IMG/VR virus record: IMGVR_UViG_2933660794_000001 | Coordinates: 24,816 to 88,815 of that record | Strand: one strand, 5' to 3' | From: a virus | Taxonomy: Duplodnaviria; Caudoviricetes | DNA: 64,000 nucleotides | Shown: one piece after another, positions 1-64,000 of the stretch | How the letters are laid out: the number at the start of each line of letters is the position of its first letter | Position numbering within the stretch: position 1 is the first letter of the stretch | Translations under genes and position numbers: made by a program | The notes under the pieces: generated by a model | The model's database searches: none | What the model was told of the DNA's origin: nothing | What the model saw: the letters and a program-made list of their open reading frames with translations, nothing else

Positions 1-508
1 TGTCGTCTGCGACTACCGGTGTGGGCCCGAGCGGGCCGACCGTGACGGAGGGCGTGGATGCGGTGCCGGACGTGTTCCGGGCCAGCAGACGGACGTACAC
101 GGGCGCATCGCAGGGGACGACGACGGTGGCGCCCTGCGCGGTCTCGATGGTGCCCTGCAGCGTGGCCGGGACCGGCGTGTAGGAGGCGAGGATGGAGGCG
201 TGGACCTCCACCCGCGCCCAGTCCAGCGGCAGCACGCTGCCGTCGGCGAACGTGCCGTCCCAGGAGACGGTGACGCCGCCGAGAACGGAGGCGACGATCG
301 GTGCGGACGGCTGCGGTGGGGGCGGCCCGTTCGTGATGTTCACGCCGGTCGTGCCGTCGGCTTGCTGCCCGATGACGCCGCGGAGGCTGCCCTGCCCGTC
401 GTACACCTGGATGGCGGTGTTCTCGATGGAGGCGTGGGTGAGCCGGGGGGAACGCTCGATCTTGCTGAGGCGTTTGTTGATCTGGTTGAGTTCGCGGCCG
501 ATGTCCAC
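1..508 (-). CDS. Minor tail / tail fibre-type protein, N-terminal part (runs off the window)
   Basis: Manually read open frame from GTG at 508 (MDIGRELNQINKRLSKIERSPRLTHASIENTAIQVYDGQG...VTVSWDGTF), directly after the stop of the upstream tail gene; not in the ORF track because it has no stop in the window. Confidence 0.7.
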   Translation of the reverse strand, partial: MDIGRELNQINKRLSKIERSPRLTHASIENTAIQVYDGQGSLRGVIGQQADGTTGVNITNGPPPPQPSAPIVASVLGGVTVSWDGTFADGSVLPLDWARVEVHASILASYTPVPATLQGTIETAQGATVVVPCDAPVYVRLLARNTSGTASTPSVTVGPLGPTPVVADD

Positions 509-509
509 C

Positions 510-1622
510 TCAGACGCCTCCGTACTGGAATGAGTCGGCCGGTTTCAGGCTGACCACGGTCTGGGGGCCGCCCTGGGCCTGGGGTTTACGGGTCCATCCG
601 GTGATGCGGCACCAGCCGGCGTAGGACGTCCAGGGGTTGTTGACGCGGGTGAACACGTCATCGCCGATCTGCCAGGAGCCGTACGGGGCGGCGGGGGTGT
701 CGCGGATGGTGATCTGGTCGACGCTGCCTCGGACGGTGGCCTGTCTCCAGGTTCGTTCGCGGGCGGCGCGGGCTTGGAGGATGTCGTTGCCGTTGACGTC
801 GGGGAGGTCCAGGACGTGCTCGAGGCGTAGGCGGCCGTTGCGGACGGCGGAGGTCTGCTTCAGCCGGGAGCGGCCTTCTCCGGAGCCTGCGGCGACGACG
901 ACCTGGGCGTAGTCGTCGCCGGACAGGGCGTCTTCGGGTTCGTCGATGATGTTGACGCCGCTGGAAAAGGTGATGTCGGTGCGTCGCCTGCCGAGGCGCG
1001 GCCAGCCCAGCTTGATCCGCTTCACGACCCCGGTCTTTGTGCTGTTCCAGGAGGTGGTGCAGGTGTAGTCGGGGGTGGCGTCACCGGAGACGAGGTCGTC
1101 GACCTGGTCTCCTAGGCAGGGCATCTCCCAAGGGTTGGAGTGGTAGACGTCCGCGGGTGTGCCGATGGTGGCCGTGCTGGTGGTGGGGTCGACGGTGACG
1201 CCGATGCTGCCGTCGGCCACCGACTGGGCGTAGGTCCAGATGTTGCGGATGACCTGGCATCGGTCGGCGTAGGTGTAGGGGCCGCGGCCGCCGTGCTCTC
1301 CGTCGAGGTCGAATCGCTTCTGCAGGTACGACGACCAGGACGCGGCCTCGATCGCGTAGTCGTTTCCTTGTGCGCGGACGTCCCAGACGATGCCGCCCCA
1401 CTGAAGCTGGTTGGCGGACTCGACGAAGATGAACGTGTTGCCAGGGTCCACGACGAGGGGGCTGGACGAGAGCAGCCGTGGGGACAGCCGACCGGACAGG
1501 CTGCCTGGCCCGTTGAGTTCGTCCCCGTACTCCAGGTCGACGAGCGGGAGTGCAGTGGACAGCCAGGCGCCGGTGAGAGCGTTCTGTGTGAGGACCCGGT
1601 CCGGGACGAGGGGGCCGGTCAT
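510..1622 (-). CDS. Minor tail protein (baseplate hub-like)
   Basis: 370 aa; WGGIVW and IKLGWPRLGRR motifs typical of actinophage minor tail proteins; downstream of the tape measure gene. Confidence 0.75.
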   Translation of the reverse strand: MTGPLVPDRVLTQNALTGAWLSTALPLVDLEYGDELNGPGSLSGRLSPRLLSSSPLVVDPGNTFIFVESANQLQWGGIVWDVRAQGNDYAIEAASWSSYLQKRFDLDGEHGGRGPYTYADRCQVIRNIWTYAQSVADGSIGVTVDPTTSTATIGTPADVYHSNPWEMPCLGDQVDDLVSGDATPDYTCTTSWNSTKTGVVKRIKLGWPRLGRRRTDITFSSGVNIIDEPEDALSGDDYAQVVVAAGSGEGRSRLKQTSAVRNGRLRLEHVLDLPDVNGNDILQARAARERTWRQATVRGSVDQITIRDTPAAPYGSWQIGDDVFTRVNNPWTSYAGWCRITGWTRKPQAQGGPQTVVSLKPADSFQYGGV

Positions 1623-2557
1623 CGCGGCGCCTCGAAGAACTCCACGTCGGCGATGAGGGTGCTGCTGCTGTCGACGCTGACGGTGCCCACGTTGCCGGAA
1701 TGACCCGCGAACTGGGCGCGCAGCAGCTGGGAGGTGCCGCGGTAGGAGGAGGGAATGGTCAGGGTGTCGGCGACGATGGCGTTGAGGCGGCGGGTGACGG
1801 CGCCCTGATTGTCGTCGATGATGACGGGCTGCATGCTGCGTTCGGTACCGAACATGGCGCGCACGGACCCGAAGATGTTGCCTGCGGTCAGGCGCAGGCC
1901 GGCGATGTCCAGGCGGATTTTGACGGTAGATGCCCAGGACGGCACGGTGATGGTCCAGCCGGCGGCGGTGGAGAAGTAGGCGTAGGAGTTGCTGCTGCCG
2001 CCGATCTGGGTGGAGATGCTGGCCGGGGACTGGGTGTAGAGGCTGCGGTCACGGCGGGGGTTCGCGATCTTCCGCAGATCGGTGATCATCTCGCTGGTGA
2101 TCGTCCCGGTCAGCGGTGGAATGTCGATCCGGGCGAGCGGGATACCTGTCCGGCCGTCGGGGATGGTGGTGGCCGCCGAGGAAACCCCGGAGATGACCTG
2201 GAAGTAGGCGATCTGATCCACCTCGGGGTCCAGAGTTCCGGTGTACTCGGGGTCCTCGATCCTGAGGATGAGCATGTCGGAGCGGCCGGTGCTGCCGGTC
2301 GCGGCGATGTCGACGTCGACAGCGCCGACGTTGCAGGCTGCGTAGTGGCCTTGGAAGGCGTCGTCGCGGCCCTGGATGACGGCCGAGCCGTCGCCGACCG
2401 TGACCCCGCCGCCGGGCACAGAACGCTGGCTGACCTGGAGGTCGTCGCCTTCGGTGATGCCCTCGGAGCCGCGGGCGAGGTCGCGGACCAGCATGCGGAA
2501 CTGCTGCGCCGAGTGGGTGGCCCCGTTGGTGAGGATGGGCGCGGGGAATAGAGACAT
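1619..2557 (-). CDS. Minor tail protein
   Basis: 312 aa; RSDMLILRIEDP...IPLARIDIP...ITDLR pattern of actinophage minor tail proteins; 4-bp overlap with the next gene. Confidence 0.75.
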   Translation of the reverse strand: MSLFPAPILTNGATHSAQQFRMLVRDLARGSEGITEGDDLQVSQRSVPGGGVTVGDGSAVIQGRDDAFQGHYAACNVGAVDVDIAATGSTGRSDMLILRIEDPEYTGTLDPEVDQIAYFQVISGVSSAATTIPDGRTGIPLARIDIPPLTGTITSEMITDLRKIANPRRDRSLYTQSPASISTQIGGSSNSYAYFSTAAGWTITVPSWASTVKIRLDIAGLRLTAGNIFGSVRAMFGTERSMQPVIIDDNQGAVTRRLNAIVADTLTIPSSYRGTSQLLRAQFAGHSGNVGTVSVDSSSTLIADVEFFEAPR

Positions 2558-2567
2558 GTGGCGCTCC

Positions 2568-3467
2568 TCAGAGGGCTATGTAGGCGTCGCGCCAGGTAAG
2601 GCGGAGGCGGGCGGTGTTGGTGGAGTCGAATGCGGTCCAGCGCATCTCGCTGGTGCCGGGCGGTAGGGAGAACAGGTCGATCCGGGAGGCCGGGGTCAGG
2701 TAGGCGGAGGCGTTGCCGCCGTTGTCCCAGGTGACGGTGCGGTATCCGGGGCGGGTGTCGATCTCGACCCAGCGGCCGGCCGCGAGGGTCAGGGTGGGCA
2801 GGGCGAGGGTGCGGCCGGTGGGGACGTGGATGATGCTGACGTTGGAGCACGGTCCGGTGATCCGGATGATGGGCCAGGCGTCCGCGTCACCCGTGTTGGT
2901 GACCCAGGCGGGACGGTCGGCGGCCACGGTGCCGTCCTGTACGTAGATCGGCGCGACGACGGGGGCCGCGAACCCACCCCCGGTGAGCCAGCCCAGGGGG
3001 ATCTCGGTGGTGGTGGCCTCGTCCGCGTAGAACTGCGGGTCGTGGGCGAAGAACTCGAGGTCCAGGGGGACGTAGCCGTGAATGACCTGCCGGTATTCGG
3101 GGTCGATCTTCCGGGCGCGGACGGTGAGTGATTTTGTTGGCCGGCCGGGCCGTTTGATCCGTATCGTCAGGCCTTGCCCGCCGACCAGACGCACCGCAGT
3201 GGCGTCGGTGGCGGCCTGTAGGGCAGCAACCATGTCGTGGCAGGCGGCGGGGTCACCGGGGGTTTTGATGGCGGCATCGAACTGGATCTGGCGGGCGGCC
3301 CAGTAGTCGGGTCCCGCGAACGAGCCGTCCATGGACGGCTGGTCAACGTCGTTGTCCCGGACCGGTGGCCGGCCGAGCCCGGTCACCTCGATGACGTTCA
3401 CCGCGGTGCCGGCGCCGATGATGACGCCCCCGATGTCGTACTGCCAATCGGCCAGTTCAAGCGGCAC
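2568..3467 (-). CDS. Distal tail protein (Dit-like)
   Basis: Start re-assigned to GTG 3467 overlapping the tape measure stop; FFAHDPQFY and VTNTGDADAWPIIRITGP motifs; first gene after tape measure. Confidence 0.8.
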   Translation of the reverse strand: MPLELADWQYDIGGVIIGAGTAVNVIEVTGLGRPPVRDNDVDQPSMDGSFAGPDYWAARQIQFDAAIKTPGDPAACHDMVAALQAATDATAVRLVGGQGLTIRIKRPGRPTKSLTVRARKIDPEYRQVIHGYVPLDLEFFAHDPQFYADEATTTEIPLGWLTGGGFAAPVVAPIYVQDGTVAADRPAWVTNTGDADAWPIIRITGPCSNVSIIHVPTGRTLALPTLTLAAGRWVEIDTRPGYRTVTWDNGGNASAYLTPASRIDLFSLPPGTSEMRWTAFDSTNTARLRLTWRDAYIAL

Positions 3468-6400
3468 GGGCGGCCACCCCTCCCCTGCGGGCGCGGCGGA
3501 CCGACCGGCCGACCTGTGCGCCGATGTCGGATGCGGTCGCGCCGGTACGGACCGCGGTGACGTTGACGTGGGTGTCGCCGCCCTCGCGTATGACGACGAC
3601 CGCACGGGACGCCGCGACGTCGGTGAGGCCGAGCCCGAAGCGGTGCGCGACATCCGCGAGCACGGGAAGGGCGGTGCGCCGCTTGCTGGGGCTGAGCGGC
3701 AGGTAGGCCTCGCCATGCGTCTCCGGCTCGGCGAAGCGGACGATGCCGCCGCTGGTGGCGTACATCCCGGCGCGGATACCACCGTCGGCGTACGACAGGT
3801 GCTGGTTGGCGCGGCCGAGGTCGGCGAGGAACTTCGTCGCCCGGGACCCCAGCGACTTGCTGATCTGGCTCTTGGCTTTGGTGGCCACGGTGATGATCTC
3901 GTCCTCACCGAGGCTGGTCTTGGCGGCCACGTCGTGGATGCCGGTCTTGCTGGAGGTGATCGCGGCGATGATCTGGACCAGGTCGGTCCTCTCGTCGTCG
4001 CTGAGGGTGGTCTTGGCCTTCTTCGCGGCGTCGTTGGCCTTCTTCGCGCTCGTCTTGTTCTTCACGGCGTCCGCGGCGAGCTTCTTCGCCGCGTCGTCGC
4101 CCTGCGCGGCCAGCTGCATGGCCAGGTCGCCGTAGCCCATCGACGCGAGTTTCGACAGGTTGTCCTGGAAGGTGGTGTCGGACTTGGTGGAGTCGGTGAG
4201 CTGCTTGGTGTAGTCCGCCAAAGTGGCCTTGGCGAGCGGGCCGAGCTTGCGCAGGTTGGTGATGATGTCGTTGAACTGCTTCTTCGACGCCTTCGCCAGC
4301 GCGGACACCACGGAGGCGCCCTCGGCACCCATGTCCCGCAGCTGCTCGATGACGTCACCGCCGGCACCACGAGTAGCGATCTTGTTCAGGTTCGACTCGT
4401 AGGAGGCGTTCGCTTTCACCGCCGAACCGAGGGTCTTGCCCCAGTCGGACAGAGAGAACTTCTTCTTGTAGCGGGCCTCAGCCGACGCTGCCGCATCCGT
4501 AGCGGTAGCCAGGCTCCGGCGCGCCTTCGCTACCGCGTTCTCCGCCGCGACCAGCTGAGCGTTCGTGTGGCGGCCCTTACGGACCTGATTCAGCCGGGCC
4601 TCCGCCGCCCGCAACGCATCAACGGCGTTCGCCCGCGCGCGGAGCTTCTTGTTGTAGTCGTCCCTGCTGATCGGCTGGTGAGCGTTCGAGTACGCCGACA
4701 TAACGTCCAACGTGGACTTCATTCCGCCGGACGGGGAGTACGTGAAGTTCGCGGCGCCGCCACCTGCGAGGTGCGGCAGGCCAGTGGGTCCGCCGGAGGC
4801 AAGCCGTGGCAGCACCAGCTGGCCCTGATTGAGGGCATCCATGGTCCGCACCCCGTACTTGCGGACCGCGGCCGCCTGAATGACGTACTCGGTGTTCGAC
4901 ACCCACGACTTGGCGCCCGATGCGAACGTGGCCAGGATGTCGTCGCTCCTCGGGCCACCCGGCCCCCGGATGAACCCTCCCTGGTCGAAGTGCTGCACCG
5001 GGTTCGTTGTCCCGCCGGCCGCCCGCCGCATGAGACCACCGTCCGCGGACAGCGGGACTTGCTTGTTCCCATAGCTTCCACCGACCCGGACAGTCTTGAT
5101 GTACGTCGTGGCCGTCTTGCCGTTCAGGGCGTTCAGGGCCGCCATGACCGCGCTGATGCCTCCGAGGGCGCCACCGTTGGCGGTGAAAACCTCGGTACGC
5201 CCGTCGGGCAGCTGTCGTGTTTTCAGCCCCACGGCCTCGAGGGCTGCGATTGCGGCAGCGTTGAGCGTACTGACGGTGATTTTGTGGGCGTTCGGTGTCT
5301 TCTCGATCGCCGCGCGGACTTCGCCCAGTCCACGGACCGCGTCCTGACGCTCGAGCTTTACCATCGTCTTGATCTGGTCAGGCGTGCCGAGCAGCGTGTT
5401 GACGTACTCCTGGGCCTTCTTCTTGTTGCCGCCGAATGCCTCGGTGGCCAGCCGCACCATCGTTGTCCGCAGCTGGTCGGACTTCTGTTGCATCGACGCC
5501 AGCGAGTCACCGGCGGCGATCCCGGAGGCGATCATCTCGTCGTTGGCCTTTGCCGCATCCGACATCGCCTGGCCGTTGGCCTGCCCGGCTCGTGTGTTCA
5601 GGTCAAGGGTGGCCCCGTTCTTCTTGAACGCCTCGGTCAAGTCGTCCAAAGAGGACTCGAAGCCGATCTGAGCGTCGTAGGCGCTGCGGTTTGCTTCGTT
5701 GAGGGCGAGGATGCTCTGCCTCAGCCCGTCGGCGGCCTGCTTCTGCGCGTTCAGTTTGGCCTGCGTGTCCGCGGCGGCGTCCCCGAAGATCCCCATGGAC
5801 CTGGCGGTCAGCTCGGCTTCGAGGGCGGAATCGGCCAGCGCGTTGTTGTAGTCCTTGAGGTACTTGGTGGGGATGTGGATGCCCTGCGCCTCGAGCATCG
5901 CCATCGCCTGCCGGGCCGTCTCGAGGCCCTTGGTCTTGGTGATCTCGTTGATGGCGTTGCCGAGGTCACGCATGTTGTTCGTGACGGCTTGGGAGGACGA
6001 TGCGGTGTCACTCCACGCGGAGCCGCCGGTCTTGAAGCCGTGAACGAACTTGTCCCAGCCGCTTGCGGTGTCGTCGGTCTCCTTGAGTAGGCCTTTCTGT
6101 GCCTTGCGGAGGTCGTCGATGGCTGAGGAGTCGATGTGGCCCTTGGTCAGGCCGGTTTCGATGGAGCGGGCGAGGTCGTCAACGCTTTCCTTGGCGTCCT
6201 TGCCGATGTCGGACAGCTTGCTGACGCCGTAGGCGAGGGCGGCGATACCGGCGATGACGATGCCCGCCTTCGCGGCCGTGCCAAGCGCGAGGAACGCGGC
6301 CCTCAGGCCGGCGAGACCTCCACCAGCCGCAGCGGAGGCTGTACCCAGGGCGAGGATCTGGGTACGGACGCGGGTCAGACCGCCAGCGAGGGCAGCCATG

Positions 6401-7755
6401 CCGGCTCCGGACAGCTGCAGCAGCTTCAGCGCGGCCGCGACGTGCAGGATGATGCCGACCAGTTGCGGCGGCATGGCGGCCACCAGGCGGGCCGCGGCGG
6501 TGACGAGGGTGAGCATGCTCGGGCCGGCCTGTGCCGCGCCCTGTACCAGGACGATGACGGCCTGCCCGAGGGCCTTGATGGCGTCGCGGGCGGCGGGCCC
6601 GTTGGCCTGCGCAAATTCGACGAACGCGCCAATGGCGCCGTGGTCGGCTCCTCCTTCGGACAGCACCCGCATGAGGTGGATGACCTCGTCGGTGAGGTGC
6701 TCCAGCTTGCCGTCGGTGAACGAGGCGATCTTGTCGGAGAGGGCATCGAAGCCGGGCGTCTGGATCGCCCCGCCCGCCACACTGACGAGGCGGTCCAGCT
6801 GAGTGGAGGCGGACTTCACCTCGGGCGTGAGGCGGGGGATCAGCTGGTCCAGGACCGTGATGCCCTTGGTGACCGGCTCCATCGTGAACCGGGCCATGTC
6901 GTCGGACCAGGCGGAGAAGTCACTCTTCAAGGTCGAGACGGCGATGGCGGCCTTCTGCGTAGCCGCTGGCATGGAGGCCAGCTGCTGTTGCATGGCGAGT
7001 TGTGCCTGCGCGGCTTCCTTCGAGGCTGCACCGTGCTGGCGGATGGCGTCCTGGTATTTCTGCTCAGCGTCGGCGAAGTCGGACAGGGGGCCGATCTGCC
7101 CGGCGACGGCGATCCCGAATGCCGCGCCCGCGATGCCGGCCGCGGTGAACTGGGCGGCGAGCGGGGCGAGCGTGGCGCTCAGACCAGCTGTCAGCGGGAT
7201 GGCGGCCGGTAGAAAGGTCAGCAAGCCCTTCAGACCGAAGTCGGTCTTGTTGCTGCCTGCCATGCCGCCGCCGCGGTTGTTGTTCAGGCCGCGCGTGACG
7301 GTACGCAGGTCGCTGGTGTCCGCTGTGACCCGGATGCGGATGGTCTGGTTTCGTTGGGCCCGGCGGACCGCGTCGGAGACCTGGTTGCGCAGGCTATTGG
7401 GGTCACGCAGTACCAGCGGGACCTCTATGCGGTGCCCCCAGGCTGCCCAGCGGATTGCGTTCTGCACGTCGCGCCGGAAGTCCATGGCATTCGCCAGGCG
7501 AAGGTCGACAGAGAGCGCGTCACCGTGTCCGGCGGTCGTGAGCGCGGCGCGAACATCACGTCGCAGGTCTTCGGCATCCAGTTCCAGGCGGATGGAGATG
7601 TTGTTGCTGGCTTCCGCCCGGAGCAGGGTGAGATTCCGGCGCAGGGCGTTGACCTCGTCGGATGCGTTCTGCGCGTCTGCTGCGGTGTCCCGCAGAGTGC
7701 GCGCCAGACCGGAGCCCTGCCCGGACAGGCGTACCGACAGATTCCACTGCGACAA
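3457..7755 (-). CDS. Tape measure protein
   Basis: 1432 aa, Ala/Gly-rich and helical with a hydrophobic middle; GGFIRGPGGPRSDDI and YADGG motifs; follows the chaperone pair. Confidence 0.92.
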   Translation of the reverse strand: MSQWNLSVRLSGQGSGLARTLRDTAADAQNASDEVNALRRNLTLLRAEASNNISIRLELDAEDLRRDVRAALTTAGHGDALSVDLRLANAMDFRRDVQNAIRWAAWGHRIEVPLVLRDPNSLRNQVSDAVRRAQRNQTIRIRVTADTSDLRTVTRGLNNNRGGGMAGSNKTDFGLKGLLTFLPAAIPLTAGLSATLAPLAAQFTAAGIAGAAFGIAVAGQIGPLSDFADAEQKYQDAIRQHGAASKEAAQAQLAMQQQLASMPAATQKAAIAVSTLKSDFSAWSDDMARFTMEPVTKGITVLDQLIPRLTPEVKSASTQLDRLVSVAGGAIQTPGFDALSDKIASFTDGKLEHLTDEVIHLMRVLSEGGADHGAIGAFVEFAQANGPAARDAIKALGQAVIVLVQGAAQAGPSMLTLVTAAARLVAAMPPQLVGIILHVAAALKLLQLSGAGMAALAGGLTRVRTQILALGTASAAAGGGLAGLRAAFLALGTAAKAGIVIAGIAALAYGVSKLSDIGKDAKESVDDLARSIETGLTKGHIDSSAIDDLRKAQKGLLKETDDTASGWDKFVHGFKTGGSAWSDTASSSQAVTNNMRDLGNAINEITKTKGLETARQAMAMLEAQGIHIPTKYLKDYNNALADSALEAELTARSMGIFGDAAADTQAKLNAQKQAADGLRQSILALNEANRSAYDAQIGFESSLDDLTEAFKKNGATLDLNTRAGQANGQAMSDAAKANDEMIASGIAAGDSLASMQQKSDQLRTTMVRLATEAFGGNKKKAQEYVNTLLGTPDQIKTMVKLERQDAVRGLGEVRAAIEKTPNAHKITVSTLNAAAIAALEAVGLKTRQLPDGRTEVFTANGGALGGISAVMAALNALNGKTATTYIKTVRVGGSYGNKQVPLSADGGLMRRAAGGTTNPVQHFDQGGFIRGPGGPRSDDILATFASGAKSWVSNTEYVIQAAAVRKYGVRTMDALNQGQLVLPRLASGGPTGLPHLAGGGAANFTYSPSGGMKSTLDVMSAYSNAHQPISRDDYNKKLRARANAVDALRAAEARLNQVRKGRHTNAQLVAAENAVAKARRSLATATDAAASAEARYKKKFSLSDWGKTLGSAVKANASYESNLNKIATRGAGGDVIEQLRDMGAEGASVVSALAKASKKQFNDIITNLRKLGPLAKATLADYTKQLTDSTKSDTTFQDNLSKLASMGYGDLAMQLAAQGDDAAKKLAADAVKNKTSAKKANDAAKKAKTTLSDDERTDLVQIIAAITSSKTGIHDVAAKTSLGEDEIITVATKAKSQISKSLGSRATKFLADLGRANQHLSYADGGIRAGMYATSGGIVRFAEPETHGEAYLPLSPSKRRTALPVLADVAHRFGLGLTDVAASRAVVVIREGGDTHVNVTAVRTGATASDIGAQVGRSVRRARRGGVAARAA

Positions 7756-7773
7756 GGCGGGCTCCTTCCTGAG

Positions 7774-8151
7774 CTAGGGGTGGTTCGTGGTCTGGATTTG
7801 CATGGCGGCGTGCAGGCTGGTGGGCAGCAGGAGGACTTTCACGCCGTGCCCTTCGTCGCCGTCGGGGACCGTCGCCTGCTTGTCGGCGAGGAGTTGGCAG
7901 CCGATGCAGCGGTGGGTGGTAGCGCGGTAGGCGTCCTCGTCACCACCAGCGGACTCGTCCCACTCTTCGGGGCGGGTGCCGCAGGTGGGGCAGCAGGCTT
8001 TGAGGTAGTCCTCGTAGGCGAGGGCCTTGCGGCGGTCCAGGTCGGACCAGGTGCCGTCTCCGTGGCCGCGGAAGTGGCTGTGCGGGATGCGGTACTCGCG
8101 GCACAGCTGCATTTCGGCTCGGAACACGGCATCGTCGATCAGCCTTTTCCC
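7774..8151 (-). CDS. Tail assembly chaperone, frameshifted C-terminal part (gpGT-like)
   Basis: -1 frame (RLIDDAVFRAEMQLCREYRIPHSHF...CPTCG...CIGC) entered at GGGAAAA near the end of the upstream chaperone gene. Confidence 0.8.
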   Translation of the reverse strand, partial: GKRLIDDAVFRAEMQLCREYRIPHSHFRGHGDGTWSDLDRRKALAYEDYLKACCPTCGTRPEEWDESAGGDEDAYRATTHRCIGCQLLADKQATVPDGDEGHGVKVLLLPTSLHAAMQIQTTNHP

Positions 8152-8681
8152 AAGTCGGTCCGGCGGGTGTGCTGGATCGTCCAGGCGGCTTGCCACAGGT
8201 CGCGGGCGTCGCCTGGGGCCCAGGTGTCGAGGTAGCGGCGGGCGGCTTCGACGGGCATGCCGTCCAAGGACGCGGCGGAGATCAGGGCGGGGGCGAAGGT
8301 GTCCATCGCCCACTCCTCGCCGCGTTCCTCGTCTTCCTCGCTGGCCGGGTGCTGCTTCTGCAGCGCCTCGAGGGCCTTGCGTTCGAGGGCGGTGAATCGG
8401 AGGGTGATGGTCTGCTCGTCGTATGCCTTCTGTGCGGCCGCGAGTTCCTTGCGGGCGTCGGCGGCTTCCTGCTTGAGCAGGGCCAGCGCCTCGGGGTTGG
8501 CGTCCTTGGGGGTCTGCTTGAGGTAGCGGTCGGCCTGCTCGTGGGCCTGCTTGGCCGTCAGGTAGCGTTCGCGGACCTCGGGGTCGCGGCACAGCTTGAG
8601 CGTGGTGACGGGCTTCTCGATCGTGTTGAGCTGCTTCTCCAGCTCGTCCCAGGTACTGCTGGTGGTCATGCGGGTCTCCAT
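8139..8681 (-). CDS. Tail assembly chaperone (gpG-like)
   Basis: 180 aa between major tail and tape measure genes, ending in DLGKG over a slippery heptamer. Confidence 0.85.
   Translation of the reverse strand: METRMTTSSTWDELEKQLNTIEKPVTTLKLCRDPEVRERYLTAKQAHEQADRYLKQTPKDANPEALALLKQEAADARKELAAAQKAYDEQTITLRFTALERKALEALQKQHPASEEDEERGEEWAMDTFAPALISAASLDGMPVEAARRYLDTWAPGDARDLWQAAWTIQHTRRTDLGKG
8145..8151 (-). other. Programmed -1 ribosomal frameshift site GGGAAAA
   Basis: Minus strand reads GAC TTG GGA AAA GGC TGA, an X XXY YYZ heptamer in the canonical G/GT position. Confidence 0.85.
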
Positions 8682-8771
8682 CGGGGAAGGCCCGGCCGGG
8701 CGCCGCGGCGCCCTTCCCGTGTTCGCCAGGGGCCCGGCCGGGGGCTCAGAGGGGGCGATTCCGGCTGGGCG

Positions 8772-9239
8772 TCAGGACGAGGGCACGGTCTGGTTGAACA
8801 CGGGCCGATCGGTGATCGTGAACTGAACGGTGATCTTCGCGGCCTCGTTGTCCGTGGTGTAGGCCTTGGAGTTCGACACGACGGTGACGGGGAAGACGTC
8901 CATGCCCTTCGTGGACGGCGCCTTGCCCTTGGAGAAGATCACGATGAACCCGGTGGTGCCCTTGGCGAGTTCCGTCTCGATGTCGTCGGTCGTGGAGTCC
9001 TCGTAGAACGTCAGCGAGCTGTCGGCTGCGGAGTCGTCGCCGCCGATCTTCGACACGAAGGTGCTGGCCATGTCGGGGGTCTCGATCGGCTGGTTTTCCA
9101 GCGACCATCCCTCGATGGCGGTGACCTGGTCGGTGTAGTCCGTGCCGGCGGTGATCTCAGCGGCGGTCGGAAGCAGCGACGCGGACGCGATCGTCGGCAG
9201 GAAGCAGATGCGGGTCGTGCCCTTGCGGTTGAACCTCAT
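8772..9239 (-). CDS. Major tail (tube) protein
   Basis: 155 aa; PTAAEITAGTD and TFVSKIGG motifs of actinophage tail tube proteins; synteny. Confidence 0.85.
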   Translation of the reverse strand: MRFNRKGTTRICFLPTIASASLLPTAAEITAGTDYTDQVTAIEGWSLENQPIETPDMASTFVSKIGGDDSAADSSLTFYEDSTTDDIETELAKGTTGFIVIFSKGKAPSTKGMDVFPVTVVSNSKAYTTDNEAAKITVQFTITDRPVFNQTVPSS

Positions 9240-9370
9240 GAGATGTGGCCCCTTGCGGTTAGGGGCCGAACTGTGGGGCCCCTGCTACACGTGTGGTGTG
9301 GCGGCCACCAGCCGGTGGTGGCGTCCGCGTGGGGTCCCGCCGCGGTGCGGTCTTACCTGTCCGCCTGCGT

Positions 9371-9838
9371 TTAGGCGGTCGCCTCGAGGTAGAGGCGGTA
9401 ACGGATCACTGCCGTCATGATTGCATCGGATTGCTCAGACGTTCCCCCCGCTTCCGTCGCCTCCCGGCACCAGCAGACGGCGCCGGGTCCGACGTTGAGC
9501 GGGTGGGCGTAGCCGGGGCTGCCGTCGGCGGGCCGTTCCACGACTTTCCAGCCGCGGTCCGCGAGCCACTGCGCCTGCTCGTCGCCGCCGCGACTGTCCG
9601 GTACGCCGGGTGCGGGACCGGAGACGAACGTGGCCTGGTAGTCGACGACCGCAGCGCGACCGTTGTCAGCGAGGGTTCCTGTGTTGTCGTTGCGGTCCAG
9701 CGGGTACAGCAGCGTGTACGGCGGCGGGACCGGGTGCCCGGCATCGTCCAGGGGGACGGTGCGCAGCCCGACCGGAAAGCCGGTGAGGGTCTCCAGGAGG
9801 GCTTGGAGGCCTTCGGTGACGGGGAGTCTTTCGATCAC
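9371..9838 (-). CDS. Tail terminator protein
   Basis: 155 aa with PPYTLLYP and YQATFV; immediately upstream of the major tail gene. Confidence 0.65.
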   Translation of the reverse strand: MIERLPVTEGLQALLETLTGFPVGLRTVPLDDAGHPVPPPYTLLYPLDRNDNTGTLADNGRAAVVDYQATFVSGPAPGVPDSRGGDEQAQWLADRGWKVVERPADGSPGYAHPLNVGPGAVCWCREATEAGGTSEQSDAIMTAVIRYRLYLEATA

Positions 9839-9839
9839 G

Positions 9840-10232
9840 TCAGCTCCCGAAGATCCGGTCCAGGGCGCTGGTGAACGCCTGCTCGTACTCGGGTGACAGT
9901 TCGTTCACTGCGGGGCCGACGTGCGGGAAGGGCGGCTGGAAGAAGTGCCGGCCGATGCTGTCGGTCATATCCCAGAACCCGTACTCCAGGCGGCGACCCT
10001 GCGGCTTGCGGGTGCCTACCTCCGCGCCACCGCCGTCCGGGACCGCGAACGGCTCACGCTTCCAGGAAGGCCGGTACTTGTCCGTGATGACGTTCGGTCC
10101 GGGTCTGCCGGATGCGTTCTCCATGATGAGCGCGCGCAGCAGCCGGGCCTGCTGCTGCACCGTGCGGTTCACTTCGGGGCCGACCCGGTCGGCGGCCTGC
10201 TCGAGGCGGGCGGCGAGGTCGTCGAGGTCCAT
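9840..10232 (-). CDS. HK97 gp10-like tail completion protein
   Basis: Start re-assigned to ATG 10232; GRRLEYGF and QPPFPHVGPA motifs. Confidence 0.7.
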   Translation of the reverse strand: MDLDDLAARLEQAADRVGPEVNRTVQQQARLLRALIMENASGRPGPNVITDKYRPSWKREPFAVPDGGGAEVGTRKPQGRRLEYGFWDMTDSIGRHFFQPPFPHVGPAVNELSPEYEQAFTSALDRIFGS

Positions 10233-10678
10233 CAGCTGCTCGCCTCCCTCGTCTGCTGGATCTGGTCCAGGCCCGTGATCCGGACGACGGAGATCGTGGC
10301 CGCGTTCGACGGGTCCTGCACCCGCCACTGCCGGCCGATCAGCGCCAGGTCCCCGCCCGCGTGCACAGTGACGACCGTGACGATGCTGTCCCGCTCGGCG
10401 ATCGGCGCCGACAGCGGTGTCAGCGCAATGTACTTGGAGGTTGTCTCGTCCGACCACGGCTGGGTCACGACCGGCAGCGCGGATATCCCGCCCGGGGTGC
10501 CGGACACCTGGACGGCTCCGGGACCTTCGTAGATGAGGTCACCTTCGGGGTAGGTGTAGCGGCCGGTAGCCGGGTCAAAGACGGGCTTGCCCGCGGCGGG
10601 GGTGGTGAAGCGGATCGTGTCGAGGAGGATGAAGCCCTCCACGAACTGGGCGATGGACGACAGGTCCAGGCCGGTCAT
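10232..10678 (-). CDS. Head-to-tail stopper (DUF6093-like)
   Basis: Start re-assigned to ATG 10678; PVFDPATG...IYEGPGAVQ...LIGRQWRV pattern. Confidence 0.7.
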   Translation of the reverse strand: MTGLDLSSIAQFVEGFILLDTIRFTTPAAGKPVFDPATGRYTYPEGDLIYEGPGAVQVSGTPGGISALPVVTQPWSDETTSKYIALTPLSAPIAERDSIVTVVTVHAGGDLALIGRQWRVQDPSNAATISVVRITGLDQIQQTREASS

Positions 10679-11073
10679 CAAGTGTCTGCCTTTCCGCCGA
10701 GCACCCACTCCCTGAGGGTGGCGAGCATGGCGCGGGCGGTCGCGCCCTCTCCCCCGCCATAGTCGGCACGGTTCAGCGCCGCCTGGTCGAGGAGGACAGG
10801 ATCGACCTCGGCGAGGAAGGCAGCAATCAGCTCCCCCGGAGTCTTGGTGACGCCAACCGCGACGCGGGCGAGGCCTTCGAAGGCAACGTGGTCGGGCTGC
10901 CTGGTGTGCAGGACCAGCATGGGCAGGGCGTCGGCCACCGAGTGCTCGAGGACGTAGCCGGTCACCGTGTTCGCAGGCAGTGAGGCGCCGTCCAGGGCGA
11001 TGCTGGCGTGGCCGGGCAGGGCGTTGATACGGACGCCGTGCGCCTGCGGTTCGTCCGGCGGCAGGGTACTCAT
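10678..11073 (-). CDS. Hypothetical phage protein
   Basis: 131 aa, overlapping both neighbours' start/stop codons. Confidence 0.65.
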   Translation of the reverse strand: MSTLPPDEPQAHGVRINALPGHASIALDGASLPANTVTGYVLEHSVADALPMLVLHTRQPDHVAFEGLARVAVGVTKTPGELIAAFLAEVDPVLLDQAALNRADYGGGEGATARAMLATLREWVLGGKADT

Positions 11074-11294
11074 TCTTCCGTGGCCTCCTCTTCTGCCCGC
11101 GACGCCTGCCAGGAGCTGACGTGGCCGATGGCGATGGCGTACCAGGACATGAGGACGACGTAGGCGATGGAGTTACGCCACCACAGGAGCGTGGGCGGGA
11201 GCAGCGCAACCCAGGCGAAGAACAGCACCATGTGCAGGCGCTTCCAGAAGAGGGCGGAGCCCACGGACGTCTCCCTTCGTACGTGCGACATCAC
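11070..11294 (-). CDS. Small two-TM membrane protein
   Basis: 74 aa with two hydrophobic Trp-rich segments; start/stop overlaps on both sides. Confidence 0.6.
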   Translation of the reverse strand: MMSHVRRETSVGSALFWKRLHMVLFFAWVALLPPTLLWWRNSIAYVVLMSWYAIAIGHVSSWQASRAEEEATEE

Positions 11295-12130
11295 AGTGGG
11301 GCTCCCGACCGGATGGTGGTGCGGCCGATCAGGTCCAGGCGGGGAAGAAGCTCCCTCTGACAGTTCGGGTGCGCGGACGGGTGCGCGAGGGCGTCCTGAA
11401 CGGTCCTGAGGGTCCGGTTGGCGCGGTCGGGGTCGTCGTGCTCGGTCCAGCCGCAGTCGGCGCCGTCACGGATCTCCACCCATTCGGTGCCGAGTTCGTC
11501 CAGGGCGGTCCGGGCGGCAGCGGTGTTGGCGGTGGTCACGGCCTGCCAGGTGATCGCGGCGCGAGCCCAGGAGTCGACGGGGTGGCGGGCCTGATTGGCG
11601 TAGAGGACGGTGTCCAGGGGGTGATCGCGGCGCAGCGCGGTCACGTCGAAGCGGGCTGCTGTGCTGCGGGCGGCGTCCTGAGCGGCGCGGAGAAAGGCGC
11701 GGGCGCGGCGCAGAGCCTCGCTTATGCGGCCGGTGAGGTCGGCGTAGAACTGCGCGGACGCGGTGGTGATCGCGGCGCGGTGCCGGTCCGTCCAGGTGAA
11801 CAGGTCGTTGCGGCGGTCGGCGTTGTCGAGCATGGTCCAGGCGCCCTCACGGTAGATGAGGGGCAGGTCCGTTGCGGCCCAGCGCTCCGCGAAGGCCATG
11901 GCGGCCCGGTTGAACGCGGCCAGGGACGTGTTGAAGACGGCGAACGCGGCACGGAGTGCGGCGCCGCCGCCTGAGGTGCGGCCGGGCCGGATCGCGGCGA
12001 GCGCGTTCAGCAGGCGGGTCTGGGCGATGGTGAGGATGGACCATGCGGCGCGCAGCCGGCTGACGGCGTCGGTGATGAAGCTGAGGAGTCGCGAGCGGAG
12101 GGTGCGGCCGCGGCGGATGCGGGTGCTCAT
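11291..12130 (-). CDS. MuF-like minor capsid / head morphogenesis protein
   Basis: 279 aa; C-terminal DGADCGW...HPSAHPNCQR motif. Confidence 0.7.
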   Translation of the reverse strand: MSTRIRRGRTLRSRLLSFITDAVSRLRAAWSILTIAQTRLLNALAAIRPGRTSGGGAALRAAFAVFNTSLAAFNRAAMAFAERWAATDLPLIYREGAWTMLDNADRRNDLFTWTDRHRAAITTASAQFYADLTGRISEALRRARAFLRAAQDAARSTAARFDVTALRRDHPLDTVLYANQARHPVDSWARAAITWQAVTTANTAAARTALDELGTEWVEIRDGADCGWTEHDDPDRANRTLRTVQDALAHPSAHPNCQRELLPRLDLIGRTTIRSGAPL

Positions 12131-12456
12131 CGGCGGGGCCGTTCCCGCAGCATAAGAAGGTCGATGCCTTCTGTGCCGGTTCCGTCGGTGGGGTCGTCTG
12201 GGGCCGGGTTGTCTCCGGCTTCGAGGGCGGCGATCTGCCGTTCGTAGGCCTTGATGTTCTCGGCGAAACCGACGGACACGGCGTTGGGGACGCTGACGGT
12301 CGCCGGCTGGGCGCGGAGCGCGGCGAGGCGTTCCCGCAGGACCTCAAGGGCGACGGCGCGGGCGGTACCGAGCCGGGTGTAGCGGGTCTGGAGGTCGGTG
12401 ACGTTGGTGGCGGTGCCAAGTTCGGCGAGCAGCCAGGCCTTGACGGCGTCGTCCAT
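12127..12456 (-). CDS. Head-to-tail adaptor
   Basis: ATG 12456 with GGAGGT RBS; 109 aa, helical; position after the capsid gene. Confidence 0.6.
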   Translation of the reverse strand: MDDAVKAWLLAELGTATNVTDLQTRYTRLGTARAVALEVLRERLAALRAQPATVSVPNAVSVGFAENIKAYERQIAALEAGDNPAPDDPTDGTGTEGIDLLMLRERPRR

Positions 12457-12494
12457 GGCTACCTCCAGGTGGTGTGGGGTGGGAAGGGGTGCGG

Positions 12495-12541
12495 GTGCGG
12501 GCCCGCCGGTTGGCGCCCCCACCACAGGGGCGGGCCCGCAC
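12495..12541 (-). terminator. GC-rich hairpin downstream of the capsid genes
   Basis: 13-bp inverted repeat GTGCGGGCCCGCC ... GGCGGGCCCGCAC. Confidence 0.6.
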
Positions 12542-12546
12542 GCCGC

Positions 12547-12834
12547 TTACTCGCCGCTGGTGCCCTCGTCAGCGGCGCTCCGGCCCCGAGCCGGCTTCCG
12601 GGCCGCGGTCTTCTTCGCGGCCTGCTTGTCGTCCGCTCCGTCGTTCGAGGCGTCGTTGTCCTCGTCCTTGGCTGCGGCCGCAGGATTGCCCTCAGCGTCC
12701 TCGCCTTCCCAGGCCACCGGGTTGGTGACGAGGTCGGCGAGGCGCTTGTCCGGGCTGGTACCGGCCTCGAGGAGGACGGTCTCGTGGGTGTCGGGGTCCG
12801 TGACGTAGACGGACGCTGCCAGCTTCCGTCCCAT
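12547..12834 (-). CDS. Small capsid-associated hypothetical protein
   Basis: ATG 12834 just after the capsid stop; MGRKLAASVYV...LVTNPVAW followed by a charged tail. Confidence 0.65.
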   Translation of the reverse strand: MGRKLAASVYVTDPDTHETVLLEAGTSPDKRLADLVTNPVAWEGEDAEGNPAAAAKDEDNDASNDGADDKQAAKKTAARKPARGRSAADEGTSGE

Positions 12835-12836
12835 GG

Positions 12837-13883
12837 TCAGAACACCGTCGCCGTGATGTGGATGTCCGGGACGTAAAGCACCGGCATGGCGACCGCGGCG
12901 CCCTTGGTCCACACAGTGACGGGGTCATCGGTGTAGCCGTGGGTGACGACGATGCCGGGGGCCTCTTCCCGCTCGATGGCCGGGTTGCCACCGGAGGACA
13001 GGACGAGGGACTCGGCGGTGACGCCGTACTGCGTCTCGCCCCACGTCTGCGGGTTCGGCGGAAGCATCAGCCACTTGTTGTCCGGGATGGGCCGGGCCAT
13101 GGTGCCGTCGTCCTTGGGGATCTGGACGTCGTACACCTCGATCGGCGGCAGGTTGTAGCGGGCGCGGACGGCGTCGACCTCGTTGGGTGCGAGGACTCCG
13201 GTGGGGATGTTCGCTGCGGAGGTGCCGTAGAAGGCCTGCCGGTAGGCGTTGTTCCCTGCCAGGAGGGCGCGCGCCTTGTACGAGGTGACGACGCGGGAAG
13301 GGAGCGGGGCTCCTGAAGCGCGCAGGACCTCGATCCAGTTCATCTCGTCCTTGAGGGCGTCCGCGGTCGGGTCCGTCCATGCGGTCGCCGCGGTCGGCAT
13401 GTTCGCCGAGGGGACGCCGGCGTCGTACTCGACGGTGAGGCCGTTCTCCCCGGCGAGGGTGAACTTGCCATCGGTGAGCAAGTCGCCCACGGCCAGCTCG
13501 AGGCGGGCCTTGATGGACTGCACATGCGCGGCGACGTCCTGGTAGAGGAGTTCGACCAGTTCGGAGGCGTCGGCGCCGCGGGAGGTGTCGAGGAGGATCT
13601 GCTCGAGTTCGCCGACCAGGTACTTCTGGCCCAGGGGCGGGAGCATGCCCTCGGTGACGATCCGCTTCGCCTCGCGGGTGGCGACCGCGGTCTGCGCGTC
13701 CCACGCCCGGTACTTAGCGGCGTTCACACGCCGGCTGGTGGACTTGATGCGGAACTTGACCGAGTTGATGGTCTTCTCCGGCATCACAGACAGGGTCAGC
13801 GCGTAATCCGCGGGGGTCTGTACGGCGCGGGCGAACGCGTTGATCTCGGTGGCGTCGATGTCCCTGAGCAGGGTGTCAAGCAT
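12837..13883 (-). CDS. Major capsid protein (lambda gpE-like family)
   Basis: 348 aa; LPPLGQK, IKARLE, DPVTVWTKGAAVAMPVL motifs; follows the decoration and scaffold genes. Confidence 0.9.
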   Translation of the reverse strand: MLDTLLRDIDATEINAFARAVQTPADYALTLSVMPEKTINSVKFRIKSTSRRVNAAKYRAWDAQTAVATREAKRIVTEGMLPPLGQKYLVGELEQILLDTSRGADASELVELLYQDVAAHVQSIKARLELAVGDLLTDGKFTLAGENGLTVEYDAGVPSANMPTAATAWTDPTADALKDEMNWIEVLRASGAPLPSRVVTSYKARALLAGNNAYRQAFYGTSAANIPTGVLAPNEVDAVRARYNLPPIEVYDVQIPKDDGTMARPIPDNKWLMLPPNPQTWGETQYGVTAESLVLSSGGNPAIEREEAPGIVVTHGYTDDPVTVWTKGAAVAMPVLYVPDIHITATVF

Positions 13884-13899
13884 CTGGGGTCACCCCTTT

Positions 13900-14310
13900 T
13901 CAGGCGAATCGGAGGTTGTCGGTGCGGTTGGCGGCCGCGGGCACGGTCAGGGCGACCGGGAGCTTCGCGGTGTCGATGGAGCCGTGGACGCGGAGCGCGC
14001 CACCGACCTTGGTGACGGCCGGGTTGAAAGCGGTCTCGGTGTCCAGGACGCCGGCGAGGATCTGCGTGCCGTCGGAGGCGCCGGAGGTGTACGGGCCGTA
14101 CAGGCCAGACGCCGTGATCTTCCCGAGGGGCAGGCCGGACTTGAAGTAGGCGTACGGCATGGTCGCGGTCGCCGCGACGTAGTGGGTGCCGGACGTGAAC
14201 TTGGAGACGTCCAGGGTGATCGTCTCGTTCATCTCGGTGCCGTGAGGGCTCTTCAGCCACCGCCGGTCAGCGGTCACGGTCGTGGTGGTGGTCATCGGCT
14301 GGAGGTCCAC
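13900..14310 (-). CDS. Head decoration protein
   Basis: GTG 14310 with GGAG RBS; KSGLPLGKITASGLYGPY...SDG motif of gpD-like decoration proteins. Confidence 0.8.
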   Translation of the reverse strand: MDLQPMTTTTTVTADRRWLKSPHGTEMNETITLDVSKFTSGTHYVAATATMPYAYFKSGLPLGKITASGLYGPYTSGASDGTQILAGVLDTETAFNPAVTKVGGALRVHGSIDTAKLPVALTVPAAANRTDNLRFA

Positions 14311-14421
14311 GCCGATCTCCTCCCGTGGAATGGGGATGGCACTGGGGTGCGGGCTACCAACTCGGGTGGTGCCGTCCACGGGGTGGTGCGGGGAGGGCGT
14401 GGTCCCTCGGTCTTGGGTGGG

Positions 14422-15162
14422 TCAGGCGGCGGGGCGCCGGAATCCCATCTGCCGGGCGCGTGCTTCGGCGCGGGCCTTGACGTCGTCCTTGGTGGCGTGC
14501 GGCTTACCGCTGCCACCTGCGGGCGCGCCGCCGGGAGCGGGGGGAAGCGGATTGGGCTGGGGGGCCGGCTTGGCGCCGAACAGTTCCGGGCGACGTTCCT
14601 TCAGCGCGGTGGCGGCTTCCGTGATGGCCTGCTCGTCGGCGTCGTCGGCAACGCGCAGCAGGGCTGAGGCGTCCTCGAGGTCGTCGCCGGTGGCACCGAG
14701 CCCGACGAGGACAGCCCGGCGGGTCGCTGCGCGTTCCCTGGCGACCGCGGCGGCTTCGCGGGCTGCAGCCTCGGCCTTGATGCGCTCCAGCTCGTCGCGG
14801 AGGCGCTGCTCCTCGGTCTTCTTCGCCTCCTCCGCCTGGCGGGCGGCGGCGATGAATGCCTTGGCGTCGTCGACGCTGTTGAAGCCGTGCTCGGTGGCGA
14901 AGTCCTCGAGGGCCTGGCGGGCTCCTGCCCGCTTGCCCTGGTCCTTCTCCTTGGCTGCGATCCGCTCCAGGTCTTCCTGCGTGTACTGCGGTACCGGCGT
15001 GGGGCTCGGGGGCGGGCCGGGCTTGGGCGGGTCCTGCGGGGTCGGCGTGGGAGGGGTGCCGCCGTCGTTGTAGAACACGGCGAGACCGACGGGACCGGTG
15101 TAGGGGTGGGCCCAGCCGGGGGCGGCGGCGAGACCGGGGCGGTGCTGCGCGGGGCGACGCAT
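14422..15162 (-). CDS. Capsid scaffolding protein
   Basis: ATG 15162 with GGGAGG RBS; YTQEDLERI, coiled coil, RRPELF, Pro/Gly-rich tail. Confidence 0.8.
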   Translation of the reverse strand: MRRPAQHRPGLAAAPGWAHPYTGPVGLAVFYNDGGTPPTPTPQDPPKPGPPPSPTPVPQYTQEDLERIAAKEKDQGKRAGARQALEDFATEHGFNSVDDAKAFIAAARQAEEAKKTEEQRLRDELERIKAEAAAREAAAVARERAATRRAVLVGLGATGDDLEDASALLRVADDADEQAITEAATALKERRPELFGAKPAPQPNPLPPAPGGAPAGGSGKPHATKDDVKARAEARARQMGFRRPAA

Positions 15163-15190
15163 TGGAGACAGTCCTCCCAAGGACGATCGT

Positions 15191-15207
15191 TCAGGCCCCG
15201 CGCCTGA
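15191..15207 (-). promoter_or_regulatory. Conserved late-gene leader motif, copy before scaffold
   Basis: Minus strand TCAGGCGCGGGGCCTGA; the same 14-bp core occurs before portal and terS. Confidence 0.6.
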
Positions 15208-15227
15208 GATCAAGGACAGCACAGAAA

Positions 15228-17099
15228 TCAAGAGGTGTTCCCCCCGCTTCCCTGCGCGGCCGGATCGTCGACCGCTTGGCCGGCCGGGCTGGGCCCGATT
15301 TCGGGGAGGATCACGGCCGGTGCCTCGGGCTCGTCGGGGGCTTGCCGACCGAGGAACGACGCCACCTCTTCGGGGTTGCCGAGCGCGTCGGCAAGGTTCC
15401 GGGCGTCGGTGAAGGACCGGGAGTCGATCCGCTTCAGCTCCTCAGCGGCATCCTCGATCGGGAATCCGGCTTCCATCAGCATCTTGATGCCGGTCTCCTT
15501 GGACAGGACGCCGGCGGTGACACCGGTGGTGACCTGCTCGAGGACGCCTGCCTTGTCGGTCGGCTTGTACGGGCCGAACACGAGCTTGGCGGGCTGTGCC
15601 TGGACGCCGGCCCAGTCGGGGTGCTGGCCGGCGAGGTGGAGGCGCTGGATGAACTTCAGCAGCAGCGTGTACTTGTGGTCGCGGGCGAGCCGCATGCTGT
15701 CGATGAGGGAGTCGAGCGGACCTAGGGTGATGTCCAGGGCGTATCCGGACGGTGCCTGGGCTGGGTCGACGGTGCCGAGGGCGACGGCGGGGAGCCGGGC
15801 GACTTTGGCGGCGCGGTCGGCGAGGTCGTGGACGTGCTCGCGTAGCTCACGGAGCGCGGAGGAGGTGTCGACGGCGGTCAGCCGGCCGTTCTCGCCCAGC
15901 TTGAACAGGGCGCCCGGGCCGACGTCGAGTTGGGTGCGGGGGTCGGTGACGCCGGAGATGGCGACCATGGGCAGGCCGGTGGTCGCTGAGGCGCGTGCGG
16001 AGTCGGTGTCGGATCCGGCGAGTTCGTCGAAGACCTGCAGCACCTTCGCGAGAGAGGACTGTCCCCAGTGTTCTTCTGCGGAGGGCACGGTGTTGGGGAC
16101 GTGGACGACCGGGACGAAGTCGATGAGCAGGTCGAGGTGGTCGAGGACTTCTCCGTCGGAGCGGGTCGCGAACGTTGCCTTGTCCAGGGGGAGGGAGTCG
16201 ACGTCGGTCTCGCCCTTGAGGTCCTCGAGGTTCCAGGTGGCGTCGGTGAGGTAGCAGGTGAGCGTGGTGGGCCGGTCGTTCCACGGGTAGAGGCGGCTGA
16301 CGGTTCCGGTGTCCGGGTCGACGGTGTCGCCGGGGCCGACGACGGGGACCAGGTCTCCGTCCGGTCCTTCGACGGTCAGTGGGGCGCGGACGGCCCGGCC
16401 GGAGGAGTCCAGGCCGGCGGCGGTGGCTGCGCCGATCGGGGCGAGTTCGTAGGTGATGCGGCGCAGCCGGGCCTTGAGATTGCGGCGGGGGTCCTCGGGG
16501 AGTTCCCACGCGAAGTGGACGCGGTCGGGGAACTCGCCGTCGTCTTCCTCGAGGACGGGGAAGTAGAAACCGGGGTCGACGGAGCGGACGGTGGCCCGCT
16601 GCTTCGCCGGGTCCCAGGCGAGCCGGTACACGCCGTCCCCGAGGGTGACGGCCTTGCGTTCGGTCTGCTGCATCCGCATCGGCAGCAGTTCGTCCTCGGC
16701 CCAGTCCCGCAGCAGGGTCTGGACTCGTTCGGCCATGGCGTCCCGGGCGTCCGGGTCGTCGGTGTTCTCGGCGCCGGGGACGGTGATGTGCTGCTCGCGG
16801 CCCAGGACGTGGGAGAGGATCGCGTCGACGAACATCGACGGGTCGCCGAACTCCCGCTTGTCGCGCGCGCTGGGGCCGTCGAGGACCTCGGCGAGTTCGG
16901 CGGCCTGGTTGTTGTCGTAGGCCTGGAGCAGCTTGTACGCGGCGAGTCGGCGTTCGTCCTCGGGGGGTACCCAGGTGGCCTTGGCCTCGGGGAAGGCCCT
17001 GCGGTGGGGCATGCCGCGGGGGTCGCTGTAGATCGGCTTGTAGTTCAGCCAGGACCAGGCGTCGACGATGAGACGCTTCGCACCGGACGTGAGGCCCAC
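15228..17099 (-). CDS. Portal protein
   Basis: 623 aa directly downstream of the large terminase; LGDGVYRLAWD, VPVVHVPN, WGQSSL, SGYAL motifs. Confidence 0.85.
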   Translation of the reverse strand: MGLTSGAKRLIVDAWSWLNYKPIYSDPRGMPHRRAFPEAKATWVPPEDERRLAAYKLLQAYDNNQAAELAEVLDGPSARDKREFGDPSMFVDAILSHVLGREQHITVPGAENTDDPDARDAMAERVQTLLRDWAEDELLPMRMQQTERKAVTLGDGVYRLAWDPAKQRATVRSVDPGFYFPVLEEDDGEFPDRVHFAWELPEDPRRNLKARLRRITYELAPIGAATAAGLDSSGRAVRAPLTVEGPDGDLVPVVGPGDTVDPDTGTVSRLYPWNDRPTTLTCYLTDATWNLEDLKGETDVDSLPLDKATFATRSDGEVLDHLDLLIDFVPVVHVPNTVPSAEEHWGQSSLAKVLQVFDELAGSDTDSARASATTGLPMVAISGVTDPRTQLDVGPGALFKLGENGRLTAVDTSSALRELREHVHDLADRAAKVARLPAVALGTVDPAQAPSGYALDITLGPLDSLIDSMRLARDHKYTLLLKFIQRLHLAGQHPDWAGVQAQPAKLVFGPYKPTDKAGVLEQVTTGVTAGVLSKETGIKMLMEAGFPIEDAAEELKRIDSRSFTDARNLADALGNPEEVASFLGRQAPDEPEAPAVILPEIGPSPAGQAVDDPAAQGSGGNTS

Positions 17100-17116
17100 C
17101 GCTACTCCCTCGCTCG

Positions 17117-17130
17117 CAGGCCCCGCGCCT
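17117..17130 (-). promoter_or_regulatory. Conserved late-gene leader motif, copy before portal
   Basis: Minus strand AGGCGCGGGGCCTG, 17 nt upstream of the portal start. Confidence 0.6.
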
Positions 17131-17251
17131 AGTGATCAGCGTACGGGCTCAGGGGTGTCGGGTTCCCCCTGCTAGCCGGGCAGGGTACGGCGGCCGCCGT
17201 TGTAGGGGGTGGCGTGGCCGGCTGCGGCCGTATACGTACACGAGGGGTCTC

Positions 17252-18862
17252 CTATCGGCGGCCGCGGAGCCGCTGGTCGCTGTAGTGCTGGGTGCCAAGG
17301 CCTTCCTGAGCCGGGTCGGCCAGCTCGGTCAGGGCGTGGACGTAGGCATCCATGCGGTCGGGACTGCTCATGCCGGGCAGCCAGGTGATGAGCTGTCCTT
17401 CGAGGCGGGGGAACTCCCCAACGTGGTGGATCAGGCCTTGTGAGGCCAACTGAGCGATGGGCTCGGCGCGGAGCTTCTTGCCCTGCTTGGCGTGCACCGG
17501 GATGATCCGCGGCATGAGGAGGCCCTTGGTCTCACCGTTGCGCTCGAGGTCCGCCCACGCCTGACGGATGATCTGCGCGGACTGGTCGCCGCCGAAGTTG
17601 TCCTCCACGACGAAGGCGTCTGCTGTGAGTTCGATGGCGAGGCGGCAGGCTTCGTGGCCCCAGACGTCGGCGCCCATGTTCTTGGACCGGTCGGCGAGGA
17701 CGTAGCTGTGGCCGTCTGCGGTGCGGCCGGCGCCGATGATGCCGGTCTCGTCGTGGGTGTCGCCTTCGCCGCCGGCCTGGTCGACGGCGACGATCGTGCG
17801 GGTGAGGTCGACGCCGCGGAACGCCATGGGGGTGATGCGGTTGTCGGTGATCCATGGCCATTTCCACACGCCGCCCTCGAGCGGGCGTGGTTTCTGCATG
17901 TAGAGGGACCACCAGACGCGTTCCCCGACGGCGCGGCGGATCTTCTCAAGGGCTGCGCGGCCGTAGCGCAGCGGCCAGAGGGCTTCGCCGATCTTCCGGC
18001 CGAGGGGGTCGTCTTCGGTGTCGCAGATGGCGGGGAGGTCGAGGCGGATCCAGTCGTCTGCGTCTTCGCCTTCGAGGATCTTCCCGGCGAGGTCCTGCTC
18101 GTGCCAGCGGGTCTGGATGACGATGATGCTGCCGCCGGGTTCGACGCGGGTGTTGAGGACGGACGTCCACCAGTCCCACAGGCGGCGCCGCATGGTGGGG
18201 GATTCGGCGTCTGCGGCGTCCTTGATCGGGTCGTCGACGATGGCGAGGTGGGCGCCCTTGCCGGTGAGGCCGCCTCCGACACCGGCGGTGACGAGTCCGC
18301 CCTCGAGGCGGTTGCCGTCCTTGTCGGCGAGGTCGAACCGGTTGGCTGCTTTGGAGCCGGCGTGGAGGTAGAGGCCGACGTGTTCACCGTAGGAGACGAT
18401 CGCGTCGCGGATCCACCGGCCGTGGTCGTCGGCGAGGTCCGCGCTGTAGGAGGCGATCATCACCCGGTGGTCTGGGTGCCGGGACAGGTACCAGAGGGGT
18501 GCCCATCGTGCGGCACGACGGCTTTTGCCGTGCCGTGGCGGCATGGTGATGAGGACCTTGCGGGAGTGGCCGCGGGCGATGTCGCGGAAGACGCGGTCGA
18601 TCAAGTCGAGGTGGCGGGCCTGCTTCTCTTTGCCGTCGGTGAGGATCGCGGACATGGAGCCTGGGGAGCGTTCCAGGGCCATGGTGCGTTCGAGTTCGGC
18701 GAGGATGCGGCGCAGGTCGGGGCTGGCTGCCGAGGCGATGCGGCGGCGCTGGGCCCGGTTCAGGGTCCGGTACTCGGCGGCGAGCTTCAGGTAGGCCTCG
18801 GTCTGCTGGGCGAGGTCGCTGTCTTCGTCGGTCTCGGTGCGGTCAGTCGGTGCTGTCGTCAT
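17252..18862 (-). CDS. terL: Terminase large subunit
   Basis: Walker A MPPRHGKS, Walker B LAIVDD, IQTRWH, nuclease VAVD and SPDRMDA motifs; start taken at ATG 18862. Confidence 0.95.
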   Translation of the reverse strand: MTTAPTDRTETDEDSDLAQQTEAYLKLAAEYRTLNRAQRRRIASAASPDLRRILAELERTMALERSPGSMSAILTDGKEKQARHLDLIDRVFRDIARGHSRKVLITMPPRHGKSRRAARWAPLWYLSRHPDHRVMIASYSADLADDHGRWIRDAIVSYGEHVGLYLHAGSKAANRFDLADKDGNRLEGGLVTAGVGGGLTGKGAHLAIVDDPIKDAADAESPTMRRRLWDWWTSVLNTRVEPGGSIIVIQTRWHEQDLAGKILEGEDADDWIRLDLPAICDTEDDPLGRKIGEALWPLRYGRAALEKIRRAVGERVWWSLYMQKPRPLEGGVWKWPWITDNRITPMAFRGVDLTRTIVAVDQAGGEGDTHDETGIIGAGRTADGHSYVLADRSKNMGADVWGHEACRLAIELTADAFVVEDNFGGDQSAQIIRQAWADLERNGETKGLLMPRIIPVHAKQGKKLRAEPIAQLASQGLIHHVGEFPRLEGQLITWLPGMSSPDRMDAYVHALTELADPAQEGLGTQHYSDQRLRGRR

Positions 18863-19355
18863 CCGGTTCCTCGCCGTCGTCGGCCAGGGCCTCATCGTCT
18901 TCGTCGGGGTCGCCGGCGGTGCGGATGAGGTCGCGGAGTTCGTTGATGGTTTCGGCGCGGATGGGGACGGCGCCTCCGCCGGGCCCGGACAGTTCGGTCT
19001 TGAGGGCGGCTTCCCAGCCGTTGACCTTCGCTTGCCGCTCCAGGGTCTTCAGGACGAGGTCGGCGGCCTTCGGGTCCGGGCTGTCTCCGCTGCTGCCCAG
19101 GGCGATGGGCAGGTACGTGTCGATGATGTCCTCGAAGATGACGTTCTGTTCTTCGCGGTATCCGGCGACTTCTGCGGCGGTGGCGTCGCGGCGGGCGGTG
19201 ACGGCTCGGTAGAAGTCTTTGCGGGCGCTGTCGGCGCTGCTGTAGCCGAGGGCGAGGATCTTCGGGTCGTCGTAGGGGGTGCGGGTGCGGCGCAGCTTGA
19301 TGAGCTGCGCGCGGCGTTCGTCGATCTCGGCTTGGACGGCCTTGTTGTTCGGCAT
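18843..19355 (-). CDS. terS: Terminase small subunit
   Basis: 170 aa; N-terminal HTH-like part and KTELSGPGGGAV C-terminal motif; overlaps the terL start. Confidence 0.8.
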   Translation of the reverse strand: MPNNKAVQAEIDERRAQLIKLRRTRTPYDDPKILALGYSSADSARKDFYRAVTARRDATAAEVAGYREEQNVIFEDIIDTYLPIALGSSGDSPDPKAADLVLKTLERQAKVNGWEAALKTELSGPGGGAVPIRAETINELRDLIRTAGDPDEDDEALADDGEEPDDDSTD

Positions 19356-19384
19356 AGCGGTGGGGGCTCCCGCTTGTGTGGTTG

Positions 19385-19400
19385 TCAGGCCCCGCGCCTG
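19385..19400 (-). promoter_or_regulatory. Conserved late-gene leader motif, copy before terS
   Basis: Minus strand CAGGCGCGGGGCCTGA, about 30 nt upstream of the terS start. Confidence 0.6.
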
Positions 19401-19459
19401 TCACGGATGATCGCCGATTTTTGCGGTTCTGTTCCCTCCGGTGGGGGTGGGAGAGGACG

Positions 19460-19963
19460 ATGCCCGGCATGAGGAAGATGCGCAGGGTGGGGGCCGTGGC
19501 GGGCGTAGTCGTCTCGGTTTTGCTGATCGGTGGCTGCTCGGACGGTGGGGACGACAAGGCCGCTGAGGACACGGGGAAGTCGATTGATGAGTTGAACCGG
19601 GAGCTGTTGAGTCCGTCGCCGGACGATGACGATTCGTTTGTGGATGGGGGCGGTTACGACCCTGATGTCATGGACGGCAGCGTGGATTCGCCTACTGCGG
19701 TGGCCCCGGCTCGTCAGATGAGCGAGGGCTCGTACGAGATAGGGACGAAGCCGAGGAGCGGGGACGGCGAGGTGGAGGTTGCCTTGCCGGGTACGTACGT
19801 GCTGCAGGATCCCCTGCCGGATTGCTACTGGGAGCGTTCTACGGAGGGTGGGGACATCATTGAGAATCGGTTCGTGACGGCAGCGAAGAGGCTGACGGTG
19901 ACGGTTCGGGTGGGTGAGTTGTTCACGTCGCGTGAGTGTGGGACGTGGTCGTTGGTGAAGTAG
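19460..19963 (+). CDS. Lipoprotein
   Basis: Basic N-terminus, hydrophobic stretch and lipobox LIGG-C; C-terminal PGTY...CYWER...CGTW domain seen in actinobacterial secreted proteins; GAGAGG RBS. Confidence 0.8.
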   Translation: MPGMRKMRRVGAVAGVVVSVLLIGGCSDGGDDKAAEDTGKSIDELNRELLSPSPDDDDSFVDGGGYDPDVMDGSVDSPTAVAPARQMSEGSYEIGTKPRSGDGEVEVALPGTYVLQDPLPDCYWERSTEGGDIIENRFVTAAKRLTVTVRVGELFTSRECGTWSLVK

Positions 19964-19979
19964 CTGGCCGCGGGTGTGG

Positions 19980-20019
19980 GTCGGGCCCGTCACCGGGGGG
20001 ATTCGGTGGCGGGCCCGAC
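19980..20019. terminator. Hairpin between convergent genes
   Basis: GTCGGGCCCGTCACCG ... CGGTGGCGGGCCCGAC inverted repeat just after the lipoprotein stop. Confidence 0.65.
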
Positions 20020-20188
20020 GTGTGCTCGAGAGCCGGGGGGGGAGGGGTCTCGAGCTGGTCTGTGCACGGCCCGGACTTCCTGCATGGCTTGGGCGCGGGG
20101 ACACCGGAGTCCAAGAAGCTGTCCGGGCCGTGCAGTTCTGATGGTGGCGTACAGGTGGGGGTTTGTCAGAGACGCGTTCCCCCTGCGG

Positions 20189-20740
20189 CTACTCCCCCGT
20201 CGTTCCGGGCGGGAGCTGGTTGTGGGTGCTGGCCCAGATGCCGCGGGTGGTGCTGTTCACGGTCCGCTGGTCGACGGTGGCGTTGTAGTGGTGGTGGTGC
20301 GTGGCCGGGGCGGCTTCGACGACTTCCTTGGTCCGCTTGACGAGCCGGGACAGGGCGAGGATCGGTACGGCGAGGGCGGCGGGGGCGGCAACGATGAAGC
20401 TGACCACGGTGGGGTTGGCGTGGCCGGAGGCGATGAGGATGCCGCTGACGGAGGCGCTGAAGAGGACGGAGGCGACGCCGGTGGAGATCATGCGGGCGCT
20501 GTAGTCGACGGCGCTCTGGCTCATGGGGGGTCGTCCGGGCTGGGGGACGGGCGGGTTGGTGCCGTAGGCGGGCACGGGGGTGAGGTCGCGGTACGAGGTG
20601 GGTGCGGCCTTCGCGGGGTGGGTTGCCTGATTGAAGGCGGATTCGAGGTCGGCGAGGAAGGCGTAGGCGTCGGGGGTGGGCTGCCCGGCCGTGGTGACGT
20701 GGGGCTGCCGTGTGTGGGGCTTGGGCAGGTGGGTGGTCAT
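20189..20740 (-). CDS. Spread (Spd)-type two-TM membrane protein
   Basis: 183 aa; Pro-rich N-terminus, two TM helices, HHHHYNATVDQR C-terminal motif resembling Streptomyces plasmid spread proteins. Confidence 0.55.
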   Translation of the reverse strand: MTTHLPKPHTRQPHVTTAGQPTPDAYAFLADLESAFNQATHPAKAAPTSYRDLTPVPAYGTNPPVPQPGRPPMSQSAVDYSARMISTGVASVLFSASVSGILIASGHANPTVVSFIVAAPAALAVPILALSRLVKRTKEVVEAAPATHHHHYNATVDQRTVNSTTRGIWASTHNQLPPGTTGE

Positions 20741-20780
20741 AGGGGCTCTTCCTGGGTGCGGCGGGCGGTGAGGGGATACA

Positions 20781-20809
20781 GAAAGCCCCCGGGTACGACC
20801 CGGGGGCTT
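20781..20809 (-). terminator. Intrinsic terminator after the traB operon
   Basis: AAGCCCCCGGG-N5-CCCGGGGGCTT followed by a T-rich run on the minus strand. Confidence 0.75.
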
Positions 20810-20828
20810 GCCTGGTCGTGGGATGGGG

Positions 20829-21005
20829 TCAGTCGGCGTCCGAGTCGTCGACGCTGCCTGACTGCTCTGCGAAGTAGATGGCGGCGAAGCGCACAGCGGA
20901 GTTCTCGCTGAGTCCGGCCTTCTTCAGACCGTTGATCAGCTCACTCATGTGGAGCATCGCCTCGTCCATCGGGGTCATCTTCAGATCCGGGAACTCGTCC
21001 GCCAT
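20829..21005 (-). CDS. Small hypothetical protein overlapping the traB 3' end
   Basis: ATG 21005 with GAGG RBS; 58 aa MADEFPDLKMTPMDEAMLHMSELINGLKKAGLSENSAVRF. Confidence 0.55.
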   Translation of the reverse strand: MADEFPDLKMTPMDEAMLHMSELINGLKKAGLSENSAVRFAAIYFAEQSGSVDDSDAD

Positions 21006-23109
21006 TGGGAACCTCATCGCACTCGGCTGCCGCGTAGGTTCCATCATGACGCCTGACCAGCTTGTCCTGTAGGCCGAGTTTCGCGGTCAGGTCGCGGAAG
21101 GTTCGCTCGGACTTCTCGTAGCCGGCCTTCACCATCAACGGGTAGATCTCGCTGGGCTTGGCGGGCCGGCCCATCGAGGTGAACAGTTCGATGGCAAGGT
21201 CGTCGTCGGTCTTGGGCTTGGCTGAGGTCTTGGCGAGTTCGATGGCTGCTTCTTGGGCGGCGAGCCGGTCGAGTTCGTCGTCGGTGAGCATCGTCTCGGA
21301 CAGGCGGGGGATCTCGGCTGCGGCACCGTTCGCTGGTGCGGAGAGCGTGTGTCCGTCGTCGTCGGCGGCGCGGCCGAGGAGCAGGTCGTAGGGGACGGGT
21401 TTCTCCCAGGACTGGTACAGCTCCCACACGGATTCGTGCATGCGGTCGGCTGTGACGTTGCCGTGGGCGTCGCCTCGGAGGTTGGGGATGATGCGGGCCC
21501 AGCGTTGTGACCAGGCGAGGCCCATGGCCTTGGCGGTGACGGGGTCCATGTCGGGACGGATGTCGGATAGTTCGCGGGCGGCGTCCATGAACAGGGTCTG
21601 CATCCGCTTGTAGTCGTCGCTGCCCTCAGGGAACGCTTCGGCCATGGTGGCGTAGGCCTTGGCGGGGGTGGGCTGGAAGGGGCCCTTGGTGGTCGACATG
21701 TAGGTGACGGTGCCGGGGTCGGTGAAGATGGCCATGTCGGGGGCGCCGGTGTCGGGGAACAGCATCTGCAGTTCGGAGCTGTTGTTGGTGCGCAGGCCGA
21801 TGCGGCCGGGGGTGAGTTCGTCCATGGTGCCGGTGATGTATTCGCGGGTGGCGCGGAGTCCGGTGTTGGAGACGCGGACGTTGACGGAGCGGCCTTCTTC
21901 GATGATGAAGTCGATGCCGGCGAGGACGTCGTCGGGCATGCTCTTGGTCTCATCGACGCGGATGTGGATGGCGGGGATGTCGGGGCGGGCGGGCAGGTTG
22001 TCGACGTCTTCGTCTTCGAGGAGGTCGGCGTATTCGGTCTTGCGGGCGGCGATCGCGTTCTTGGCGGCTTGGATGGCGACTCGGCATTCGTCTTCGGTGG
22101 TGGCGGGCCAGTCGATGAGGGGCCGGCCGATGCCGTGCCGGAGGTAGGGGTTGACGAAGACGGCGGACATCTTGGCTGAGGTGTCGAGGTCGATGACGAT
22201 GGCGTCGACGCAGCGGACGAGTCCGAGGCCGAGGGTCTTCATCAGGGCGGTTTTGCCGGAGCCCTGGGCGCCGATCGCGATGAAGCCTTCGTCCTTGAGG
22301 TTGAGGCCGGCCTCGGCGCCGTTGCCGACGACACCGAAGCCGACCGGCTTGTTGATCGTGGTTGGGGTGAGCTTCGGGTAGGGGATGGCGCCGGACATCA
22401 TGTTCTTCTCGGTGACGGCGATGAAGACGACGTTGCGGGGGGTGTTGGGGCCGCCGGCGTTGAAGCTGACGCCGCCGCCTTTGGGGAGGTGGAGGGCGCC
22501 CGCGAGGGGGGCTTCGTAGCCGCGGAGGGCGTCGATGTTCATGTGCGCGGGCAGGGTGATCTTTACGGTGTAACCAGCTCCGCTGATCCAGCGGTCGATG
22601 ACGGGGTCGGCGACGGCGCCTTCGATGCCGCAGATGTCGTACAGCAGCTTCGCCCACCCGTCCTGCGCCGCCTTGATCTCGCTGCCCTGTTCGAGGCGGC
22701 GGTCTAGTTCCTTCTCGGCGGCGCGGGTTTCTTCGCCCCACTTGTCCATGCCGATGTTGACGGCGGCTCCGGTGGCCCAGATGGCGCCTCCGAAGGCCAT
22801 CTTCAGCAGGGTGGGGCCTTCGGCGAGGGTGTAGGACAGCCATCCGGTCGTTGCGAGCCAGGCGGAGGCCCTGGCGACCATGACGCGTCGCCAGGATCCC
22901 CGGGCGTGTTCGTAGAGGACGGCCGCGCCCGTGCAGATGACGCCGGCTCCGGCGCCGGCTTCCCACGGGATGTCCGCGAGGGGAGCCACCAGCGCGGTTG
23001 CTACGCCGAGTTCGCTGCCCCATGCGACGAGCCGCCCGTGGGTGACCGCGTCCCTGCTAAAGTCCCAGCGCTTTTCTGCGGGTGTTACCAGTAGCTCTGC
23101 ATTGGACAT
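20941..23109 (-). CDS. traB: TraB-like conjugative dsDNA translocase (FtsK/SpoIIIE-related)
   Basis: 722 aa; N-terminal TM segments, Walker A GAQGSGKT, Walker B IHIRVDE, GRSVNV, C-terminal winged-helix-like region; flanked by spread-type genes. Confidence 0.82.
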   Translation of the reverse strand: MSNAELLVTPAEKRWDFSRDAVTHGRLVAWGSELGVATALVAPLADIPWEAGAGAGVICTGAAVLYEHARGSWRRVMVARASAWLATTGWLSYTLAEGPTLLKMAFGGAIWATGAAVNIGMDKWGEETRAAEKELDRRLEQGSEIKAAQDGWAKLLYDICGIEGAVADPVIDRWISGAGYTVKITLPAHMNIDALRGYEAPLAGALHLPKGGGVSFNAGGPNTPRNVVFIAVTEKNMMSGAIPYPKLTPTTINKPVGFGVVGNGAEAGLNLKDEGFIAIGAQGSGKTALMKTLGLGLVRCVDAIVIDLDTSAKMSAVFVNPYLRHGIGRPLIDWPATTEDECRVAIQAAKNAIAARKTEYADLLEDEDVDNLPARPDIPAIHIRVDETKSMPDDVLAGIDFIIEEGRSVNVRVSNTGLRATREYITGTMDELTPGRIGLRTNNSSELQMLFPDTGAPDMAIFTDPGTVTYMSTTKGPFQPTPAKAYATMAEAFPEGSDDYKRMQTLFMDAARELSDIRPDMDPVTAKAMGLAWSQRWARIIPNLRGDAHGNVTADRMHESVWELYQSWEKPVPYDLLLGRAADDDGHTLSAPANGAAAEIPRLSETMLTDDELDRLAAQEAAIELAKTSAKPKTDDDLAIELFTSMGRPAKPSEIYPLMVKAGYEKSERTFRDLTAKLGLQDKLVRRHDGTYAAAECDEVPNGGRVPGSEDDPDGRGDAPHE

Positions 23110-23127
23110 GACCTTGTCTCCCTTCGG

Positions 23128-25347
23128 TTAGCTGGCCGGCCCGCGGCCGACGACGTCCCACTTCTTCTCTGCGTTCGCGCCCTTGCGAGGTTTGGCGTTC
23201 AGGCGCAGCTCACGCTCGTGTGCGCGTTGTGCTGCCTTGATGGCCTTCCTCAGTTCGGTCGAGACGGTTCGGACCTTCGAGGCGGTCGCGCGGACGGTGT
23301 CGTCTACGACGCCTTCGGTGGGCCAGGTCTTGACCATGCGCCGGTACAGCTTGGTGACGGAGTCGGCGACGACTTCGACTCCGGCGGCGGCCCCGGCGAC
23401 TTCGGACAGGACGGTGACCATGTGGCCTCGGGTGAAGCCCTTCATCAGGTTGATCAGCTTCTTGGTGCTGCCGTCGGAGGCCGGTACCAGCTTGCTGCCG
23501 CCGTTGGTGCCGGGCTCGGAGGTGCCTGCGGGCAGAGCGAGGCGGGCAGAGTGCGCGGAGGAGATCGCGGCGCGGAGTTTCGCGGCGTCGAGGGTGCCGG
23601 GGCCGTTGCGGAGGTTCCAGCGTTCTTCGCCAATGCGGGGGTCGAGGACGCGGATGATGTCCTGGCGGTGTGCCTGGACGAACACGACCATGATCTGGTC
23701 TGCCATGACGCCGGCGCTGCGGGCGGCGATGGCCGCGTTGTTCAAGTGTTTGATCACTGACGGGTGGAGTGGGGCTGTCCGGGCTAGCGCGCGGGCTGCT
23801 TCCTGTACGGCGAGGGACAGGTTCTTGCACATGTTCGGGATGCCGGTGAGTTCCACGATGTGGTCGGCCATGTCGGCGTCGTCGTTGTTGTACAGGCCGT
23901 GGGCGAGCTGGTCGGCCATGGCGTGGAGGATGGCGTAGGCGGTGGAGCCTCGGAAGTCGACCTGTCGTGCGATGGCGGCGCCGGCGGTGCGGGTGCTGGC
24001 CGGGGAGGCCTGGATCGCGGGGTAGTTCACGGGGGTGCTCCTCGGTGTCTCTGCGGCCGCTGTGAGGGCGAGCAGCTGTTCTTGACGGTCGAGTTCGAAG
24101 TCGATCCGCCGGTTCTCGGCGCGGATCCGTTCGAGTTTGACCTTGGCGGGGTCGCCCATGCTGCCGTCGCGGGCGGCTTCCTTCTCGGCCTTCTTGCCTG
24201 CGGTGATCGCTTGACGGCGGCGGTCCTTTTCGCGCTTTGCCTTGACCAAGGCGATCCGGTCTTCGTCGATGACCTCGGCGTCGATGACGTCGTCGGGGCC
24301 GGCATCCGGCTTGGGGGGCAGGTCGTCGTCGACGAGTTCGGCGTCGACGTACTCGTCTGGGTCGTAGTCGGGCTTCGGCGGGAGGTCACCGCCGCCGCCC
24401 TTCGGGCCCTTCGGGGCGAGGCCGTCACGCGCGGTCGAGCTGGAGGCGTCGTTGTCCTTGCCGTTGCGGTCCTTGGGCTTCCGGTCGTGCTTGTCTTTCG
24501 GCTTCTTGGGGTCGAGACCGTCGGGTGAGCTGGTCCACGGGGCCTGCGGGCGCTTGTTCTTCTTCGCCTTGTCGGCGTTGCTCTGCCTCTTCGGGTCAGT
24601 GTTGGCGCTCCCGGTGCCGTCGTGCTTGCTGTTCTTGGGGCTCTTGCGCTTGTCGGTCTTGTTCGGCTTCAGCTTGTCGGTGACGGACTTGCCGAGCTTG
24701 CTGAGCTTGTCGGCAACCGGGTCCTTGGTCTTGGGCTTCTTGTGGGGGCCGCTGTGGTTGTCGTGGTGGCCCTTCGGGGTCTTGTGCCTGCCGCCGCCGC
24801 TGCCGTGGTTTACGCGGCCCGATCCACCCGTGCTGCTGTTGTTCCGGCCAGCGCCTGCGCCGTTGTTCCGTCCAGCTCCGCCACCGTTGTTGCGGCCGCG
24901 CCCTCCGCTGCCGTTGGACCCGCTGCGAGATCCGTCTGCGGATCCGTTCCTGGAGGTCGCGTCGTTGCTGTTGGCGTCGTGGTCGCCGCTTCGGGAGCGC
25001 CACATCAGGGCGGCGACCGCAGCTGGGGCAATGGTGCCGCCGATGATGGCGCCGATGGGTCCGCCGAGGAGAAATCCAAGGCCGATCGCCGCCGTTTCTC
25101 CGCTCACGCTGTGTGAGATCGCTGCGTATCCGTTTCGCAGTGAATTGTCACTGTTGACCTGAGAACGGCTCGGGGCGGGGCGGGGCGGGGCGACGCCACG
25201 GCCCTGCTGGACGACCACGAGAGGGCTTCCGGAGCCGTTCTGGCTTCCGCCCCGCCCCGCCCCGCCACCAGCGCCGTCACTCACCGTAGTGTCCGGAGAG
25301 GTCGCTGAAGGGTCGATACGGAAGGGGCTAATCGTCTCTCCGCTCAC
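23128..25347 (-). CDS. TraA-like transfer protein with low-complexity N-terminal half and tandem C-terminal domains
   Basis: Directly upstream of traB; TM segment, Gly/Asn- and Lys-rich tracts, two AH..x..PR.G.E..W(N/D) repeats; start uncertain (25347 or 25356). Confidence 0.55.
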   Translation of the reverse strand: MSGETISPFRIDPSATSPDTTVSDGAGGGAGRGGSQNGSGSPLVVVQQGRGVAPPRPAPSRSQVNSDNSLRNGYAAISHSVSGETAAIGLGFLLGGPIGAIIGGTIAPAAVAALMWRSRSGDHDANSNDATSRNGSADGSRSGSNGSGGRGRNNGGGAGRNNGAGAGRNNSSTGGSGRVNHGSGGGRHKTPKGHHDNHSGPHKKPKTKDPVADKLSKLGKSVTDKLKPNKTDKRKSPKNSKHDGTGSANTDPKRQSNADKAKKNKRPQAPWTSSPDGLDPKKPKDKHDRKPKDRNGKDNDASSSTARDGLAPKGPKGGGGDLPPKPDYDPDEYVDAELVDDDLPPKPDAGPDDVIDAEVIDEDRIALVKAKREKDRRRQAITAGKKAEKEAARDGSMGDPAKVKLERIRAENRRIDFELDRQEQLLALTAAAETPRSTPVNYPAIQASPASTRTAGAAIARQVDFRGSTAYAILHAMADQLAHGLYNNDDADMADHIVELTGIPNMCKNLSLAVQEAARALARTAPLHPSVIKHLNNAAIAARSAGVMADQIMVVFVQAHRQDIIRVLDPRIGEERWNLRNGPGTLDAAKLRAAISSAHSARLALPAGTSEPGTNGGSKLVPASDGSTKKLINLMKGFTRGHMVTVLSEVAGAAAGVEVVADSVTKLYRRMVKTWPTEGVVDDTVRATASKVRTVSTELRKAIKAAQRAHERELRLNAKPRKGANAEKKWDVVGRGPAS

Positions 25348-25408
25348 CTCCTGCACTTCCTTTCTACGATCTGGGGGGTGGAGTTCCTCGACTGACTCAC
25401 GGTGGTTC

Positions 25409-25786
25409 TCATGCCGTCTTCTCGGACTTCGGGTTCTGGGCCGCCTCGTACAGTCGCTGGGCGGTGACGAGACGGTCATAGGCGGTGGTCTGGGTCAGGG
25501 CCAGTCGGTTCATGACGTCCTCGAGGGACACCGCCTTGGGGTCACCGGCCTTCTGGATCCACGAGTGGACAGCGTTGATCTGGGCCTGCCGCCAGTGCCT
25601 GCCAACTCGGCCGCGCAGCTCTGCCAGGTCGTCGGGCTGGTCTGCCAGTCCTGCCAGCGTCCCTGCCAGTGCCAGCGGGAGCACTGCCAGCGCGGTCTCC
25701 ACGCCGTGCTTGGCACACAGCGGGATGGGCTGGCTGGTAGCCGGAGCGGACTGGCAGTTCTCGACGGTGCATCGGGTCGGGTTCAC
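25409..25786 (-). CDS. Hypothetical protein with Cys/His N-terminus and HTH-like C-terminus
   Basis: 125 aa, AAAGG RBS; CTVENC...LCAKH and VMNRLALTQTTAYDRL. Confidence 0.6.
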   Translation of the reverse strand: MNPTRCTVENCQSAPATSQPIPLCAKHGVETALAVLPLALAGTLAGLADQPDDLAELRGRVGRHWRQAQINAVHSWIQKAGDPKAVSLEDVMNRLALTQTTAYDRLVTAQRLYEAAQNPKSEKTA

Positions 25787-26235
25787 GGTGGTGCCTTTCG
25801 CTGGCAGGTTGCTTGGCAGTTAGGAGGCGAGCCGCATGGGCTTTGCCAGCTCGGTGTGGCCGGCGTCGACGGCGAGGGTCCTGAGCTGCTGGGCTCGGGA
25901 GCGGGAGACGCCAAGGGCCTTGCCGAGAGTGGCGTCGGACGGGGCCTTGCCTTCCTTCTCCTTCAGCAGCTGGTAGACGTCGACGACCTGCTGGATGTCG
26001 ACGGCGCTGGCACTGGTAGCAGTGCTCTGGCTGGCGTTGGCACTGGCAGGCTGGCTGCTGGTAGCAGCCGGGTTGGCAGCGTTGGCGCTGGCAGCGCTGG
26101 CAGGTTCGACCGGGGTGCTGGCAGCCGGGGTGGTAGCAGCGTTGGCAGCCGGGCGGCTGGCACTGGCAGGGCGACTGGCAGGCGCCGGGCTGGCACTGGC
26201 AGCGCGCACGATCTCGGCAGCGCGGCGGCTGGCAG
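25586..26235. repeat. Dense CTG(C/G)CAG repeat array, candidate clt / TraB recognition locus
   Basis: Exact CTGCCAG at 25621, 25642, 25651, 25663, 25684; exact CTGGCAG at 25751, 25801, 26043, 26088, 26097, 26118, 26163, 26175, 26196, 26229, plus many one-mismatch copies. Confidence 0.7.
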
Positions 26236-27400
26236 CCTCCTTCTCGGCGGCGGCCCGGGCGGCGGCTTCCTCGTTCTCCCGGCGGAGGCGGGCGGCTTCG
26301 GCGGCACGCTCCTGTTCGGCGGCGACGCGGCGGGCGTGCTCCAGCTGCTCCTGCTGGCGACGGTGCTCGGCCTCGGCGGCGGCCGCGGTCTGCTGGCGGG
26401 CGATCTCTTCGAGGCGGACCTTGGCCTCGGCGTCGGCGATCTGCTGCCGGCGTGCCGCCTCGCGCCGCTGGTTGTCCAGCTCGAGGGCGCGGCGTTCCTG
26501 CTCGATGCGGTCGGCTTCGGCCTGGCGCTTGCGTTCGTCCTCGAGGCGCTGCTGTTCCTGCTCGTAGGCGAGGTCCTGGCGGCGCCGCTCGTCTTCGGCG
26601 TGCTGCGCCTCGCGGGCGATGCGGGCTTCCTCGTCGCGGCGCTTGGCTTCCTCACGGGCGGGGAGGTCGATGGCCTCGGTGATGCTCATTCCGTTCTTCG
26701 TGGCGAGCCACAGGATCAGGAGCTGCTCCGCGGTGGCCTTGCGGCGCCAGGTGCGCCCGTGCTCCTTGCGGAGCTGGCCAATGTAGATGCGGCGCTCCCG
26801 CTCGAGGGTCAGGACCTCGTCCCAGGTGCGGATCTTCCACAGCCGCTGGCGCCGCCACAGGACGAAGGTGCCGACGGGGTTGAGGAACCAGCGGGAGGGG
26901 TTGGGGCCTTCGAGGTGCTTGTCGGCGACGATCTCGGCGATGCGGCCGACGGCGTGGCGGGCGGCTTCGACTGCGATGACGAAGAGGACTGGGATGACGC
27001 CGTGCATGCTGACGCCGACGGGGTCGGGCCAGGCGGCGACGGCGTTGAAGGCGATGGTGGCGGTGGTGAGGCCCCAGGCGGTGTAGCGGAGGAGGGGGAA
27101 GGGGATGCGGCGCCAGGTGAGGAGGAGGTCGAGGGCGAGGAAGGCGATGATGCCGGCATCGACGGCGATGGGGAAGGCGTGGGCGAACTCGCCGAAGCCC
27201 TTGTTGAGGGCGAGGTGGGTGACGGCGCTGTAGGAGCCGACGAAGCCGAGGGTGGCGATGACGAGGACAGCGCCGACGACGATTCCGGTGAGGATCTTCT
27301 GGGTGCGGGTGAGAGGCTGAAGGGTGGGCTTCCCCGGCGCGGTGGGCGCGAGGGGTCCGCCGGGGCGGTTCGGCTCGTTGCCGGCCGGGGTGGGGTTCAC
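25820..27400 (-). CDS. DUF2637 / SpdB-like membrane protein
   Basis: 526 aa; four TM helices (FVGSYSAV, FPIAVDAGI, TIAFN, HGVIP), long coiled coil, Ala/Ser/Pro repeat region, C-terminal HTH (LGKALGVSRSRAQQLR). Confidence 0.8.
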   Translation of the reverse strand: MNPTPAGNEPNRPGGPLAPTAPGKPTLQPLTRTQKILTGIVVGAVLVIATLGFVGSYSAVTHLALNKGFGEFAHAFPIAVDAGIIAFLALDLLLTWRRIPFPLLRYTAWGLTTATIAFNAVAAWPDPVGVSMHGVIPVLFVIAVEAARHAVGRIAEIVADKHLEGPNPSRWFLNPVGTFVLWRRQRLWKIRTWDEVLTLERERRIYIGQLRKEHGRTWRRKATAEQLLILWLATKNGMSITEAIDLPAREEAKRRDEEARIAREAQHAEDERRRQDLAYEQEQQRLEDERKRQAEADRIEQERRALELDNQRREAARRQQIADAEAKVRLEEIARQQTAAAAEAEHRRQQEQLEHARRVAAEQERAAEAARLRRENEEAAARAAAEKEAASRRAAEIVRAASASPAPASRPASASRPAANAATTPAASTPVEPASAASANAANPAATSSQPASANASQSTATSASAVDIQQVVDVYQLLKEKEGKAPSDATLGKALGVSRSRAQQLRTLAVDAGHTELAKPMRLAS

Positions 27401-27424
27401 GGGGATCGGTGTCCTTTCTGGTGG

Positions 27425-27595
27425 TCAGGCGGCGGGGGTCAGGTCGGTGGCCGGCTTGGGGGTCGGCTTTGTCTTGAGGGCGAGCCAGGCGGGTTGGGTG
27501 TCGATCTCGGCGAAGACGATCTCGGCGTCGAAGTCGGCGGGCATCCAGGTGCTGCTGTCGTTGCCGTGGGCTTGGGCGAACTCGGGTCCGGTCAT
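27425..27595 (-). CDS. Small hypothetical protein
   Basis: Manually read 56 aa (MTGPEFAQAHGNDSSTW...), ATGA overlap with the upstream gene. Confidence 0.5.
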   Translation of the reverse strand: MTGPEFAQAHGNDSSTWMPADFDAEIVFAEIDTQPAWLALKTKPTPKPATDLTPAA

Positions 27596-27882
27596 CGCTG
27601 GTCGGCTCCCTTCGGGGTGAGGCCGCGGAGCCGGTTGATGGTCGGCCCGAACGCGGCGGTGAACATCGGGGTGAGGGTGCCGTTGGCGCCGAACGCGGTG
27701 GCGATGGCGGCGGTGACGGCGAAGAGGTCGGGGGTGTTGGCCATCAGCTCGTACATGGCGATGCCGGCGGCGAGGGTGGCGGTGATGAGGAGGGTCTCGG
27801 CGATGGCGGTGAGAGCGTTGGCCTTGGCCTGGTTGCGGCGGGCAGCCCGGTCGAAACGGCGTTCGTTGGTGTGCTGGTCCAT
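27592..27882 (-). CDS. Small membrane protein (spread-like)
   Basis: 96 aa with two hydrophobic segments; AAGGAG RBS. Confidence 0.6.
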   Translation of the reverse strand: MDQHTNERRFDRAARRNQAKANALTAIAETLLITATLAAGIAMYELMANTPDLFAVTAAIATAFGANGTLTPMFTAAFGPTINRLRGLTPKGADQR

Positions 27883-28000
27883 TGCGGTCTCCTTCCGGTC
27901 TGTGCGGGTGGGTGGGGTGCTGGCCTTGCTGGGGGCCGTCCCCGCCTGGGGGATGTAGCGGGGGCGGCCTCCAGCCGGGCCAGGGGCCCGGGGTTGGGGG

Positions 28001-28504
28001 TTAGTGGGTGTTGTCTTCGTGGTCGTCGTGGGTGAGGTCGCGGATGATCGTGTCGGCGATGAGGTCGTCGTAGTCGGGCTGGTCGGTGGGCTGGTCCATG
28101 TGGTCCTTCCGGGGGTCGAGGGCGGCGCAGGCGCGGGCGGTGGTGTCGCGGAGGTCCGGGTCGGCGAGGTTGTGAGCGGTGAGCCAGCCCTGGTGGGCGG
28201 CGTCCTTCTGCTGGTCGAGCGGGAGGGAGCGGACGGCCGGGTTGGTGTCCGGGTTGGTGAGGCGCTCCACCAGAAGGCCGGGCAGGCTGGTGACGTCCAG
28301 GGCGTCCGGGGAGCCGGCCAGCACCGCGACCAGGACCTGGGTCATGTTCAGGTTGTGCCGGTCGTGGGCGATGAGCCGGGCGCCGTCCAGCATCAAGTCG
28401 ATGCCGGGGTGGATACCGCGGAGGTCTTCGAGCAGGTCACCGAGGTCGGTACCGTCCACGTTGGGCACGGCGTTGTCGTCGGTGCTGGGGAACGGGCCGG
28501 ACAT
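28001..28504 (-). CDS. Hypothetical protein
   Basis: Start re-assigned to ATG 28504, coupled to the upstream stop. Confidence 0.6.
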   Translation of the reverse strand: MSGPFPSTDDNAVPNVDGTDLGDLLEDLRGIHPGIDLMLDGARLIAHDRHNLNMTQVLVAVLAGSPDALDVTSLPGLLVERLTNPDTNPAVRSLPLDQQKDAAHQGWLTAHNLADPDLRDTTARACAALDPRKDHMDQPTDQPDYDDLIADTIIRDLTHDDHEDNTH

Positions 28505-28821
28505 CACTCGCCGCCCAACAGCTTCTTGAAGCCGGCCAGCACGTCGGTGACGTCGTCGGCGTCGACCTGAGGCAGCGGCGCCTCCGGCTTCAGTCCGGCT
28601 TCCTCCAGGTCCGCCCGGTAGGCGTTGACGGAGGTGAGGGCGTCGGTGGCGGCCTCGATGTCCCGAGCGGACAGGGTGGCCTCGCCGATGTACTCGCCCT
28701 TCGGGCCACGGAAGATGAGCCGTCCGGCGCAGTCCTGGTCGTCGGAGAGGGCGAGGAACTGGTGGAGCAGCTCGGCGAGCCGCATCTCCTCGTTGGAGAA
28801 GGGGTGCTCGTTCTGCATCAC
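28504..28821 (-). CDS. Hypothetical protein
   Basis: 105 aa, GGAGG RBS, coupled on both sides. Confidence 0.65.
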   Translation of the reverse strand: MMQNEHPFSNEEMRLAELLHQFLALSDDQDCAGRLIFRGPKGEYIGEATLSARDIEAATDALTSVNAYRADLEEAGLKPEAPLPQVDADDVTDVLAGFKKLLGGE

Positions 28822-29090
28822 GCACCTCCGATCAGGCGCAGCGTCGGGCGGGTGGCCTGGGCGTGCTTGATGCGGAGGCCTTCGGCACGGCGGGCCGCGA
28901 TGCTGGCGAGGTCGCCGAGGTTCACCGGGTCCATGTCCACGAAGCCGAGGTCCAGGTCGATGCCGACGATGGCCGCGTTGATCCGGATACGGCCGATGTT
29001 CTTCGGCGTCTCGAACTCGGGCATCACGCGGAGGCTGTGGAGGAACTGCCGTCCGGTGCGCTCAGCGAGCATCTGGTAGATCTCGTCCAT
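28818..29090 (-). CDS. Hypothetical protein
   Basis: ATG 29090 (TGATG overlap); ends in LRLIGGA. Confidence 0.6.
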   Translation of the reverse strand: MDEIYQMLAERTGRQFLHSLRVMPEFETPKNIGRIRINAAIVGIDLDLGFVDMDPVNLGDLASIAARRAEGLRIKHAQATRPTLRLIGGA

Positions 29091-29290
29091 CAGACCGTCA
29101 CCACCTTGAACGTGTCGGTGGTGAGGTCCATGACGACGGTGGCGGGGGTGCCGGCTGCGGTCTGCGCGGCGGCGTACTCCTCCGCCGGCCACGAGCCGCG
29201 CGGGTGAGACGCCGGGAACCGCTCCAAAACGCGGGCGGTGGAGTCGGGGGCGACCTCGTTGTCGCCGGGGTGAGCTGTGCGAGTAGCCAT
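29090..29290 (-). CDS. Hypothetical protein, first gene of the leftward transfer operon
   Basis: ATG 29290; 66 aa ...HPRGSWPAEEYAAAQ...ATVVMDLTTDTFKVV. Confidence 0.55.
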   Translation of the reverse strand: MATRTAHPGDNEVAPDSTARVLERFPASHPRGSWPAEEYAAAQTAAGTPATVVMDLTTDTFKVVTV

Positions 29291-29450
29291 ATGGCGGTTA
29301 CGATCCATACTGGATCGGCCTCCCTGATATCCGCAGGTGGGCGGGTTCACGTCCGTTCCGGTGTTGCGAGCACCGTTCGGGACACGCGGCCCTGGTCCGG
29401 CAACTGCTGGTCCAGGGCCGTTTTGCTGTGCCAAGAAAGACACTACGCCC

Positions 29451-29472
29451 TGGGTTGCCATTTGGCAACCCA
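29451..29472. promoter_or_regulatory. Perfect palindrome in a divergent promoter region (operator)
   Basis: TGGGTTGCCA-TT-TGGCAACCCA between the transfer operon and a small HTH gene. Confidence 0.7.
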
Positions 29473-29524
29473 ATGAGGGAGACTGGAGGACGTCGCCATA
29501 GCCGAGACCGAAGGAGGACCGGAG

Positions 29525-29767
29525 TTGCTGACCTTCCGCGAAACTGCGCGGCGCGTGGTGGAGGAAGGCATCCTGCCGTCGATGACCCACCAGCGAATCT
29601 CGCAGCTCCACCTCAAGGACCCTGAGAACTTCCCCGAGGTCCAGAAGATCGGCCGCGCCAACGTCGTGGATTGGAAGAAGGCGAGACCGTACTTCGTGGC
29701 TCACGCCCAGAAGGCAGCCGCACGCGACCGCCGGCGCCGGACAAAGCCGGAGAGCGAATCGGAGTGA
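29525..29767 (+). CDS. Small HTH DNA-binding protein (Xis/AlpA-like)
   Basis: 80 aa; AAGGAGG RBS before TTG; LTFRETARR...SMTHQRISQL...FP...IGRANVVDW. Confidence 0.7.
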   Translation: MLTFRETARRVVEEGILPSMTHQRISQLHLKDPENFPEVQKIGRANVVDWKKARPYFVAHAQKAAARDRRRRTKPESESE

Positions 29768-29849
29768 TGCCACGGCAGCTGCTCCTGGAGTCGTCGATCA
29801 GGTCTGACTCCATGCCAGCACCGGGCAGACCCCATGCAGTTGAAGCTGT

Positions 29850-29883
29850 TGTTGGCAATCAAGTCACCTCCAAATTGCCAACA
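29850..29883. promoter_or_regulatory. Inverted repeat upstream of the XRE regulator
   Basis: TGTTGGCAAT-N14-ATTGCCAACA; shares the TTGCCA half-site with 29451-29472. Confidence 0.5.
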
Positions 29884-29948
29884 GACAAAGACGACGAAGA
29901 GGGCGGCAAGCTCTCCCGACAAGAGATGAGAGGAGGAAGACTCCGAGC

Positions 29949-31154
29949 ATGACGACCTTCCCGGAACTGCTGCGCGAGTGGCGGCTGGCCGCCCACATGT
30001 CGCTGGCCGACCTGGCACAACGCGTCCGCTACGACCGCACGTCCCTGCACAACTTCGAGACCGGCCGCCGGCCGACCCCGCTGTGCGTGGCCGAGGCCGC
30101 GGACGAAGCGACCGGCGCCAACGGTGCCCTGGTCGAGCAATGGCACCGGGAGGACAGAGAACGCCGCGAGGCTGCGGCCGCGCACCGGGTACGGGCTGCT
30201 GCGCTCGCCATGTCCCGGGACCTGACCGCTCTGGCGGATCTGGATATCAGCGAGCTGCAGGACGGGGTGTCGGCTACCGCGGTCGACTACCTGGGATCCC
30301 CGCCGGGGCCGATGATGGACCGTGCGCATCTGCTGCGCGGGGAGGCTTTCGAGCGGCTTCGCTCGGGGCATCACCGGCCGCAGGATCGTTCGGACCTGTA
30401 CGTGGCCGCCGGACGGCTGTCCGGGGTGCTGTCGTACGCGCTGCTCGACATGGGTGACGCGGATGAGGCACTCGAGCACGCCACGGCGGCGGGCCGGTGC
30501 GCCGAGTTCGCGGGGGACGCCGAGCTGGCCGCTTGGGTGGCCGGAACGAAGTCCCTGATCGCCCGGTTCCAGGGCGACTATGGGCGTGCGCTGGAGTACA
30601 TCCGGGACGGCTACCAGTGGGTGGGTCACGGGCAGGGCAGCGGGGAGGCCCGGCTGCGCTGTGGTGAAGCCCAGTGCCTGGCGAACCTCGGGGACAGCCG
30701 GGCGGCGAATGCCGCTCTTGACTCCGCGGAGCAGGCCCGGGAGCGGATCCGGCGCCCGGACTCGCTGGAGGGTCTGTTCGGCTTCTCGAGGGCCAAGCAG
30801 TCGTACTACGCCGGCTCGTCCCTGATCTGGCTGCAGGGCGGCCACGATGCCGAGCGCGCGCAGCGTGAGGCGCTCGAGGCGATCAGCCTGTGGCAGTCCG
30901 GCCCCGTCCAGGAGCGGTCGCTGGACGACGAACGGCTGGCCCACATCTACCTGGCTACGGCACGGGTGCAGCTCGATGACGTGGAGGGCGCAGCCGATGC
31001 CCTGGCGCCGGTTCTGTCGTTGCCGGTGGAGGATCAGATTTCGTGGATCGTGAAGCGGATGGACCGGGTGGCGGGGATGCTCTCCGCACCTCGGTACGCC
31101 GGTAACGGTACGGCTGAGGAGACCGTCGAGGCGATCAACGCCTTGGCGGCGTGA
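29949..31154 (+). CDS. XRE-family HTH regulator with TPR-like C-terminal domain
   Basis: 401 aa; LREWRLAAHMSLADLAQRVRYDRTSLHNFETGRR HTH, then helical repeats; AGGAGG RBS. Confidence 0.85.
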   Translation: MTTFPELLREWRLAAHMSLADLAQRVRYDRTSLHNFETGRRPTPLCVAEAADEATGANGALVEQWHREDRERREAAAAHRVRAAALAMSRDLTALADLDISELQDGVSATAVDYLGSPPGPMMDRAHLLRGEAFERLRSGHHRPQDRSDLYVAAGRLSGVLSYALLDMGDADEALEHATAAGRCAEFAGDAELAAWVAGTKSLIARFQGDYGRALEYIRDGYQWVGHGQGSGEARLRCGEAQCLANLGDSRAANAALDSAEQARERIRRPDSLEGLFGFSRAKQSYYAGSSLIWLQGGHDAERAQREALEAISLWQSGPVQERSLDDERLAHIYLATARVQLDDVEGAADALAPVLSLPVEDQISWIVKRMDRVAGMLSAPRYAGNGTAEETVEAINALAA

Positions 31155-31366
31155 TGAGAGGAGTACGAGGCGTGCGTAGCCCGCCGTAGAAGGCGGGAGG
31201 CCGACCGGGCACCACCCCGACCGACCTCCCTGTTTGGCCGCTGACCTGCGAAGTCGTATGCGGCCGTGACCGACCAACCCCTTGCAGAGAAGGCAGTCAT
31301 CATGACTCTACTTGTTGGCGATGCTCTCGCGCTGCCCCCGGTCTCGACCAATGGCCGGGGTGAAAG

Positions 31367-31669
31367 TTGACGAAGCCCGACCCCAGAACCCTCATGGCCC
31401 TCCCGCCCGTCGTGACCTTCGCTACCGGCGCCGACCTCCTGGTCCGCCTCGGCCTGGCGAAGAACATGACCCGCGAGGGCGTCCGCCGTCTCTCCAAGCA
31501 CCCCGACTGGCCGTTCGGCCCAGACCGCCCGTACCCGTACTGGCCGCTGGCGAACGCCGAGGTGATGGAGACAGGCCCGTTCCTGGAGTTCTTCCGGAAG
31601 CACCCGATCGTGGGACGCGGGCCGGACCGGGAGCCCGGCCGGCGCGGCAAGGCGTCGAAGCAGCAGTAA
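31367..31669 (+). CDS. Small HTH DNA-binding protein, paralogue of 29525-29767
   Basis: VTFATGADLLVRLGLAKNMTREGVRRLSKHPDWP aligns by eye with the 80-aa HTH protein. Confidence 0.65.
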   Translation: MTKPDPRTLMALPPVVTFATGADLLVRLGLAKNMTREGVRRLSKHPDWPFGPDRPYPYWPLANAEVMETGPFLEFFRKHPIVGRGPDREPGRRGKASKQQ

Positions 31670-31901
31670 CGGTCGCGTCTCCGATCAGCCGTGTTCGCAG
31701 CCACGGCCCGGAAACGCAAGACGGCCCGGCAGGGAGTTCGCAGCTCCACCGCGCCAGGCCGCCCAGGAAGCCAGCGGATTTCGCAGCCCGCCGGCTAAGT
31801 GATTCACCTCATCGAGAGGTACCCGCCTTGAGCGTACAGGCACCACCCAGCGTGTCGACAAGTGGACCCCGCATGATCCTCCGCACGGCGGATGGTGCGC
31901 G

Positions 31902-33017
31902 GTGACGGAGCAAATCGAAGAGACCAGGTCTATCAGTCATGTGGGCCCGGTTCCGAACGTCTCCGTGCATGCGCACATGCGGAGCGGGCCGCACGCCATC
32001 ACAGCCGATCCGTTGGACCTGGTCGTAGTGGTGGAGCTGATGTTCCTGTTCGGCGAGCAGGCGCGTCGTCGGTCGACCGACGAACCGCTCGTCATCACGC
32101 CGCAGAGCGTTCTCGAGCGGCTCCGGGAGATGGGTGTACGGAGCGGTAACGGATCCCGTTTGGTGGGCCGCGACGCGGTCTATGCGTCGTTCGCCAGGCT
32201 GCGAGCGAAGGGCTACATCCGGCGGATCGTGGAGAGCGACGAGAAGACGGGGCAGCGGACTGGGGTGGCGTACGAGTTCTACGACTGGCCGGCCTGGAAT
32301 CCCGATGCACCGGCAGTCAGTGAATCGTCGCAGGTCGGAGCCACTTCCGGCAATGCCGGATCCGGCGATGCCGAATCCAGGGCCGGGAAACGGACAAAAC
32401 AGCGATCTACGCAGGTCGGAGCCACTTCCGGCAATGCCGGATCCGGCGATGCCGGAAGTTCGACGTCTTCGCAGGTCGGAGCCACTTCCGGCAATGCCGG
32501 ACCCCCCCCACACCCCCCGGAGGGTGGTGGTAACACCACCCCCAGCCCCCACAAAACCGGTCGGGCGGCCAAGTGGGCCGCAGCATGCGCACTGGCTCCA
32601 GAGGACTACGCGCCGACAGCGGAAGAGATCAAAGCGGCCGACGCTTTCCTGCAAGACCTCCCGGGCAAGTGGCAGATGGGCATTGACGAGGCACGCGCGC
32701 TCGCTCCGCTGCTGGCCTCCCGGGCTCACGTCCTCGAGCTGGATCTGGACCTGATGCTGCAACTCCAGCTGATGCAGGACGATCCCAAGGACCCCGTACG
32801 GGTGCCATCCCGGGTCATGCCTACTCGGATCCGCAGCCTCAAGCGCCGACAGGTCCAGCCGAATGGGGCCGTGCCGGACGCTGGGCGGCTCGCTGAGTGG
32901 TGCGGAGAGTGCAACCGGGGCGAGTTCCCGATGGCCGTCTACCAGCGCACCGTGGAGCTTTCTGACGGCAACGACACACCGTGCCCCCGCTGCCATCCGA
33001 AGCACGCCCGAGCCTGA
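31902..33017 (+). CDS. Phage-type replication initiator (wHTH, internal iterons, C-terminal Zn ribbon)
   Basis: 371 aa; VGRDAVYASFARLRAKGYIRR wHTH; SQVGATSGNAG repeats; WCGEC...CPRCHP; directly upstream of dnaB. Confidence 0.8.
   Translation: MTEQIEETRSISHVGPVPNVSVHAHMRSGPHAITADPLDLVVVVELMFLFGEQARRRSTDEPLVITPQSVLERLREMGVRSGNGSRLVGRDAVYASFARLRAKGYIRRIVESDEKTGQRTGVAYEFYDWPAWNPDAPAVSESSQVGATSGNAGSGDAESRAGKRTKQRSTQVGATSGNAGSGDAGSSTSSQVGATSGNAGPPPHPPEGGGNTTPSPHKTGRAAKWAAACALAPEDYAPTAEEIKAADAFLQDLPGKWQMGIDEARALAPLLASRAHVLELDLDLMLQLQLMQDDPKDPVRVPSRVMPTRIRSLKRRQVQPNGAVPDAGRLAEWCGECNRGEFPMAVYQRTVELSDGNDTPCPRCHPKHARA
32329..32501. repeat. Iterons / probable lytic replication origin
   Basis: CGCAGGTCGGAGCCACTTCCGGCAATGCCGGA at 32329, 32410 and 32470 (the first two extend to 45 bp); core palindrome TCCGGCA-A-TGCCGGA. 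Confidence 0.8.
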
Positions 33018-33092
33018 CCTGAAACGACCGCAGCGGCCGGTGAATCCCTCGCCAGGGCCGGCCGCTGCTCAGACCCCCGAAAGGGCCACACC

Positions 33093-34472
33093 GTGAGTAT
33101 CCCTCAGCAGAGCATCCAGCACAGCTCCGACGACGTCTTCGACGACGGCCCCCAGCGGCAGCCGATGCATGACGAGTACGCCGAGCAGTGCGTCCTCGGC
33201 GGCATGCTCCTGTCCAAGGACGCCATCGAGGACGTCCTCCCCCTCGTGAAGGCCGAGCAGTTCGCCGCCGCCCGCCACGAGGCCGTGTTCCGGGCGATCC
33301 TGGACGTGTACGGCAAGGGCATCCCCGTGGACCCGATCACGGTGGCCGCGGACCTCACCAAGCGCGGCGAGCTCGCCAAGATCGGCGGGGCTTCCTACCT
33401 GCACACCCTCGTCCAGGTCGTTCCAACCGCAGCGAACGCCGAGCACTACGCAGAGATCGTCCACGAAAAGGCCGTCCTGCGGGGCCTGCACAAGGCCGGC
33501 ATCAGCATCGCCGCCATGGCCGCCGCGCAGGAAGGCGAACTCGCCGACATCTGCAACCAGGCCCAGACCGCCGTGTACGTGGCGACCGAGGTGTCCAAGG
33601 CCGACGAGGAAGACGTACCTATCGGCGACGTCATGGAAGGCATGTTGGACGAGCTGGAGGCCCGACAGAACAAGAAGGGGGAACTCACTGGCGTTCCCAC
33701 CGGTCTTGCCGACCTGGACTCCCTCACCGAGGGCCTCCAGCCCGGCCAGATGATCGTCATCGCGGCCCGGCCCGCCGTCGGCAAGTCGACTTTGGCCGTC
33801 GACTTCGCCCGCTGCTGCTCCATCAAGCACGGTCTGCCCAGCCAGATCTTCTCCCTAGAGATGGGCCGCAGCGAGCTGACGATGCGGATTGCGTCCGCCG
33901 AGGCGAAAGTGCCGTTGCATCACATGCGGTCCGGGAACATGACCGAGGATGACTGGACGCGCCTGGCCCGCCGCATGCCGGACGTGTCCGCCGCCCCGCT
34001 GTACATCGACGATTCCCCGAACATCAACCTCAACCACATCCGGTCCAAGGCACGGAAGCGCAAGGCGAAGAACGGCCTGTCGCTGATCATCGTGGACTAC
34101 ATCCAGCTGATGGAGTCCACGGGGAAGCGGGGCGAGAACCGGCAACAGGAAGTCTCCGAGATCTCCCGCGGCCTGAAGCTCCTCGCGAAGGAGCTGGAAG
34201 TCCCCGTGGTCGCCCTGTCCCAGCTGAACCGGGAGTCGGAGAAGCGCACCGACAAGAAGCCGGTGATCTCCGATCTGCGGGAGTCCGGCGCCATTGAGCA
34301 GGACGCCGACATGGTCATCCTGCTGCACCGGGAGGACGTGTACGAGAAGGAGTCCCCGCGGGCCGGCGAGGCTGATCTGATTGTGGCGAAGCACCGCAAC
34401 GGGCCCACCGCGACGATCACAGCCGCGTTCCAGGGGCACTACTGCCGCTTCATGGACATGGCGCAGACGTGA
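33093..34472 (+). CDS. dnaB: Replicative DNA helicase
   Basis: 459 aa; AARPAVGKST, IFSLEM, IIVDYIQLM, LSQLNR, DLRESGAIEQDAD, KHRNGP. Confidence 0.97.
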   Translation: MSIPQQSIQHSSDDVFDDGPQRQPMHDEYAEQCVLGGMLLSKDAIEDVLPLVKAEQFAAARHEAVFRAILDVYGKGIPVDPITVAADLTKRGELAKIGGASYLHTLVQVVPTAANAEHYAEIVHEKAVLRGLHKAGISIAAMAAAQEGELADICNQAQTAVYVATEVSKADEEDVPIGDVMEGMLDELEARQNKKGELTGVPTGLADLDSLTEGLQPGQMIVIAARPAVGKSTLAVDFARCCSIKHGLPSQIFSLEMGRSELTMRIASAEAKVPLHHMRSGNMTEDDWTRLARRMPDVSAAPLYIDDSPNINLNHIRSKARKRKAKNGLSLIIVDYIQLMESTGKRGENRQQEVSEISRGLKLLAKELEVPVVALSQLNRESEKRTDKKPVISDLRESGAIEQDADMVILLHREDVYEKESPRAGEADLIVAKHRNGPTATITAAFQGHYCRFMDMAQT

Positions 34473-34553
34473 CCTTCTGGCCCGACCAGCCGAACGGATC
34501 CGGGTTGTCGGTGACGATCGATATCCTGAGGAACTCACCTGGAGGGGGACGCT

Positions 34554-36353
34554 ATGGGAAAGCGTGAGCGCCGCAGGAAACGCCAGAAAGTCGCAGCAAA
34601 GCAGCGGCCGCCTGCCGTCAAACGGATCCTGTATCCCAGCCCAGAGCAGCCGCTCCTCGAGGTCCATATCGAGCCGGAAACGCCGGCCGACGTCGCGGCC
34701 ATGTGCCGCCAGTACTGGGAGTTCACCGTCCCCGGCCAGTGGACCCGGCACGTCTCAGCGATCGGCTCCACCTCCCTGGTCTACAAGGCCGTCCGCGGAG
34801 CGTGCCGGGCCGAACTGCTGAACCTGGTGTGCCCCAGCTGCGCCGCCCCCACCGTGGTGACCAGCCGGTCCGACATGGCCGCCACCGTTTGCTGGGGACC
34901 GGACTTCCCGACCGAGCCGGTCGACGCAGCCAAGGTCTGCCCGTCATGCGCGGCCGCAGAGGCCGAGGTGCGCAAAGCGGAGGCAGAGCGGGCCAAGGAG
35001 GAGAAGCGGCAGCAGACCCAAAAGCGGGTCGACGCTGCTGGCGCGTGGCTGCAGCAGCAGGCCGACCGGGACTTCCCCGACGGTATGCCCGACCTCATCG
35101 GCGCGCTCACGCTGCTGGCCATGGTGGAGATCATGCAACGGAAGGAGACCGAGACGATCGGCCCGCTGAAGGACCTGAACTACACGCTCACCACTACAGC
35201 CGAAACCGACATCGACGTCTTCCGCACCCTGCACTGCGAACGGTGGATCTGCCCCACCCTCCCAGCCACCACAGACAACTTCGCCTTCAAAGACGACGGC
35301 ACGGTCAGCGGCGTGTACGTCACCGAGATCCCCTGGCAGCTCGCGCCGGCCCTGGGCGGGAAGGCCACAGCACACGGCGAGACCGCCAAGTGGATGAGCC
35401 GCATGCTCCGCAACCGAGCCGACGAAGTCACCCAGCAGGTGCACCGGCTCGAGGCCGGCATGGCCGTCAACTACCTCGAGGGACTCCTCACCCGGAAGTA
35501 CAACGAGGAACCCATCCCCGAACACCGGCTGCCCGACGCCTACGAACTGTTCCTGGGCGCCCTCCAGGAGGGCTTCACCCTCGGTCAACTCGTTGCCATC
35601 GCCTGGAGTTCCGCGGCCGGCTCCGTCGCCTGGGGCCAGCGCACCCCCGGCTTGAAGCCAGGAAGCGTCTCCTCAGCGTCCGTCACCAACCTCGAACGCC
35701 GGATCGGATACGCCCGCGACCGCCGCATGGACGAGTACGAACTCCCCAACTGGGTGCCCCGCCCCGCCATCCACGCCACCGCCCTTCGCCTCCTCCAGCA
35801 ACACGCCTCCGAGACCGACGCGCTCAGCCGCTTCCGCACGCTCAAGCAGCGCACCGACAGCCGTGCCCTCGAGGCCGCCGAGTTCGACGGCGACATGGAG
35901 GACCTGGGCGAGGACCAGCAGCTTGGCGAAGCCATGGACACATGGCTCGAGGACCTCCGCACCGGCCGCAAGCGCGAGTCGAAGCAGCCGCCGATCACCT
36001 ATGCCCTGGTCACACCGAACGGCGGCCTCGAGTTCCACTCCGAGCCCGTCGACCAGATGCGCGACAAGGTTGGAGCAGCAGGAGCGGGAATCGTCGACCG
36101 GATCACTCTGCCGGATCCGTCCCCCGTGCACGCCTACGTCGGCGAGCTGGTCACGGCGTCCGAGGAACTGGCCAACCCGGTTGCGGACGAGATGCTGCGC
36201 CTCCTGGACTGCCACGACGGCCCCTTCTACGGACCCATCTCCTTCTTCGCCGTCGCATCCCGCAGCCCACGGCCACGAAGCCTGGACGAGGACCAGCAGG
36301 AGATGCTGCGCGCAGCGCACGAGGTGGCACGGAGCCGGGCCGGCATGGTCTGA
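34554..36353 (+). CDS. Large hypothetical protein with CxxC...CxxC Zn site
   Basis: 599 aa, GGAGG RBS, normal codon bias; CPSC x2; C-terminus reminiscent of DUF3846. Confidence 0.75.
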   Translation: MGKRERRRKRQKVAAKQRPPAVKRILYPSPEQPLLEVHIEPETPADVAAMCRQYWEFTVPGQWTRHVSAIGSTSLVYKAVRGACRAELLNLVCPSCAAPTVVTSRSDMAATVCWGPDFPTEPVDAAKVCPSCAAAEAEVRKAEAERAKEEKRQQTQKRVDAAGAWLQQQADRDFPDGMPDLIGALTLLAMVEIMQRKETETIGPLKDLNYTLTTTAETDIDVFRTLHCERWICPTLPATTDNFAFKDDGTVSGVYVTEIPWQLAPALGGKATAHGETAKWMSRMLRNRADEVTQQVHRLEAGMAVNYLEGLLTRKYNEEPIPEHRLPDAYELFLGALQEGFTLGQLVAIAWSSAAGSVAWGQRTPGLKPGSVSSASVTNLERRIGYARDRRMDEYELPNWVPRPAIHATALRLLQQHASETDALSRFRTLKQRTDSRALEAAEFDGDMEDLGEDQQLGEAMDTWLEDLRTGRKRESKQPPITYALVTPNGGLEFHSEPVDQMRDKVGAAGAGIVDRITLPDPSPVHAYVGELVTASEELANPVADEMLRLLDCHDGPFYGPISFFAVASRSPRPRSLDEDQQEMLRAAHEVARSRAGMV

Positions 36354-36356
36354 GGC

Positions 36357-36572
36357 CTACGCAGCGGTGCCCGGCCCGGCCTCCCACGGCTCCCCAACCG
36401 GCCGGGTCAGCCCGTCATCCGTCACCAGCCGGCGTTCCGGGGCCGTCGCGTCCAGCTCCCAGTAGTGCAGACACTCCTCGCAGCGGACTCCGTCCACGAG
36501 TACCTCGTCTTCCCCGTTCGGGCAGTCGGTGCCGTCACCGCGGCCCGGACACGTCTCCCTGATAGCCCCCAT
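36357..36572 (-). CDS. Small Cys-rich hypothetical protein
   Basis: ATG 36572; CPG...CPN...CEEC; no clear RBS. Confidence 0.4.
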   Translation of the reverse strand: MGAIRETCPGRGDGTDCPNGEDEVLVDGVRCEECLHYWELDATAPERRLVTDDGLTRPVGEPWEAGPGTAA

Positions 36573-36731
36573 ACCGTCGACCGTGCGGCGTACGGGCCGT
36601 GCCCGTGGAGAGGGCGAGCGGGGCGCACAGGCGTACACCCTTGGCAGACCGCCACAACAACCGTCAGGAGCCCCAGCAGGCGCCCTCCGCCTGGAAGACT
36701 GGCCGCAGTTGCCGACTCCCTGGAGACTCTC

Positions 36732-37130
36732 GTGGACCTGGACCGAACTCCCTCTCAGATCGCTAACGCTGCCGCCGATGAGATCCGCACACTGAACCAT
36801 CGCACCCTGGATCCCAAGGTCTTTACAACACCGTCCGAGGTAGCCGACACCCTCAACGCGCTCACCCGGCTCCTGCAGACGTTGCCGCAATCACTGCAGC
36901 AGTTGGAGGCCGGCCTGGAACTTCTGGACGAAAATCAGCAGATCCGCCTGGACAACAAGCCAAAAGCGGAGACGTCACGACAGGACATCTTCCGACAGGT
37001 CCTCGCCGTGCGGAGTGCGCTGCAGCAGGCCCGGGAGCGGCTCGGCCAAGCCGATGAGGCGATGCGGGAGGCGGCCAGACCGCTCTCCCGCATGGGAGCG
37101 CCCTGGCCGCCGGCTGACGGCGAGGACTGA
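36732..37130 (+). CDS. Hypothetical helical protein
   Basis: GTG 36732 with GGAG RBS; AAADEIRTLNHRT...LPQSLQQL. Confidence 0.65.
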   Translation: MDLDRTPSQIANAAADEIRTLNHRTLDPKVFTTPSEVADTLNALTRLLQTLPQSLQQLEAGLELLDENQQIRLDNKPKAETSRQDIFRQVLAVRSALQQARERLGQADEAMREAARPLSRMGAPWPPADGED

Positions 37131-37279
37131 GCCGGGGGGAAACGCGAGCACGACGGACGGCACGCCGTAGCCGGGGGAACGGGTCTGCGGTTTGGGGTGA
37201 TGCTGGGCGGGTGCCTTCGGGCATCTCCGTTCAAGCGCCCCCATGATCCGCCCGCCGGCGGGGAGGGGAAGAGCTGGTT

Positions 37280-37310
37280 AAGCCCCGGGACCGAACCCCC
37301 CGGGGCTTTC
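37280..37310 (+). terminator. Intrinsic terminator
   Basis: AAGCCCCGGG-N9-CCCGGGGCTT followed by TC. Confidence 0.65.
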
Positions 37311-37483
37311 TCGCGCCCCGCTCCGGGGAGGGCGTCTGTGGGCGCGGGCCGGACCTGAGGGGAGATGGTGCTGTCCGGCCCGCGCATGTGACAGCACAGG
37401 GGTCAACGAGCGGGCATGCTGCCGGTCACTCATGGGGTTGTGGCGGGCGAGGTACCGGGACTCCCCATGCATTCATGCCCGTG

Positions 37484-37518
37484 AATACATTGTGACGCCA
37501 TGCGTAGACCGGTACAGT
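37484..37518 (+). promoter_or_regulatory. Promoter with overlapping shared operator (copy 1)
   Basis: -35 TTGTGA, 17 bp, -10 TACAGT; AATACATTGT-GAC-GCCATGCGTA aligns with the 49420 and 55427 sites. Confidence 0.6.
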
Positions 37519-37616
37519 GGAAGGGTTGCATCTCCCACCCGCAAGCGCAGGGAACACCCCCGCCCACACGCGGCAGGCTGACCTACCACGCCCCCAACAC
37601 CCGGGAGCCCCACCCC

Positions 37617-38072
37617 ATGACCGAGCCCAGCGTCACACCCCTGTCCCAGTCCGTCGAACTCCAACTCGCCGGCCAGCCCGACGTAAAGAACAAGTACGGC
37701 AGCGGCCGCATCCGCCCGACCCGCGTCTTCTTCTACTACCTCCCCGACCGAATCACCGCCCACCTGTACGGCTCCTGGGTTCGCGAGGACGGTGAACTGA
37801 CGGACGCCCCCTGCGACCAGGACTACCGGGAGCCCATCGAGGACTGGCCGGCATGGCTGGCCGCACTGGCCCGCCAGTACACGCCTGCGGAGCGGACCAC
37901 CGAGACAGACACGCTGCCCGCGTGGCTGCACTGGCGGTTCGGTTCGCACGGCCAGCCCTGGAGCGATGTTCCCGACGAGGACAAGGCACTCTGGGAGTAC
38001 CAGGCCCGCGCCGTCCGCCGCGCCGTCGCCCGCAACGGCTTCAAGACCAGCCAGCCCGAGACGGACGCCTGA
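37617..38072 (+). CDS. Hypothetical phage protein
   Basis: ATG 37617 with GGGAG RBS; first gene after the promoter. Confidence 0.65.
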   Translation: MTEPSVTPLSQSVELQLAGQPDVKNKYGSGRIRPTRVFFYYLPDRITAHLYGSWVREDGELTDAPCDQDYREPIEDWPAWLAALARQYTPAERTTETDTLPAWLHWRFGSHGQPWSDVPDEDKALWEYQARAVRRAVARNGFKTSQPETDA

Positions 38073-38227
38073 TGCTGCTGGTCCGCCTGTTCCACGGCAT
38101 CGACACCACCATCAGCCACCTCCCCGCCCCACTCGCCCACGCCGCCGCCGGCCTCCTCTTCACCCTCTTCACTGTCGCCTACACCACCATCGCCACCGTC
38201 GACCGCACCCGCCACAAGGAGCAGTGA
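38072..38227 (+). CDS. Small membrane protein
   Basis: 51 aa, TGATG coupling on both sides, one TM segment. Confidence 0.5.
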   Translation: MLLVRLFHGIDTTISHLPAPLAHAAAGLLFTLFTVAYTTIATVDRTRHKEQ

Positions 38228-38637
38228 TGCCGAAGCGAGTCCAGCGAAAGCGGACGGCCGGATGGACGGCTCCGCTCGACGCCCAGGGCCGAAAGCCCAT
38301 CTACGTTGGCCGCGGCACCCGCTACGGCAACCCCTGGGCCGTCATCCACCTCACCACCGGCACCGGCTGGGCAGTCCAGTGGGCAGGCCACCGCGACCAA
38401 CACCGCCCCCTCGGCCTCAAGGACCTCGTCCCCGCCAACGATCAGCGCGACGCCCACGCCCTCGCGGTCGAGCTGTACGAGAACTGGGTGCACGCCCATC
38501 CGACGCTCCTGGACCGGATCTGCCGCGATCTCGCCGGCCGCGACCTCATGTGCTGGTGCGCCGAGTCGCTCCCGTGCCATGTGGACGCCCTGCTGCGTAT
38601 CGCCAACCCTGAGAGGACCGCCCAGTGCGAGCCCTGA
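38227..38637 (+). CDS. DUF4326 domain protein
   Basis: IYVGRGTRYGNPW and LAGRDLMCWC...PCHVDALL signatures. Confidence 0.88.
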   Translation: MPKRVQRKRTAGWTAPLDAQGRKPIYVGRGTRYGNPWAVIHLTTGTGWAVQWAGHRDQHRPLGLKDLVPANDQRDAHALAVELYENWVHAHPTLLDRICRDLAGRDLMCWCAESLPCHVDALLRIANPERTAQCEP

Positions 38638-39083
38638 CCGTGAAACATCCGTGGGCCGCGGCCATCGCCCATGGCCCGAAGCGCATCGAAAACCGCTCCC
38701 GCCCCATCCCCGCCAAGCACGTTGGCAGCACGATCCTCATCCACGCCGGCCAGGCCGAGGACGTCAACGCGCTCCCCGCCGACATGATCCGTGACTGGCC
38801 CCATCACTGGGGTGCGATCGTCGCCGTCGCCACCCTCACCAGCTGCCACCAGGCGGCCAAGCCGCGCTGCTGCGCACCGTGGGGGTTCCCCGACACCTGG
38901 CACTGGCAGCTCACCAACGTCCGCGCCGTCACCCACCCGATCCTCGGCGTCCGAGGCCAACTCGGACTGTGGACCGTCCCCAACGACGTCCTCAACAAGG
39001 TGGAGCAGGCCTGCCACGACCTCCCCTACGAAGACGCACGTCGGATCCTCACCGCCCTTGAGGACAAGGAGCGCCGCCAGTGA
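38625..39083 (+). CDS. ASCH/PUA domain protein
   Basis: RALTVKHPWAAAIAHGPKRIENRS, ILIHAG, RGQLGLW. Confidence 0.88.
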   Translation: MRALTVKHPWAAAIAHGPKRIENRSRPIPAKHVGSTILIHAGQAEDVNALPADMIRDWPHHWGAIVAVATLTSCHQAAKPRCCAPWGFPDTWHWQLTNVRAVTHPILGVRGQLGLWTVPNDVLNKVEQACHDLPYEDARRILTALEDKERRQ

Positions 39084-39463
39084 CCGACTACCGGGAGAGC
39101 CAGGTGGACGCCGCCCTGGCCGACTACTTCGCCAAGAGGCAGGCGGCCCGCGCCGAGCGAGTGCGCGCCTTCCTCGACAGCCTCACCCCCCGCGAACGCG
39201 CCCTCGTCCAGGACGTTGCCGTCATGGGCTACGTTCGCGGCAGCATGCACCCGCGAGGCGAAGAGATCCCCCTCAACGCCGACATCCTTGCCGACGTCAT
39301 CAACGCCTGCTTCGTCTACCCCGACCTGTACCCGGCCGTCGCCACCATCGAGCGCTGCCCCAACCTGCGCACCGTCCCAGCAGACCCGCCCCGGCACCAA
39401 GGAGGCGTCCGGTGCGGCTGCGCCGACGACCCCGAGGACGACAACGACAGGACCGGCCTGTGA
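39080..39463 (+). CDS. Hypothetical phage protein
   Basis: 127 aa, GTGA coupling, AAGGAG RBS. Confidence 0.65.
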   Translation: MTDYRESQVDAALADYFAKRQAARAERVRAFLDSLTPRERALVQDVAVMGYVRGSMHPRGEEIPLNADILADVINACFVYPDLYPAVATIERCPNLRTVPADPPRHQGGVRCGCADDPEDDNDRTGL

Positions 39464-39612
39464 CCGACCTGCGGCCTGAGTTCATCGAACACGCCAGCAC
39501 CGACGCCATCCGCACCCAATACGAACGCGCCCAAGCCCAAGCCGACCTGTGGGCCGACCGCACCCGAGACCTGTTTCTGCTGCTCTGCCAACGCACCAAC
39601 GAGGAGGACTGA
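39460..39612 (+). CDS. Small hypothetical protein
   Basis: 50 aa from GTG 39460, coupled to the upstream stop. Confidence 0.5.
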   Translation: MTDLRPEFIEHASTDAIRTQYERAQAQADLWADRTRDLFLLLCQRTNEED

Positions 39613-39614
39613 CT

Positions 39615-40352
39615 GTGCGCATCCACTTCAGTAACGTCGTCCACGAGTGGTGGCCCGATCAGTGCCGCAGGCGGGGGCATCTCCGCGCCTCCGAAGACAC
39701 TCGACCCGTTATGGAGACGTCTTACAGCACAGTCGTTCGACCAGGAACGATCATCGTTTGGTCGGACCGCAAAGCGTACGAGGTCATCCAGATCGCCGAA
39801 CGGCCTCTAGACCTGTGGCCCGCCAACTACCGGGAGAAGTGGCAGGAATACACCGAATGGTGGGCTGAGCAGGTCGTATCAGGCCGCGACATGGGTCCCC
39901 AGCCCGAACAGGCCACCTGGGAGCATCGGCCGTTCGTCCTTGTTATCCGCCCCGCCGACCAGCCCGCTGCCAAGCCGAAGCACTACGCCGTCCGAGCATC
40001 CCGTACCTTCTACGTCCTGCCCGAGCACTACAGCGTGTGCCGTCTGTGCAACGAGATTCCGCCTTGCACGCACGCCACCACCGAAGCCGCTATCGACCAC
40101 GCCATGCAGCAGACTGAGCGGCTCATGGCAATCCAGCCCGGTTGCTGCCTCGGCTGCGGCAACCCCATCACCTCCCGTATGAAGGCTGTCCGCTTCCCTG
40201 GACCGAATCTGTGGCGCCCTGATCTCGGAACAGGCTCGGCGGTCTTTCATGCCCGCCAGGACTGCGCCACGTACGTCAGCTCGTACAAGCAGTTGTGGCG
40301 AGAGAAGGGCCATGCCGAGCTTCAGCCCGAACTGCCGGACGGTGAGGAGTGA
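39615..40352 (+). CDS. Hypothetical protein with Zn-binding motifs
   Basis: GTG 39615 with GAGGAGG RBS; HYSVCRLCNEIPPC and CLGCG...FH...C. Confidence 0.7.
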   Translation: MRIHFSNVVHEWWPDQCRRRGHLRASEDTRPVMETSYSTVVRPGTIIVWSDRKAYEVIQIAERPLDLWPANYREKWQEYTEWWAEQVVSGRDMGPQPEQATWEHRPFVLVIRPADQPAAKPKHYAVRASRTFYVLPEHYSVCRLCNEIPPCTHATTEAAIDHAMQQTERLMAIQPGCCLGCGNPITSRMKAVRFPGPNLWRPDLGTGSAVFHARQDCATYVSSYKQLWREKGHAELQPELPDGEE

Positions 40353-40570
40353 AGAGGCGTTGGGTGTCGCGGCGGGAGATTGTTCGGCGTCTGGAGGCCG
40401 TGGAAGCGCAGCTGGCGCAGCGGACGCCGGCGCCGCTCGACGGCCAGCAGACCATCAGCATCGGCCACATCGGGCACCACGCCTACGAAGGCCCCGGAGC
40501 CTGCCGGGCCGATCTGTTCGGGCAGACCTGCGGGGCGCACCGGGACGAACACAAGCTGATCCAGGACTGA
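40349..40570 (+). CDS. Small hypothetical protein
   Basis: 73 aa, GTGA coupling; H...C...CGAHRDEH. Confidence 0.6.
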   Translation: MKRRWVSRREIVRRLEAVEAQLAQRTPAPLDGQQTISIGHIGHHAYEGPGACRADLFGQTCGAHRDEHKLIQD

Positions 40571-40571
40571 G

Positions 40572-41651
40572 CTACGCCGTCGGCTCCGCACCGGCGGCCG
40601 CGCACTCACCGTCATCGACCAGACGGTCCTGAGACAGCGCGTACTCATAGATCAGCTCCGGCAGAGTTGACGCCCCCCACAACGCCTTCAACGCGGCGAT
40701 CTCCTGCTCCAGCTTGCGCTGCGAAACCCCGATCCTCCGGGCTATCACCTGCTGCGACACTCCCGCTGCGATGTACCGGAGGATCTGCCGCTGCCTGGCC
40801 GACGTCCGTACACCGTCCGGGCCCGACACAGCGTCTACCTCGAGCCGGCCACGCCGTGAGCGCAGCAGGCCCGTCCACGGCTCGCCGTACAGCCACATCT
40901 GATCGAACATTGCCGCCAGCACAGCGATGACAGCCCGGTCGGTGACATGCCACGCCGCATGTTGAGGGCCGCCGGTGATGTGGTCGGAGATGAAGGCCTG
41001 CTCCCGATCCACGATGATCATTCGTTCGAACTCGCCGGGCAGCGTCCGGTACTGGGCGACGCTGCCCGTGACACGGTTCGCCATCAGGGTTGCGTACTCG
41101 GCGGTCACCGGGTCGTCCCGGACGGTGTCCCGGTAGACCGTCCTCAGGCTCACGCCCCGGTCCAGCGCAGCAGAGTCACGGGTGACAGCCACGTCCAGGA
41201 TCGCCTTGTTCCGGGGGCCGTCGGGCTGCGCGGCGAGGATCTCCGTTTTCGCGCCGGCCACCACGTCCCGGATACGGGAGTTCACCGCGGCCTGGTCGTC
41301 GAGGTACTCGGAGCTGCGTCCGGGGCGGAACGTGGTGGCGGCGTACTGGCTGGCCAGCTCGTTCGTCAGATCCGGCAGAGCAGACATGAAGGCAACGCGC
41401 TGCTTGGCCTCTTCCAGCTGGGAGAACAGGACGTTTTCCAGGGCTCGTTTCGGATTCCGTACCACTGGCTTGCCGGGCCTGTCCGGGTCCTCCTGAATGA
41501 GGCCGAATGAGACGAGTTCACCGTACACGTTCGGATACTCGTCGGTAATACGTTCTGCCTGCACCCAGTCTTGCCGCACATACGCCCCATACAAGCGCTT
41601 CGCACCCGCCGACAAGATTTCCCCATCACCGTGCACGCTACCTATGGCCAA
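40572..41651 (-). CDS. Transcriptional regulator: TrmB-like N-terminus, PLD-like sensor domain, C-terminal LuxR HTH
   Basis: 359 aa; AKTEILAAQP, RGVSLRTVY, RMIIVDREQAFI, FDQMW, then RQRQILRYIAAGVSQQVIARRIGVSQRK. Confidence 0.85.
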   Translation of the reverse strand: MAIGSVHGDGEILSAGAKRLYGAYVRQDWVQAERITDEYPNVYGELVSFGLIQEDPDRPGKPVVRNPKRALENVLFSQLEEAKQRVAFMSALPDLTNELASQYAATTFRPGRSSEYLDDQAAVNSRIRDVVAGAKTEILAAQPDGPRNKAILDVAVTRDSAALDRGVSLRTVYRDTVRDDPVTAEYATLMANRVTGSVAQYRTLPGEFERMIIVDREQAFISDHITGGPQHAAWHVTDRAVIAVLAAMFDQMWLYGEPWTGLLRSRRGRLEVDAVSGPDGVRTSARQRQILRYIAAGVSQQVIARRIGVSQRKLEQEIAALKALWGASTLPELIYEYALSQDRLVDDGECAAAGAEPTA

Positions 41652-41933
41652 GGATCCGACCCTCCGTCAAATACCCTAGATCAAATGCGAGTTCCCGCAC
41701 TGCGCGCACCCGCACCCGCACAACGTTGATAACCAAACAAGCCTACGGCACCGTATGACCGGGGCGTCCCCCGGCGCTCGTACTCCGCATCCTCCCCAAA
41801 AGCCACACGCGTCTACTGCTGCCAGGAAGACCCGTACAGCCAAGGGGATTTCGCAGCAGGATCGGAACACGAGCAAAAACCGGGACGGCGCCCCGCTATC
41901 GTGTCCGCCACCATTTACAGAAAGGAAACACGC

Positions 41934-42146
41934 GTGCAGAAGCCACTGAAACGACTCATCGCTTCCCTCACACTCGCCACCGCCGTGGCCACCGGCACCC
42001 TCATCGCCACGGAATCCGTCGCCGCACACAAGGCTGACACCACATGGGGAGCATCCGCCACCACCGACGACACCGGCTGGGGCACCCCGCCCGGCGACAT
42101 CCTCCCCATCAACCTCCCCATCCCCCTCGACACCGGCTGGGGCTGA
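41934..42146 (+). CDS. Secreted peptide precursor with three DT(T/G)WG repeats
   Basis: GTG 41934 with AGAAAGGA RBS; 70 aa: Sec-type signal (KPLKR, hydrophobic core, VAA), then ADTTWG, DDTGWG and C-terminal LDTGWG. Confidence 0.8.
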   Translation: MQKPLKRLIASLTLATAVATGTLIATESVAAHKADTTWGASATTDDTGWGTPPGDILPINLPIPLDTGWG

Positions 42147-42161
42147 CCCTCACCGCGTGCC

Positions 42162-42200
42162 CCCTGGTGTCGGCTTGAGGGGAAGCAGCCGGCACCAGGG
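42162..42200 (+). terminator. Hairpin after the peptide gene
   Basis: CCCTGGTGTCGGCT ... AGCCGGCACCAGGG, 15 nt after the stop. Confidence 0.6.
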
Positions 42201-42255
42201 CTCACGCCCCACGGGCCGAGGGAACACCGCGCCAGAACCGCGCCACCGTAGAGGC

Positions 42256-42558
42256 ATGACCGACACGCCCCCGCCCCCGGCCGTCGACTACAGCGGACGC
42301 CCCCTCCACGAAGGCGACACCGTCGCATTCATCAGCGTCGACCCCATCGGACTCAACGAAGGCCGCATCCGCATCATCGGCCCCAACGACCTGTGCATCG
42401 ATACCGGCCAACACCTCGTCACCTTCCCCGCGGCCACACGCCCTCTCCTGGGCCCGGCATTCCATCCTCTCGGCGGCACGGTGAAACCGCGCCCGGTACC
42501 CGAAGGCGCCCAGCAGTACCCGGCCGTCGCCCTCCAGCCGTCCGAGGAAGGTGCCTGA
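42256..42558 (+). CDS. Hypothetical protein
   Basis: ATG 42256, 100 aa; DYSGRPLHEGDTVAF; coupled to the next gene. Confidence 0.55.
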   Translation: MTDTPPPPAVDYSGRPLHEGDTVAFISVDPIGLNEGRIRIIGPNDLCIDTGQHLVTFPAATRPLLGPAFHPLGGTVKPRPVPEGAQQYPAVALQPSEEGA

Positions 42559-42989
42559 TGGCCAAGCACCCGGAAGACGACCGCCGTCAGGCCCTGTGCG
42601 CCTGGCTCACCGCCAACGGCATCGACCCCAATGCCGTCCCCCTGGACGCCGACATGACCATCGACGAAGGCTCCGCAGGACGGTTTCTGCGCTGCGAGGT
42701 CTTCGACCTGGACCAGGACGGACGTAAGCATCTGGACGAGCGGGGAGAGAACGTGGCCCGCCGTACCGTCGCCGTGCCGCTGAAGGTCGAGCCGCCCGAG
42801 TGGTGGCAGCCGTACCAGAAGCCCACCCGCGACCAGCTCCTGGCCAGCGTTCAGGAAGTACGGAAGCTGCACAGACGTAACGAATACACCGGTGACTGCG
42901 AGCACTGCTCCGAACGGGACTACCCGGACTACGCAGTACCGCACCCCTGCCCCACCATCCGTGCCCTCGACGGCAAGGGCGCCGTCTGA
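42558..42989 (+). CDS. Hypothetical phage protein with C-terminal Zn module
   Basis: ATG 42558; WLTANGIDP; LH...CEHC...PCPTIRAL. Confidence 0.65.
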   Translation: MAKHPEDDRRQALCAWLTANGIDPNAVPLDADMTIDEGSAGRFLRCEVFDLDQDGRKHLDERGENVARRTVAVPLKVEPPEWWQPYQKPTRDQLLASVQEVRKLHRRNEYTGDCEHCSERDYPDYAVPHPCPTIRALDGKGAV

Positions 42990-43031
42990 GCGGAGGGAAC
43001 GCGGCCCGGGTTCGTGTCCAGACTGAAGGGC

Positions 43032-43787
43032 ATGCCCACGCCCAAACCCGCACGAACCCGCCGCACCCTCGCCGCCCTGATCGCGGCCGCGCTCACCGTC
43101 CTCGCGCTGCTCCTCGCCTCCGCCACCGACGCCCGAGCCGCCACCACCCCCCTCTACAAGGGCACCGGGTGGAAAGCCGAAACCGCCCAGGGCATCTACA
43201 GCCTCTCCCCCGACCCGTACACAATCGTCTTCGCCAACAGCACCGCGCGGACGAAGCTGACCAAGTACTTCACCGGGCCGGCAGCCCAGGTCACCACCAG
43301 CATCGGCGTGAAGATCACCGTGTCCACGACGATCGACACCACCACCGCAACCTGCCCGTCCCGGCACCGCATCGTCGTCCACTACACCTACCGGCCCATG
43401 GGCACCAAGGGTATGAGCCAAGCCCGGCCCTGCTACGCCATAGCCGACGGCTCCGCGTGGGGCGGCCACCTCTACATGGACAGCGAGTACTGGACCTCGA
43501 GCACCTGGTTCTCCTCGAACGCCACCACGAACGAGGCCCGCCGCAAGGACGCGGTCTCGCACGAGCTGGGTCACATCCTTGGCCTCGACCACCCCAACAC
43601 CGACCTCGACCGGGACGGCGTGGTGGAGAACGGCGAATGCGTCCGCAACTCGGCCGGCCTGCGCCCGCTGCTCTGCAGCCCGAACCGTGGGAACCCGCCC
43701 TCTACGGCTGGCGGGAAGTTCACCACCGAGTTCGACCTGCGCGGCCTGCGGCAGATGCTCGCCAACTACTACCTCCGGCAGCCCTGA
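43032..43787 (+). CDS. Secreted metzincin (matrixin/M10-like) zinc metalloprotease
   Basis: Signal peptide with RTRR and ARA cleavage site; HELGHILGLDH (HExxHxxGxxH); paired cysteines. Confidence 0.85.
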   Translation: MPTPKPARTRRTLAALIAAALTVLALLLASATDARAATTPLYKGTGWKAETAQGIYSLSPDPYTIVFANSTARTKLTKYFTGPAAQVTTSIGVKITVSTTIDTTTATCPSRHRIVVHYTYRPMGTKGMSQARPCYAIADGSAWGGHLYMDSEYWTSSTWFSSNATTNEARRKDAVSHELGHILGLDHPNTDLDRDGVVENGECVRNSAGLRPLLCSPNRGNPPSTAGGKFTTEFDLRGLRQMLANYYLRQP

Positions 43788-43879
43788 CCACGATCCGGGG
43801 GCCGCTGTCAGGGCTGCGTGCCACACTGAACTCGTCCGCTCCGCCACGCATCCCCCGTCGTGGCGGAGCGGTCGTGCGC

Positions 43880-44224
43880 TCACCCCTCGAGGATTCCCAG
43901 CTCGGTGTCCGGCCGGCAGAACGTGCACGCGGCCACCCCGCCCGCGAGCGCGCGCCGCGCCGTGTTCGAGTCGACGCCCTTCGACCGCTTCCCCGCCATC
44001 GTGCAGTCCCCCGTGTGCACGGCGTTCGGAATCGCGTCCCGGTTCAGCCCGTACTCGATCAACCAGTCCGGCGCCCGCTCCTCCGTGGCGGCCGCCACCC
44101 GGGCCTGCTGCGCCTCCCGCTCCCGCAGGCGGGCCATCTTCGCGTCGATCCGCTCCACCCACATCACATGCCAGGTACGCAGCACCTCGAGGCGCTCCAG
44201 GTCAGGCGGCAGATCATCGAACAT
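43880..44224 (-). CDS. DUF6233-like protein
   Basis: DLPPDLERL N-terminus; VHTGDC...ACTFCRPDTELG C-terminus. Confidence 0.75.
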   Translation of the reverse strand: MFDDLPPDLERLEVLRTWHVMWVERIDAKMARLREREAQQARVAAATEERAPDWLIEYGLNRDAIPNAVHTGDCTMAGKRSKGVDSNTARRALAGGVAACTFCRPDTELGILEG

Positions 44225-44246
44225 TACGACCGATTCTATGGGCATG

Positions 44247-44290
44247 AAAAAACAGCCCGCCACCTGGGGAGATCCCCCAAGCAGCGGGCT
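44247..44290 (-). terminator. Intrinsic terminator of the leftward early operon
   Basis: AGCCCGC ... GCGGGCT stem followed by a run of six T on the minus strand. Confidence 0.6.
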
Positions 44291-44342
44291 ATGTCGTGAC
44301 CACGCTCAGGGCGCCCCCTCCGTGCCCGGCCAACGCTACGCC

Positions 44343-44978
44343 TCACCCCAGATACGGCGGAAGAACCACACGCGCCCTCCGCGCCAGCGCAGCCGCTGCC
44401 ACCCAATTCCTAGGCCAGTCGTTGCCCAGCAGCACCTCCACCAGACGGCCCGCGGGCACCACCGGCACGCCCTGCACCATGAAGCCGCCGTCGGCGACAG
44501 AAGCGTTATGCACGGCGATCACCGGCTGCACCGGCACCCCCAACGCCTGACCCACCAGACCCGTCTCGTACAAGACGCTACGCACGGACTGACTACGGTC
44601 TGCCTGCTTCCGGCCGGCCTGCCCATGCCACAACGTCCCGCCCGCGGCATGCACCGGATACCGAACGGACCACAGCTTCGAGTCGACCAGGAACGGGCGC
44701 GCACCCGGCGAGATCAGTACATGGTCGGCGTTCGCCCTGCGGGCGCCGGGTATCGCCCGGTCATGTAACACGGTCCAGCCCGCCGCCTCGAGGGGACGTA
44801 ACAGCTGCGCGGTGCGCTGCTCACCGACCGCGCCGGCGTCACAGGCAGCCGCACGGGCGTCCGCCCGCCGCGCGGCCGGGCTCAGCCCCAGGACGGCCAG
44901 GACACGCCGCCACAGGCCCCGCCGGGCCGCCTCACGCTGCTCCTGGCCCCACTGGGACGCCGACCCACCCGCGGTCAC
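44343..44978 (-). CDS. NERD (nuclease-related domain) protein
   Basis: GAVGEQRTA, LHDRAIPG..ANADHVLISP, LVDSKLW; GTG 44978 coupled to the upstream stop. Confidence 0.85.
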   Translation of the reverse strand: MTAGGSASQWGQEQREAARRGLWRRVLAVLGLSPAARRADARAAACDAGAVGEQRTAQLLRPLEAAGWTVLHDRAIPGARRANADHVLISPGARPFLVDSKLWSVRYPVHAAGGTLWHGQAGRKQADRSQSVRSVLYETGLVGQALGVPVQPVIAVHNASVADGGFMVQGVPVVPAGRLVEVLLGNDWPRNWVAAAALARRARVVLPPYLG

Positions 44979-45466
44979 CGGCCGTTCTCCCGCCACCAGC
45001 GCAGGCCGTCGATCTCGGCCTCGAGGTCCGGGTCTTCCGCGTTGAGGTGAGCGCTGTAGCGGGCAACGGCGTCAGCAGCGTGCTCCCGCTCCGGGGTGGT
45101 CATGTTCTTCGTCAGCCAGCGCCAGTCGCCGTGGAGCCACACGGAATGCCAGGCCGCGTCCCCGGGGAGCGGCTGGCCCTCGGTGATGGAGTCGATGACG
45201 GCCAGCGTGTCGCGGGCCTGCGCCACAGCCTGGACGCGAACGGAGTCGGAGATGGTCATCTCACAGAGACGACGAACCCCCGCAACCGCAGCCTGAGCGG
45301 TCACCGCCTCCGCCTGGGAGCGTGCGGCGCGCGCATTGGCCCGGGCGGAGACCGCCCGCTCGGTGAGCAGCTGTGCCTCCATCTCGGCCCGTTCGGCATC
45401 GGCGGTGTGGGCGTGCTGCTGCGCCATCCTGAGATAAGCCTGGGTCCGGCGGAGTTCGTCAGCCAT
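44975..45466 (-). CDS. Hypothetical phage protein
   Basis: ATG 45466 coupled to the upstream stop; coiled coil then Trp-rich C-terminus. Confidence 0.6.
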   Translation of the reverse strand: MADELRRTQAYLRMAQQHAHTADAERAEMEAQLLTERAVSARANARAARSQAEAVTAQAAVAGVRRLCEMTISDSVRVQAVAQARDTLAVIDSITEGQPLPGDAAWHSVWLHGDWRWLTKNMTTPEREHAADAVARYSAHLNAEDPDLEAEIDGLRWWRENGR

Positions 45467-45726
45467 CAGGCCGCCTTCCGGGTTGTGGGACGGGGTCGGG
45501 GTCGGGCGTGGGTACGGCGGACGGTGCGCTGCCGGCGGTGACGCCAGCCACGCAGGACTTGCTCGGTGAGGTCGGATATCCAGCCCACCAGGGCGACGAG
45601 GAGGATGGCCAGCCACCACGGCATGTCCGTCCGGCCAGTCACCGCCCACCAGAGCAGGCCGAGACCGATACCGAAGCCGATGTACAGGACAGTGGAGAGG
45701 AGAGCGGGAAGGTATTTGCGGATCAC
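45466..45726 (-). CDS. Small two-TM membrane protein
   Basis: 86 aa, GGGAG RBS, two hydrophobic helices, basic tail. Confidence 0.6.
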   Translation of the reverse strand: MIRKYLPALLSTVLYIGFGIGLGLLWWAVTGRTDMPWWLAILLVALVGWISDLTEQVLRGWRHRRQRTVRRTHARPRPRPTTRKAA

Positions 45727-45789
45727 GAGGTGCTCCCGGTTGATCGGTCTTACCCGCCGACGGCGGTGTCTAAGATGTCCGTTTCTGTG

Positions 45790-46164
45790 TCAGACTGCGG
45801 CGGCCTTACGAGCAGCACGCCGACCCCGCCGATACGCACGCTCACCCTCCGGGCAGCCCAACTCACACGCCCACGGGTCCTCACCACGCCGCTGATGAGC
45901 AACGAACCCCGCATGGTCACCGTGCCGACGCCGCGGCTCCAGCACCCCATCCCTGCACGCCAGAAACACGGCATGAGTGATGTTGTGCGCACCCAACCTG
46001 ACCAGAACCTCCGACACCAGGTAGCTGACGCTGCTTTCCTGGATGCTGAGCTTGCTGGCCATCTGCCGTTGCGTCAGGCCCTCGGCGGCCAGTTGCAGCG
46101 TGCGGAGCTGCCGATCGGTGAGCGGGTCACCGAAGGACCCGATACGCCGGGACGGCGTGGTCAC
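45790..46164 (-). CDS. LuxR/GerE-type HTH protein with C-terminal His/Cys module
   Basis: GTG 46164; PLTDRQLRTLQLAAEGLTQRQMASKL...LGAHNITHAV; HG...H...C...C. Confidence 0.8.
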   Translation of the reverse strand: MTTPSRRIGSFGDPLTDRQLRTLQLAAEGLTQRQMASKLSIQESSVSYLVSEVLVRLGAHNITHAVFLACRDGVLEPRRRHGDHAGFVAHQRRGEDPWACELGCPEGERAYRRGRRAARKAAAV

Positions 46165-47147
46165 TCTCCACCCCCCAGACGCGGCTCCGTGTCGGGCTGC
46201 CCGGACCGCGCCACGGCGGCGTCGGCACCGATGCCGAGGATGTGCACCGGGTCCATCGGCGGGAGCTTCGCGGGGTGGCCGGGGCAGTGCACCGGGTCCA
46301 TGCCGGGCTGCGGTTCCCAGTCGTGCTGGGTGTGGGGCTGCCGGGTCCTGGCCCAGTTGCACGGGAGCGTGGCCCTGCCGTCCTGTGTCGGGTCCTGCTG
46401 CGCCGCTTCGGCCTCCTTGAGGACGTCCTCCAGGAGGAAGCCGACGTGCGCGTACATGCCCGGGATCGCGGCCCGGATCGTGGCGACGGCGGCAGCATGG
46501 GACTGCGCCCGGTATTCCGTGTCGGTCAGGCCGAGGTCCGCGGCCTTCTCGGCGGTGGACTTTCGGGGCTGATGCGCCTCGCCAGCCAGACGACGCAGCA
46601 GCGGCACGACCTCGCAGTGGCAGCCGTCCTCCCACGCGGGCTCGACACAGCCGTGGTCGGGGCACCGCTCGACCAGGTGCTCGGCGAGCACGGCGGTCTG
46701 CTGGTCGGGCGCGGGCGGCACGGCGTCCAGGACCGCATCGGTCACCGCGTCCTGCGGGCGGGTCTCGCCCAGGCCCTGCCGCCACGACTCGAAGACGCGG
46801 TCGACGGCCTCGGCGATCCGCTCCCGCAGCGTGTCCCGGTCGGTGGCGGGCGCCGGGCCGGCAGACGAGTGGGTGCGGGCCACATGGGCGGCGACGGCGG
46901 CGATGTTCCGGGGGTCGTCAATGGTGACGACCCCACACTCGTCGGTGCCGCAGTGCTCCCACACGGCGGCGGCAATGGCTTCCATCAGCGGGTCGCCGTC
47001 GATCCAGCCGGCTGAAGCGGCGGTCGGGTCGGTGTCGGTCACGGTCACTCCAGATGTCTGGTGCGGGCGGTCGGTCGTGGTGTGGGAGGCTGGGGCCGGC
47101 CTGGGCGCGGTAACGACGCGCCCAGGCCTTGCCGTGGGTGGGGTCAC
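46161..47147 (-). CDS. Mosaic hypothetical phage protein
   Basis: Long ORF with typical codon bias, coupled to both neighbours; alternative start GTG 47042. Confidence 0.6.
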   Translation of the reverse strand: MTPPTARPGRVVTAPRPAPASHTTTDRPHQTSGVTVTDTDPTAASAGWIDGDPLMEAIAAAVWEHCGTDECGVVTIDDPRNIAAVAAHVARTHSSAGPAPATDRDTLRERIAEAVDRVFESWRQGLGETRPQDAVTDAVLDAVPPAPDQQTAVLAEHLVERCPDHGCVEPAWEDGCHCEVVPLLRRLAGEAHQPRKSTAEKAADLGLTDTEYRAQSHAAAVATIRAAIPGMYAHVGFLLEDVLKEAEAAQQDPTQDGRATLPCNWARTRQPHTQHDWEPQPGMDPVHCPGHPAKLPPMDPVHILGIGADAAVARSGQPDTEPRLGGGE

Positions 47148-48172
47148 GCGGCGCCGTTGAAGTCGAGAACGCCCTGCGCGAACCGCTGCTTGGCGAGGTC
47201 GTGGTAGGCCGGGTTGAGGTCGATGCCGATGTACTTCCGGCCGAGCTGGCGAGCCGCAGCGCCGGTCGTACCCGAGCCGGAGAACGGGTCCAGGACGGTG
47301 CCGGCGGGCTTGCAGCCAGCCTTGATGCAGCGCAGCGGCAGGTCGATCGGGAACACCGCGAAGTGCGCGGCCGGGTAGGGCCTCGTCGGTATCGACCAGA
47401 CGTCGCCCGGGTTCCGGCCGAGGGGGTGGCCGTCGACTCCGGGCTCGTCGCGCTGCGAGGTTGAGTACGTCTGCGAGGGAAGTACCGCATCGGGTCGCCG
47501 CGCCTTGCGGCCTGAGGGCCTGCGCTGCGGGCGCATCGCGTGCGGCTCACGGATGGGGTCCAGGTTGAACGCGTACCGCTCCGACTTGACGAACAGGAAC
47601 AGGTGCTCGTAGCGGTTGGAAAGCCGGTCGGTGACGGATGCCGGCATGGCGTTCGTCTTGTGCCACACAATCTTGTTGCGAAGGATCCAGCCGTCATCCT
47701 GAAGGGCCATGGCGACCCGCTCCGGGATCATCAGCAAGTTCTTCGAAGGCATGCCGGTCACGGCCCGGCGGGCGGCCGCCACTTCGGCGCCGTCGCGGCG
47801 GCGAGACGGACGGCCCTTCTCCTGCTTCCGCTGCCCACCGGTTCCCTCGCCGTGCCAGCGCTCGTTGAAGCCAGTGTTCAGCGCTCCCTGACCGCTGCTG
47901 TAGGAGTCGCCGAGGTTGAGCCACAGCGTCCCGTCATCGGCCAGCACACGGCGGCCCTCGGCGAACAGGGCGCGCATGGTCTCGACGTACTCGGCCGGCG
48001 TGGCCTCCAGCCCGTACTGGCCTTCGGTGCCGTAGTCGCGGAGCCCGTAGTACGGCGGCGAGGTGACGATGCAGTCGACGGAGCCAGCGGCCAGGGTACG
48101 CATCTGTTCCAGGGCGTCGCCGAGGAGCAGGGTCACCTGTTCGTCGCGGTAGTACGGCTGCCGGTCGGTCAT
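47144..48172 (-). CDS. Orphan DNA methyltransferase (N4-C/N6-A, beta class)
   Basis: ATG 48172 with AGGAG RBS; catalytic VTSPPYY before SAM-binding VLDPFSGSGTT; HFAVFP. Confidence 0.93.
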   Translation of the reverse strand: MTDRQPYYRDEQVTLLLGDALEQMRTLAAGSVDCIVTSPPYYGLRDYGTEGQYGLEATPAEYVETMRALFAEGRRVLADDGTLWLNLGDSYSSGQGALNTGFNERWHGEGTGGQRKQEKGRPSRRRDGAEVAAARRAVTGMPSKNLLMIPERVAMALQDDGWILRNKIVWHKTNAMPASVTDRLSNRYEHLFLFVKSERYAFNLDPIREPHAMRPQRRPSGRKARRPDAVLPSQTYSTSQRDEPGVDGHPLGRNPGDVWSIPTRPYPAAHFAVFPIDLPLRCIKAGCKPAGTVLDPFSGSGTTGAAARQLGRKYIGIDLNPAYHDLAKQRFAQGVLDFNGAA

Positions 48173-48204
48173 GGTGCTGCTCCTGGTGGTTGGTGTGGGT
48201 GCGG

Positions 48205-48606
48205 TCACGGCCGGGCGGCGGGCACGGCGTCGTCGGCGTAGCTGATGCCGGGGCACCAGACGCCGGGCCGGTCGGCCCACTCGTGCGGGTCGTGGTAGTC
48301 GTCGTGGCCGCACGGGTGGGTGCCGGGCTCGGGGTCGCTCGTCACGGACATGGCGTCGACGGTGGCCGGGGCGCCGAGTTCGCGGAGCTTGGTCTCCTGT
48401 CGTCCGGCGAGCCGCGCGGTGGCGTCCAGGCGGGCGTTCGCGGTGGCGAGTTCGGCGCGGAGGCGGCGGATCTCGGCGGCCATGGCGGCAGCGGCGTCGG
48501 CAGCCGGGTGCGCGGAGCAGCAGGCGAACCCGAGGTCGGGGTGCTGCTGGTAGGCGGCGATCACCGTGTCGGCGGCGTCGAGGTCGAGCTGCGGGTCGTG
48601 TGGCAT
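48205..48606 (-). CDS. Hypothetical phage protein
   Basis: 133 aa, GGAG RBS; coiled coil; C...H..H.W...CPG module. Confidence 0.6.
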   Translation of the reverse strand: MPHDPQLDLDAADTVIAAYQQHPDLGFACCSAHPAADAAAAMAAEIRRLRAELATANARLDATARLAGRQETKLRELGAPATVDAMSVTSDPEPGTHPCGHDDYHDPHEWADRPGVWCPGISYADDAVPAARP

Positions 48607-48648
48607 TCGGGTCTCCAGGGGTGTGAGGGCGGACAGTCAGGCGGGCGG

Positions 48649-49020
48649 CTACTTGCTCCAGCCGATGAGGCGGAAGGTGGCGCCCCGCTCTTCCAGGTCG
48701 GCCTTCGACTCGGCCATCTCGTCGGCCCACACGAGGCGGAGGATCGCGTCGGAGGCGGGGGTGGTGCGGTACTCGGCGTAGAGCAGGCCCTCGTCGTCCA
48801 CGTAGACCGCGTCGTGGTCGTCGGTGGGGCGTTCGACGGCGGGCGCGATCCCGGCAGCAATGGCGGCGCGGAGCCAGGCGGCGGCCTCGCCGAGCATGAT
48901 GCGCTGCGCTCCCTTGGACAGGCCCGCCCACTGCGGGACGGCGCCGTTCGTGTTGTCGTGCGTCACCTGCTGGCGGGCTTTGGCGAGCTGGCGGATGCGG
49001 GGGTCGGGCGTGCTGTTCAT
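48649..49020 (-). CDS. Hypothetical phage protein
   Basis: 123 aa, AAGGA RBS. Confidence 0.65.
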   Translation of the reverse strand: MNSTPDPRIRQLAKARQQVTHDNTNGAVPQWAGLSKGAQRIMLGEAAAWLRAAIAAGIAPAVERPTDDHDAVYVDDEGLLYAEYRTTPASDAILRLVWADEMAESKADLEERGATFRLIGWSK

Positions 49021-49174
49021 GCGGTGTCCTTCGGGTGTTGGGTTGCGATGGGCGGGGCTCAGGCGGCGGGTATAGGAACTGCCCCACCCCGCAGGGGGTC
49101 CGGAGTGGGGCAGTGGGAGCGGCGCTGGGGGTACGCGGCCGGCGGTCCCCGCGAGGGGGCGAAGGGGACCGCGG

Positions 49175-49363
49175 TCAGGAAGCCGGGTCGGTGAGGATCC
49201 GGTAGTCGCCGGGGTGGTAGCCGAAGTCGGCCCACTGGGCGGCTTCCTGGACGGCGAGGGCTTCGAGTTCGGTGCGGGCCTGCGCTTCGGTGTCGGGGGT
49301 GACGGTGCGGAGTCCGCCGGGGACGGAGTAGCCGTTGGGTTCGATGAGGCGCAGGGTCGGCAT
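49175..49363 (-). CDS. Small hypothetical protein
   Basis: ATG 49363 with GGGGA RBS; first gene after the 49408-49436 promoter. Confidence 0.6.
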   Translation of the reverse strand: MPTLRLIEPNGYSVPGGLRTVTPDTEAQARTELEALAVQEAAQWADFGYHPGDYRILTDPAS

Positions 49364-49407
49364 GGGAGTCCCCCAGGAGATGGGTTGGGTGGGGCTTGAA
49401 TACCTAT

Positions 49408-49442
49408 AGCTTACCCCCCAATGCATGACATCGCAATGCGTT
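49408..49442 (-). promoter_or_regulatory. Promoter with overlapping shared operator (copy 2)
   Basis: Minus strand -35 TTGCGA, 17 bp, -10 TAAGCT; operator AATGCATGAC-ATC-GCAATGCGTT at 49420-49442. Confidence 0.65.
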
Positions 49443-49464
49443 GACCGGGAGGGACGTCAATGCG

Positions 49465-49494
49465 AAAGGGGCCCAACCCGAAGGCCAGACCCCT
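49465..49494 (-). terminator. Intrinsic terminator after ssb
   Basis: Minus strand AGGGGTCTGGCC-TTCG-GGTTGGGCCCCT-TT: UUCG loop, stem with G-U pairs. Confidence 0.7.
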
Positions 49495-49512
49495 CACACC
49501 CACCCGGACAAC

Positions 49513-50010
49513 TCAGAACGGCGCTTCGTCACCCCACGCGCCCGCCTGACCGCCCCCCGCCGACCCGTTGGCCCACGGATCGTCCGCCGGCGCGCTGGAC
49601 GCCCCCTGACGCACCGCCTGACGCGCCTCCTGCCGGCCCTGACCCGAACCGCCACTGGCCTTCGTCACCTTTGCCGTCGCCGACCGCAGGGACGGGCCGA
49701 TCGAGTCCAGGAGCAGCTCCGGCCGCGACCGCTTCTCCCCGTCCTTCTCCCAGCTGTCCGTCTTCATCCGCCCGGACACTACGACCTCGAGGCCGCGGGA
49801 CAGGGTCTCAGCGATGTTCTCAGCGGCCGGCCCGAACGCCTTTCCGTCCACGAAGAATGAAGCGTCGTCCTTCCACTCACCCGACTGCGGGTCCTTCTTC
49901 CTTGAGTTGAACGCCAGGCGCACCGTAACAACGGCTCCACCGGAAGCGCCGTAGCGCAGTTGGGGGTCGTCCATCAGCCGGGCGGTTCCGTTCAGTGTCG
50001 GCAGGCTCAC
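49513..50010 (-). CDS. ssb: Single-stranded DNA-binding protein
   Basis: 165 aa; DPQLRY, AENIAETL, VVVSGR, IGPSLR, acidic tip DEAPF. Confidence 0.93.
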   Translation of the reverse strand: MSLPTLNGTARLMDDPQLRYGASGGAVVTVRLAFNSRKKDPQSGEWKDDASFFVDGKAFGPAAENIAETLSRGLEVVVSGRMKTDSWEKDGEKRSRPELLLDSIGPSLRSATAKVTKASGGSGQGRQEARQAVRQGASSAPADDPWANGSAGGGQAGAWGDEAPF

Positions 50011-50055
50011 GCCACCGCTCCCTTCTCTAGTTCGATACCTTCAAGACGGGCCAGG

Positions 50056-50622
50056 TCAAGCCACGTCAGACACGGCGACCAGCGGCCGCTGTGGAACCGG
50101 TTCACCAGCGTCCCGGGCCCGCTTTTTAATCCGCTCCCACGACCTCTGTACCGTGTCGACCTCCATACCGAGGCGCTGCGCCACCAGCTGGTAGGACAAG
50201 CCACGCCGCAAGCCAACCTCGATCGCCAGACGGCGTTCCTCCCGGTTCAACGGCAGACCCTCACCCTCCGCAGACAGGGTCCGGTTCACCGCGACCACGT
50301 CCACTCCGGCCGTCTTCCGACGCAGCGCCGGCGCAAGGTCCCGAACCGTCTTCTCCGACCTCGTCGTCCGCGACGGAGGCAGCCTGTCCCCGTACTCATC
50401 GAACGTCACCCAGGCCAGCGCCTCCTTCAGCGGCCGGTCCGGGTCAGCGACCGCGGCCAGGACAACCGCGAGGGCCTCCAACTCGTGCCGGGTCAGGCCT
50501 GCCAGGCGGGTCTTGACGTCGTCGGCGGAGCCCTCGTGGACGTCCACAACCAAGCCGGCAGCCTCTGGCATCAGCGCCTCCACCATGTCGCCGCGCTGCT
50601 CCGCAGTCAGGGACTCGCTCAT
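50056..50622 (-). CDS. Hypothetical protein with C-terminal HTH
   Basis: ATG 50622; VDVVAVNR...LNREERRLAI...GLSYQLVAQRLGM. Confidence 0.7.
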   Translation of the reverse strand: MSESLTAEQRGDMVEALMPEAAGLVVDVHEGSADDVKTRLAGLTRHELEALAVVLAAVADPDRPLKEALAWVTFDEYGDRLPPSRTTRSEKTVRDLAPALRRKTAGVDVVAVNRTLSAEGEGLPLNREERRLAIEVGLRRGLSYQLVAQRLGMEVDTVQRSWERIKKRARDAGEPVPQRPLVAVSDVA

Positions 50623-51278
50623 GCCACCTTCACCCCATCCACGGTCTTCGCTGCCTTGTTCCACTCCTTCTGCGCCTGCTCGATCTGCCAGTGCGACACC
50701 CCCACAAACGCCGCTATGTCCTGCAGACTCAGCCGCATCTCCCGCAGCCGGGACACCGTCTCCTGGTGCTCGTCTCGGACCTGCTCCCACATCAGCCGCT
50801 TGTCGCCCGGGCTCTTCGGCCGCAGCAGACTGCCCTTCGCGCCGATCCACCACAGCGCCACCCGGACCGTCACCGGCGCCGCGATCACACCGTGCCTGCG
50901 CAGCTCCTCAGCCACGGTCTGGGCCGGCCAGCTCTTCCACTCGTGCATGAACCGGGCGTACGCCGGCGACGCCAGCTTGCGGGCCTGCTCCAGGTTCGGC
51001 CGGTTGCCAAGCAGCACCTCCACGCGCAGGGCACGCCGCTGCAGGTGAGTGAGCCCACCGACTACGCCCCACACCATGTACGAGGAGTCCTCGAACGCAA
51101 TTCCGTCGGTGAGGCAGCGGATACGGACAGGGCAGCCGCGGCAGATTTTCTGTACCTGCTCCTGGTCCCGGGACTGCTCAGAGAAGATCGTTTCGGTGTC
51201 GACGCCCTGGCAGGCAGCGAAGTCTCGCCAGTTCCAGGGCGCGGCGGGCGTTGTGCCGAGGCGTGTGGTGGCGGTCAT
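50619..51278 (-). CDS. WhiB-family Fe-S regulator with C-terminal extension
   Basis: W...AAC, C..CPV...C, GVVGGLT..QR; about 130 extra residues ending in an HTH-like segment. Confidence 0.88.
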   Translation of the reverse strand: MTATTRLGTTPAAPWNWRDFAACQGVDTETIFSEQSRDQEQVQKICRGCPVRIRCLTDGIAFEDSSYMVWGVVGGLTHLQRRALRVEVLLGNRPNLEQARKLASPAYARFMHEWKSWPAQTVAEELRRHGVIAAPVTVRVALWWIGAKGSLLRPKSPGDKRLMWEQVRDEHQETVSRLREMRLSLQDIAAFVGVSHWQIEQAQKEWNKAAKTVDGVKVA

Positions 51279-51790
51279 GCGAGGGCTCCGGTGAGGGTGT
51301 ACAGGCGGATGATGGCGCCGGGCTGGGTGAGGGCTTCGGGGTGTTCTCCGGGGTAGACCTTGCGGCTGCGGGATTCGATGACGCGGCCGTCGTCCTCCCA
51401 CGCCTTGGCTGTGCTGATGGCGTCGAAGGTGGAGCGGACGAGCTTGTCGATGTCCGGGCTGACGGCGGGGTAGGTGCGGCGTCGTTTGGGGGCGCTGGCC
51501 GGCTTGGGCATGGTGAAGGTGACGTCGGCGCGGACGGGGCCGGTGAGGGGGTGGGCGTCGCCGCGGAGGATGGCGGTGGTGATGGCGTCGGTGACCTTTT
51601 CTCGCCAGGGCTTGACCTTCTTGGAGGATTCCCGCATGAGGGGGATGGCTTTGCCGGTCTTGCGGCTGCGTCCCCATCCGACGGGGGTCTTGCTGCCTTG
51701 GGGGCCGGGGAGGCCGTGGACGGCGATGGTGAGGCGGGGTTCGGTCTCCCATTCGTAGGCCTGGGGGAGGGTGGGGGCGGTGATGCTCAC
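51275..51790 (-). CDS. rusA: RusA-family Holliday junction resolvase
   Basis: PGPQGSK, VKPWR, PDIDKLVRSTFDAI...WEDDGRV; GTG 51790 with AAGGAG RBS. Confidence 0.9.
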   Translation of the reverse strand: MSITAPTLPQAYEWETEPRLTIAVHGLPGPQGSKTPVGWGRSRKTGKAIPLMRESSKKVKPWREKVTDAITTAILRGDAHPLTGPVRADVTFTMPKPASAPKRRRTYPAVSPDIDKLVRSTFDAISTAKAWEDDGRVIESRSRKVYPGEHPEALTQPGAIIRLYTLTGALA

Positions 51791-51999
51791 GTGGTGGGCT
51801 CCTTGGTTCGGTGGTGGCCGCTGCGGAGGTGGGTGGCGTGTCCGGGGCGGTGGCCGAGGTGGTAGGCGGCGCAGAACGGGCATTGGTAGGCGCGCATGCG
51901 GTTGCCGGTGTGGCGGCGTATCTGGTTGGCGCGTTGTTTGGCTGCTTTGCGGGTGTGGAACGGGGTTTTGCCGGTGCAGGTGGCTTCCTCTTCGGTCAC
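51787..51999 (-). CDS. Small Zn-finger protein
   Basis: CTGKTPF...RAYQCPFCAAYHLGH. Confidence 0.7.
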   Translation of the reverse strand: MTEEEATCTGKTPFHTRKAAKQRANQIRRHTGNRMRAYQCPFCAAYHLGHRPGHATHLRSGHHRTKEPTT

Positions 52000-52220
52000 C
52001 GGGGCTCCGTGCGTGGTGTGGGTTCGGGGAGTCCGAGGGCTTGGGCGAGGTGCCGGCGGGCGGTGTCGTCGTAGGCGTCGTTGTGGATCCAGGTGGCGAC
52101 GATGGCGATGCGGGCTCGGGCGAGGGCGAGGTCGTCTTGGAGGCTGGTGACGAGTGCTGCGTGCTGGGTGCAGAGCTGCTGGGCGAGCGTGTCGACGTAG
52201 GCCTGGTCGGCGTCAGCCAT
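51996..52220 (-). CDS. Small hypothetical protein
   Basis: ATG 52220 with GAGGTG RBS. Confidence 0.55.
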   Translation of the reverse strand: MADADQAYVDTLAQQLCTQHAALVTSLQDDLALARARIAIVATWIHNDAYDDTARRHLAQALGLPEPTPRTEPR

Positions 52221-52395
52221 CCAACTCACCTCGGAGCTGGCGCAGTTCTTCCTCCAGCTCGGCGACGCGGGCCTCAGCCTTCTGCCGTGCTTCGTGTGGG
52301 GTGAGGGCGTCGCCGAGAGCGGGGCCGGGTTCGAGGCCAGCGGACGTGGGTGATGCGGCCCACTCATCGGTGGTGACGGGCTTGAGGTTGTTCAC
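52213..52395 (-). CDS. Small hypothetical protein
   Basis: 60 aa, AAGGA RBS, coiled-coil end. Confidence 0.5.
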   Translation of the reverse strand: MNNLKPVTTDEWAASPTSAGLEPGPALGDALTPHEARQKAEARVAELEEELRQLRGELDG

Positions 52396-52505
52396 GGGTT
52401 CCTTCGTGGGATGGTGGTGGTGGATCCCCGTCGGCTGGACCCCGGCGGGGATTCTGTTTGGGGCGCCGCTCCCGCCAGCCGGTGGTCATCTGGTGGGGCG
52501 GCGGG

Positions 52506-52721
52506 TCAGAGGTGCACGCCGGGGATGCGCGCCATGTCGTGGACGAAGTCGTCGATGCGGCAGATGAGCCGGCCGTCGTCGAGGCGCATCCAGCCGCTGT
52601 CGATCACGGTGTTGATGCCTTCGTTGTCCGTGGTGAAGTGGAGGACGATGCCGTCCATGTCGTGGGGGCTGCCGCAGATGTCGCATTCGACGATCACGAC
52701 GGTCGCTGTGCGCGTGGCCAT
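52506..52721 (-). CDS. Small Zn-ribbon protein
   Basis: 71 aa; VECDICG...GW...LIC; GGAGG RBS. Confidence 0.6.
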   Translation of the reverse strand: MATRTATVVIVECDICGSPHDMDGIVLHFTTDNEGINTVIDSGWMRLDDGRLICRIDDFVHDMARIPGVHL

Positions 52722-53356
52722 TAGGCGTCCCCTCCGAAGTCGGCGGTGATGACGGGGATGGGTTGGGTGTCGGCGGCCGCGGTGTGTGCGCGGGTGAGGG
52801 CGTCGCCGAGGGCGCGCGGCCGGGTCGGTATGGGGACTGGGATCGACTCGGTGGTGGGCTCTCCGGGGAGCTGCTTGGCGAGGGTGGGGCCGGTGTGGAT
52901 GCCGAGTTCGGTCAGTTCATCCCGGGTGAGGCGGGGGATGTGGGTGAGGCTGGCGTGGGTTTCGGTGCACCGGTCGGCGTGGACGCGGGCGGCGGCCGCG
53001 GTGGAGGGGGTGTCGAGGCGGTAGATGTGGGTGGCGCCCATGGGGCAGGTGGCCTGCCAGGTGAGGGTGCGGGTGGGCAGGTCGTAGTGGAGGAGGCTGC
53101 GCGCGCCGTTGTCGTCGGTGAGGGGGCGGGTGATCTGGCCGTCGCGGTGGTCGCGCCAGTCGCGGATGTGCGGGGTGGTGATGCCGACCATGCGGGCGGA
53201 GACGATGGCGTAGCCCTGGCCGTCGGTCATGAAGTCGCGGGGCCGCTTGGGGAGGGGCGGGGTGGTCTTCTTAGCGGCGGGCCGGCGGGTGGGGGTCTTC
53301 TTCGCCGGGTTCTTCCGGGCGGGCGTGGTCTTCTTCGCGGTGCGGGTGGTGGTCAT
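52721..53356 (-). CDS. Hypothetical protein with basic, histone-like N-terminus
   Basis: 211 aa; AKKTTP/AKKTP repeats; GGAGG RBS. Confidence 0.65.
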   Translation of the reverse strand: MTTTRTAKKTTPARKNPAKKTPTRRPAAKKTTPPLPKRPRDFMTDGQGYAIVSARMVGITTPHIRDWRDHRDGQITRPLTDDNGARSLLHYDLPTRTLTWQATCPMGATHIYRLDTPSTAAAARVHADRCTETHASLTHIPRLTRDELTELGIHTGPTLAKQLPGEPTTESIPVPIPTRPRALGDALTRAHTAAADTQPIPVITADFGGDA

Positions 53357-53470
53357 GTCCGGCCTCCGTCCTGTGCTGGGTTCTGGTGGTGCTCCGTTGG
53401 TGGTGGGGGGTGTGGGTGAGGAGTGCGAGGGTGGTGAGGCCGATGGCGAGGGCGATGCCGTCAGGCCAGG

Positions 53471-54028
53471 TCACCTCTGCGCCGGCGCCTGGGTGGGCTT
53501 ATCCAGTGCGGCCACAGACGGGCAGGGCCACTCGTAGCGGTCCGGGTTCCAGTCGGGCCCGTCGCCGTCCTCGTTCTCGCAGTTGCCGCAGACGTAGCCG
53601 AGGAAGCCCTTGTCGCAGAGGGAGCGGCCGTCCTCGTCGCTCTCGGCGTGCTGGTCGTCGTAGTCCTCGGCGTTCGGGTCGCAGCCGCAGAAGTCGGCGA
53701 GCTTGTAGACCTCGATGCGGGAGTGTTCGAAGCGGATGATCAGTTCGGGGTGGTTCCGCTCGGCGTAGAAGCGGATGCGGTCGGCGAACTGCCTGGCGGT
53801 CTCGTTCTCGAACGGGCTCAGGTTCAGGGCCTGCCAGGCGACGGCCTCGGCCGCCTGGATCCGCCGGGACGCCATCTTGGCGCCGATCCTGTTCAGTTCG
53901 TCGGCGAGACCGGTCGGGCGCAGCAGTTCGTACTCCGCTGGCGGGACCATGACGTAGTTCGTCATCTCCTGCTTGATGTCTGCCAGCTCGGCCTGCGCCC
54001 TGGCGAGGTCCTCGGTCAGGTTCGTCAT
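53471..54028 (-). CDS. Hypothetical protein with C-terminal Zn module
   Basis: 185 aa; CGNC...WPCPSVAAL. Confidence 0.65.
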   Translation of the reverse strand: MTNLTEDLARAQAELADIKQEMTNYVMVPPAEYELLRPTGLADELNRIGAKMASRRIQAAEAVAWQALNLSPFENETARQFADRIRFYAERNHPELIIRFEHSRIEVYKLADFCGCDPNAEDYDDQHAESDEDGRSLCDKGFLGYVCGNCENEDGDGPDWNPDRYEWPCPSVAALDKPTQAPAQR

Positions 54029-54255
54029 CAGCTCTGCTCCTTCTCCATAAGAGCGGCGTTGACCTGGATGGCGTGGAGGTAGCCGTCGATGAGGCCCTGG
54101 GCGTAGAGGGGGTCGTACTGGTCGGCCATGGAGGCGCGGGCGTGGACGCGGTGGGAGGGGAGGTGGGTGATGGCGGCGAGTTCGCCGTCGGTGTAGCCGT
54201 CGTTGTAGGAGTCGGCGGAGCCGGTGGGGGTGGTCTCGGGGGTCATGAGGCTCAT
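54028..54255 (-). CDS. Small hypothetical protein
   Basis: 75 aa; YNDGYTDG ... YAQGLIDGY. Confidence 0.6.
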   Translation of the reverse strand: MSLMTPETTPTGSADSYNDGYTDGELAAITHLPSHRVHARASMADQYDPLYAQGLIDGYLHAIQVNAALMEKEQS

Positions 54256-54271
54256 GGGGGTGGCCTTTCAG

Positions 54272-54937
54272 TCAGAGGGAGGCTTCGTAGGCGGACACGA
54301 CGACATCGGTGACGCGGTCCTGGCCGTCGCAGTCGGGGCAGGGCTTGCTGGTGTTCCGGTAGAAGCGGTGTCCCAGGTCGTGACCTTGCTTGCGGCGCGG
54401 GCTGAGTTCCGCGTAGGGGATCTCTTCGCCGTCGACCATCAGCGTTCCGTGGCCATGGCAGGTCGTGCAGAGCCCGTAGGCGTCGGTGAAGCCGGGCCGG
54501 GCGCCGGATGTCTGGGTGGTGAGGGTGTTGGCGGCGCGAAGGATGCGGCCGATGACTTCGCTGGTGGTGGGCGGCCGCTTCGGGGCGACTGGGGAAGCGG
54601 TGCGGACCCAGTTGGAGACGTGGGAGATGTAGTTCGGGACGAAGAAGCCGGGGGCCAGTTCCTCCTCGTCGACCGTGGAGTCCAGGGCGTCGGAGATGGC
54701 GCGGATCGCGGCTATGGCGCCCGGGCTGGACTCGATCAGGCGGATCGATGCCAGCTCGTCGGTGAAGAACTCGGCGGGGACGCGGAGGGGGCCGTGCCAT
54801 TCAGCAACGAGGAAGGCGTGGGCGCAGATGTCGAGACGGTCGATGTCGCCGCGTTCGCCGAACTGTTCGCCGCGGTGGAGGCCCTCGATGTTGATGACGG
54901 CGGCCATGTCTTGGAGGACGTTCTGGGTGGGGCGCAT
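54272..54937 (-). CDS. Hypothetical protein (DUF6197-like N-terminus, CxxCxGxG Zn ribbon C-terminus)
   Basis: 221 aa; GLHRG...LDIC...EVIGRILRAA; CTTCHGHG and CPDCDG. Confidence 0.6.
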   Translation of the reverse strand: MRPTQNVLQDMAAVINIEGLHRGEQFGERGDIDRLDICAHAFLVAEWHGPLRVPAEFFTDELASIRLIESSPGAIAAIRAISDALDSTVDEEELAPGFFVPNYISHVSNWVRTASPVAPKRPPTTSEVIGRILRAANTLTTQTSGARPGFTDAYGLCTTCHGHGTLMVDGEEIPYAELSPRRKQGHDLGHRFYRNTSKPCPDCDGQDRVTDVVVSAYEASL

Positions 54938-55011
54938 GGCGGTTCTCCCGGGGGTTGGCGTCCCGGCCGCGCAGTGTGGTGGTCATGCGTGGCCGGGAAG
55001 TCTGTGGTGGG

Positions 55012-55344
55012 TCAGGCGGTTTCGCGGTGGCGGTCGGCGCAGGTGGGGCACTGGTGGCGGCCGAGGTTGAAGCCGGCCGACTGCTCGATGACGTGGGCGT
55101 CCGGGTCGGCCGGGTCGAAGACGGTGCCGCAGTAGCAGGAGCAGCCGCACTTGCGGACCTCGGCGCCGTAGGGGATGTCGAGGCCGGCGAGTGAGGCGGC
55201 GGCGAGCATCAGGGCGGTGAACTCGCCGTTGTCGGCGGTGTTGTCGGCGCGGTCCATGACATGGTCGAAGCGGTCCTGGGCGGCCGGGGTGAGGCTGCTG
55301 TAGTCGGCTTCGAGGCGTGCGCGGGCATGCGTCATCAGCGTCAC
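55012..55344 (-). CDS. Cys-rich hypothetical protein, first gene of the operon
   Basis: GTG 55344 with GGAG RBS; CGCSCYCG...CPTC. Confidence 0.6.
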   Translation of the reverse strand: MTLMTHARARLEADYSSLTPAAQDRFDHVMDRADNTADNGEFTALMLAAASLAGLDIPYGAEVRKCGCSCYCGTVFDPADPDAHVIEQSAGFNLGRHQCPTCADRHRETA

Positions 55345-55414
55345 GGTGGCTCCAGGGGGTGCGGATGGGGTCAATCAGCCCTGGTTGGGGGGCTGTTGCC
55401 TTATCGGTGACACC

Positions 55415-55449
55415 ACCGTACCGCTCAACGCATTGCGATGCAATGCATT
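55415..55449 (-). promoter_or_regulatory. Promoter with overlapping shared operator (copy 3)
   Basis: Minus strand -35 TTGCAT, 17 bp, -10 TACGGT; near-perfect palindrome AACGCATTGC-GAT-GCAATGCATT at 55427-55449. Confidence 0.7.
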
Positions 55450-55476
55450 CGTTGGGATGCCTTGGGTTCGGGCATG

Positions 55477-55519
55477 AAAAAGGCCCCTGCTCCCCCTGTT
55501 TTCCTAAGGGGACGGGGCC
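55477..55519 (-). terminator. Intrinsic terminator
   Basis: GGCCCC..TCCCC stem followed by TTTTT on the minus strand. Confidence 0.7.
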
Positions 55520-55543
55520 GTGCTGACCGGGACCGACGCGGCG

Positions 55544-55786
55544 TCAGGAGCGACCTGGCACCGGGTACCTGCGGGTGTACGCCTCCAGCAGATCGCTGTA
55601 GTCGACGACCACCTTGCGGCCGCGCCGCTCGATCCGGAGGCCGTCCTGACGCGCCCAGCGGAGGATGGTGTCGTCGGATATGCGGATGTTCGCTTCACGG
55701 AACATGAGCACGGCCTCCTTGAGGGACACGGGGTCCTCGATGGCCGGCGTGCCGCAGGTGTCGGGGCTGAGGGTGGTGATGGCCAT
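55544..55786 (-). CDS. Small MerR/Xis-like HTH protein
   Basis: 80 aa; VSLKEAV...ISDDTILRWARQDGL...VVVDYSDLL; GGGAGG RBS. Confidence 0.75.
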   Translation of the reverse strand: MAITTLSPDTCGTPAIEDPVSLKEAVLMFREANIRISDDTILRWARQDGLRIERRGRKVVVDYSDLLEAYTRRYPVPGRS

Positions 55787-55918
55787 GTGGCCTCCCGGAA
55801 TCGGACGGCCACAGTTCGCAGCTACGGCGGCCGATGACGGGTGGTGATCCTGGTGGTCCGTTTGTGTTGGTGGTGTGAAGATGCCGGTTGGTGCTAGTTA
55901 CGACTCGTGTACCCCCGA

Positions 55919-56488
55919 TCAGGTTGCACGTTCCTGTCGAAGATTTTTGCGAGTCTGGATGTGCTCGTAGGCGAGGCGGGCGAGGTCGTACTGCCGGTGG
56001 GTTCCCCCGTTCCGGCGGGCACAGTGCCGGTTCACGCAGAGGGCGACGCCGAGGTGTTCCTGCCAGTGCAGTCCGGGGGCTCCGCAGTCGGGGCAGCGGT
56101 GCGGGCGGATGACGGAGTAGTCGCCGGCGGCGATGGCGTGTTCGAGGCGGTGCCGGTACTCCAGGGTGTCGCGGCGTTGCTGGACATCCTCGGGGGCGTT
56201 CTCGGTGTGCTGGTGCGCCCAGGCGTACACCTCGTGGACGTGGTCCGGGAGCGGGCCGGCGTCGGGGTTGGCGGCCCGGGTGTGGTCGATGACCTCGCGA
56301 ACGGAGGCCTGGATGTGGTCGACGATGCCGGCGTTGAAGGGCAGGCCGGGGGTGACCGTGGTGGGTCGGGGTTCGGAGCTGATGTACGAGTGGCCGTCGG
56401 GTCCGTTGACGGGATGCTCACGGAAGTAGGCGTGGAGCTGGGCGAGTCTCGAGGCCGCGCCGTCGGTGTTGCTGTCCGTGGTGCCCAT
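55919..56488 (-). CDS. Zn-binding hypothetical protein (possible regulator)
   Basis: 189 aa; CPDCG...CVNRHC. Confidence 0.7.
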   Translation of the reverse strand: MGTTDSNTDGAASRLAQLHAYFREHPVNGPDGHSYISSEPRPTTVTPGLPFNAGIVDHIQASVREVIDHTRAANPDAGPLPDHVHEVYAWAHQHTENAPEDVQQRRDTLEYRHRLEHAIAAGDYSVIRPHRCPDCGAPGLHWQEHLGVALCVNRHCARRNGGTHRQYDLARLAYEHIQTRKNLRQERAT

Positions 56489-56715
56489 GGGTGTGGTCCC
56501 CGTCCCCTAGGCGGCCCCCTGGGGCGCGGGACGTCCTTACTCACGGTGCAAGGGGCGCGCGCCGGAGGCCGGATGTTGTCACTCCGGGTATTCCGGACGC
56601 CCCATGATGGCATGCAAGTGGCTGGAGTTGAACGCTTTGTGAGAGATGATCAACAGACAGTTGTAGAGATTGGTCTGTCGTACCGGGGGGCAAGTTGCAC
56701 GAACCCCCGGCATAT

Positions 56716-57108
56716 TCAGACAAGTCGCGGTGCCTCCCGCATCCCCCTTATGACCGTCACCAGTTCGTCCAGCTGCTCACTGGTGATCAGGCCGGTTGCG
56801 TGGGATCCCTCGAGGGCCCGTTGCCAGATGTCGAGCGTCTTCAGGAAGGCGGCTGCGGTGCGCGGGTCGGTGAGGGACTGGTTGATGGAGTTGAAGGATG
56901 TCTCGATGTCATCCGCGAACAGCTCCAGGGCGCTCGGCTCGTGAGGGTCGGGGTTGTGCCGGGGTGAGGTCCCCATGCTCTTCCACCGTCCCTGGGCCGC
57001 TGCGTGGGCGCCGCCGCGGCGGCGCTTGGTGATATCGATTACGGCCCCAACAGCTCCCGTGTTCAACGTGCGGGTGCGGGTGGGGTCGGCCGGCTCTGCT
57101 GCGGACAT
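56716..57108 (-). CDS. Hypothetical protein
   Basis: 130 aa with GGAG RBS; lower-GC flanks. Confidence 0.55.
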   Translation of the reverse strand: MSAAEPADPTRTRTLNTGAVGAVIDITKRRRGGAHAAAQGRWKSMGTSPRHNPDPHEPSALELFADDIETSFNSINQSLTDPRTAAAFLKTLDIWQRALEGSHATGLITSEQLDELVTVIRGMREAPRLV

Positions 57109-57820
57109 GCAGGGCTCCGCTCCTCCGGCAGTGGGAAGGGTCCTCGAAACGCTCCCCGCTGGTCGGGCGGGGAGCCCTCCCTTGGTACAGCTGCCAGTCC
57201 ATACCGTGGGATTGCCACTGTGGCATCAATTTGTGCCGGTGGGGGATATCGGGTTCGGTTTTAATGCCACCGTGACCGGTTTCAGTCACGCAGATGGCTC
57301 GAACGATTACCCGGTGTGAAAAGTTGACGTTGCTGGATTACTTCCCTGCCGCACCGGGATGGTGTCGCCGACGGCATCGGGGTTCGCGTCAGGGCGGATA
57401 CCTCGTGGGCGGCTTGTGGGCGTACCCGTCTCTTGAGACGTGAGTCTAAAGCCGGAACTCCGCAACGCCTAGAGCCTGTTCCCCGGTCCTGGTCAGAGCC
57501 CTGGCGGGGTGTCCCGTGCTGTGCGTGGCCGCTGCGGGGAGAGGCGGGGCGCCTGGAGGGCTGCGAACCTCGCAGACGCCCCTGGGTAACCCCTTCCCCG
57601 GCCGGGCGTCCGACCACCGAAAGGGAACCGGCACTTCCACCACAGCAGGCGGGCATATGCATGTGAACCCATCAGTGGCGCGATCACCCGAACGAGCGAC
57701 TGAGAAACCCCGGCAACCCGCCCCAATCCTGACTCAAAGTCAGTATTGCTGGTGAACACAGAAAAGCGGCCCTGCCACCCCACCACCATGAGCGAGGAAA
57801 CTGGGCCGCTGAGGATCGCG

Positions 57821-58927
57821 CTAACTGGCCGTAGACGGCATCCCGAGGAGAGAGCGGACGATCGACTCGAGCCGACTGGGATCCATCTCCAGGGCCTTCG
57901 CGTTGAGGAGCCGCACCAGTTCGAAGAAGTCGTCGGTGGTCGTCTTCTGCACGAGGTACATCGCAGCCGACCCCGGACTGTCGTACGGGAAGGGCGATGG
58001 CTTCGACAGACGGCTGGCGCGCATCGCTTCACTGGTGGTCTGTTGCCGCGGTTCGGGGATGGACTCCGCCGGATCCTCTCGTGCGGGCGCACCCTTCAAC
58101 TCCACCGTGGACACCGGGCGGGCCGGCTGTTCAGCTGCCTCCGGGATTATCACGCCGTGATAATCCGCTGGGCCGGCCGACACCTCCACGATCGGCCGGG
58201 CCTTCGCCTGAGCCTTCTTGCGGGCGACCTCCGCTCGCTCGTCCGCTTTCGCCTTCTGCTCCTCAGGCGACAGCTTCCCGAGGTTGCGGACGTGCTCGAC
58301 ACGCCGCTCACCGGTCATGAGGTCCTTCTGCAACTCCGGGGTGAGCTTCAGCAGGGACAGCTTGCTGGCGAGCGTGGACTGGGCGATACCGAGGCGCTTG
58401 GACGCCTTGGTCTGCGAGCCGTAGTACTCCACGAGCTGCTGCAAGGCGTGGGCTTCCTCCAGGTCGGTCATGTCATCGCGGTGGTAGTTCGCGATGAACG
58501 CGGCCTCGAGGAGGGTCTCGTCGGTGGCGACGCGGGCGTTGTCGACACGGACGGGGATGACTGCCAGGCCGACGCGGCGGGAGGCCTCGAGACGGCGGTG
58601 GCCGTCGACCACGACGTACTGGGCGCCGTCGTCGAGGTCGTTGGCGCGGTCGGGTCGATCACGGAGGTAGGCGTCGACGGTGGCCACCACGATCGGCAGG
58701 ATGATGCCGACCTCACGGACGGTCTCTACGGTCTCATCGAGGTTACGCAGGTGGTTACGCGGGTTGTCTGGGTTGTCGCTGATGAGGGTGACTGGCAGTT
58801 CGGTGACCGTGGAGAGGTCCGTGCTGTCGCCGCTCATGGCGTTTTTGAAGGCGTCTCGCCGGGAGCTGCGCACTGTACCGGCCTTGCTGAACGCAGCGCT
58901 TCGGCTCAGCTGATCGGCTTTGCTCAC
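57821..58927 (-). CDS. parB: ParB-family partition protein
   Basis: 368 aa; NPDNPR, GIILPIVV, VVDGHRR, HTH (SQTKASKRLGIAQSTLASKLSLL). Confidence 0.93.
   Translation of the reverse strand: MSKADQLSRSAAFSKAGTVRSSRRDAFKNAMSGDSTDLSTVTELPVTLISDNPDNPRNHLRNLDETVETVREVGIILPIVVATVDAYLRDRPDRANDLDDGAQYVVVDGHRRLEASRRVGLAVIPVRVDNARVATDETLLEAAFIANYHRDDMTDLEEAHALQQLVEYYGSQTKASKRLGIAQSTLASKLSLLKLTPELQKDLMTGERRVEHVRNLGKLSPEEQKAKADERAEVARKKAQAKARPIVEVSAGPADYHGVIIPEAAEQPARPVSTVELKGAPAREDPAESIPEPRQQTTSEAMRASRLSKPSPFPYDSPGSAAMYLVQKTTTDDFFELVRLLNAKALEMDPSRLESIVRSLLGMPSTAS
58144..58166. promoter_or_regulatory. parS-like palindrome inside parB
   Basis: GGATTATCACG-C-CGTGATAATCC. Confidence 0.75.
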
Positions 58928-60204
58928 TGGCTGACCCCCAGAGCGATCAGACGCATGATGTTCGCCTGAGCGCTGCTCGGCGCGTAGGACAACAGCGGCT
59001 GCTGCAAGCGAACCGCCTCCCGCTGTTCCTTGAGGTCTCCGATGACGGCGAGGACACGCTGCTCTTCCATGCCCTGCCAGCTCTCCAGGGAGGACGTTGC
59101 GACGTACCCGCGGCGGGCGTCGTACTGATTCACCACGAGACCGAGATAGTCGATCTCGAGGCCGAGGTCCTTGCAGAGTTCCTCGATCTGTTCAGCCAGG
59201 ATGTTGAACGCGATGGCGGAGGAGTCTTCGGCGAGGACGGGGACGACGACGCCGGACTGGCCGGGCTTTTCGTTGCGGCGGCGCCGGCCGTAGTAGAGGG
59301 CAGCGTCCATGGCGAGGCCGAGGCTTGGCGGGCAGTCGATGATGATGATGTCGTAGTCGTCCTCGAGCGGCTTAAGGGCACGTTCGAGAGCGTGCTCCTT
59401 CTGGAAGCCGCGGGTATTGGCTGCGGCCAGGGTGATTTCCATGTCCAGGAGGAAGCCGTCGAAGCATGCCGGTAGGACATGTAGGCGCCCGGCGTAGCGC
59501 GGATCGTCTACCGCGACCACATGGTCGCGGATATCACGTTCGCCCTTTCCGACCATGTGTGTGACGAGGCTGTCCGCACCGCGGGGGATCCATTCGATGC
59601 CTAGCTGGCTGGTGAGGTGGCCCTGCGGGTCGTAGTCGACGACCAGTACTCGTTGGCTTCCTACGCACGCGGCGCTGACCTGCTCGAGAAGTTCGGTTCG
59701 GGTCTTCCCGATGCGCTGCAGATCGTTGTAGGCGAGCGTTTCGATGTACCGGCGGAGCGCTGCGGCGCCGGTTTCCTGGTCTTCGGCAAACGACTCTGAG
59801 ATGCCGAGGGACACCGATGTCTTGCCGACGCCGCCCTTCTGGTTGCAGGAGATGATGCGCCTCGGTTCCCGGGAGGGCGCGGAGTTCGGGGAGGGGTGGT
59901 CATCCAGCCAGTTCCGAATCGACTGGGCCAGGCCCTGGATGATGGAGACGCCGCGGTCGTTGCAGGTGTCCCGGAAGTCGTTGAAGAGGCCGGGCGGAAG
60001 CCAGGTGGAGAAGGACCTGGCGCCGGCGGTGTCGATTTCCTTGTTGGGGCGGTCGCTGGTGCGCCAGTTGGTGACGGCTGCCTCGACGGCGTCCTGGATG
60101 TCCAGGCCCAGTTCGGCGGCGCGGACCTTGAGTGCTTGTTGGAGGGCCGAGGGCAGCTTGGACGCCACCTTTTCCCGGTCTCCGTCGGGGTATGGAGAGG
60201 CCAT
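58924..60204 (-). CDS. parA: ParA-family ATPase with N-terminal RHH-like repeats
   Basis: 426 aa; deviant Walker A NQKGGVGKT, VDYDPQGH, IIIDCPPSLG; GTGA overlap with parB. Confidence 0.93.
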   Translation of the reverse strand: MASPYPDGDREKVASKLPSALQQALKVRAAELGLDIQDAVEAAVTNWRTSDRPNKEIDTAGARSFSTWLPPGLFNDFRDTCNDRGVSIIQGLAQSIRNWLDDHPSPNSAPSREPRRIISCNQKGGVGKTSVSLGISESFAEDQETGAAALRRYIETLAYNDLQRIGKTRTELLEQVSAACVGSQRVLVVDYDPQGHLTSQLGIEWIPRGADSLVTHMVGKGERDIRDHVVAVDDPRYAGRLHVLPACFDGFLLDMEITLAAANTRGFQKEHALERALKPLEDDYDIIIIDCPPSLGLAMDAALYYGRRRRNEKPGQSGVVVPVLAEDSSAIAFNILAEQIEELCKDLGLEIDYLGLVVNQYDARRGYVATSSLESWQGMEEQRVLAVIGDLKEQREAVRLQQPLLSYAPSSAQANIMRLIALGVSQ

Positions 60205-60285
60205 GGCGTCACCTTACTGACCTCTGTGGTTGGAGTGGCACCCGGTGTGCGGTTCTTGATGGGGTTTCACCCTCGCGGGTGCCTG

Positions 60286-60306
60286 GATTATCACGCCGTG
60301 ATATTC
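60286..60306. promoter_or_regulatory. parS-like palindrome upstream of parA
   Basis: GATTATCACG-C-CGTGATATTC (one mismatch). Confidence 0.75.
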
Positions 60307-60339
60307 GGGAGCCGGTGATGGCGGCGCCCGGGCAGGGGC

Positions 60340-60366
60340 CGTGATTATCACGCCGTGATAATCACG
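60340..60366. promoter_or_regulatory. parS-like palindrome upstream of parA
   Basis: CGTGATTATCACG-C-CGTGATAATCACG (13-bp arms). Confidence 0.8.
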
Positions 60367-60577
60367 CGCCCTCACCATCGTCTGCGTCGTCCGGGTCGGC
60401 GTAGGCCTGCCCGTCCTCGTACACCGGCTCTCGGAACAGGTCGCCGTGGAGGACGGTGACCGGGGGCCGCGGGTAGTGATGTGCCGGCTTCGGCCTCGCG
60501 TGCCGGATGGTTGCTGCGACCTGGGCGCCGATCTCCCTCGCGGACGCTGCCGCGGTTACGTTCACGGTGATGGGCAT
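60362..60577 (-). CDS. Small hypothetical protein
   Basis: ATG 60577 with GGGAG RBS and TGATG overlap. Confidence 0.45.
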   Translation of the reverse strand: MPITVNVTAAASAREIGAQVAATIRHARPKPAHHYPRPPVTVLHGDLFREPVYEDGQAYADPDDADDGEGA

Positions 60578-60762
60578 CAGCAGCTCCCGGCGGTGATGAG
60601 GGCGGGCACGACGGTCGCCGCAGGCTGCTGGGCGGGGCAGGTCTGCAGGGTGGCCATGCAGATGCGGCCGCGGATCCAGTCGTCCAGGAAGGCCTGTTCC
60701 TGGTCTTCTTCGGCGGCGTGCCAGGCGTCGGGGTAGCGGCTGGCGGTGGTGGGCTGCGGCAT
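60577..60762 (-). CDS. Small hypothetical protein
   Basis: ATG 60762 with GGAG RBS; 61 aa. Confidence 0.45.
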   Translation of the reverse strand: MPQPTTASRYPDAWHAAEEDQEQAFLDDWIRGRICMATLQTCPAQQPAATVVPALITAGSC

Positions 60763-60831
60763 GGCGGCTCCGATCCGTGCGTGGTGATCGGCGACCACGT
60801 TGCACCACATCCGCTGCGGTGTTCCCTCCGC

Positions 60832-61410
60832 TCAGTCGTCTGTCTGCTGCCCTACCGAGAGGTCGTCGACCGTCTGCCAGAGGGCGAGGTCCCATGACTC
60901 GGGTGTGACGTTGTTGGCGGTGAGGGCACGGCGGTGCGCCTGGATCGCTGCGAAGAGTCGACGGGTCGTATCCCTGTCTGACGTCCACACCGAGTCCGGT
61001 AGGACGTCCTCTACTTGCTGAATTCGGTTCTCCAGCATGTCGAGGAAGTTCCGGCGGCGGCGCCCTGCCTGGGTGCTGGGGTCGTTCTTCAGTCGGGCGA
61101 CCGCGGCTTGCTTGCGGGTGAGGACGGAGTGGGTGAGCTGGATCAGTCGGGGATCCAGGTAGAGGTCCCAGAGGTCGTCCTTGCCGCTGGAGAGGGTCTC
61201 GCAGACGAGCTGGGCGTAGGCGCGGCGGGGCATGGACAGCAGGTCGTCCGCGGAGGGCTGTGGGGGGTCAGCGGGTTGGGGCTCTGCGGGTCCGTGCAGT
61301 GGTGGGATTGGGTGGCGCTTCTCTTTGGGCAGGACGGCGTTCAGTCGGCGCAGCATAGCGATGCGCGCTTTGCGCTGCTCAAGCGTTTCGGTGGACGGTG
61401 TGTCGGTCAC
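60832..61410 (-). CDS. Hypothetical protein
   Basis: 192 aa, GAGGA RBS; AIQAHR...WDLALW. Confidence 0.65.
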   Translation of the reverse strand: MTDTPSTETLEQRKARIAMLRRLNAVLPKEKRHPIPPLHGPAEPQPADPPQPSADDLLSMPRRAYAQLVCETLSSGKDDLWDLYLDPRLIQLTHSVLTRKQAAVARLKNDPSTQAGRRRRNFLDMLENRIQQVEDVLPDSVWTSDRDTTRRLFAAIQAHRRALTANNVTPESWDLALWQTVDDLSVGQQTDD

Positions 61411-61421
61411 GGGGTGTCCTC

Positions 61422-62195
61422 TCAGGCGACGTCGAACGCGCGGCGGGGTTCGGTGAGGCCGGCCTGCTCCTGCCGCTTACGGGCGAGTGCGGCTCGGCGG
61501 ACGGCGTCGCTGCGGTCGACCTCGCGCGGGGTGATCTGGTCCAGGTCGGCCGCCGGCTCGGGGATTCGGTTCGCGCGGGCGGCGGCTTCCTGCCGGGCCA
61601 TGGCTTCGAGGGTGTAGGGGTCGGTGGGCTGGTGGGGTCGCCGGTGAGTGAGGGCCGCCTGGAGGGTGGCCCGGTATCCGGGTGAGGCGGTCTCGCGGGT
61701 CTTCACTGGTCCCTGCGGCTCCGACGTCTGGGGTGTGGCTGGTTCCGACGTGGATGCGGTGACGTTGCCGACGGGCAGGACACGGATGCTGCGGACTGTG
61801 GAGCGGCCGAGCTTGTCGTTGATCTGCTTGGCGAGCTGGCCGCCGAGGAGTCGGAGTTGGGCGGCGTAGGCGTGGGTGCCGGGCCGGAGATCGAGGCGGC
61901 CGGTCTGTTCGTCGTAGCCGGTGGGTTCGACGCGGCCGACGAGGTGCGGGCACAGCTCGGGCCACTGGTCGAGGAGGGTGCCACCGGCGACGCCGGCCTC
62001 AAGGGGAAGGTCTGCGCCGAGTCCGGTGATGGCGGCAGCCAGGCTGATGGGGTCGCGTCCGTCACCGCGGCGGGTGCTCGGCTTGCGGCGGGGCTTGGCC
62101 GGGGTGTTGGTGGGTGCTGTGCGGGCGGTGGCTTTGTAGGCGGCGAGGGCCTGCCGGGCGAGGTCCTTCCCGGACAGCTGCGGGGTCTTAGTCAC
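61422..62195 (-). CDS. dciA: DciA (DUF721)-family helicase operator
   Basis: GTG 62195; SGKDLARQALAA, DGRDP, GGTLLDQWPEL, AYAAQLRLL...INDKLG...VRSIRV pattern of actinobacterial DUF721. Confidence 0.78.
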   Translation of the reverse strand: MTKTPQLSGKDLARQALAAYKATARTAPTNTPAKPRRKPSTRRGDGRDPISLAAAITGLGADLPLEAGVAGGTLLDQWPELCPHLVGRVEPTGYDEQTGRLDLRPGTHAYAAQLRLLGGQLAKQINDKLGRSTVRSIRVLPVGNVTASTSEPATPQTSEPQGPVKTRETASPGYRATLQAALTHRRPHQPTDPYTLEAMARQEAAARANRIPEPAADLDQITPREVDRSDAVRRAALARKRQEQAGLTEPRRAFDVA

Positions 62196-62524
62196 GGTTG
62201 GTCTCCCTGCACTCGGTCGTCTCGGTGGTAGCCGTCGTGGCCGTGGGGCCGGGTGCAGACCTGGATGTCGCCGCCCCATCCAGGGGCGTGGGCGACTCGG
62301 CAGGCGTGACCGGGTACGTCTGCGACGGCGGCTTCGATGCGGGCGCAGGGCGTGCAGACGTCCTCCACGTCGCCGTCGACGGGGTTGAGCTGGTCGCGGG
62401 TGCAGTACGTGAAGCACAGGCAGCACATGACCCGGCCGTCGGTGAGCCTGTCCAGGCGGGTGTAGCTGCCGCCGGCGGCGAGGGGCACAGTGAGGAAGTC
62501 GGCGGGTTGGGAGGTGTCGGGCAC
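62192..62524 (-). CDS. Small Cys/His-rich protein
   Basis: 110 aa; CCLC...CTPC; CTRPHGHDGYH; AGGAG RBS. Confidence 0.6.
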   Translation of the reverse strand: MPDTSQPADFLTVPLAAGGSYTRLDRLTDGRVMCCLCFTYCTRDQLNPVDGDVEDVCTPCARIEAAVADVPGHACRVAHAPGWGGDIQVCTRPHGHDGYHRDDRVQGDQP

Positions 62525-62535
62525 GGCGGGTCTCC

Positions 62536-64000
62536 TCAGAAGGCGGGGGTGAGGGTGCGCTGGGCGTTGAGGGCCTGGTCGACGAGCCAGTTGGTGTACA
62601 GGCGGCGTGCGTCCCGTTCGCTCATGCCGGTCGCGAGCGCGTTGTAGATGATCGTGAAGTCCTGGGCGGCCTCGGCACGGCTGGCCAGGACTAGTGCGCG
62701 GTCCAGGTCCTCGAGGTCGACCGGCTCGGGCGCGGTCTCTACGGGGATTTCAAAGCAGTCGGCGTCGTCCACGGGGCCGGCGGCGATCTCCCGGGTGCGG
62801 CGGAACGCTTCGCGGACGAGGGATTGCACGCTGACCCGGGTGGGGGTGCGGTCGGCGCCGAGGCCGCTGTAGGCGGCGTCATCGTGGCGGGCCTGCTCGG
62901 CGGCACGGGACTCCTGCCACGCCTCCACCAGGACCTTGCGACGCTCGGGGGTGGTGTACAGCAGGTGGCAGGACGCGAGCCGGTAGGCCAGCAGCCCGGA
63001 CGGGCGGCGGGCGTCATCCGCGCCGACGGGCAACTGCTCGGCGACGGCCTGGACCTCGAGGGCAGTCCATCCGGCATCAGCAACGTGGCGGACGATCCAC
63101 GCGAGCCGGGGGATGGAGGCGCGGTTGAGCCAGGGCACCATCTGCTTCAGCTCACGGGCCAGCTGGTAGCGGCGACCAACCTGGTTGAGCTTCCGCGGTC
63201 CGCGGTTGGATGACTTCGGGGTGGGGGACTTGCCTTCCCCGCTTGCGAGCTTGCTCTCAGAGGGAGAGTGAGTACCAGCAGTAGAAGAAGTGCCGGAAGT
63301 ACCACCCTGCATTGGGGTGCAACGCCCTCGTCCCGAAACACCGGTGCGGCGGCGGGGGCGGCGGGTCTTCCGGGCGGCCTTCTTCGCCAGCTTCCCCAGC
63401 AGGGTCCGGGACTCCTCGGCGGCGCCGACGGGACGCCGTTGCACCCCTTCTCCGATCGTGCGGATACCGAGGGCCTCGTCGAAGGCGACGGGGATGACAC
63501 GCTCGAACACGGAAGCTTGGTTGCCGCCACCGCGGACACGGGTGCCCTTGCTGCGGTACACCAGCAGCCCGGCCTCGCGGAGCATGCCGAGGTGGTACTG
63601 GACGGTGCGCTCGGCAACTTTCAGCTTCCGGGCGAGGTAGTCGACGCTGGGCCGGCACTCCGTGAGGGCGGCGATCTCCTGGGCGATGGCGATGGTGGTG
63701 GGTCCCCATTTGGGGCCGTGGGCGCGGCTGGGGGTGTACAGGCCCTTCTTGGCGCAGTCGGTGACCCAGTGGACGGCGGTCATCCAGGAGTGGGCGCAGG
63801 TGGTGATGCGGCCGGTCGTGGCGTGCAGCCATTGGGCGGCTGCGATCACCCGGAGCCGTACGCCACGACCGTCGTGGCCTGCACTGTAATCGGTCGTGTG
63901 TTCGGTTTTGGTGGTGGGGGTGGGTGTGTCGAGGGTCTGCTGGGGGCACTGGGTGTCGCCCGTGCGGGGGGAGATTCCTCGCGAAACGGGCGCGACGGAA
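62536..64000 (-). CDS. repA: Plasmid-type replication initiator Rep (wHTH); 5' end may lie beyond the window
   Basis: RPSVDYLARKLKVAERTVQYHLGMLREAGLL wHTH; LAWIVRHVADAGW...RPSGLLAYRL; the frame stays open from 63849 to the window end; upstream of the dciA-like gene and parAB. Confidence 0.7.
   Translation of the reverse strand, partial: SVAPVSRGISPRTGDTQCPQQTLDTPTPTTKTEHTTDYSAGHDGRGVRLRVIAAAQWLHATTGRITTCAHSWMTAVHWVTDCAKKGLYTPSRAHGPKWGPTTIAIAQEIAALTECRPSVDYLARKLKVAERTVQYHLGMLREAGLLVYRSKGTRVRGGGNQASVFERVIPVAFDEALGIRTIGEGVQRRPVGAAEESRTLLGKLAKKAARKTRRPRRRTGVSGRGRCTPMQGGTSGTSSTAGTHSPSESKLASGEGKSPTPKSSNRGPRKLNQVGRRYQLARELKQMVPWLNRASIPRLAWIVRHVADAGWTALEVQAVAEQLPVGADDARRPSGLLAYRLASCHLLYTTPERRKVLVEAWQESRAAEQARHDDAAYSGLGADRTPTRVSVQSLVREAFRRTREIAAGPVDDADCFEIPVETAPEPVDLEDLDRALVLASRAEAAQDFTIIYNALATGMSERDARRLYTNWLVDQALNAQRTLTPAF

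Follow-up and report, generated by a model that had tools for sequence, protein, structure and literature searches.

The window analysed here, 64,000 nucleotides long, covers the final 64 kb of contig C27, which comes from a Streptomyces-like bacterium. Positions 1-19355 carry the head-tail operon that the first-pass annotation had described as apparently intact. It was found to be complete, its genes running from a TerS-like gene to the tail genes, all on the minus strand. The TerS-like protein (18843-19355) matches phrog_645 (2e-17), its TerS role being suggested by position, and TerL (17252-18895) contains Terminase_6N (8e-13) and Terminase_6C (6e-6) domains. The portal protein (15228-17099; phrog_64, 4.3e-18), the scaffolding protein (14422-15162; phrog_2303, 1.4e-23), the head decoration protein (13900-14310; phrog_3583, 5e-39) and the major capsid protein (12837-13883; PF03864 Phage_cap_E, 6.3e-33) come next. 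Compared to the Streptomyces plasmid-phage pZL12 the portal is 67% identical to pZL12.66c and the capsid 57% identical to pZL12.63c. Eight small head-tail connector and neck genes (9371-12834) are collinear with pZL12.55c-62c and include matches to phrog_5 (tail completion/Neck1, 1.2e-10), phrog_13779 and phrog_37388.

The major tail protein (8772-9239; phrog_2491, 1.4e-39) and the tape measure protein of 1432 aa (3457-7755; PHROG tape measure families, best 1.1e-11) are separated by two small genes (7774-8681; phrog_19248, a family of unknown function, 4.8e-40). These are homologues of pZL12.52c and 53c and, judged by their position, probably encode tail assembly chaperones. Three minor tail genes follow (510-1622, 1619-2557 and 2568-3467, the last of them Dit-like), whose products gave matches to phrog_1885 (5.7e-62), phrog_25212 (1e-82), phrog_5577 (2.6e-34) and the Dit family phrog_33 (3e-20), and were found to be 61-75% identical to pZL12.48c-50c. 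The operon extends beyond the left edge of the window. An 834-aa tail fibre/tip protein, with a best match of 5.7e-30 among PHROG tail fibre families and 51% identity to the pZL12.47c region, is represented inside the window by its first 169 codons (1-508), and the gene continues leftward to C27:22819; C27:17448-25323 holds the tail-fibre gene together with genes for a collagen-like fibre and for a LysM lysin.

A T4-type terminase, a portal, a scaffold, an E-type capsid and a long non-contractile tail would together form a siphovirus particle packaging the plasmid, and the LysM lysin would serve particle release. From TerS through to the tail fibre, all structural genes were found to be uninterrupted reading frames with strong codon usage and lengths near those of their pZL12 counterparts. 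From this intact module we infer that C27 may spread as a virus. Alternatively, the phage module could be cryptic, with particles no longer made or not infectious, leaving a conjugative partitioned plasmid with two lifestyles in practice and not three. Family members can bear broken modules if the TraB match in three pieces in NEAU-sy36, the closest PLSDB relative by capsid, is genuine and does not reflect sequencing errors. The unbroken frames, lengths and codon usage of the structural genes argue against a cryptic module, as do the sizes of the plasmids sharing this capsid: apart from one plasmid of 152 kb, all 33 measure 84.8-94.1 kb, a narrow range expected from a capsid-volume limit. We therefore consider a cryptic module unlikely.

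Predicted transfer genes beside the packaging genes

The traB gene is located 1.6 kb from the head-tail module. The intervening region encodes a small secreted or lipoprotein-like protein on the plus strand (19421-19963; one N-terminal hydrophobic segment; 39% identical to pZL12.69) and, on the minus strand, a two-TM membrane protein (20189-20740; two hydrophobic segments; 38% identical to its homologue pZL12.70c), neither of which had a Pfam match. A hairpin on the minus strand (20786-20806), CCCCCGGGT-cgt-ACCCGGGGG followed by UUUCUGU, folds with -29.1 kcal/mol (z -3.98) and occurs only once in the window. It is unchanged in seven of eight aligned cassettes, with three positions differing in the eighth (G052), and is probably the terminator of the tra operon. 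A conserved 42-codon ORF (20829-20957, minus strand), whose start overlaps the end of traB, was aligned in all eight pZL12-type cassettes, where it shows third-position variation, and is annotated as a CDS in two records.

The traB gene itself (20941-23109, minus strand) encodes a TraB-like FtsK/SpoIIIE-type ATPase of 722 aa, counted from an upstream ATG, with the Walker A motif GAQGSGKT. The protein matches phrog_31069 (1.2e-38) and is 83% identical to pZL12.71c; with plasmid proteins that carry the annotation "DNA translocase FtsK" it shares 30-32% identity. On its own it had no match to Pfam FtsK_SpoIIIE, and it scored 19 bits against a cut-off of 800 for the NCBIfam TraB equivalog. A profile of 63 TraB relatives, eight of which match PF01580, identified FtsK in the PDB (2iuu, 4.7e-12), EssC/EccC and a conjugative coupling protein. 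TraB relatives of 25-35% identity were present in 66 of 400 genomes of other Streptomyces species, several in mid-chromosome. Separate integrase-plus-FtsK pairs were observed on host contigs C3, C4 and C8. Short-repeat arrays constitute clt in other Streptomyces plasmids; no clt-type array was found near traB.

Upstream of traB lies a gene for a large protein with a low-complexity N-terminus (23128-25479, minus strand), 62-67% identical to its homologue pZL12.72c. The first-pass annotation had proposed a TraB/TraA/Spd-like module beside the head-tail operon, and the TraA label for this protein was dropped since it had no family match in Pfam, PHROGs or NCBIfam; in the Atlas it matched hypothetical clusters only. 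The TraB and Spd-like assignments of that module were upheld, the latter by a DUF2637 membrane protein (25820-27400, minus strand; PF10935, 7.2e-37; phrog_29003, 3.6e-150) with three hydrophobic segments and a long charged and Ala/Ser-rich tail. The DUF2637 family includes plasmid spreading proteins.

Its 83% identity to the pZL12 tra gene suggests a transfer role for TraB. As a membrane-associated FtsK-like protein it would move double-stranded plasmid DNA between hyphae without lysis, and its partner gene, the DUF2637 protein and the small membrane proteins may aid transfer or spread inside the recipient mycelium. The cassette could instead mainly spread the prophage-plasmid through the mycelial compartments of its own host after infection, in which case it would help the virus to cope with a multicellular host and would not serve inter-strain transfer. 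This would fit its fixed site by the packaging genes, a TraB/FtsK-like gene adjoining the terminase in 30 of the 34 capsid-sharing plasmids, its DUF2637 protein, and the far stronger conservation of TraB (115 clusters, all at least 72% identical) than of the capsid (47-97%). On the other hand, conjugal transfer of pZL12 depends on the tra locus according to the part of a citing paper that concerns it (PMC3583192), and the two roles are compatible with each other. A cassette serving mainly its own mycelium is in our view quite improbable.

The first-pass annotation had raised a misassembly near 19.4-20.2 kb as a concern, in which case two separate elements, a prophage of the chromosome and an AICE or plasmid, would have been wrongly joined. 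This appears extremely improbable, and no evidence in its favour was found. An independent 22.4-kb Logan contig bridges window positions 12001-25190 and thereby the junction, though it was built from reads of the same sequencing run; gene order across the junction is equal in pZL12 and in complete plasmids, and composition is even over it.

Partition, replication and regulation

Both proteins of the predicted parABS system were confirmed by domain matches, in ParB (57821-58873, minus strand; ParB_N, 8.6e-12; HTH_ParB, 9.4e-12; TIGR00180, 2.5e-23, over its cut-off) and in a ParA-family ATPase of 414 aa (58924-60168, minus strand; AAA_31, 3e-24; CbiA, 3e-11). A palindrome search gave three copies of the parS-like sequence GATTATCACG-C-CGTGATAATC in or adjoining parAB, one within parB (58144-58166) and two, parS-like or operator, upstream of parA (60286-60306 and 60343-60363). 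Seven half-sites were observed in the window compared to 0.21 expected by chance. ParA and ParB would segregate the circle via the three palindromic sites.

A plasmid-type Rep had also been claimed, and here the candidate matched no recognised Rep family. It is a winged-helix protein (62536-63849, minus strand; HTH_20 and HTH_36 below curated cut-offs) whose PHROG matches, to O-like replication initiators of phages, are weak (4e-5). Its homologue pZL12.20c shares 28% identity with it (E 1.5e-18), and the gene is conserved across the family plasmids. The protein is the best candidate for a replication initiator. The region upstream of its gene contained no iterons, and the only iteron-like repeats are 30 kb distant, adjoining dnaB. 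There, a stretch of 1 kb without genes, upstream of dnaB, contains a direct repeat of about 50 bp in three copies (32324-32514), with palindromes inside; the 17-mer core has four matches where none is expected, and the repeats are a candidate origin or operator. The replicative helicase DnaB (33093-34472, plus strand) was identified by DnaB_C (6e-102) and DnaB (3e-32) domains, and a protein of the DciA helicase loader family (61422-62195, minus strand; PF05258, 5.7e-7) is 46% identical to its homologue pZL12.18c. Domain searches further identified, all on the minus strand, an SSB (49513-49923), a WhiB-like protein (50619-51278) and a RusA resolvase (51275-51790), with an HTH protein between the SSB and WhiB-like genes (within 49513-51790); an N6/N4 DNA methyltransferase is encoded on the same strand (47144-48172; PF01555, 3e-54). 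The initiator candidate, together with the element's own DciA, DnaB and SSB, would replicate the circle.

A regulator of the NsdA family with an XRE-type HTH and TPRs (29949-31154, plus strand; HTH_31, 1.2e-10; NF053720, 2.5e-27, over its cut-off) is located where transcription diverges, a position held by a GntR regulator in pZL12 and pSLE1. The choice between modes is presumably set in this divergent region near 29.3-32.5 kb by the XRE-HTH/TPR regulator and the repeats.

A circular replicon without a chromosomal copy

The two ends of C27 overlap exactly, in direct orientation, over 95 bp, so that the contig closes to a circle of about 88,720 bp; its GC content is 0.683 compared to about 0.72 in the large contigs of the same assembly. 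The other contigs of the assembly held no second copy in the chromosome, with 12 short similarities only. The element was therefore found to be circular and extrachromosomal, as the annotation had proposed be checked.

No integrase was found in the window, as originally stated. The further expectation that att sites and integrase would be lacking was borne out in part: neither an att-flanked version nor an att-like duplicate of C27 was found in this assembly, but a single tyrosine recombinase is encoded on the circle about 14 kb outside the window (C27:9903-11069). This enzyme most likely would act in multimer resolution, like Cre of phage P1. If it were a true integrase, C27 could be the excised circle of an integrative prophage or ICE. 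Its homologues in relatives are annotated "site-specific integrase", a few close TraB homologues are on very long contigs (11.35 Mb and 719 kb), and the portion of PMC4487206 dealing with pSLE1 speculates that this plasmid might integrate. However, the best NCBIfam matches of the recombinase are Xer-type, far below cut-offs, the window has no tRNA gene or tRNA fragment, and this genome holds no chromosomal copy or att-like duplicate. Moreover, ParAB, DnaB, DciA and an initiator candidate are encoded on the element itself, and dozens of relatives have database entries as complete circular plasmids. We consider an integrative element very unlikely.

Altogether, the analysis supports a single extrachromosomal replicon joining a virion module, TraB-type transfer and partition, as first suggested from the window. 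C27 is very probably a circular, extrachromosomal plasmid-prophage of the pZL12 family of about 88.7 kb, with proposed workings for maintenance, viral spread, transfer and regulation; its virion, transfer and plasmid activities are all predicted from homology.

Comparison with known elements

The suggested comparison with pZL12-like elements placed C27 within the pZL12 family, since the two are collinear and not merely alike. In tblastn searches (1e-5) 47 of 115 called C27 genes matched pZL12 in the same order, including the tail, head and terminase genes, 69, 70c, 71c and 72c, the ParB/DciA/HTH block and the recombinase; structural proteins were 36-75% identical. pZL12, or phage ZL12 (GQ919031), is likewise circular and of the same size class (90,435 bp). 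It shares with C27 the tail-head-terminase operon, the small genes 69 and 70c between terminase and tra, the order of ParB, DciA-like 18c and HTH protein 20c, the tyrosine recombinase and genes of the SSB/RusA region. DNA similarity is near nil (2% of the first 20 kb), and ParA differs in type, the 414-aa protein having no real match to the 219-aa protein of pZL12. The third tra-region gene 73c has no homologue in C27, where the DUF2637 protein takes its place, GntR regulator pZL12.80 is replaced by the NsdA-family regulator, C27 has its own DnaB while pZL12.82 is unrelated, and the type III PKS is absent from C27. According to the relevant parts of citing papers (PMC3583192; PMC4170104), pZL12 replicates, undergoes conjugal transfer and has a plasmid/lytic phage cycle, so for a collinear member of the family the idea of three lifestyles is already in print.

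Nor is the combination a rare class in Streptomyces, as had been thought, since 34 Streptomyces/Kitasatospora plasmids have the capsid in common. pSLE1 (S. leeuwenhoekii), pSAM1 (S. ambofaciens) and about 17 others of 85-94 kb resemble C27 in size, in the head-tail module (with capsids 47-78% identical), in ParAB/DciA/HTH and in the large FtsK-like ATPase that adjoins the terminase. Annotations of that ATPase, which has 774 aa in pSLE1, read either [quoted passage not shown] or "DNA translocase FtsK"; BLASTP detects no similarity between it and the ATPase of C27 (E 1.4). pSLE1 retains the GntR regulator. pCQ3 and pCQ4 (Streptomyces sp. W9 and W75) share the capsid (49% and 90% identical), the size class and a transfer ATPase adjoining the terminase. 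Theirs is a canonical "plasmid transfer protein TraB" (PGAP name), and only 25% identical to that of C27 over 139 residues around the P-loop (E 8e-5).

The TraB of small Streptomyces conjugative plasmids and AICEs (pSVH1/pIJ101 type), whose mechanism is cited in the corresponding part of PMC3583192, is likewise FtsK-like, a P-loop ATPase of about 700 aa whose N-terminal region is hydrophobic. In both systems membrane "spread"-type proteins are encoded alongside, and relaxase and T4SS are absent. C27 differs in that its TraB falls below the curated Pfam FtsK_SpoIIIE and NCBIfam TraB equivalog thresholds, has no clt-like array found, and is carried by a phage-plasmid instead of a small plasmid or integrated element.

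Like the phage-plasmids P1, N15 and SSU5, C27 is an extrachromosomal prophage that carries replication and partition genes of its own as well as a site-specific recombinase. Phage-plasmids have a narrow size range, as a capsid limit would give, and conjugation and viral transfer are treated as alternatives, in the sections of PMC12282955 on these subjects, which name no phage-plasmid doing both; pZL12 does not occur in the text of that review. Unlike the P1, N15 and SSU5 kinds, C27 has a TraB-type transfer module, which relaxase/T4SS-based typing misses; MOB-suite typed most of the capsid-sharing plasmids as non-mobilizable. By homology, C27 adds a member to the already described pZL12 family, which combines particle, transfer and maintenance genes.

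Probable circularity of C27 and its relation to the host chromosome

C27, the contig whose final 64 kb make up the window, is 88,815 bp long and belongs to a 9.2-Mb assembly of 46 contigs from a Streptomyces-like host. The G+C content of C27 was found to be 68.3%, compared to about 72% for the large contigs of the assembly. The first and last 95 bases of C27 were identical in direct orientation when the ends were compared; these ends contained no terminal inverted repeat and had no match elsewhere in the assembly. C27 is most simply read as a circle of 88,720 bp, closure being deduced from the assembly. In size and assembly-based circularity C27 falls among the extrachromosomal circles of about 85-94 kb that resemble pZL12, a Streptomyces plasmid-phage (phage ZL12, GQ919031, 90,435 bp).

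The first-pass annotation had described a conjugative phage-plasmid and named two findings that would speak against it, a chromosomal window with separate att-flanked prophage and AICE, or a misassembly near 19.4-20.2 kb. Neither was encountered. When all of C27 was compared by blastn with the remaining contigs, only 12 short similarities were obtained, the strongest of them to chromosomal dnaB (1.3 kb at 76% identity), and this assembly showed no second copy of C27 or att-like duplicate. A chromosomal prophage accompanied by an AICE was rejected since the contig closes on itself and the chromosome holds no copy; C27 is separate despite carrying a tyrosine recombinase. A misassembly was rejected because the same junction is present in pZL12 and in complete plasmids. 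The junction is also spanned by a 22.4-kb Logan contig, which is not independent of the assembly reads because its run is probably the assembly source. This was the one sequencing run found to hold the sequence, stored as contigs, and no RNA sequencing run was among the holders listed. Contig word depth was 190 for the element and 106-205 for four other contigs touching the stretch, which is uninformative on copy number.

The absence of an integrase from the window was confirmed, as neither a tyrosine nor a serine recombinase was found there. The sole tyrosine recombinase of C27 is located about 14 kb to the left of the window (C27:9903-11069). It is 28% identical to pZL12.36c, annotated 'integrase/recombinase', and has homologues in other plasmids of the family. 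Because partition and replication genes are present and no integrated copy was found, multimer resolution is a more likely role for this protein than integration.

Elsewhere in the host genome (G000), integrase genes lie a few kb from FtsK-domain genes at C4:97196-103514, C3:225742-230306, C3:246413-251997 and C8:355197-359552. These pairs are separate from C27 and resemble classical integrated conjugative elements (AICEs) in their layout. Short patches in G000:C1:573353-584142 resemble the window at 46.7-48.6 kb and 52.4-52.8 kb, with up to 94% identity over 364 bp, which suggests that the chromosome contains the remnant of a related phage or else a shared cassette.

Virion, replication and partition genes

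Gene calling by third-position G+C, with a minimum of 50 codons, resulted in 115 genes on C27, which were named by Pfam, PHROGs and NCBIfam. A single, uninterrupted siphovirus operon runs on the minus strand from window position 19355 across the left edge to C27:17448. It encodes, in order, a TerS-like protein, the large terminase (T4-type), portal, scaffold, head decoration protein and an E-type major capsid protein, followed by connector and neck proteins, the major tail protein, two proteins in the chaperone position and a 1432-aa tape measure. The operon ends with genes for a Dit-like and minor tail proteins, for tail fibres and for a LysM lysin. By tblastn, 21 consecutive structural genes were found to be homologous to and collinear with pZL12.47c-68c at 36-75% identity.

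Outside the window, C27 carries genes for dCTP deaminase and ThyX thymidylate synthase and a second WhiB-like gene (L003:15476-17447 and L003:1810-2694, L003 being the contig sequence). Nucleotide-metabolism genes of the dCTP deaminase/ThyX sort fit lytic replication, of which they are typical. The window had no Rfam match, a tRNA scan returned none, and a promoter and terminator scan of 18.5-33.5 kb gave no excess over chance.

In the early/regulatory region transcription diverges near 29.3-29.9 kb, and an XRE-HTH/TPR regulator of the NsdA family is encoded at 29949-31154 on the plus strand. At the same site pZL12 and pSLE1, a plasmid of S. leeuwenhoekii, have a GntR-family regulator and the plasmid of Streptomyces sp. 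NBC_01005 a 472-aa HTH regulator. The GntR family is the usual type of Streptomyces tra-gene repressor. DnaB (33093-34472) is followed by early-type genes. Just upstream of dnaB and a small zinc-finger-like gene, a 1-kb gene-free gap contains a direct repeat of about 50 bp in three copies (32324-32514), every one with the palindromic core CTTCCGGCAATGCCGGA. These repeats may represent an origin or an operator; none of this kind is found beside the candidate initiator gene at 62536-63849.

The right third of the window is encoded on the minus strand and contains genes for a DNA methyltransferase, SSB, WhiB and RusA, for ParB and ParA, and for a DciA-family protein and a 437-aa winged-helix protein (62536-63849). 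The partition genes correspond in sequence to a type I ParABS system, with a Walker-type ParA, a ParB containing the N-terminal and HTH domains, and three putative centromere palindromes of 21-23 bp in or next to the operon. The palindrome GATTATCACG-C-CGTGATAATC is present in two copies upstream of parA and one inside parB, and its half-sites gave 7 matches compared to 0.21 expected. The block keeps the gene order of pZL12, with 32% identity for ParB, 46% for the DciA-family protein (pZL12.18c) and 28% for pZL12.20c, and differs from it in the type of ParA.

The plasmid-type Rep of the first-pass annotation could not be upheld. No curated plasmid Rep family in Pfam or NCBIfam was matched above threshold, the initiator candidate at 62536-63849 having sub-threshold HTH matches only, and 34554-36353 had no match at all to Rep families in Pfam, PHROGs, NCBIfam or the ESM Atlas. 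A search upstream of the initiator candidate, extended across the circle junction, found no iterons. C27 has the gene content of a phage-plasmid, with virion, packaging and lysis genes and plasmid replication and partition genes on a single non-integrated replicon.

The TraB-like transfer module

The terminase gene and the transfer module are separated by a gap of 1.6 kb, which encodes a two-TM protein and, on the opposite strand, a small secreted protein. The transfer module comprises a TraB-like 722-aa P-loop protein (20941-23109), a 783-aa protein of no known family (23128-25479) and a DUF2637 membrane protein (25820-27400), followed by a run of small genes. The first two are homologues of pZL12.71c (83% identity) and 72c (62-67%), while 73c has no homologue and the DUF2637 protein is found in its place. 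The ESM Atlas held only unnamed clusters for 23128-25479 and 34554-36353.

The TraB-like protein contains a Walker A motif, matched PHROG phrog_31069 (labelled FtsK/SpoIIIE-like) at 1.2e-38, and shares 30-32% identity, across three quarters of its length, with plasmid proteins named 'DNA translocase FtsK' by PGAP. Searched alone, it had no match to Pfam FtsK_SpoIIIE (PF01580) and none in the PDB. An exhaustive search found relatives in 451 clusters. A profile built from 63 relatives (A1) reached FtsK in the PDB (4.7e-12), as well as ESX EssC/EccC and a conjugative coupling protein; FtsK was reached by the profile only. Residues D386-E387 are invariant in A1, and 8 of its 63 members pass E 0.001 to PF01580. 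The Walker A motif, the PHROG match and the profile agree on an FtsK/HerA-type P-loop ATPase domain. Against the NCBIfam equivalog NF041214 plasmid_TraB the protein scored 19.4 bits, the cut-off being 800, which places it, judged by sequence, in a distant lineage among TraB/FtsK translocases and not with the canonical TraB. Streptomyces TraB is characterised by a C-terminal winged helix that recognises short clt repeats and by a hexameric membrane pore for dsDNA. Profile positions 600-670 showed a weak, non-significant resemblance to Fur/ArgR-type wHTH chains in the PDB (E 0.06-0.16), and N-terminal hydrophobic stretches fell below the simple hydrophobicity threshold used.

Scanning for 8-mers present at least four times in 400 bp revealed no clt-like array near traB; apart from the repeats at 32.3 kb, it picked up only low-complexity coding repeats within the DUF2637 gene. 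The spacer that follows traB is conserved and was considered as a repeat array, but this was rejected, as it consists of a 42-codon ORF plus a hairpin. The ATG of this ORF (20829-20957, minus strand) overlaps the last codons of traB, and the ORF could be aligned across each of the 8 pZL12-type cassettes in the comparison; it is absent from the gene call because of the 50-codon minimum. The strong hairpin after it (20786-20806) has a U-rich tail and is probably a terminator. Seven of the 8 cassettes share it unchanged, and the remaining one, from the Streptomyces genome G052, differs at 3 positions.

Altogether, homology supports the interpretation of C27 as a pZL12-family Streptomyces plasmid-prophage that also carries a TraB-type transfer module, with the corresponding activities predicted from that homology. 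The description in the first-pass annotation was in this respect largely right.

Related plasmids and comparison with known systems

The same annotation had considered such elements a rare class, and this was not supported by PLSDB. Megablast with the head-tail region found 32 plasmids, all from Streptomyces and all typed as non-mobilizable. With the capsid as query, tblastn matched 49 records, 34 of them Streptomyces/Kitasatospora plasmids at 47% identity or more; 33 of the 34 have sizes of 84.8-94.1 kb and one is 152 kb.

A TraB/FtsK-like gene is located within about 10 kb of the terminase gene in at least 30 of the 34 capsid-sharing plasmids. Three carry the pZL12 type of transfer ATPase (at least 78% identity) and at least 19 the pSLE1 type, annotated 'type IV secretory system conjugative DNA transfer family protein' or 'DNA translocase FtsK'; 18 of these 19 were among the 60 of 139 matches listed and one came from separately examined stretches. 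The two types have no similarity by BLASTP (E 1.4). Distant relatives of either type (24-25% identity) are found in six plasmids, and pCQ3 and pCQ4 have a 'plasmid transfer protein TraB' named by PGAP. The 152-kb NA02950 plasmid, not among the 30, has a single weak match (25%), to a gene annotated as FtsK that is located about 21 kb away from the gene for the capsid. CP109240, CP042280 and CP108485 had no ATPase match within the stretches of 6.5-7.5 kb examined, a 713-aa ORF of CP109240 lying partly inside the stretch. Genes for 'protein kilB', a Pycsar effector or DUF5706 proteins were observed between ATPase and terminase in CP109524, CP108377 (loci L030 and L032) and locus L024. Small cargo such as defence genes and homing endonucleases (GIY-YIG, HNH, LAGLIDADG) seems to accumulate in this slot, between the modules for transfer and for packaging.

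The pZL12-type TraB was found in 6 PLSDB plasmids, 3 of which lack this capsid. One of the three, the NBC_01005 plasmid, keeps the layout with an unrelated HK97-type head module and an HNH endonuclease; the pZL12-type cassette occurs with two unrelated head modules. In a collection of 5.8 billion proteins, pZL12-type TraB formed 115 clusters, none of them below 72% identity, while capsid identity falls as low as 47%. The longest contig was 85-99 kb for 26 of the 115 clusters, and five were on much longer contigs. Among genomes of 400 other Streptomyces species, only G052 had a pZL12-type TraB (79% identity), on a 234-kb contig. Its cassette (L017, G052:C12:70000-89999) consists of homologues of 20189-27400, and the genome had no capsid match at 1e-40; the pZL12-type cassette thus also moves in the absence of this virion module. 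The capsid family was present in 40 of the 400 genomes, in several of them mid-chromosome. In two other species, G202:C1 3.63-3.71 Mb and G041:C1 4.18-4.26 Mb (L009-L016), portal, scaffold, decoration and capsid genes with up to 73% identity are located mid-chromosome about 37 kb from tail-gene homologues, an odd split arrangement with no match to C27 in between. No TraB or Par homologue was found within about 40 kb of these head loci, which carry no information on the origin of the family.

It is possible, if somewhat doubtful, that all Streptomyces/Kitasatospora plasmid-prophages of this 85-94 kb family have two routes of spread by design, with a TraB/FtsK-like dsDNA translocase cassette in a fixed slot beside the packaging genes, a slot filled by at least three ATPase lineages that are very distant from one another, and with cassettes and virion modules that recombined independently. 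Standard mobility typing classifies nearly all family plasmids as 'non-mobilizable'. Therefore, if this reading is true, the largest set of phage-plasmids that also conjugate would be invisible to current surveys, as the family escapes mobility typing based on relaxases and T4SS. The family-wide two-route picture was not found in the literature searched, which is weak evidence of absence as the pZL12 and pFP4 papers and supplements were outside its scope. Taken singly, C27 adds little, and its value lies in how common and modular the family is. Lytic and non-lytic routes on one genome would offer a natural test of the trade-off between viral and conjugative transfer, which recent reviews, in the portions available, treat only as alternatives. 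The strain could be a further experimental handle, with a switch-region regulator unlike that of pZL12.

The abstract on pZL12 reportedly describes a repA locus, traA-traC and P1-like near-random ends. When the 115 C27 proteins were compared to pZL12 by tblastn, 47 matched in the same order, with identities of 83% for TraB, 67% for the 72c partner, 67% for portal, 61% for terminase and 57% for capsid, whereas DNA similarity is almost nil. C27 differs from pZL12 in lacking 73c, in having a ParA of another type and in the replacement of the GntR regulator. The pSLE1 plasmid was annotated from pZL12 in PMC4487206. A Streptomyces replicon that is at the same time plasmid, phage and conjugative element is already exemplified by pZL12 and pFP4.

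Follow-up and report, generated by a model that had tools for sequence, protein, structure and literature searches.

Gene-encoded peptide signalling through cytoplasmic receptors is described, in the available text of PMC10075063, only from Firmicutes and their phages and always with TPR-type receptors of the RRNPP family, and the known signals of Actinomycetota given there are small molecules made by enzymes. In the RRNPP systems (Rap-Phr, PlcR-PapR, NprR-NprX and Rgg-SHP), the genes of the pro-peptide and of its cytoplasmic receptor are adjacent and the peptide is re-imported through Opp (PMC10075063). In the arbitrium system (AimR-AimP-AimX) of Bacillus SPbeta-like phages, a mobile element carries a pro-peptide gene beside that of the intracellular receptor, the active part of the pro-peptide is C-terminal and its motif varies between elements, as far as PMC6536502 and PMC13220667 set this out. 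The BldK permease/BLD261 case of Streptomyces provides a precedent for the uptake of an extracellular signal oligopeptide by an Opp-type transporter; the accessible part of PMC11303876 names no gene that encodes the signal, and this separates it from the present locus.

In our study, two divergent genes of an 88.8-kb Streptomyces phage-plasmid (genome total 9.2 Mb) have been analysed. The window, to which all coordinates refer, is the whole 64,000-nucleotide stretch of DNA that was analysed. The peptide precursor gene (41934-42146, plus strand) and the regulator gene (40572-41651, minus strand) are separated by 282 bp (41652-41933). They are best read as a two-gene peptide-signalling module with a non-RRNPP receptor, a reading towards which we lean slightly. 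As in the RRNPP and arbitrium systems, a small pro-peptide gene, with predicted export, adjoins the gene of a presumed intracellular receptor, and by analogy Opp-dependent re-import would be expected here. The mobile-element setting, the C-terminal position of the presumed active part and the presence of motif variants between elements are further likenesses to arbitrium. On the other hand, the regulator has no sequence or fold relation to RRNPP receptors, as no TPR match was found in it by Pfam and no TPR protein was among its best structural and profile matches; in place of a TPR-type receptor there is a TrmB-like winged helix-turn-helix (wHTH) with a PLD fold and a LuxR HTH. The analogy with arbitrium and Rap-Phr drawn in an earlier sequence-only reading therefore holds for the logic and stops at the receptor, which the fold and profile searches place outside TPR/RRNPP. 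Other differences from arbitrium are the several core copies per precursor, the divergent or convergent genes instead of one operon, the lack of an AimX-like output among the genes found here and the host phylum, Actinomycetota; the pair is known here from sequence. Literature searches found no paper describing a D-x-x-W peptide with a TrmB/PLD-LuxR regulator, in line with the earlier statement that no characterised system of this type was known. When the DNA was searched at near identity, none of the phage records matched, and the plasmid matches were confined to short segments of four Streptomyces plasmids. The pair itself is wider than a single element, being found on chromosomes, on plasmids and in one cultured temperate phage.

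The precursor gene runs from GTG at 41934 to TGA at 42146 and encodes 70 aa. The ribosome-binding site AAAGGA (41921-41926, plus strand) lies 7 nt before the GTG and belongs to an AAAGGA/GAAGGG box which is aligned in the relatives. Residues 1 to about 31 form a predicted signal peptide; judged by eye, its n-region is rich in K/R, its hydrophobic stretch is 18 residues long and V-A-A precedes H32. The signal peptides of the relatives were filtered by a crude script, not by SignalP. The predicted mature part carries DTTWG at residues 35-39 (42036-42050), DTGWG at 46-50 (42069-42083) and again DTGWG at 66-70, the C-terminus (42129-42143), where the stop codon comes next. Straight after the stop codon, an inverted repeat forms a GC-rich terminator-like hairpin with no T run (42155-42207, plus strand), having arms of 21 nt (42155-42175 and 42187-42207) which are 86% complementary. 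A similar hairpin 3' of the peptide gene has z<-2 against shuffles in 13 of 16 relatives, and the Rfam search gave no credible family for it. This gene anatomy is directly established, and it agrees with the earlier description of a 70-aa gene having a good ribosome-binding site, a Sec-type signal peptide, a downstream hairpin and three motif copies, the last of them C-terminal.

Relatives of the peptide were retrieved by profile search and by direct reading of loci; a tblastn search of plasmids with the 70-aa peptide gave 0 matches, because the query was short and filtered. The profile search returned 179 relatives at E<=0.01, and a C-terminal D-T-x-W-G is present in all 123 of the 123 relatives examined. 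The precursor alignment has 12 invariant columns, all of which lie in the motifs except P53. Each pro-peptide of the family has, after its signal peptide, between 1 and about 10 copies of a 4-5-residue core set among variable spacers, the final copy being at or near the C-terminus. The Atlas model of the 70-aa precursor is disordered (pLDDT 0.38).

The regulator gene encodes 359 aa from a TTG start after GGAGGG. Its AF2 model (pLDDT 88.4) comprises a wHTH (residues 15-64), a long helix (67-107), an alpha/beta PLD fold (114-259) and a LuxR/GerE-type HTH (285-344); the residues after 259 are modelled as a low-confidence linker and five helices matching NarL/GerE. The PDB profile search matched TrmBL2 with an E of 6e-10 (profile positions 30-251), and Foldseek aligned the model with TrmBL2 (1.4e-10), with TrmB (3qph, 2e-8; 2f5t, 1.8e-6) and also with NucT, Nuc and PLD3 (E 3e-6 to 1e-3), the identity to the solved structures matched being 12-19%. 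For the C-terminal HTH, a profile of 41 regulator homologues run against the PDB found NarL (1.5e-9) and GerE (1.4e-7). The Pfam scores fell under the cut-offs, at 18.0 bits for Regulator_TrmB (cut-off 22.2) and, on the single sequence, 20.5 bits for GerE (PF00196, cut-off 23.5), and the NCBIfam matches were confined to the HTH and far under their cut-offs. The N-terminal pattern 'LAI..LS..A..LY' is common to the homologues. HxK is absent from residues 111-262, where the histidine contexts are HIT, HAA and HVT, and the catalytic motif HxK(x)4D of PLD/Nuc enzymes does not occur there. The make-up proposed from the letters, i.e. a wHTH, a PLD-like domain without HxK and a LuxR HTH, was confirmed by the AF2 model, Pfam, profile and Foldseek results, and the fold is directly established.

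By its profile and Foldseek matches, the regulator has the N-terminal winged helix, the coiled-coil helix and the effector-domain N-subdomain of the TrmB family. It resembles archaeal TrmB/TrmBL2 in the winged helix, in the long helix of dimerisation type and in the first half of the effector domain, which has the PLD fold, whereas the C-terminal sugar-binding subdomain of TrmB proper is missing from the model and is replaced by the LuxR-type HTH. With the LuxR family (AHL receptors and 'solos') it shares the C-terminal four-helix GerE/NarL-type HTH. It differs from that family in its TrmB/PLD-like input, in a presumed ligand which is a gene-encoded peptide and in having no autoinducer-binding domain, for which no N-terminal Pfam match was obtained at E<=1. 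As modelled, the input is a ligand-type domain related to the sugar-binding domain of TrmB, and no other input domain is seen.

The adjacency of the two genes was observed directly in both orientations. Among close-clade regulators (40-82% identical), a divergent peptide gene lies 258-334 bp from the regulator in 27/27 distinct pairs having upstream DNA; in another four loci, from metagenomes, the sequence breaks off within the peptide gene or ahead of it, the gene start being visible in three. An exported D-x-x-W peptide also neighbours the regulator in 25 of the 29 more distant Streptomycetaceae (family-level) loci, where some clades have the two genes divergent and another has them convergent, 0-31 bp apart. 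When the search was started from the peptide, the regulator was found within 1.5 kb of 8 out of 10 real peptides. The prediction that regulator homologues would have such a gene next to them was thus borne out by the close-clade, distant and reverse counts. In the wider regulator family, just 9 of 29 best-hit loci have such a peptide within 1.5 kb, a flank in which counts can miss genes lying farther off. The class-level tally (146/401 genomes) includes three unpublished genomes (G423, G650 and G689), and neither a locus nor any other claim made here rests on those. In the cultured phage Chymera, gp30 (AQA-DPGWG...NDPGWG-stop) adjoins the regulator gp29, and the pair lies near the integrase, which is again arbitrium-like.

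Pherotype-like motif diversity is directly established as well. Eight near-identical chromosomal regulators (end branches 0.015-0.2 in a quick IQ-TREE tree) pair with differing motifs, namely DSTWG, DSTWV, DSIWS, DSVWD, DSKWD, DTRWD and DTVWD. At the third motif position A and G swap freely, often together in one precursor; this position may not be discriminated. Co-variation of peptide and sensor had been put forward as a check, and its broad form is rejected because the PLD fold varies little, having the lowest mean entropy in three clades and elsewhere the second lowest after the LuxR HTH, whereas per-domain entropy ranks the wHTH and the long helix with the most variable parts. Regulator residues R165, R178, R202, Y173 and W253 are invariant. 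What stands of the co-variation is a weak signal in two clades, where regulator positions 147-155 seem to vary with the residue at the third place of the peptide motif; it is the one hint that the PLD-like domain would be the binding site proposed in the sequence-only reading. In both clades, the T-type regulators are set apart from the others by positions 151 and 154, K154 is seen solely with the DTWWG type, and A155 and S147 accompany K/R-type peptides; these are few, phylogenetically non-independent contrasts, and the overlap has a post hoc p of ~0.05.

The 282-bp divergent region with repeated CCGCAC units, noticed in the sequence-only reading, is present as described, and the units were found to be part of two tandem TGCG-N6-CGCA palindromes (41686-41714, comprising 41686-41699 and 41701-41714). 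As a direct repeat which is kept across 16 aligned intergenic regions, it is a conserved operator-like site and a candidate operator, which lies upstream of the regulator start by 35-65 bp and precedes a TTGA box by 12 bp. This TTGA(TA) box (41726-41731, plus strand) resembles the -35 element of a putative peptide promoter; it is followed by TAnGGCA..T, also conserved, and is itself kept in 16/16 and 25/25 sequences of two alignments. Since a sigma-70 consensus scan of 41400-42400 found no full promoter, it is conservation that suggests the promoter role of the box. The tandem site occurs once in the 9.2-Mb genome, and single TGCG-N6-CGCA sites on the plasmid are near expectation (5 observed, 3.7 expected), so the search for further regulator targets yielded no regulon.

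No output is visible, as the tandem operator is found genome-wide only at the pair itself and the genes that follow differ between loci. The choice between plasmid state, conjugation and lysis that the sequence-only reading put forward would thus be a conjecture, the intergenic region of the pair being the single recognisable operator of the genome. An 'output' gene conserved behind the peptide gene was rejected, since relatives of 42393-42989 come after the peptide gene in 15/28 loci and those of 42256-42558 in 8/28, and some relatives carry neither. The secreted M12-like protease at 43014-43787 has a 48%-identical chromosomal paralogue; it was rejected as a part of the module, since among the loci examined, whose flanks are short, L018, L002/L052 and L019 alone have it close to the peptide. 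No dedicated protease, exporter or importer was linked to the pair in the loci examined.

The exported peptide may itself be the output (public good or weapon), for instance an inhibitor of competitors or other phages, or a surface-active or metal-binding peptide, which the regulator controls without sensing it. The TrmB-like domain would then sense another small ligand, e.g. a sugar, as TrmB does. We regard this as unlikely, though it is a serious possibility. It is consistent with the closest solved relatives, which bind sugars (TrmB) or no ligand (TrmBL2), with the low variability of the PLD fold while the peptides diversify, with the peptide promoter as the only recognisable target of the regulator and with the lack of linked uptake or processing genes. 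However, the repeated short motif, the unstructured and freely varying spacers and the C-terminal last copy are the signature of a processed signal and not of a folded effector. Without recognition, it would be difficult to account for the quick turnover of the motif between orthologous loci while one adjacent regulator, whichever its orientation, is strictly kept, and the subdomain with which TrmB binds sugar has given way to the LuxR HTH.

The missing importer would also fit a peptide signal that is read extracellularly by a membrane receptor encoded elsewhere, with the regulator only driving production of the peptide. Membrane kinases are used in this manner by other Gram-positive peptide systems. 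We consider such an arrangement improbable, as the loci examined have no conserved neighbour gene for a kinase or membrane sensor, a ligand-type domain has been retained in the regulator and weak co-variation is seen at regulator residues 147-155. The host genome encodes 13 Opp/Dpp-type binding proteins (SBP_bac_5), which means that an import route exists and nothing more.

Still more improbable is a precursor of a modified ribosomal natural product, altered for example on Trp, for which the regulator would be the pathway-specific activator. Some multi-core RiPP precursors do have repeated cores with an invariant Trp, and biosynthetic genes often adjoin LuxR-type activators. The present precursor, however, bears a predicted secretion signal and not a leader for cytoplasmic enzymes, and no modifying enzyme is conserved next to the peptide gene, the neighbours differing between relatives. 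That the ORF is no real gene, and that conservation reflects only the upstream DNA/RNA of the regulator, can practically be dismissed: false ORFs are many in high-GC DNA, but frame, signal peptide and terminal motif are kept in the 179 relatives despite spacers varying in length and sequence, the GC of the gene is 0.83 at codon position 3 against 0.61 at positions 1 and 2, three RefSeq plasmids and Chymera have the peptide annotated as a CDS, and among 106,633 six-frame stop-to-stop ORFs of at least 40 aa in the 9.2-Mb genome it alone has at least two D[TS]xWG motifs.

For the peptide-signalling module, we infer export, processing, uptake, binding, the sign of regulation and the use of the signal by the element along the following lines. 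The precursor would be exported and its signal peptide cut off, after which extracellular proteolysis would free short peptides with the D-T-x-W-G core; there are three copies per precursor, and the C-terminal one would need a single cut. The peptide would build up with the density of element-carrying cells, be imported by an Opp/BldK-type oligopeptide permease of the host and bind the PLD-fold domain of the adjacent TrmB-like/LuxR regulator. The regulator, which probably dimerises by way of its long helix, would occupy the tandem TGCG-N6-CGCA directly upstream of the peptide promoter and from there control its own gene as well as the divergent peptide gene, so that a feedback loop would arise.

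More tentatively, and with slightly less than even confidence, the pairs can be viewed as a large undescribed peptide-pheromone family of Actinomycetota with an exported D-x-x-W core and a cytoplasmic TrmB/PLD-LuxR receptor, in which the mobile, chromosomal and leader roles are included. Mobile elements (Chymera, phage-plasmids and plasmids) would sense their own density to set lysogeny, induction or transfer. Chromosomal pairs, with their pherotype-like motifs, could supply oligopeptide signals imported by Opp/BldK in Streptomyces development. For Streptomyces, PMC11303876 describes a signal oligopeptide that is taken up through BldK, and a link between that signal and the present peptide family is a speculation by analogy.

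If the signalling reading is true, the same signalling logic has evolved independently, from unrelated parts, in Streptomyces, and 'arbitrium-like' decisions of phages extend to actinophages and phage-plasmids. A concrete and synthesisable ligand family would also become available for gene switching in antibiotic producers. Short linear peptides are commercially available, which opens the pair to direct testing, and Chymera on S. venezuelae ATCC 10712, pSAM1 in S. ambofaciens ATCC 23877, whose peptide motif is DTAWG, and the present plasmid are tractable systems; a transcriptome heat map of pSAM1 (S3 Fig of PMC11302927) may reveal expression of the pSAM1 pair.

The peptide mRNA also has a conserved structured 5' leader of ~145 nt (41756-41899, plus strand), delineated by RNAalifold and a covariance model and directly established as conserved. 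Its closing helix pairs GGGGCGUC with GRCGCCCC, and its inner helices are CUCGU/ACGAG and UCCC/GGGA. RNAalifold predicted 21 pairs, with 96.6% of cells paired in comparison to 41-59% in slid controls; compensatory change is seen at 4 pairs, a value reached by 1/500 shuffles, and the G-U pairs are consistent with the plus strand only. The covariance model matched 7 untrained close-clade loci and one cut at a contig end and no distant locus, and no Rfam family matches the leader. The leader may provide a second, post-transcriptional control of the peptide mRNA, and in the phage-plasmid clade this new structured RNA would be an added control layer. A link between its invariant CTGCCAG and the CTGCCAG array at 25.6-26.2 kb was rejected, the heptamer being common, with 46 copies on the plasmid and 19 per 100 kb elsewhere; longer words of the leader are unique.

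All 27 distinct pairs of the close clade (window counted) have, 258-334 bp upstream of the regulator, a divergent gene for an exported peptide with D-[TS]-x-W-G as its C-terminal end; the regulators are 40-82% identical to that of the window and were collected from plasmids, species genomes, viral contigs and metagenomes. Four more metagenome loci of this clade stop inside or before the peptide gene, and in three of these the beginning of its signal peptide can still be seen. The sequence-only reading had made its proposal of a signalling pair depend on regulator homologues having such a neighbouring peptide gene, and within this clade the neighbour is present throughout. In the window, the peptide gene (41934-42146, + strand) has a GTG start, with AAAGGA 7 nt 5' of it, and encodes a 70-aa product. 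The signal peptide, predicted by eye, consists of a basic n-region and a hydrophobic core of 18 residues, with V-A-A preceding H32; the motifs DTTWG (35-39), DTGWG (46-50) and DTGWG (66-70) follow, and the stop codon comes directly after the third. GC3 of the gene is 0.83, against 0.61 at codon positions 1 and 2. This peptide stands alone in the whole genome, among 106,633 stop-to-stop ORFs of at least 40 aa in six frames, in having at least two D[TS]xWG motifs.

The window precursor is disordered in its ESM Atlas model (pLDDT 0.38), and its nearest ESM Atlas clusters are unnamed actinobacterial secreted proteins. A profile search with the peptide gave 179 small proteins at E<=0.01, among which no Pfam domain was found; those with names are annotated as 'hypothetical' or as 'exported protein of unknown function', except for one stray JGI label (P0048). 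D-T-x-W-G forms the C-terminal end of every one of the 123 sequences used for motif counts (120 listed matches and three translations), and the precursors contain three WG units in 86 cases, two in 36 and four in one. Across 36 aligned peptides, invariance is confined to 12 columns, located in the motifs plus P53, and the spacers differ in both length and sequence. At three loci (L014, L059 and L082) a rarer variant was observed in which Trp occupies the third position: DTWWG, preceded by DDTWQG or DDTWWG.

The regulator gene (40572-41651, - strand) is divergent from the peptide gene and encodes 359 aa. Its only Pfam matches, GerE and Regulator_TrmB, are both sub-threshold, and NCBIfam and PHROGs gave nothing further than HTH. 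In the AlphaFold2 model, made with 41 homologues as input (confident, pLDDT 88.4), residues 15-64 form a winged helix and 67-107 a helix of 40 residues; an alpha/beta domain spans 114-259, and a floppy linker leads on to a helical HTH at 285-344. Against solved structures, the family profile matched TrmBL2 over its first 250 positions (E 6e-10) and NarL/GerE at the C-terminus (E 1.5e-9); Foldseek ranked TrmBL2 before TrmB and TrmB before PLD/Nuc enzymes, and the HxK catalytic motif was not found in residues 111-262. As the model, the solved relatives and the missing HxK agree, the domain make-up described from sequence alone (winged HTH, PLD-like domain lacking HxK, LuxR HTH) was correct. In TrmB terms, a LuxR-type DNA-binding domain replaces the sugar-binding second subdomain. 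A rightward gene block (38625-40570) stops one base from the regulator stop codon (region 40349-40572), and transcription reading on past the block would give RNA antisense to the regulator.

Two successive alignments, of 16 and of 25 relatives with flanking proteins no more than 40-70% identical, mark the intergenic region as a putative conserved control region. Two tandem palindromes of the form TGCG-N6-CGCA (41686-41699 and 41701-41714) make up an operator-like site in the aligned relatives, and a conserved promoter-like TTGA box lies 12 bp downstream of them. Nowhere else in the genome is this tandem form present. The site stands 35-65 bp from the regulator start and on the upstream side of the -35-like box, a position which suggests that the regulator activates the peptide gene and autoregulates. 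A structured leader of about 145 nt with long invariant stretches follows (41756-41899, + strand). Its RNAalifold fold has 21 pairs with 96.6% of cells pairing, against 41-59% in slid controls, and compensatory changes at four pairs, a value matched by one of 500 shuffles. The G-U pairs suit the + strand only, so the leader belongs to the peptide mRNA. The covariance model of the leader matched seven untrained close-clade loci and one more cut at a contig end, and matched once within the 64-kb window; no match was obtained in the distant loci searched, and Rfam has no family for it. At the other end of the gene, a GC-rich terminator-like hairpin with 21-nt arms (42155-42207) lies 3' of the peptide gene, and relatives also have a strong hairpin after the peptide stop codon (z<-2 in 13 of 16). 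Beyond it are two small + strand genes of no known family, 42256-42558 and 42393-42989, relatives of which were seen downstream of the peptide in 8 and 15 of 28 loci, respectively.

The pair is much wider than the sequence-only reading had thought. A sample of 400 other Streptomycetaceae genomes contained a regulator homologue (E<=1e-30) in 36, and 25 of the 29 family-level loci returned have an adjoining exported small ORF with one to three D-x-x-W motifs, the last C-terminal; these counts, like those below, come from short flanks and a crude signal-peptide filter. The motifs are varied (DSGWN, DSAWN, DTGWN, DSAWD, DSTWG, DIGWG, DTTW, DSVW, DLIWT, DVIWT, DWGW and DSHW). In one clade the genes are convergent, with the peptide gene 0-31 bp from the regulator 3' end, and in the remaining clades they are divergent. 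Searching from the peptide side gave matches in eleven other genomes, ten of them real D-x-x-W-repeat peptides, and eight of these ten have the regulator within 1.5 kb. At class level, a search at E<=1e-25 places the regulator family in 146 of 401 Actinomycetes genomes, where tandem paralogues are frequent, but a D-x-x-W peptide lies within 1.5 kb in only 9 of the 29 best-hit loci. The association therefore holds for sub-clades and not for every family member. Two chromosomal precursors (L095 and L097, + strand ORFs ending at 2983 and 2956) have about ten tandem DSTW[VSAT]-(A/V)P units each and resemble a polyprotein of signal peptides; their orthologues in other species have a single C-terminal copy (DSVWD, DSKWD, DTRWD or DTVWD). 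Further multi-copy precursors contain four DSGWG, five DPGWG and four DTHWG.

The same module is present in the cultured temperate Streptomyces phage Chymera (NC_073457; host S. venezuelae ATCC 10712), which makes it a ready experimental system. Here gp30 (L126:1574-1753, - strand) is divergent from the regulator gene gp29 (L126:1899-2849, + strand), two genes from a tyrosine integrase. The 59-aa predicted exported product of gp30 has one DPGWG right after the predicted signal-peptide cut, which follows TAQA, and another in its C-terminal NDPGWG.

We lean towards reading the module as a peptide-signalling loop. The precursor would be exported and its signal peptide cleaved off, short D-T-x-W-G peptides would be set free and taken up via a host Opp-type system, and binding of a peptide to the regulator would change how far the tandem palindrome, upstream of the peptide promoter, is occupied. 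The host has Opp-type systems with 13 binding proteins, and passages of one source describe BldK-mediated import of a signal oligopeptide, a precedent for the uptake (PMC11303876). Arginine and aromatic residues are invariant in the PLD fold (R165, R178, R202, Y173 and W253); together with Asp and Trp, which are invariant in the peptide, they would suit a conserved anchor, the variable neighbours setting specificity. The output is the weakest point of this model: no other operator was found in the whole genome, and no conserved downstream gene or linked protease in the loci examined. Speculatively, the output may run through the second DNA-binding domain or through the leader RNA. A secreted M12/metzincin-like protease (43014-43787, + strand, HELGHILGLDH), with a chromosomal paralogue of 48% identity on contig C1, was rejected as a fixed partner: among the loci examined, it lies close to the peptide gene in just three other elements.

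Co-variation between peptide and sensor, proposed earlier as a check, was looked at with a quick tree of 62 pairs, in which related sequences are not independent. In the phage-plasmid clade twelve columns split T-type from A/G-type regulators, and in the chromosomal clade 11 set the DSTW type apart from all others; two columns, 151 and 154, are shared (p about 0.05, post hoc). K154 is confined to two DTWWG regulators (L014 and L059; the L082 regulator is truncated and outside the test), and S147 with A155 to the two regulators that go with a K or R at the third motif position of the peptide. Positions 147-155 come after a near-invariant AQPGGPR motif. This is a hint, not proof, that the PLD-fold domain reads the peptide. 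On the other side, mean entropy of that domain is the lowest in two of four clades and second lowest, behind the LuxR HTH, in the other two, which counts against a simple sensor story. In three of four clades mean entropy peaks in the winged helix and long helix (residues 1-110, window 41322-41651), unlike the LuxR HTH and operator, which are conserved; because of this, the N-terminal 'DNA-binding' domain may have another role. In the phage-plasmid clade the DTTWG-type regulators form one clade; at the third position, A and G replace each other repeatedly and are found together within single precursors. Eight chromosomal regulators with end branches of 0.015-0.2 accompany seven different terminal motifs behind similar signal peptides, and this turnover beside near-identical regulators resembles that of pherotypes.

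The module may be likened to arbitrium and other RRNPP systems, but as their defining TPR receptor is absent from it, it is not an RRNPP member. The regulator is related to TrmB/TrmBL2 by its modelled fold and to LuxR/GerE regulators at its C-terminal end. Full-text searches on the motifs, Streptomyces phage peptide communication, TrmB-LuxR regulators, phage-plasmids, pZL12, pSAM1 and Chymera turned up no account of a system of this kind; passages of one source present actinobacterial signals as small molecules (PMC10075063).

The window is 64 kb out of an 88,815-bp contig in a high-GC genome of 9.2 Mb, and its element is related to circular plasmids of Streptomyces, 87-93 kb in size, among them pSAM1, which has prophage-like sequence aboard according to passages of one source (PMC11302927). 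A separate pair lies on the chromosome of the same genome (L006), its peptide terminating in DSVWD. In Streptomyces, chromosomal regulators of the family often occur in groups of 2-4 paralogues per one peptide gene, as on contig C5 of this genome (180987-183056, loci L006/L007) and similarly in four other genomes (G103, G037, G011 and G046), which suggests several receptors per signal, or decayed copies.
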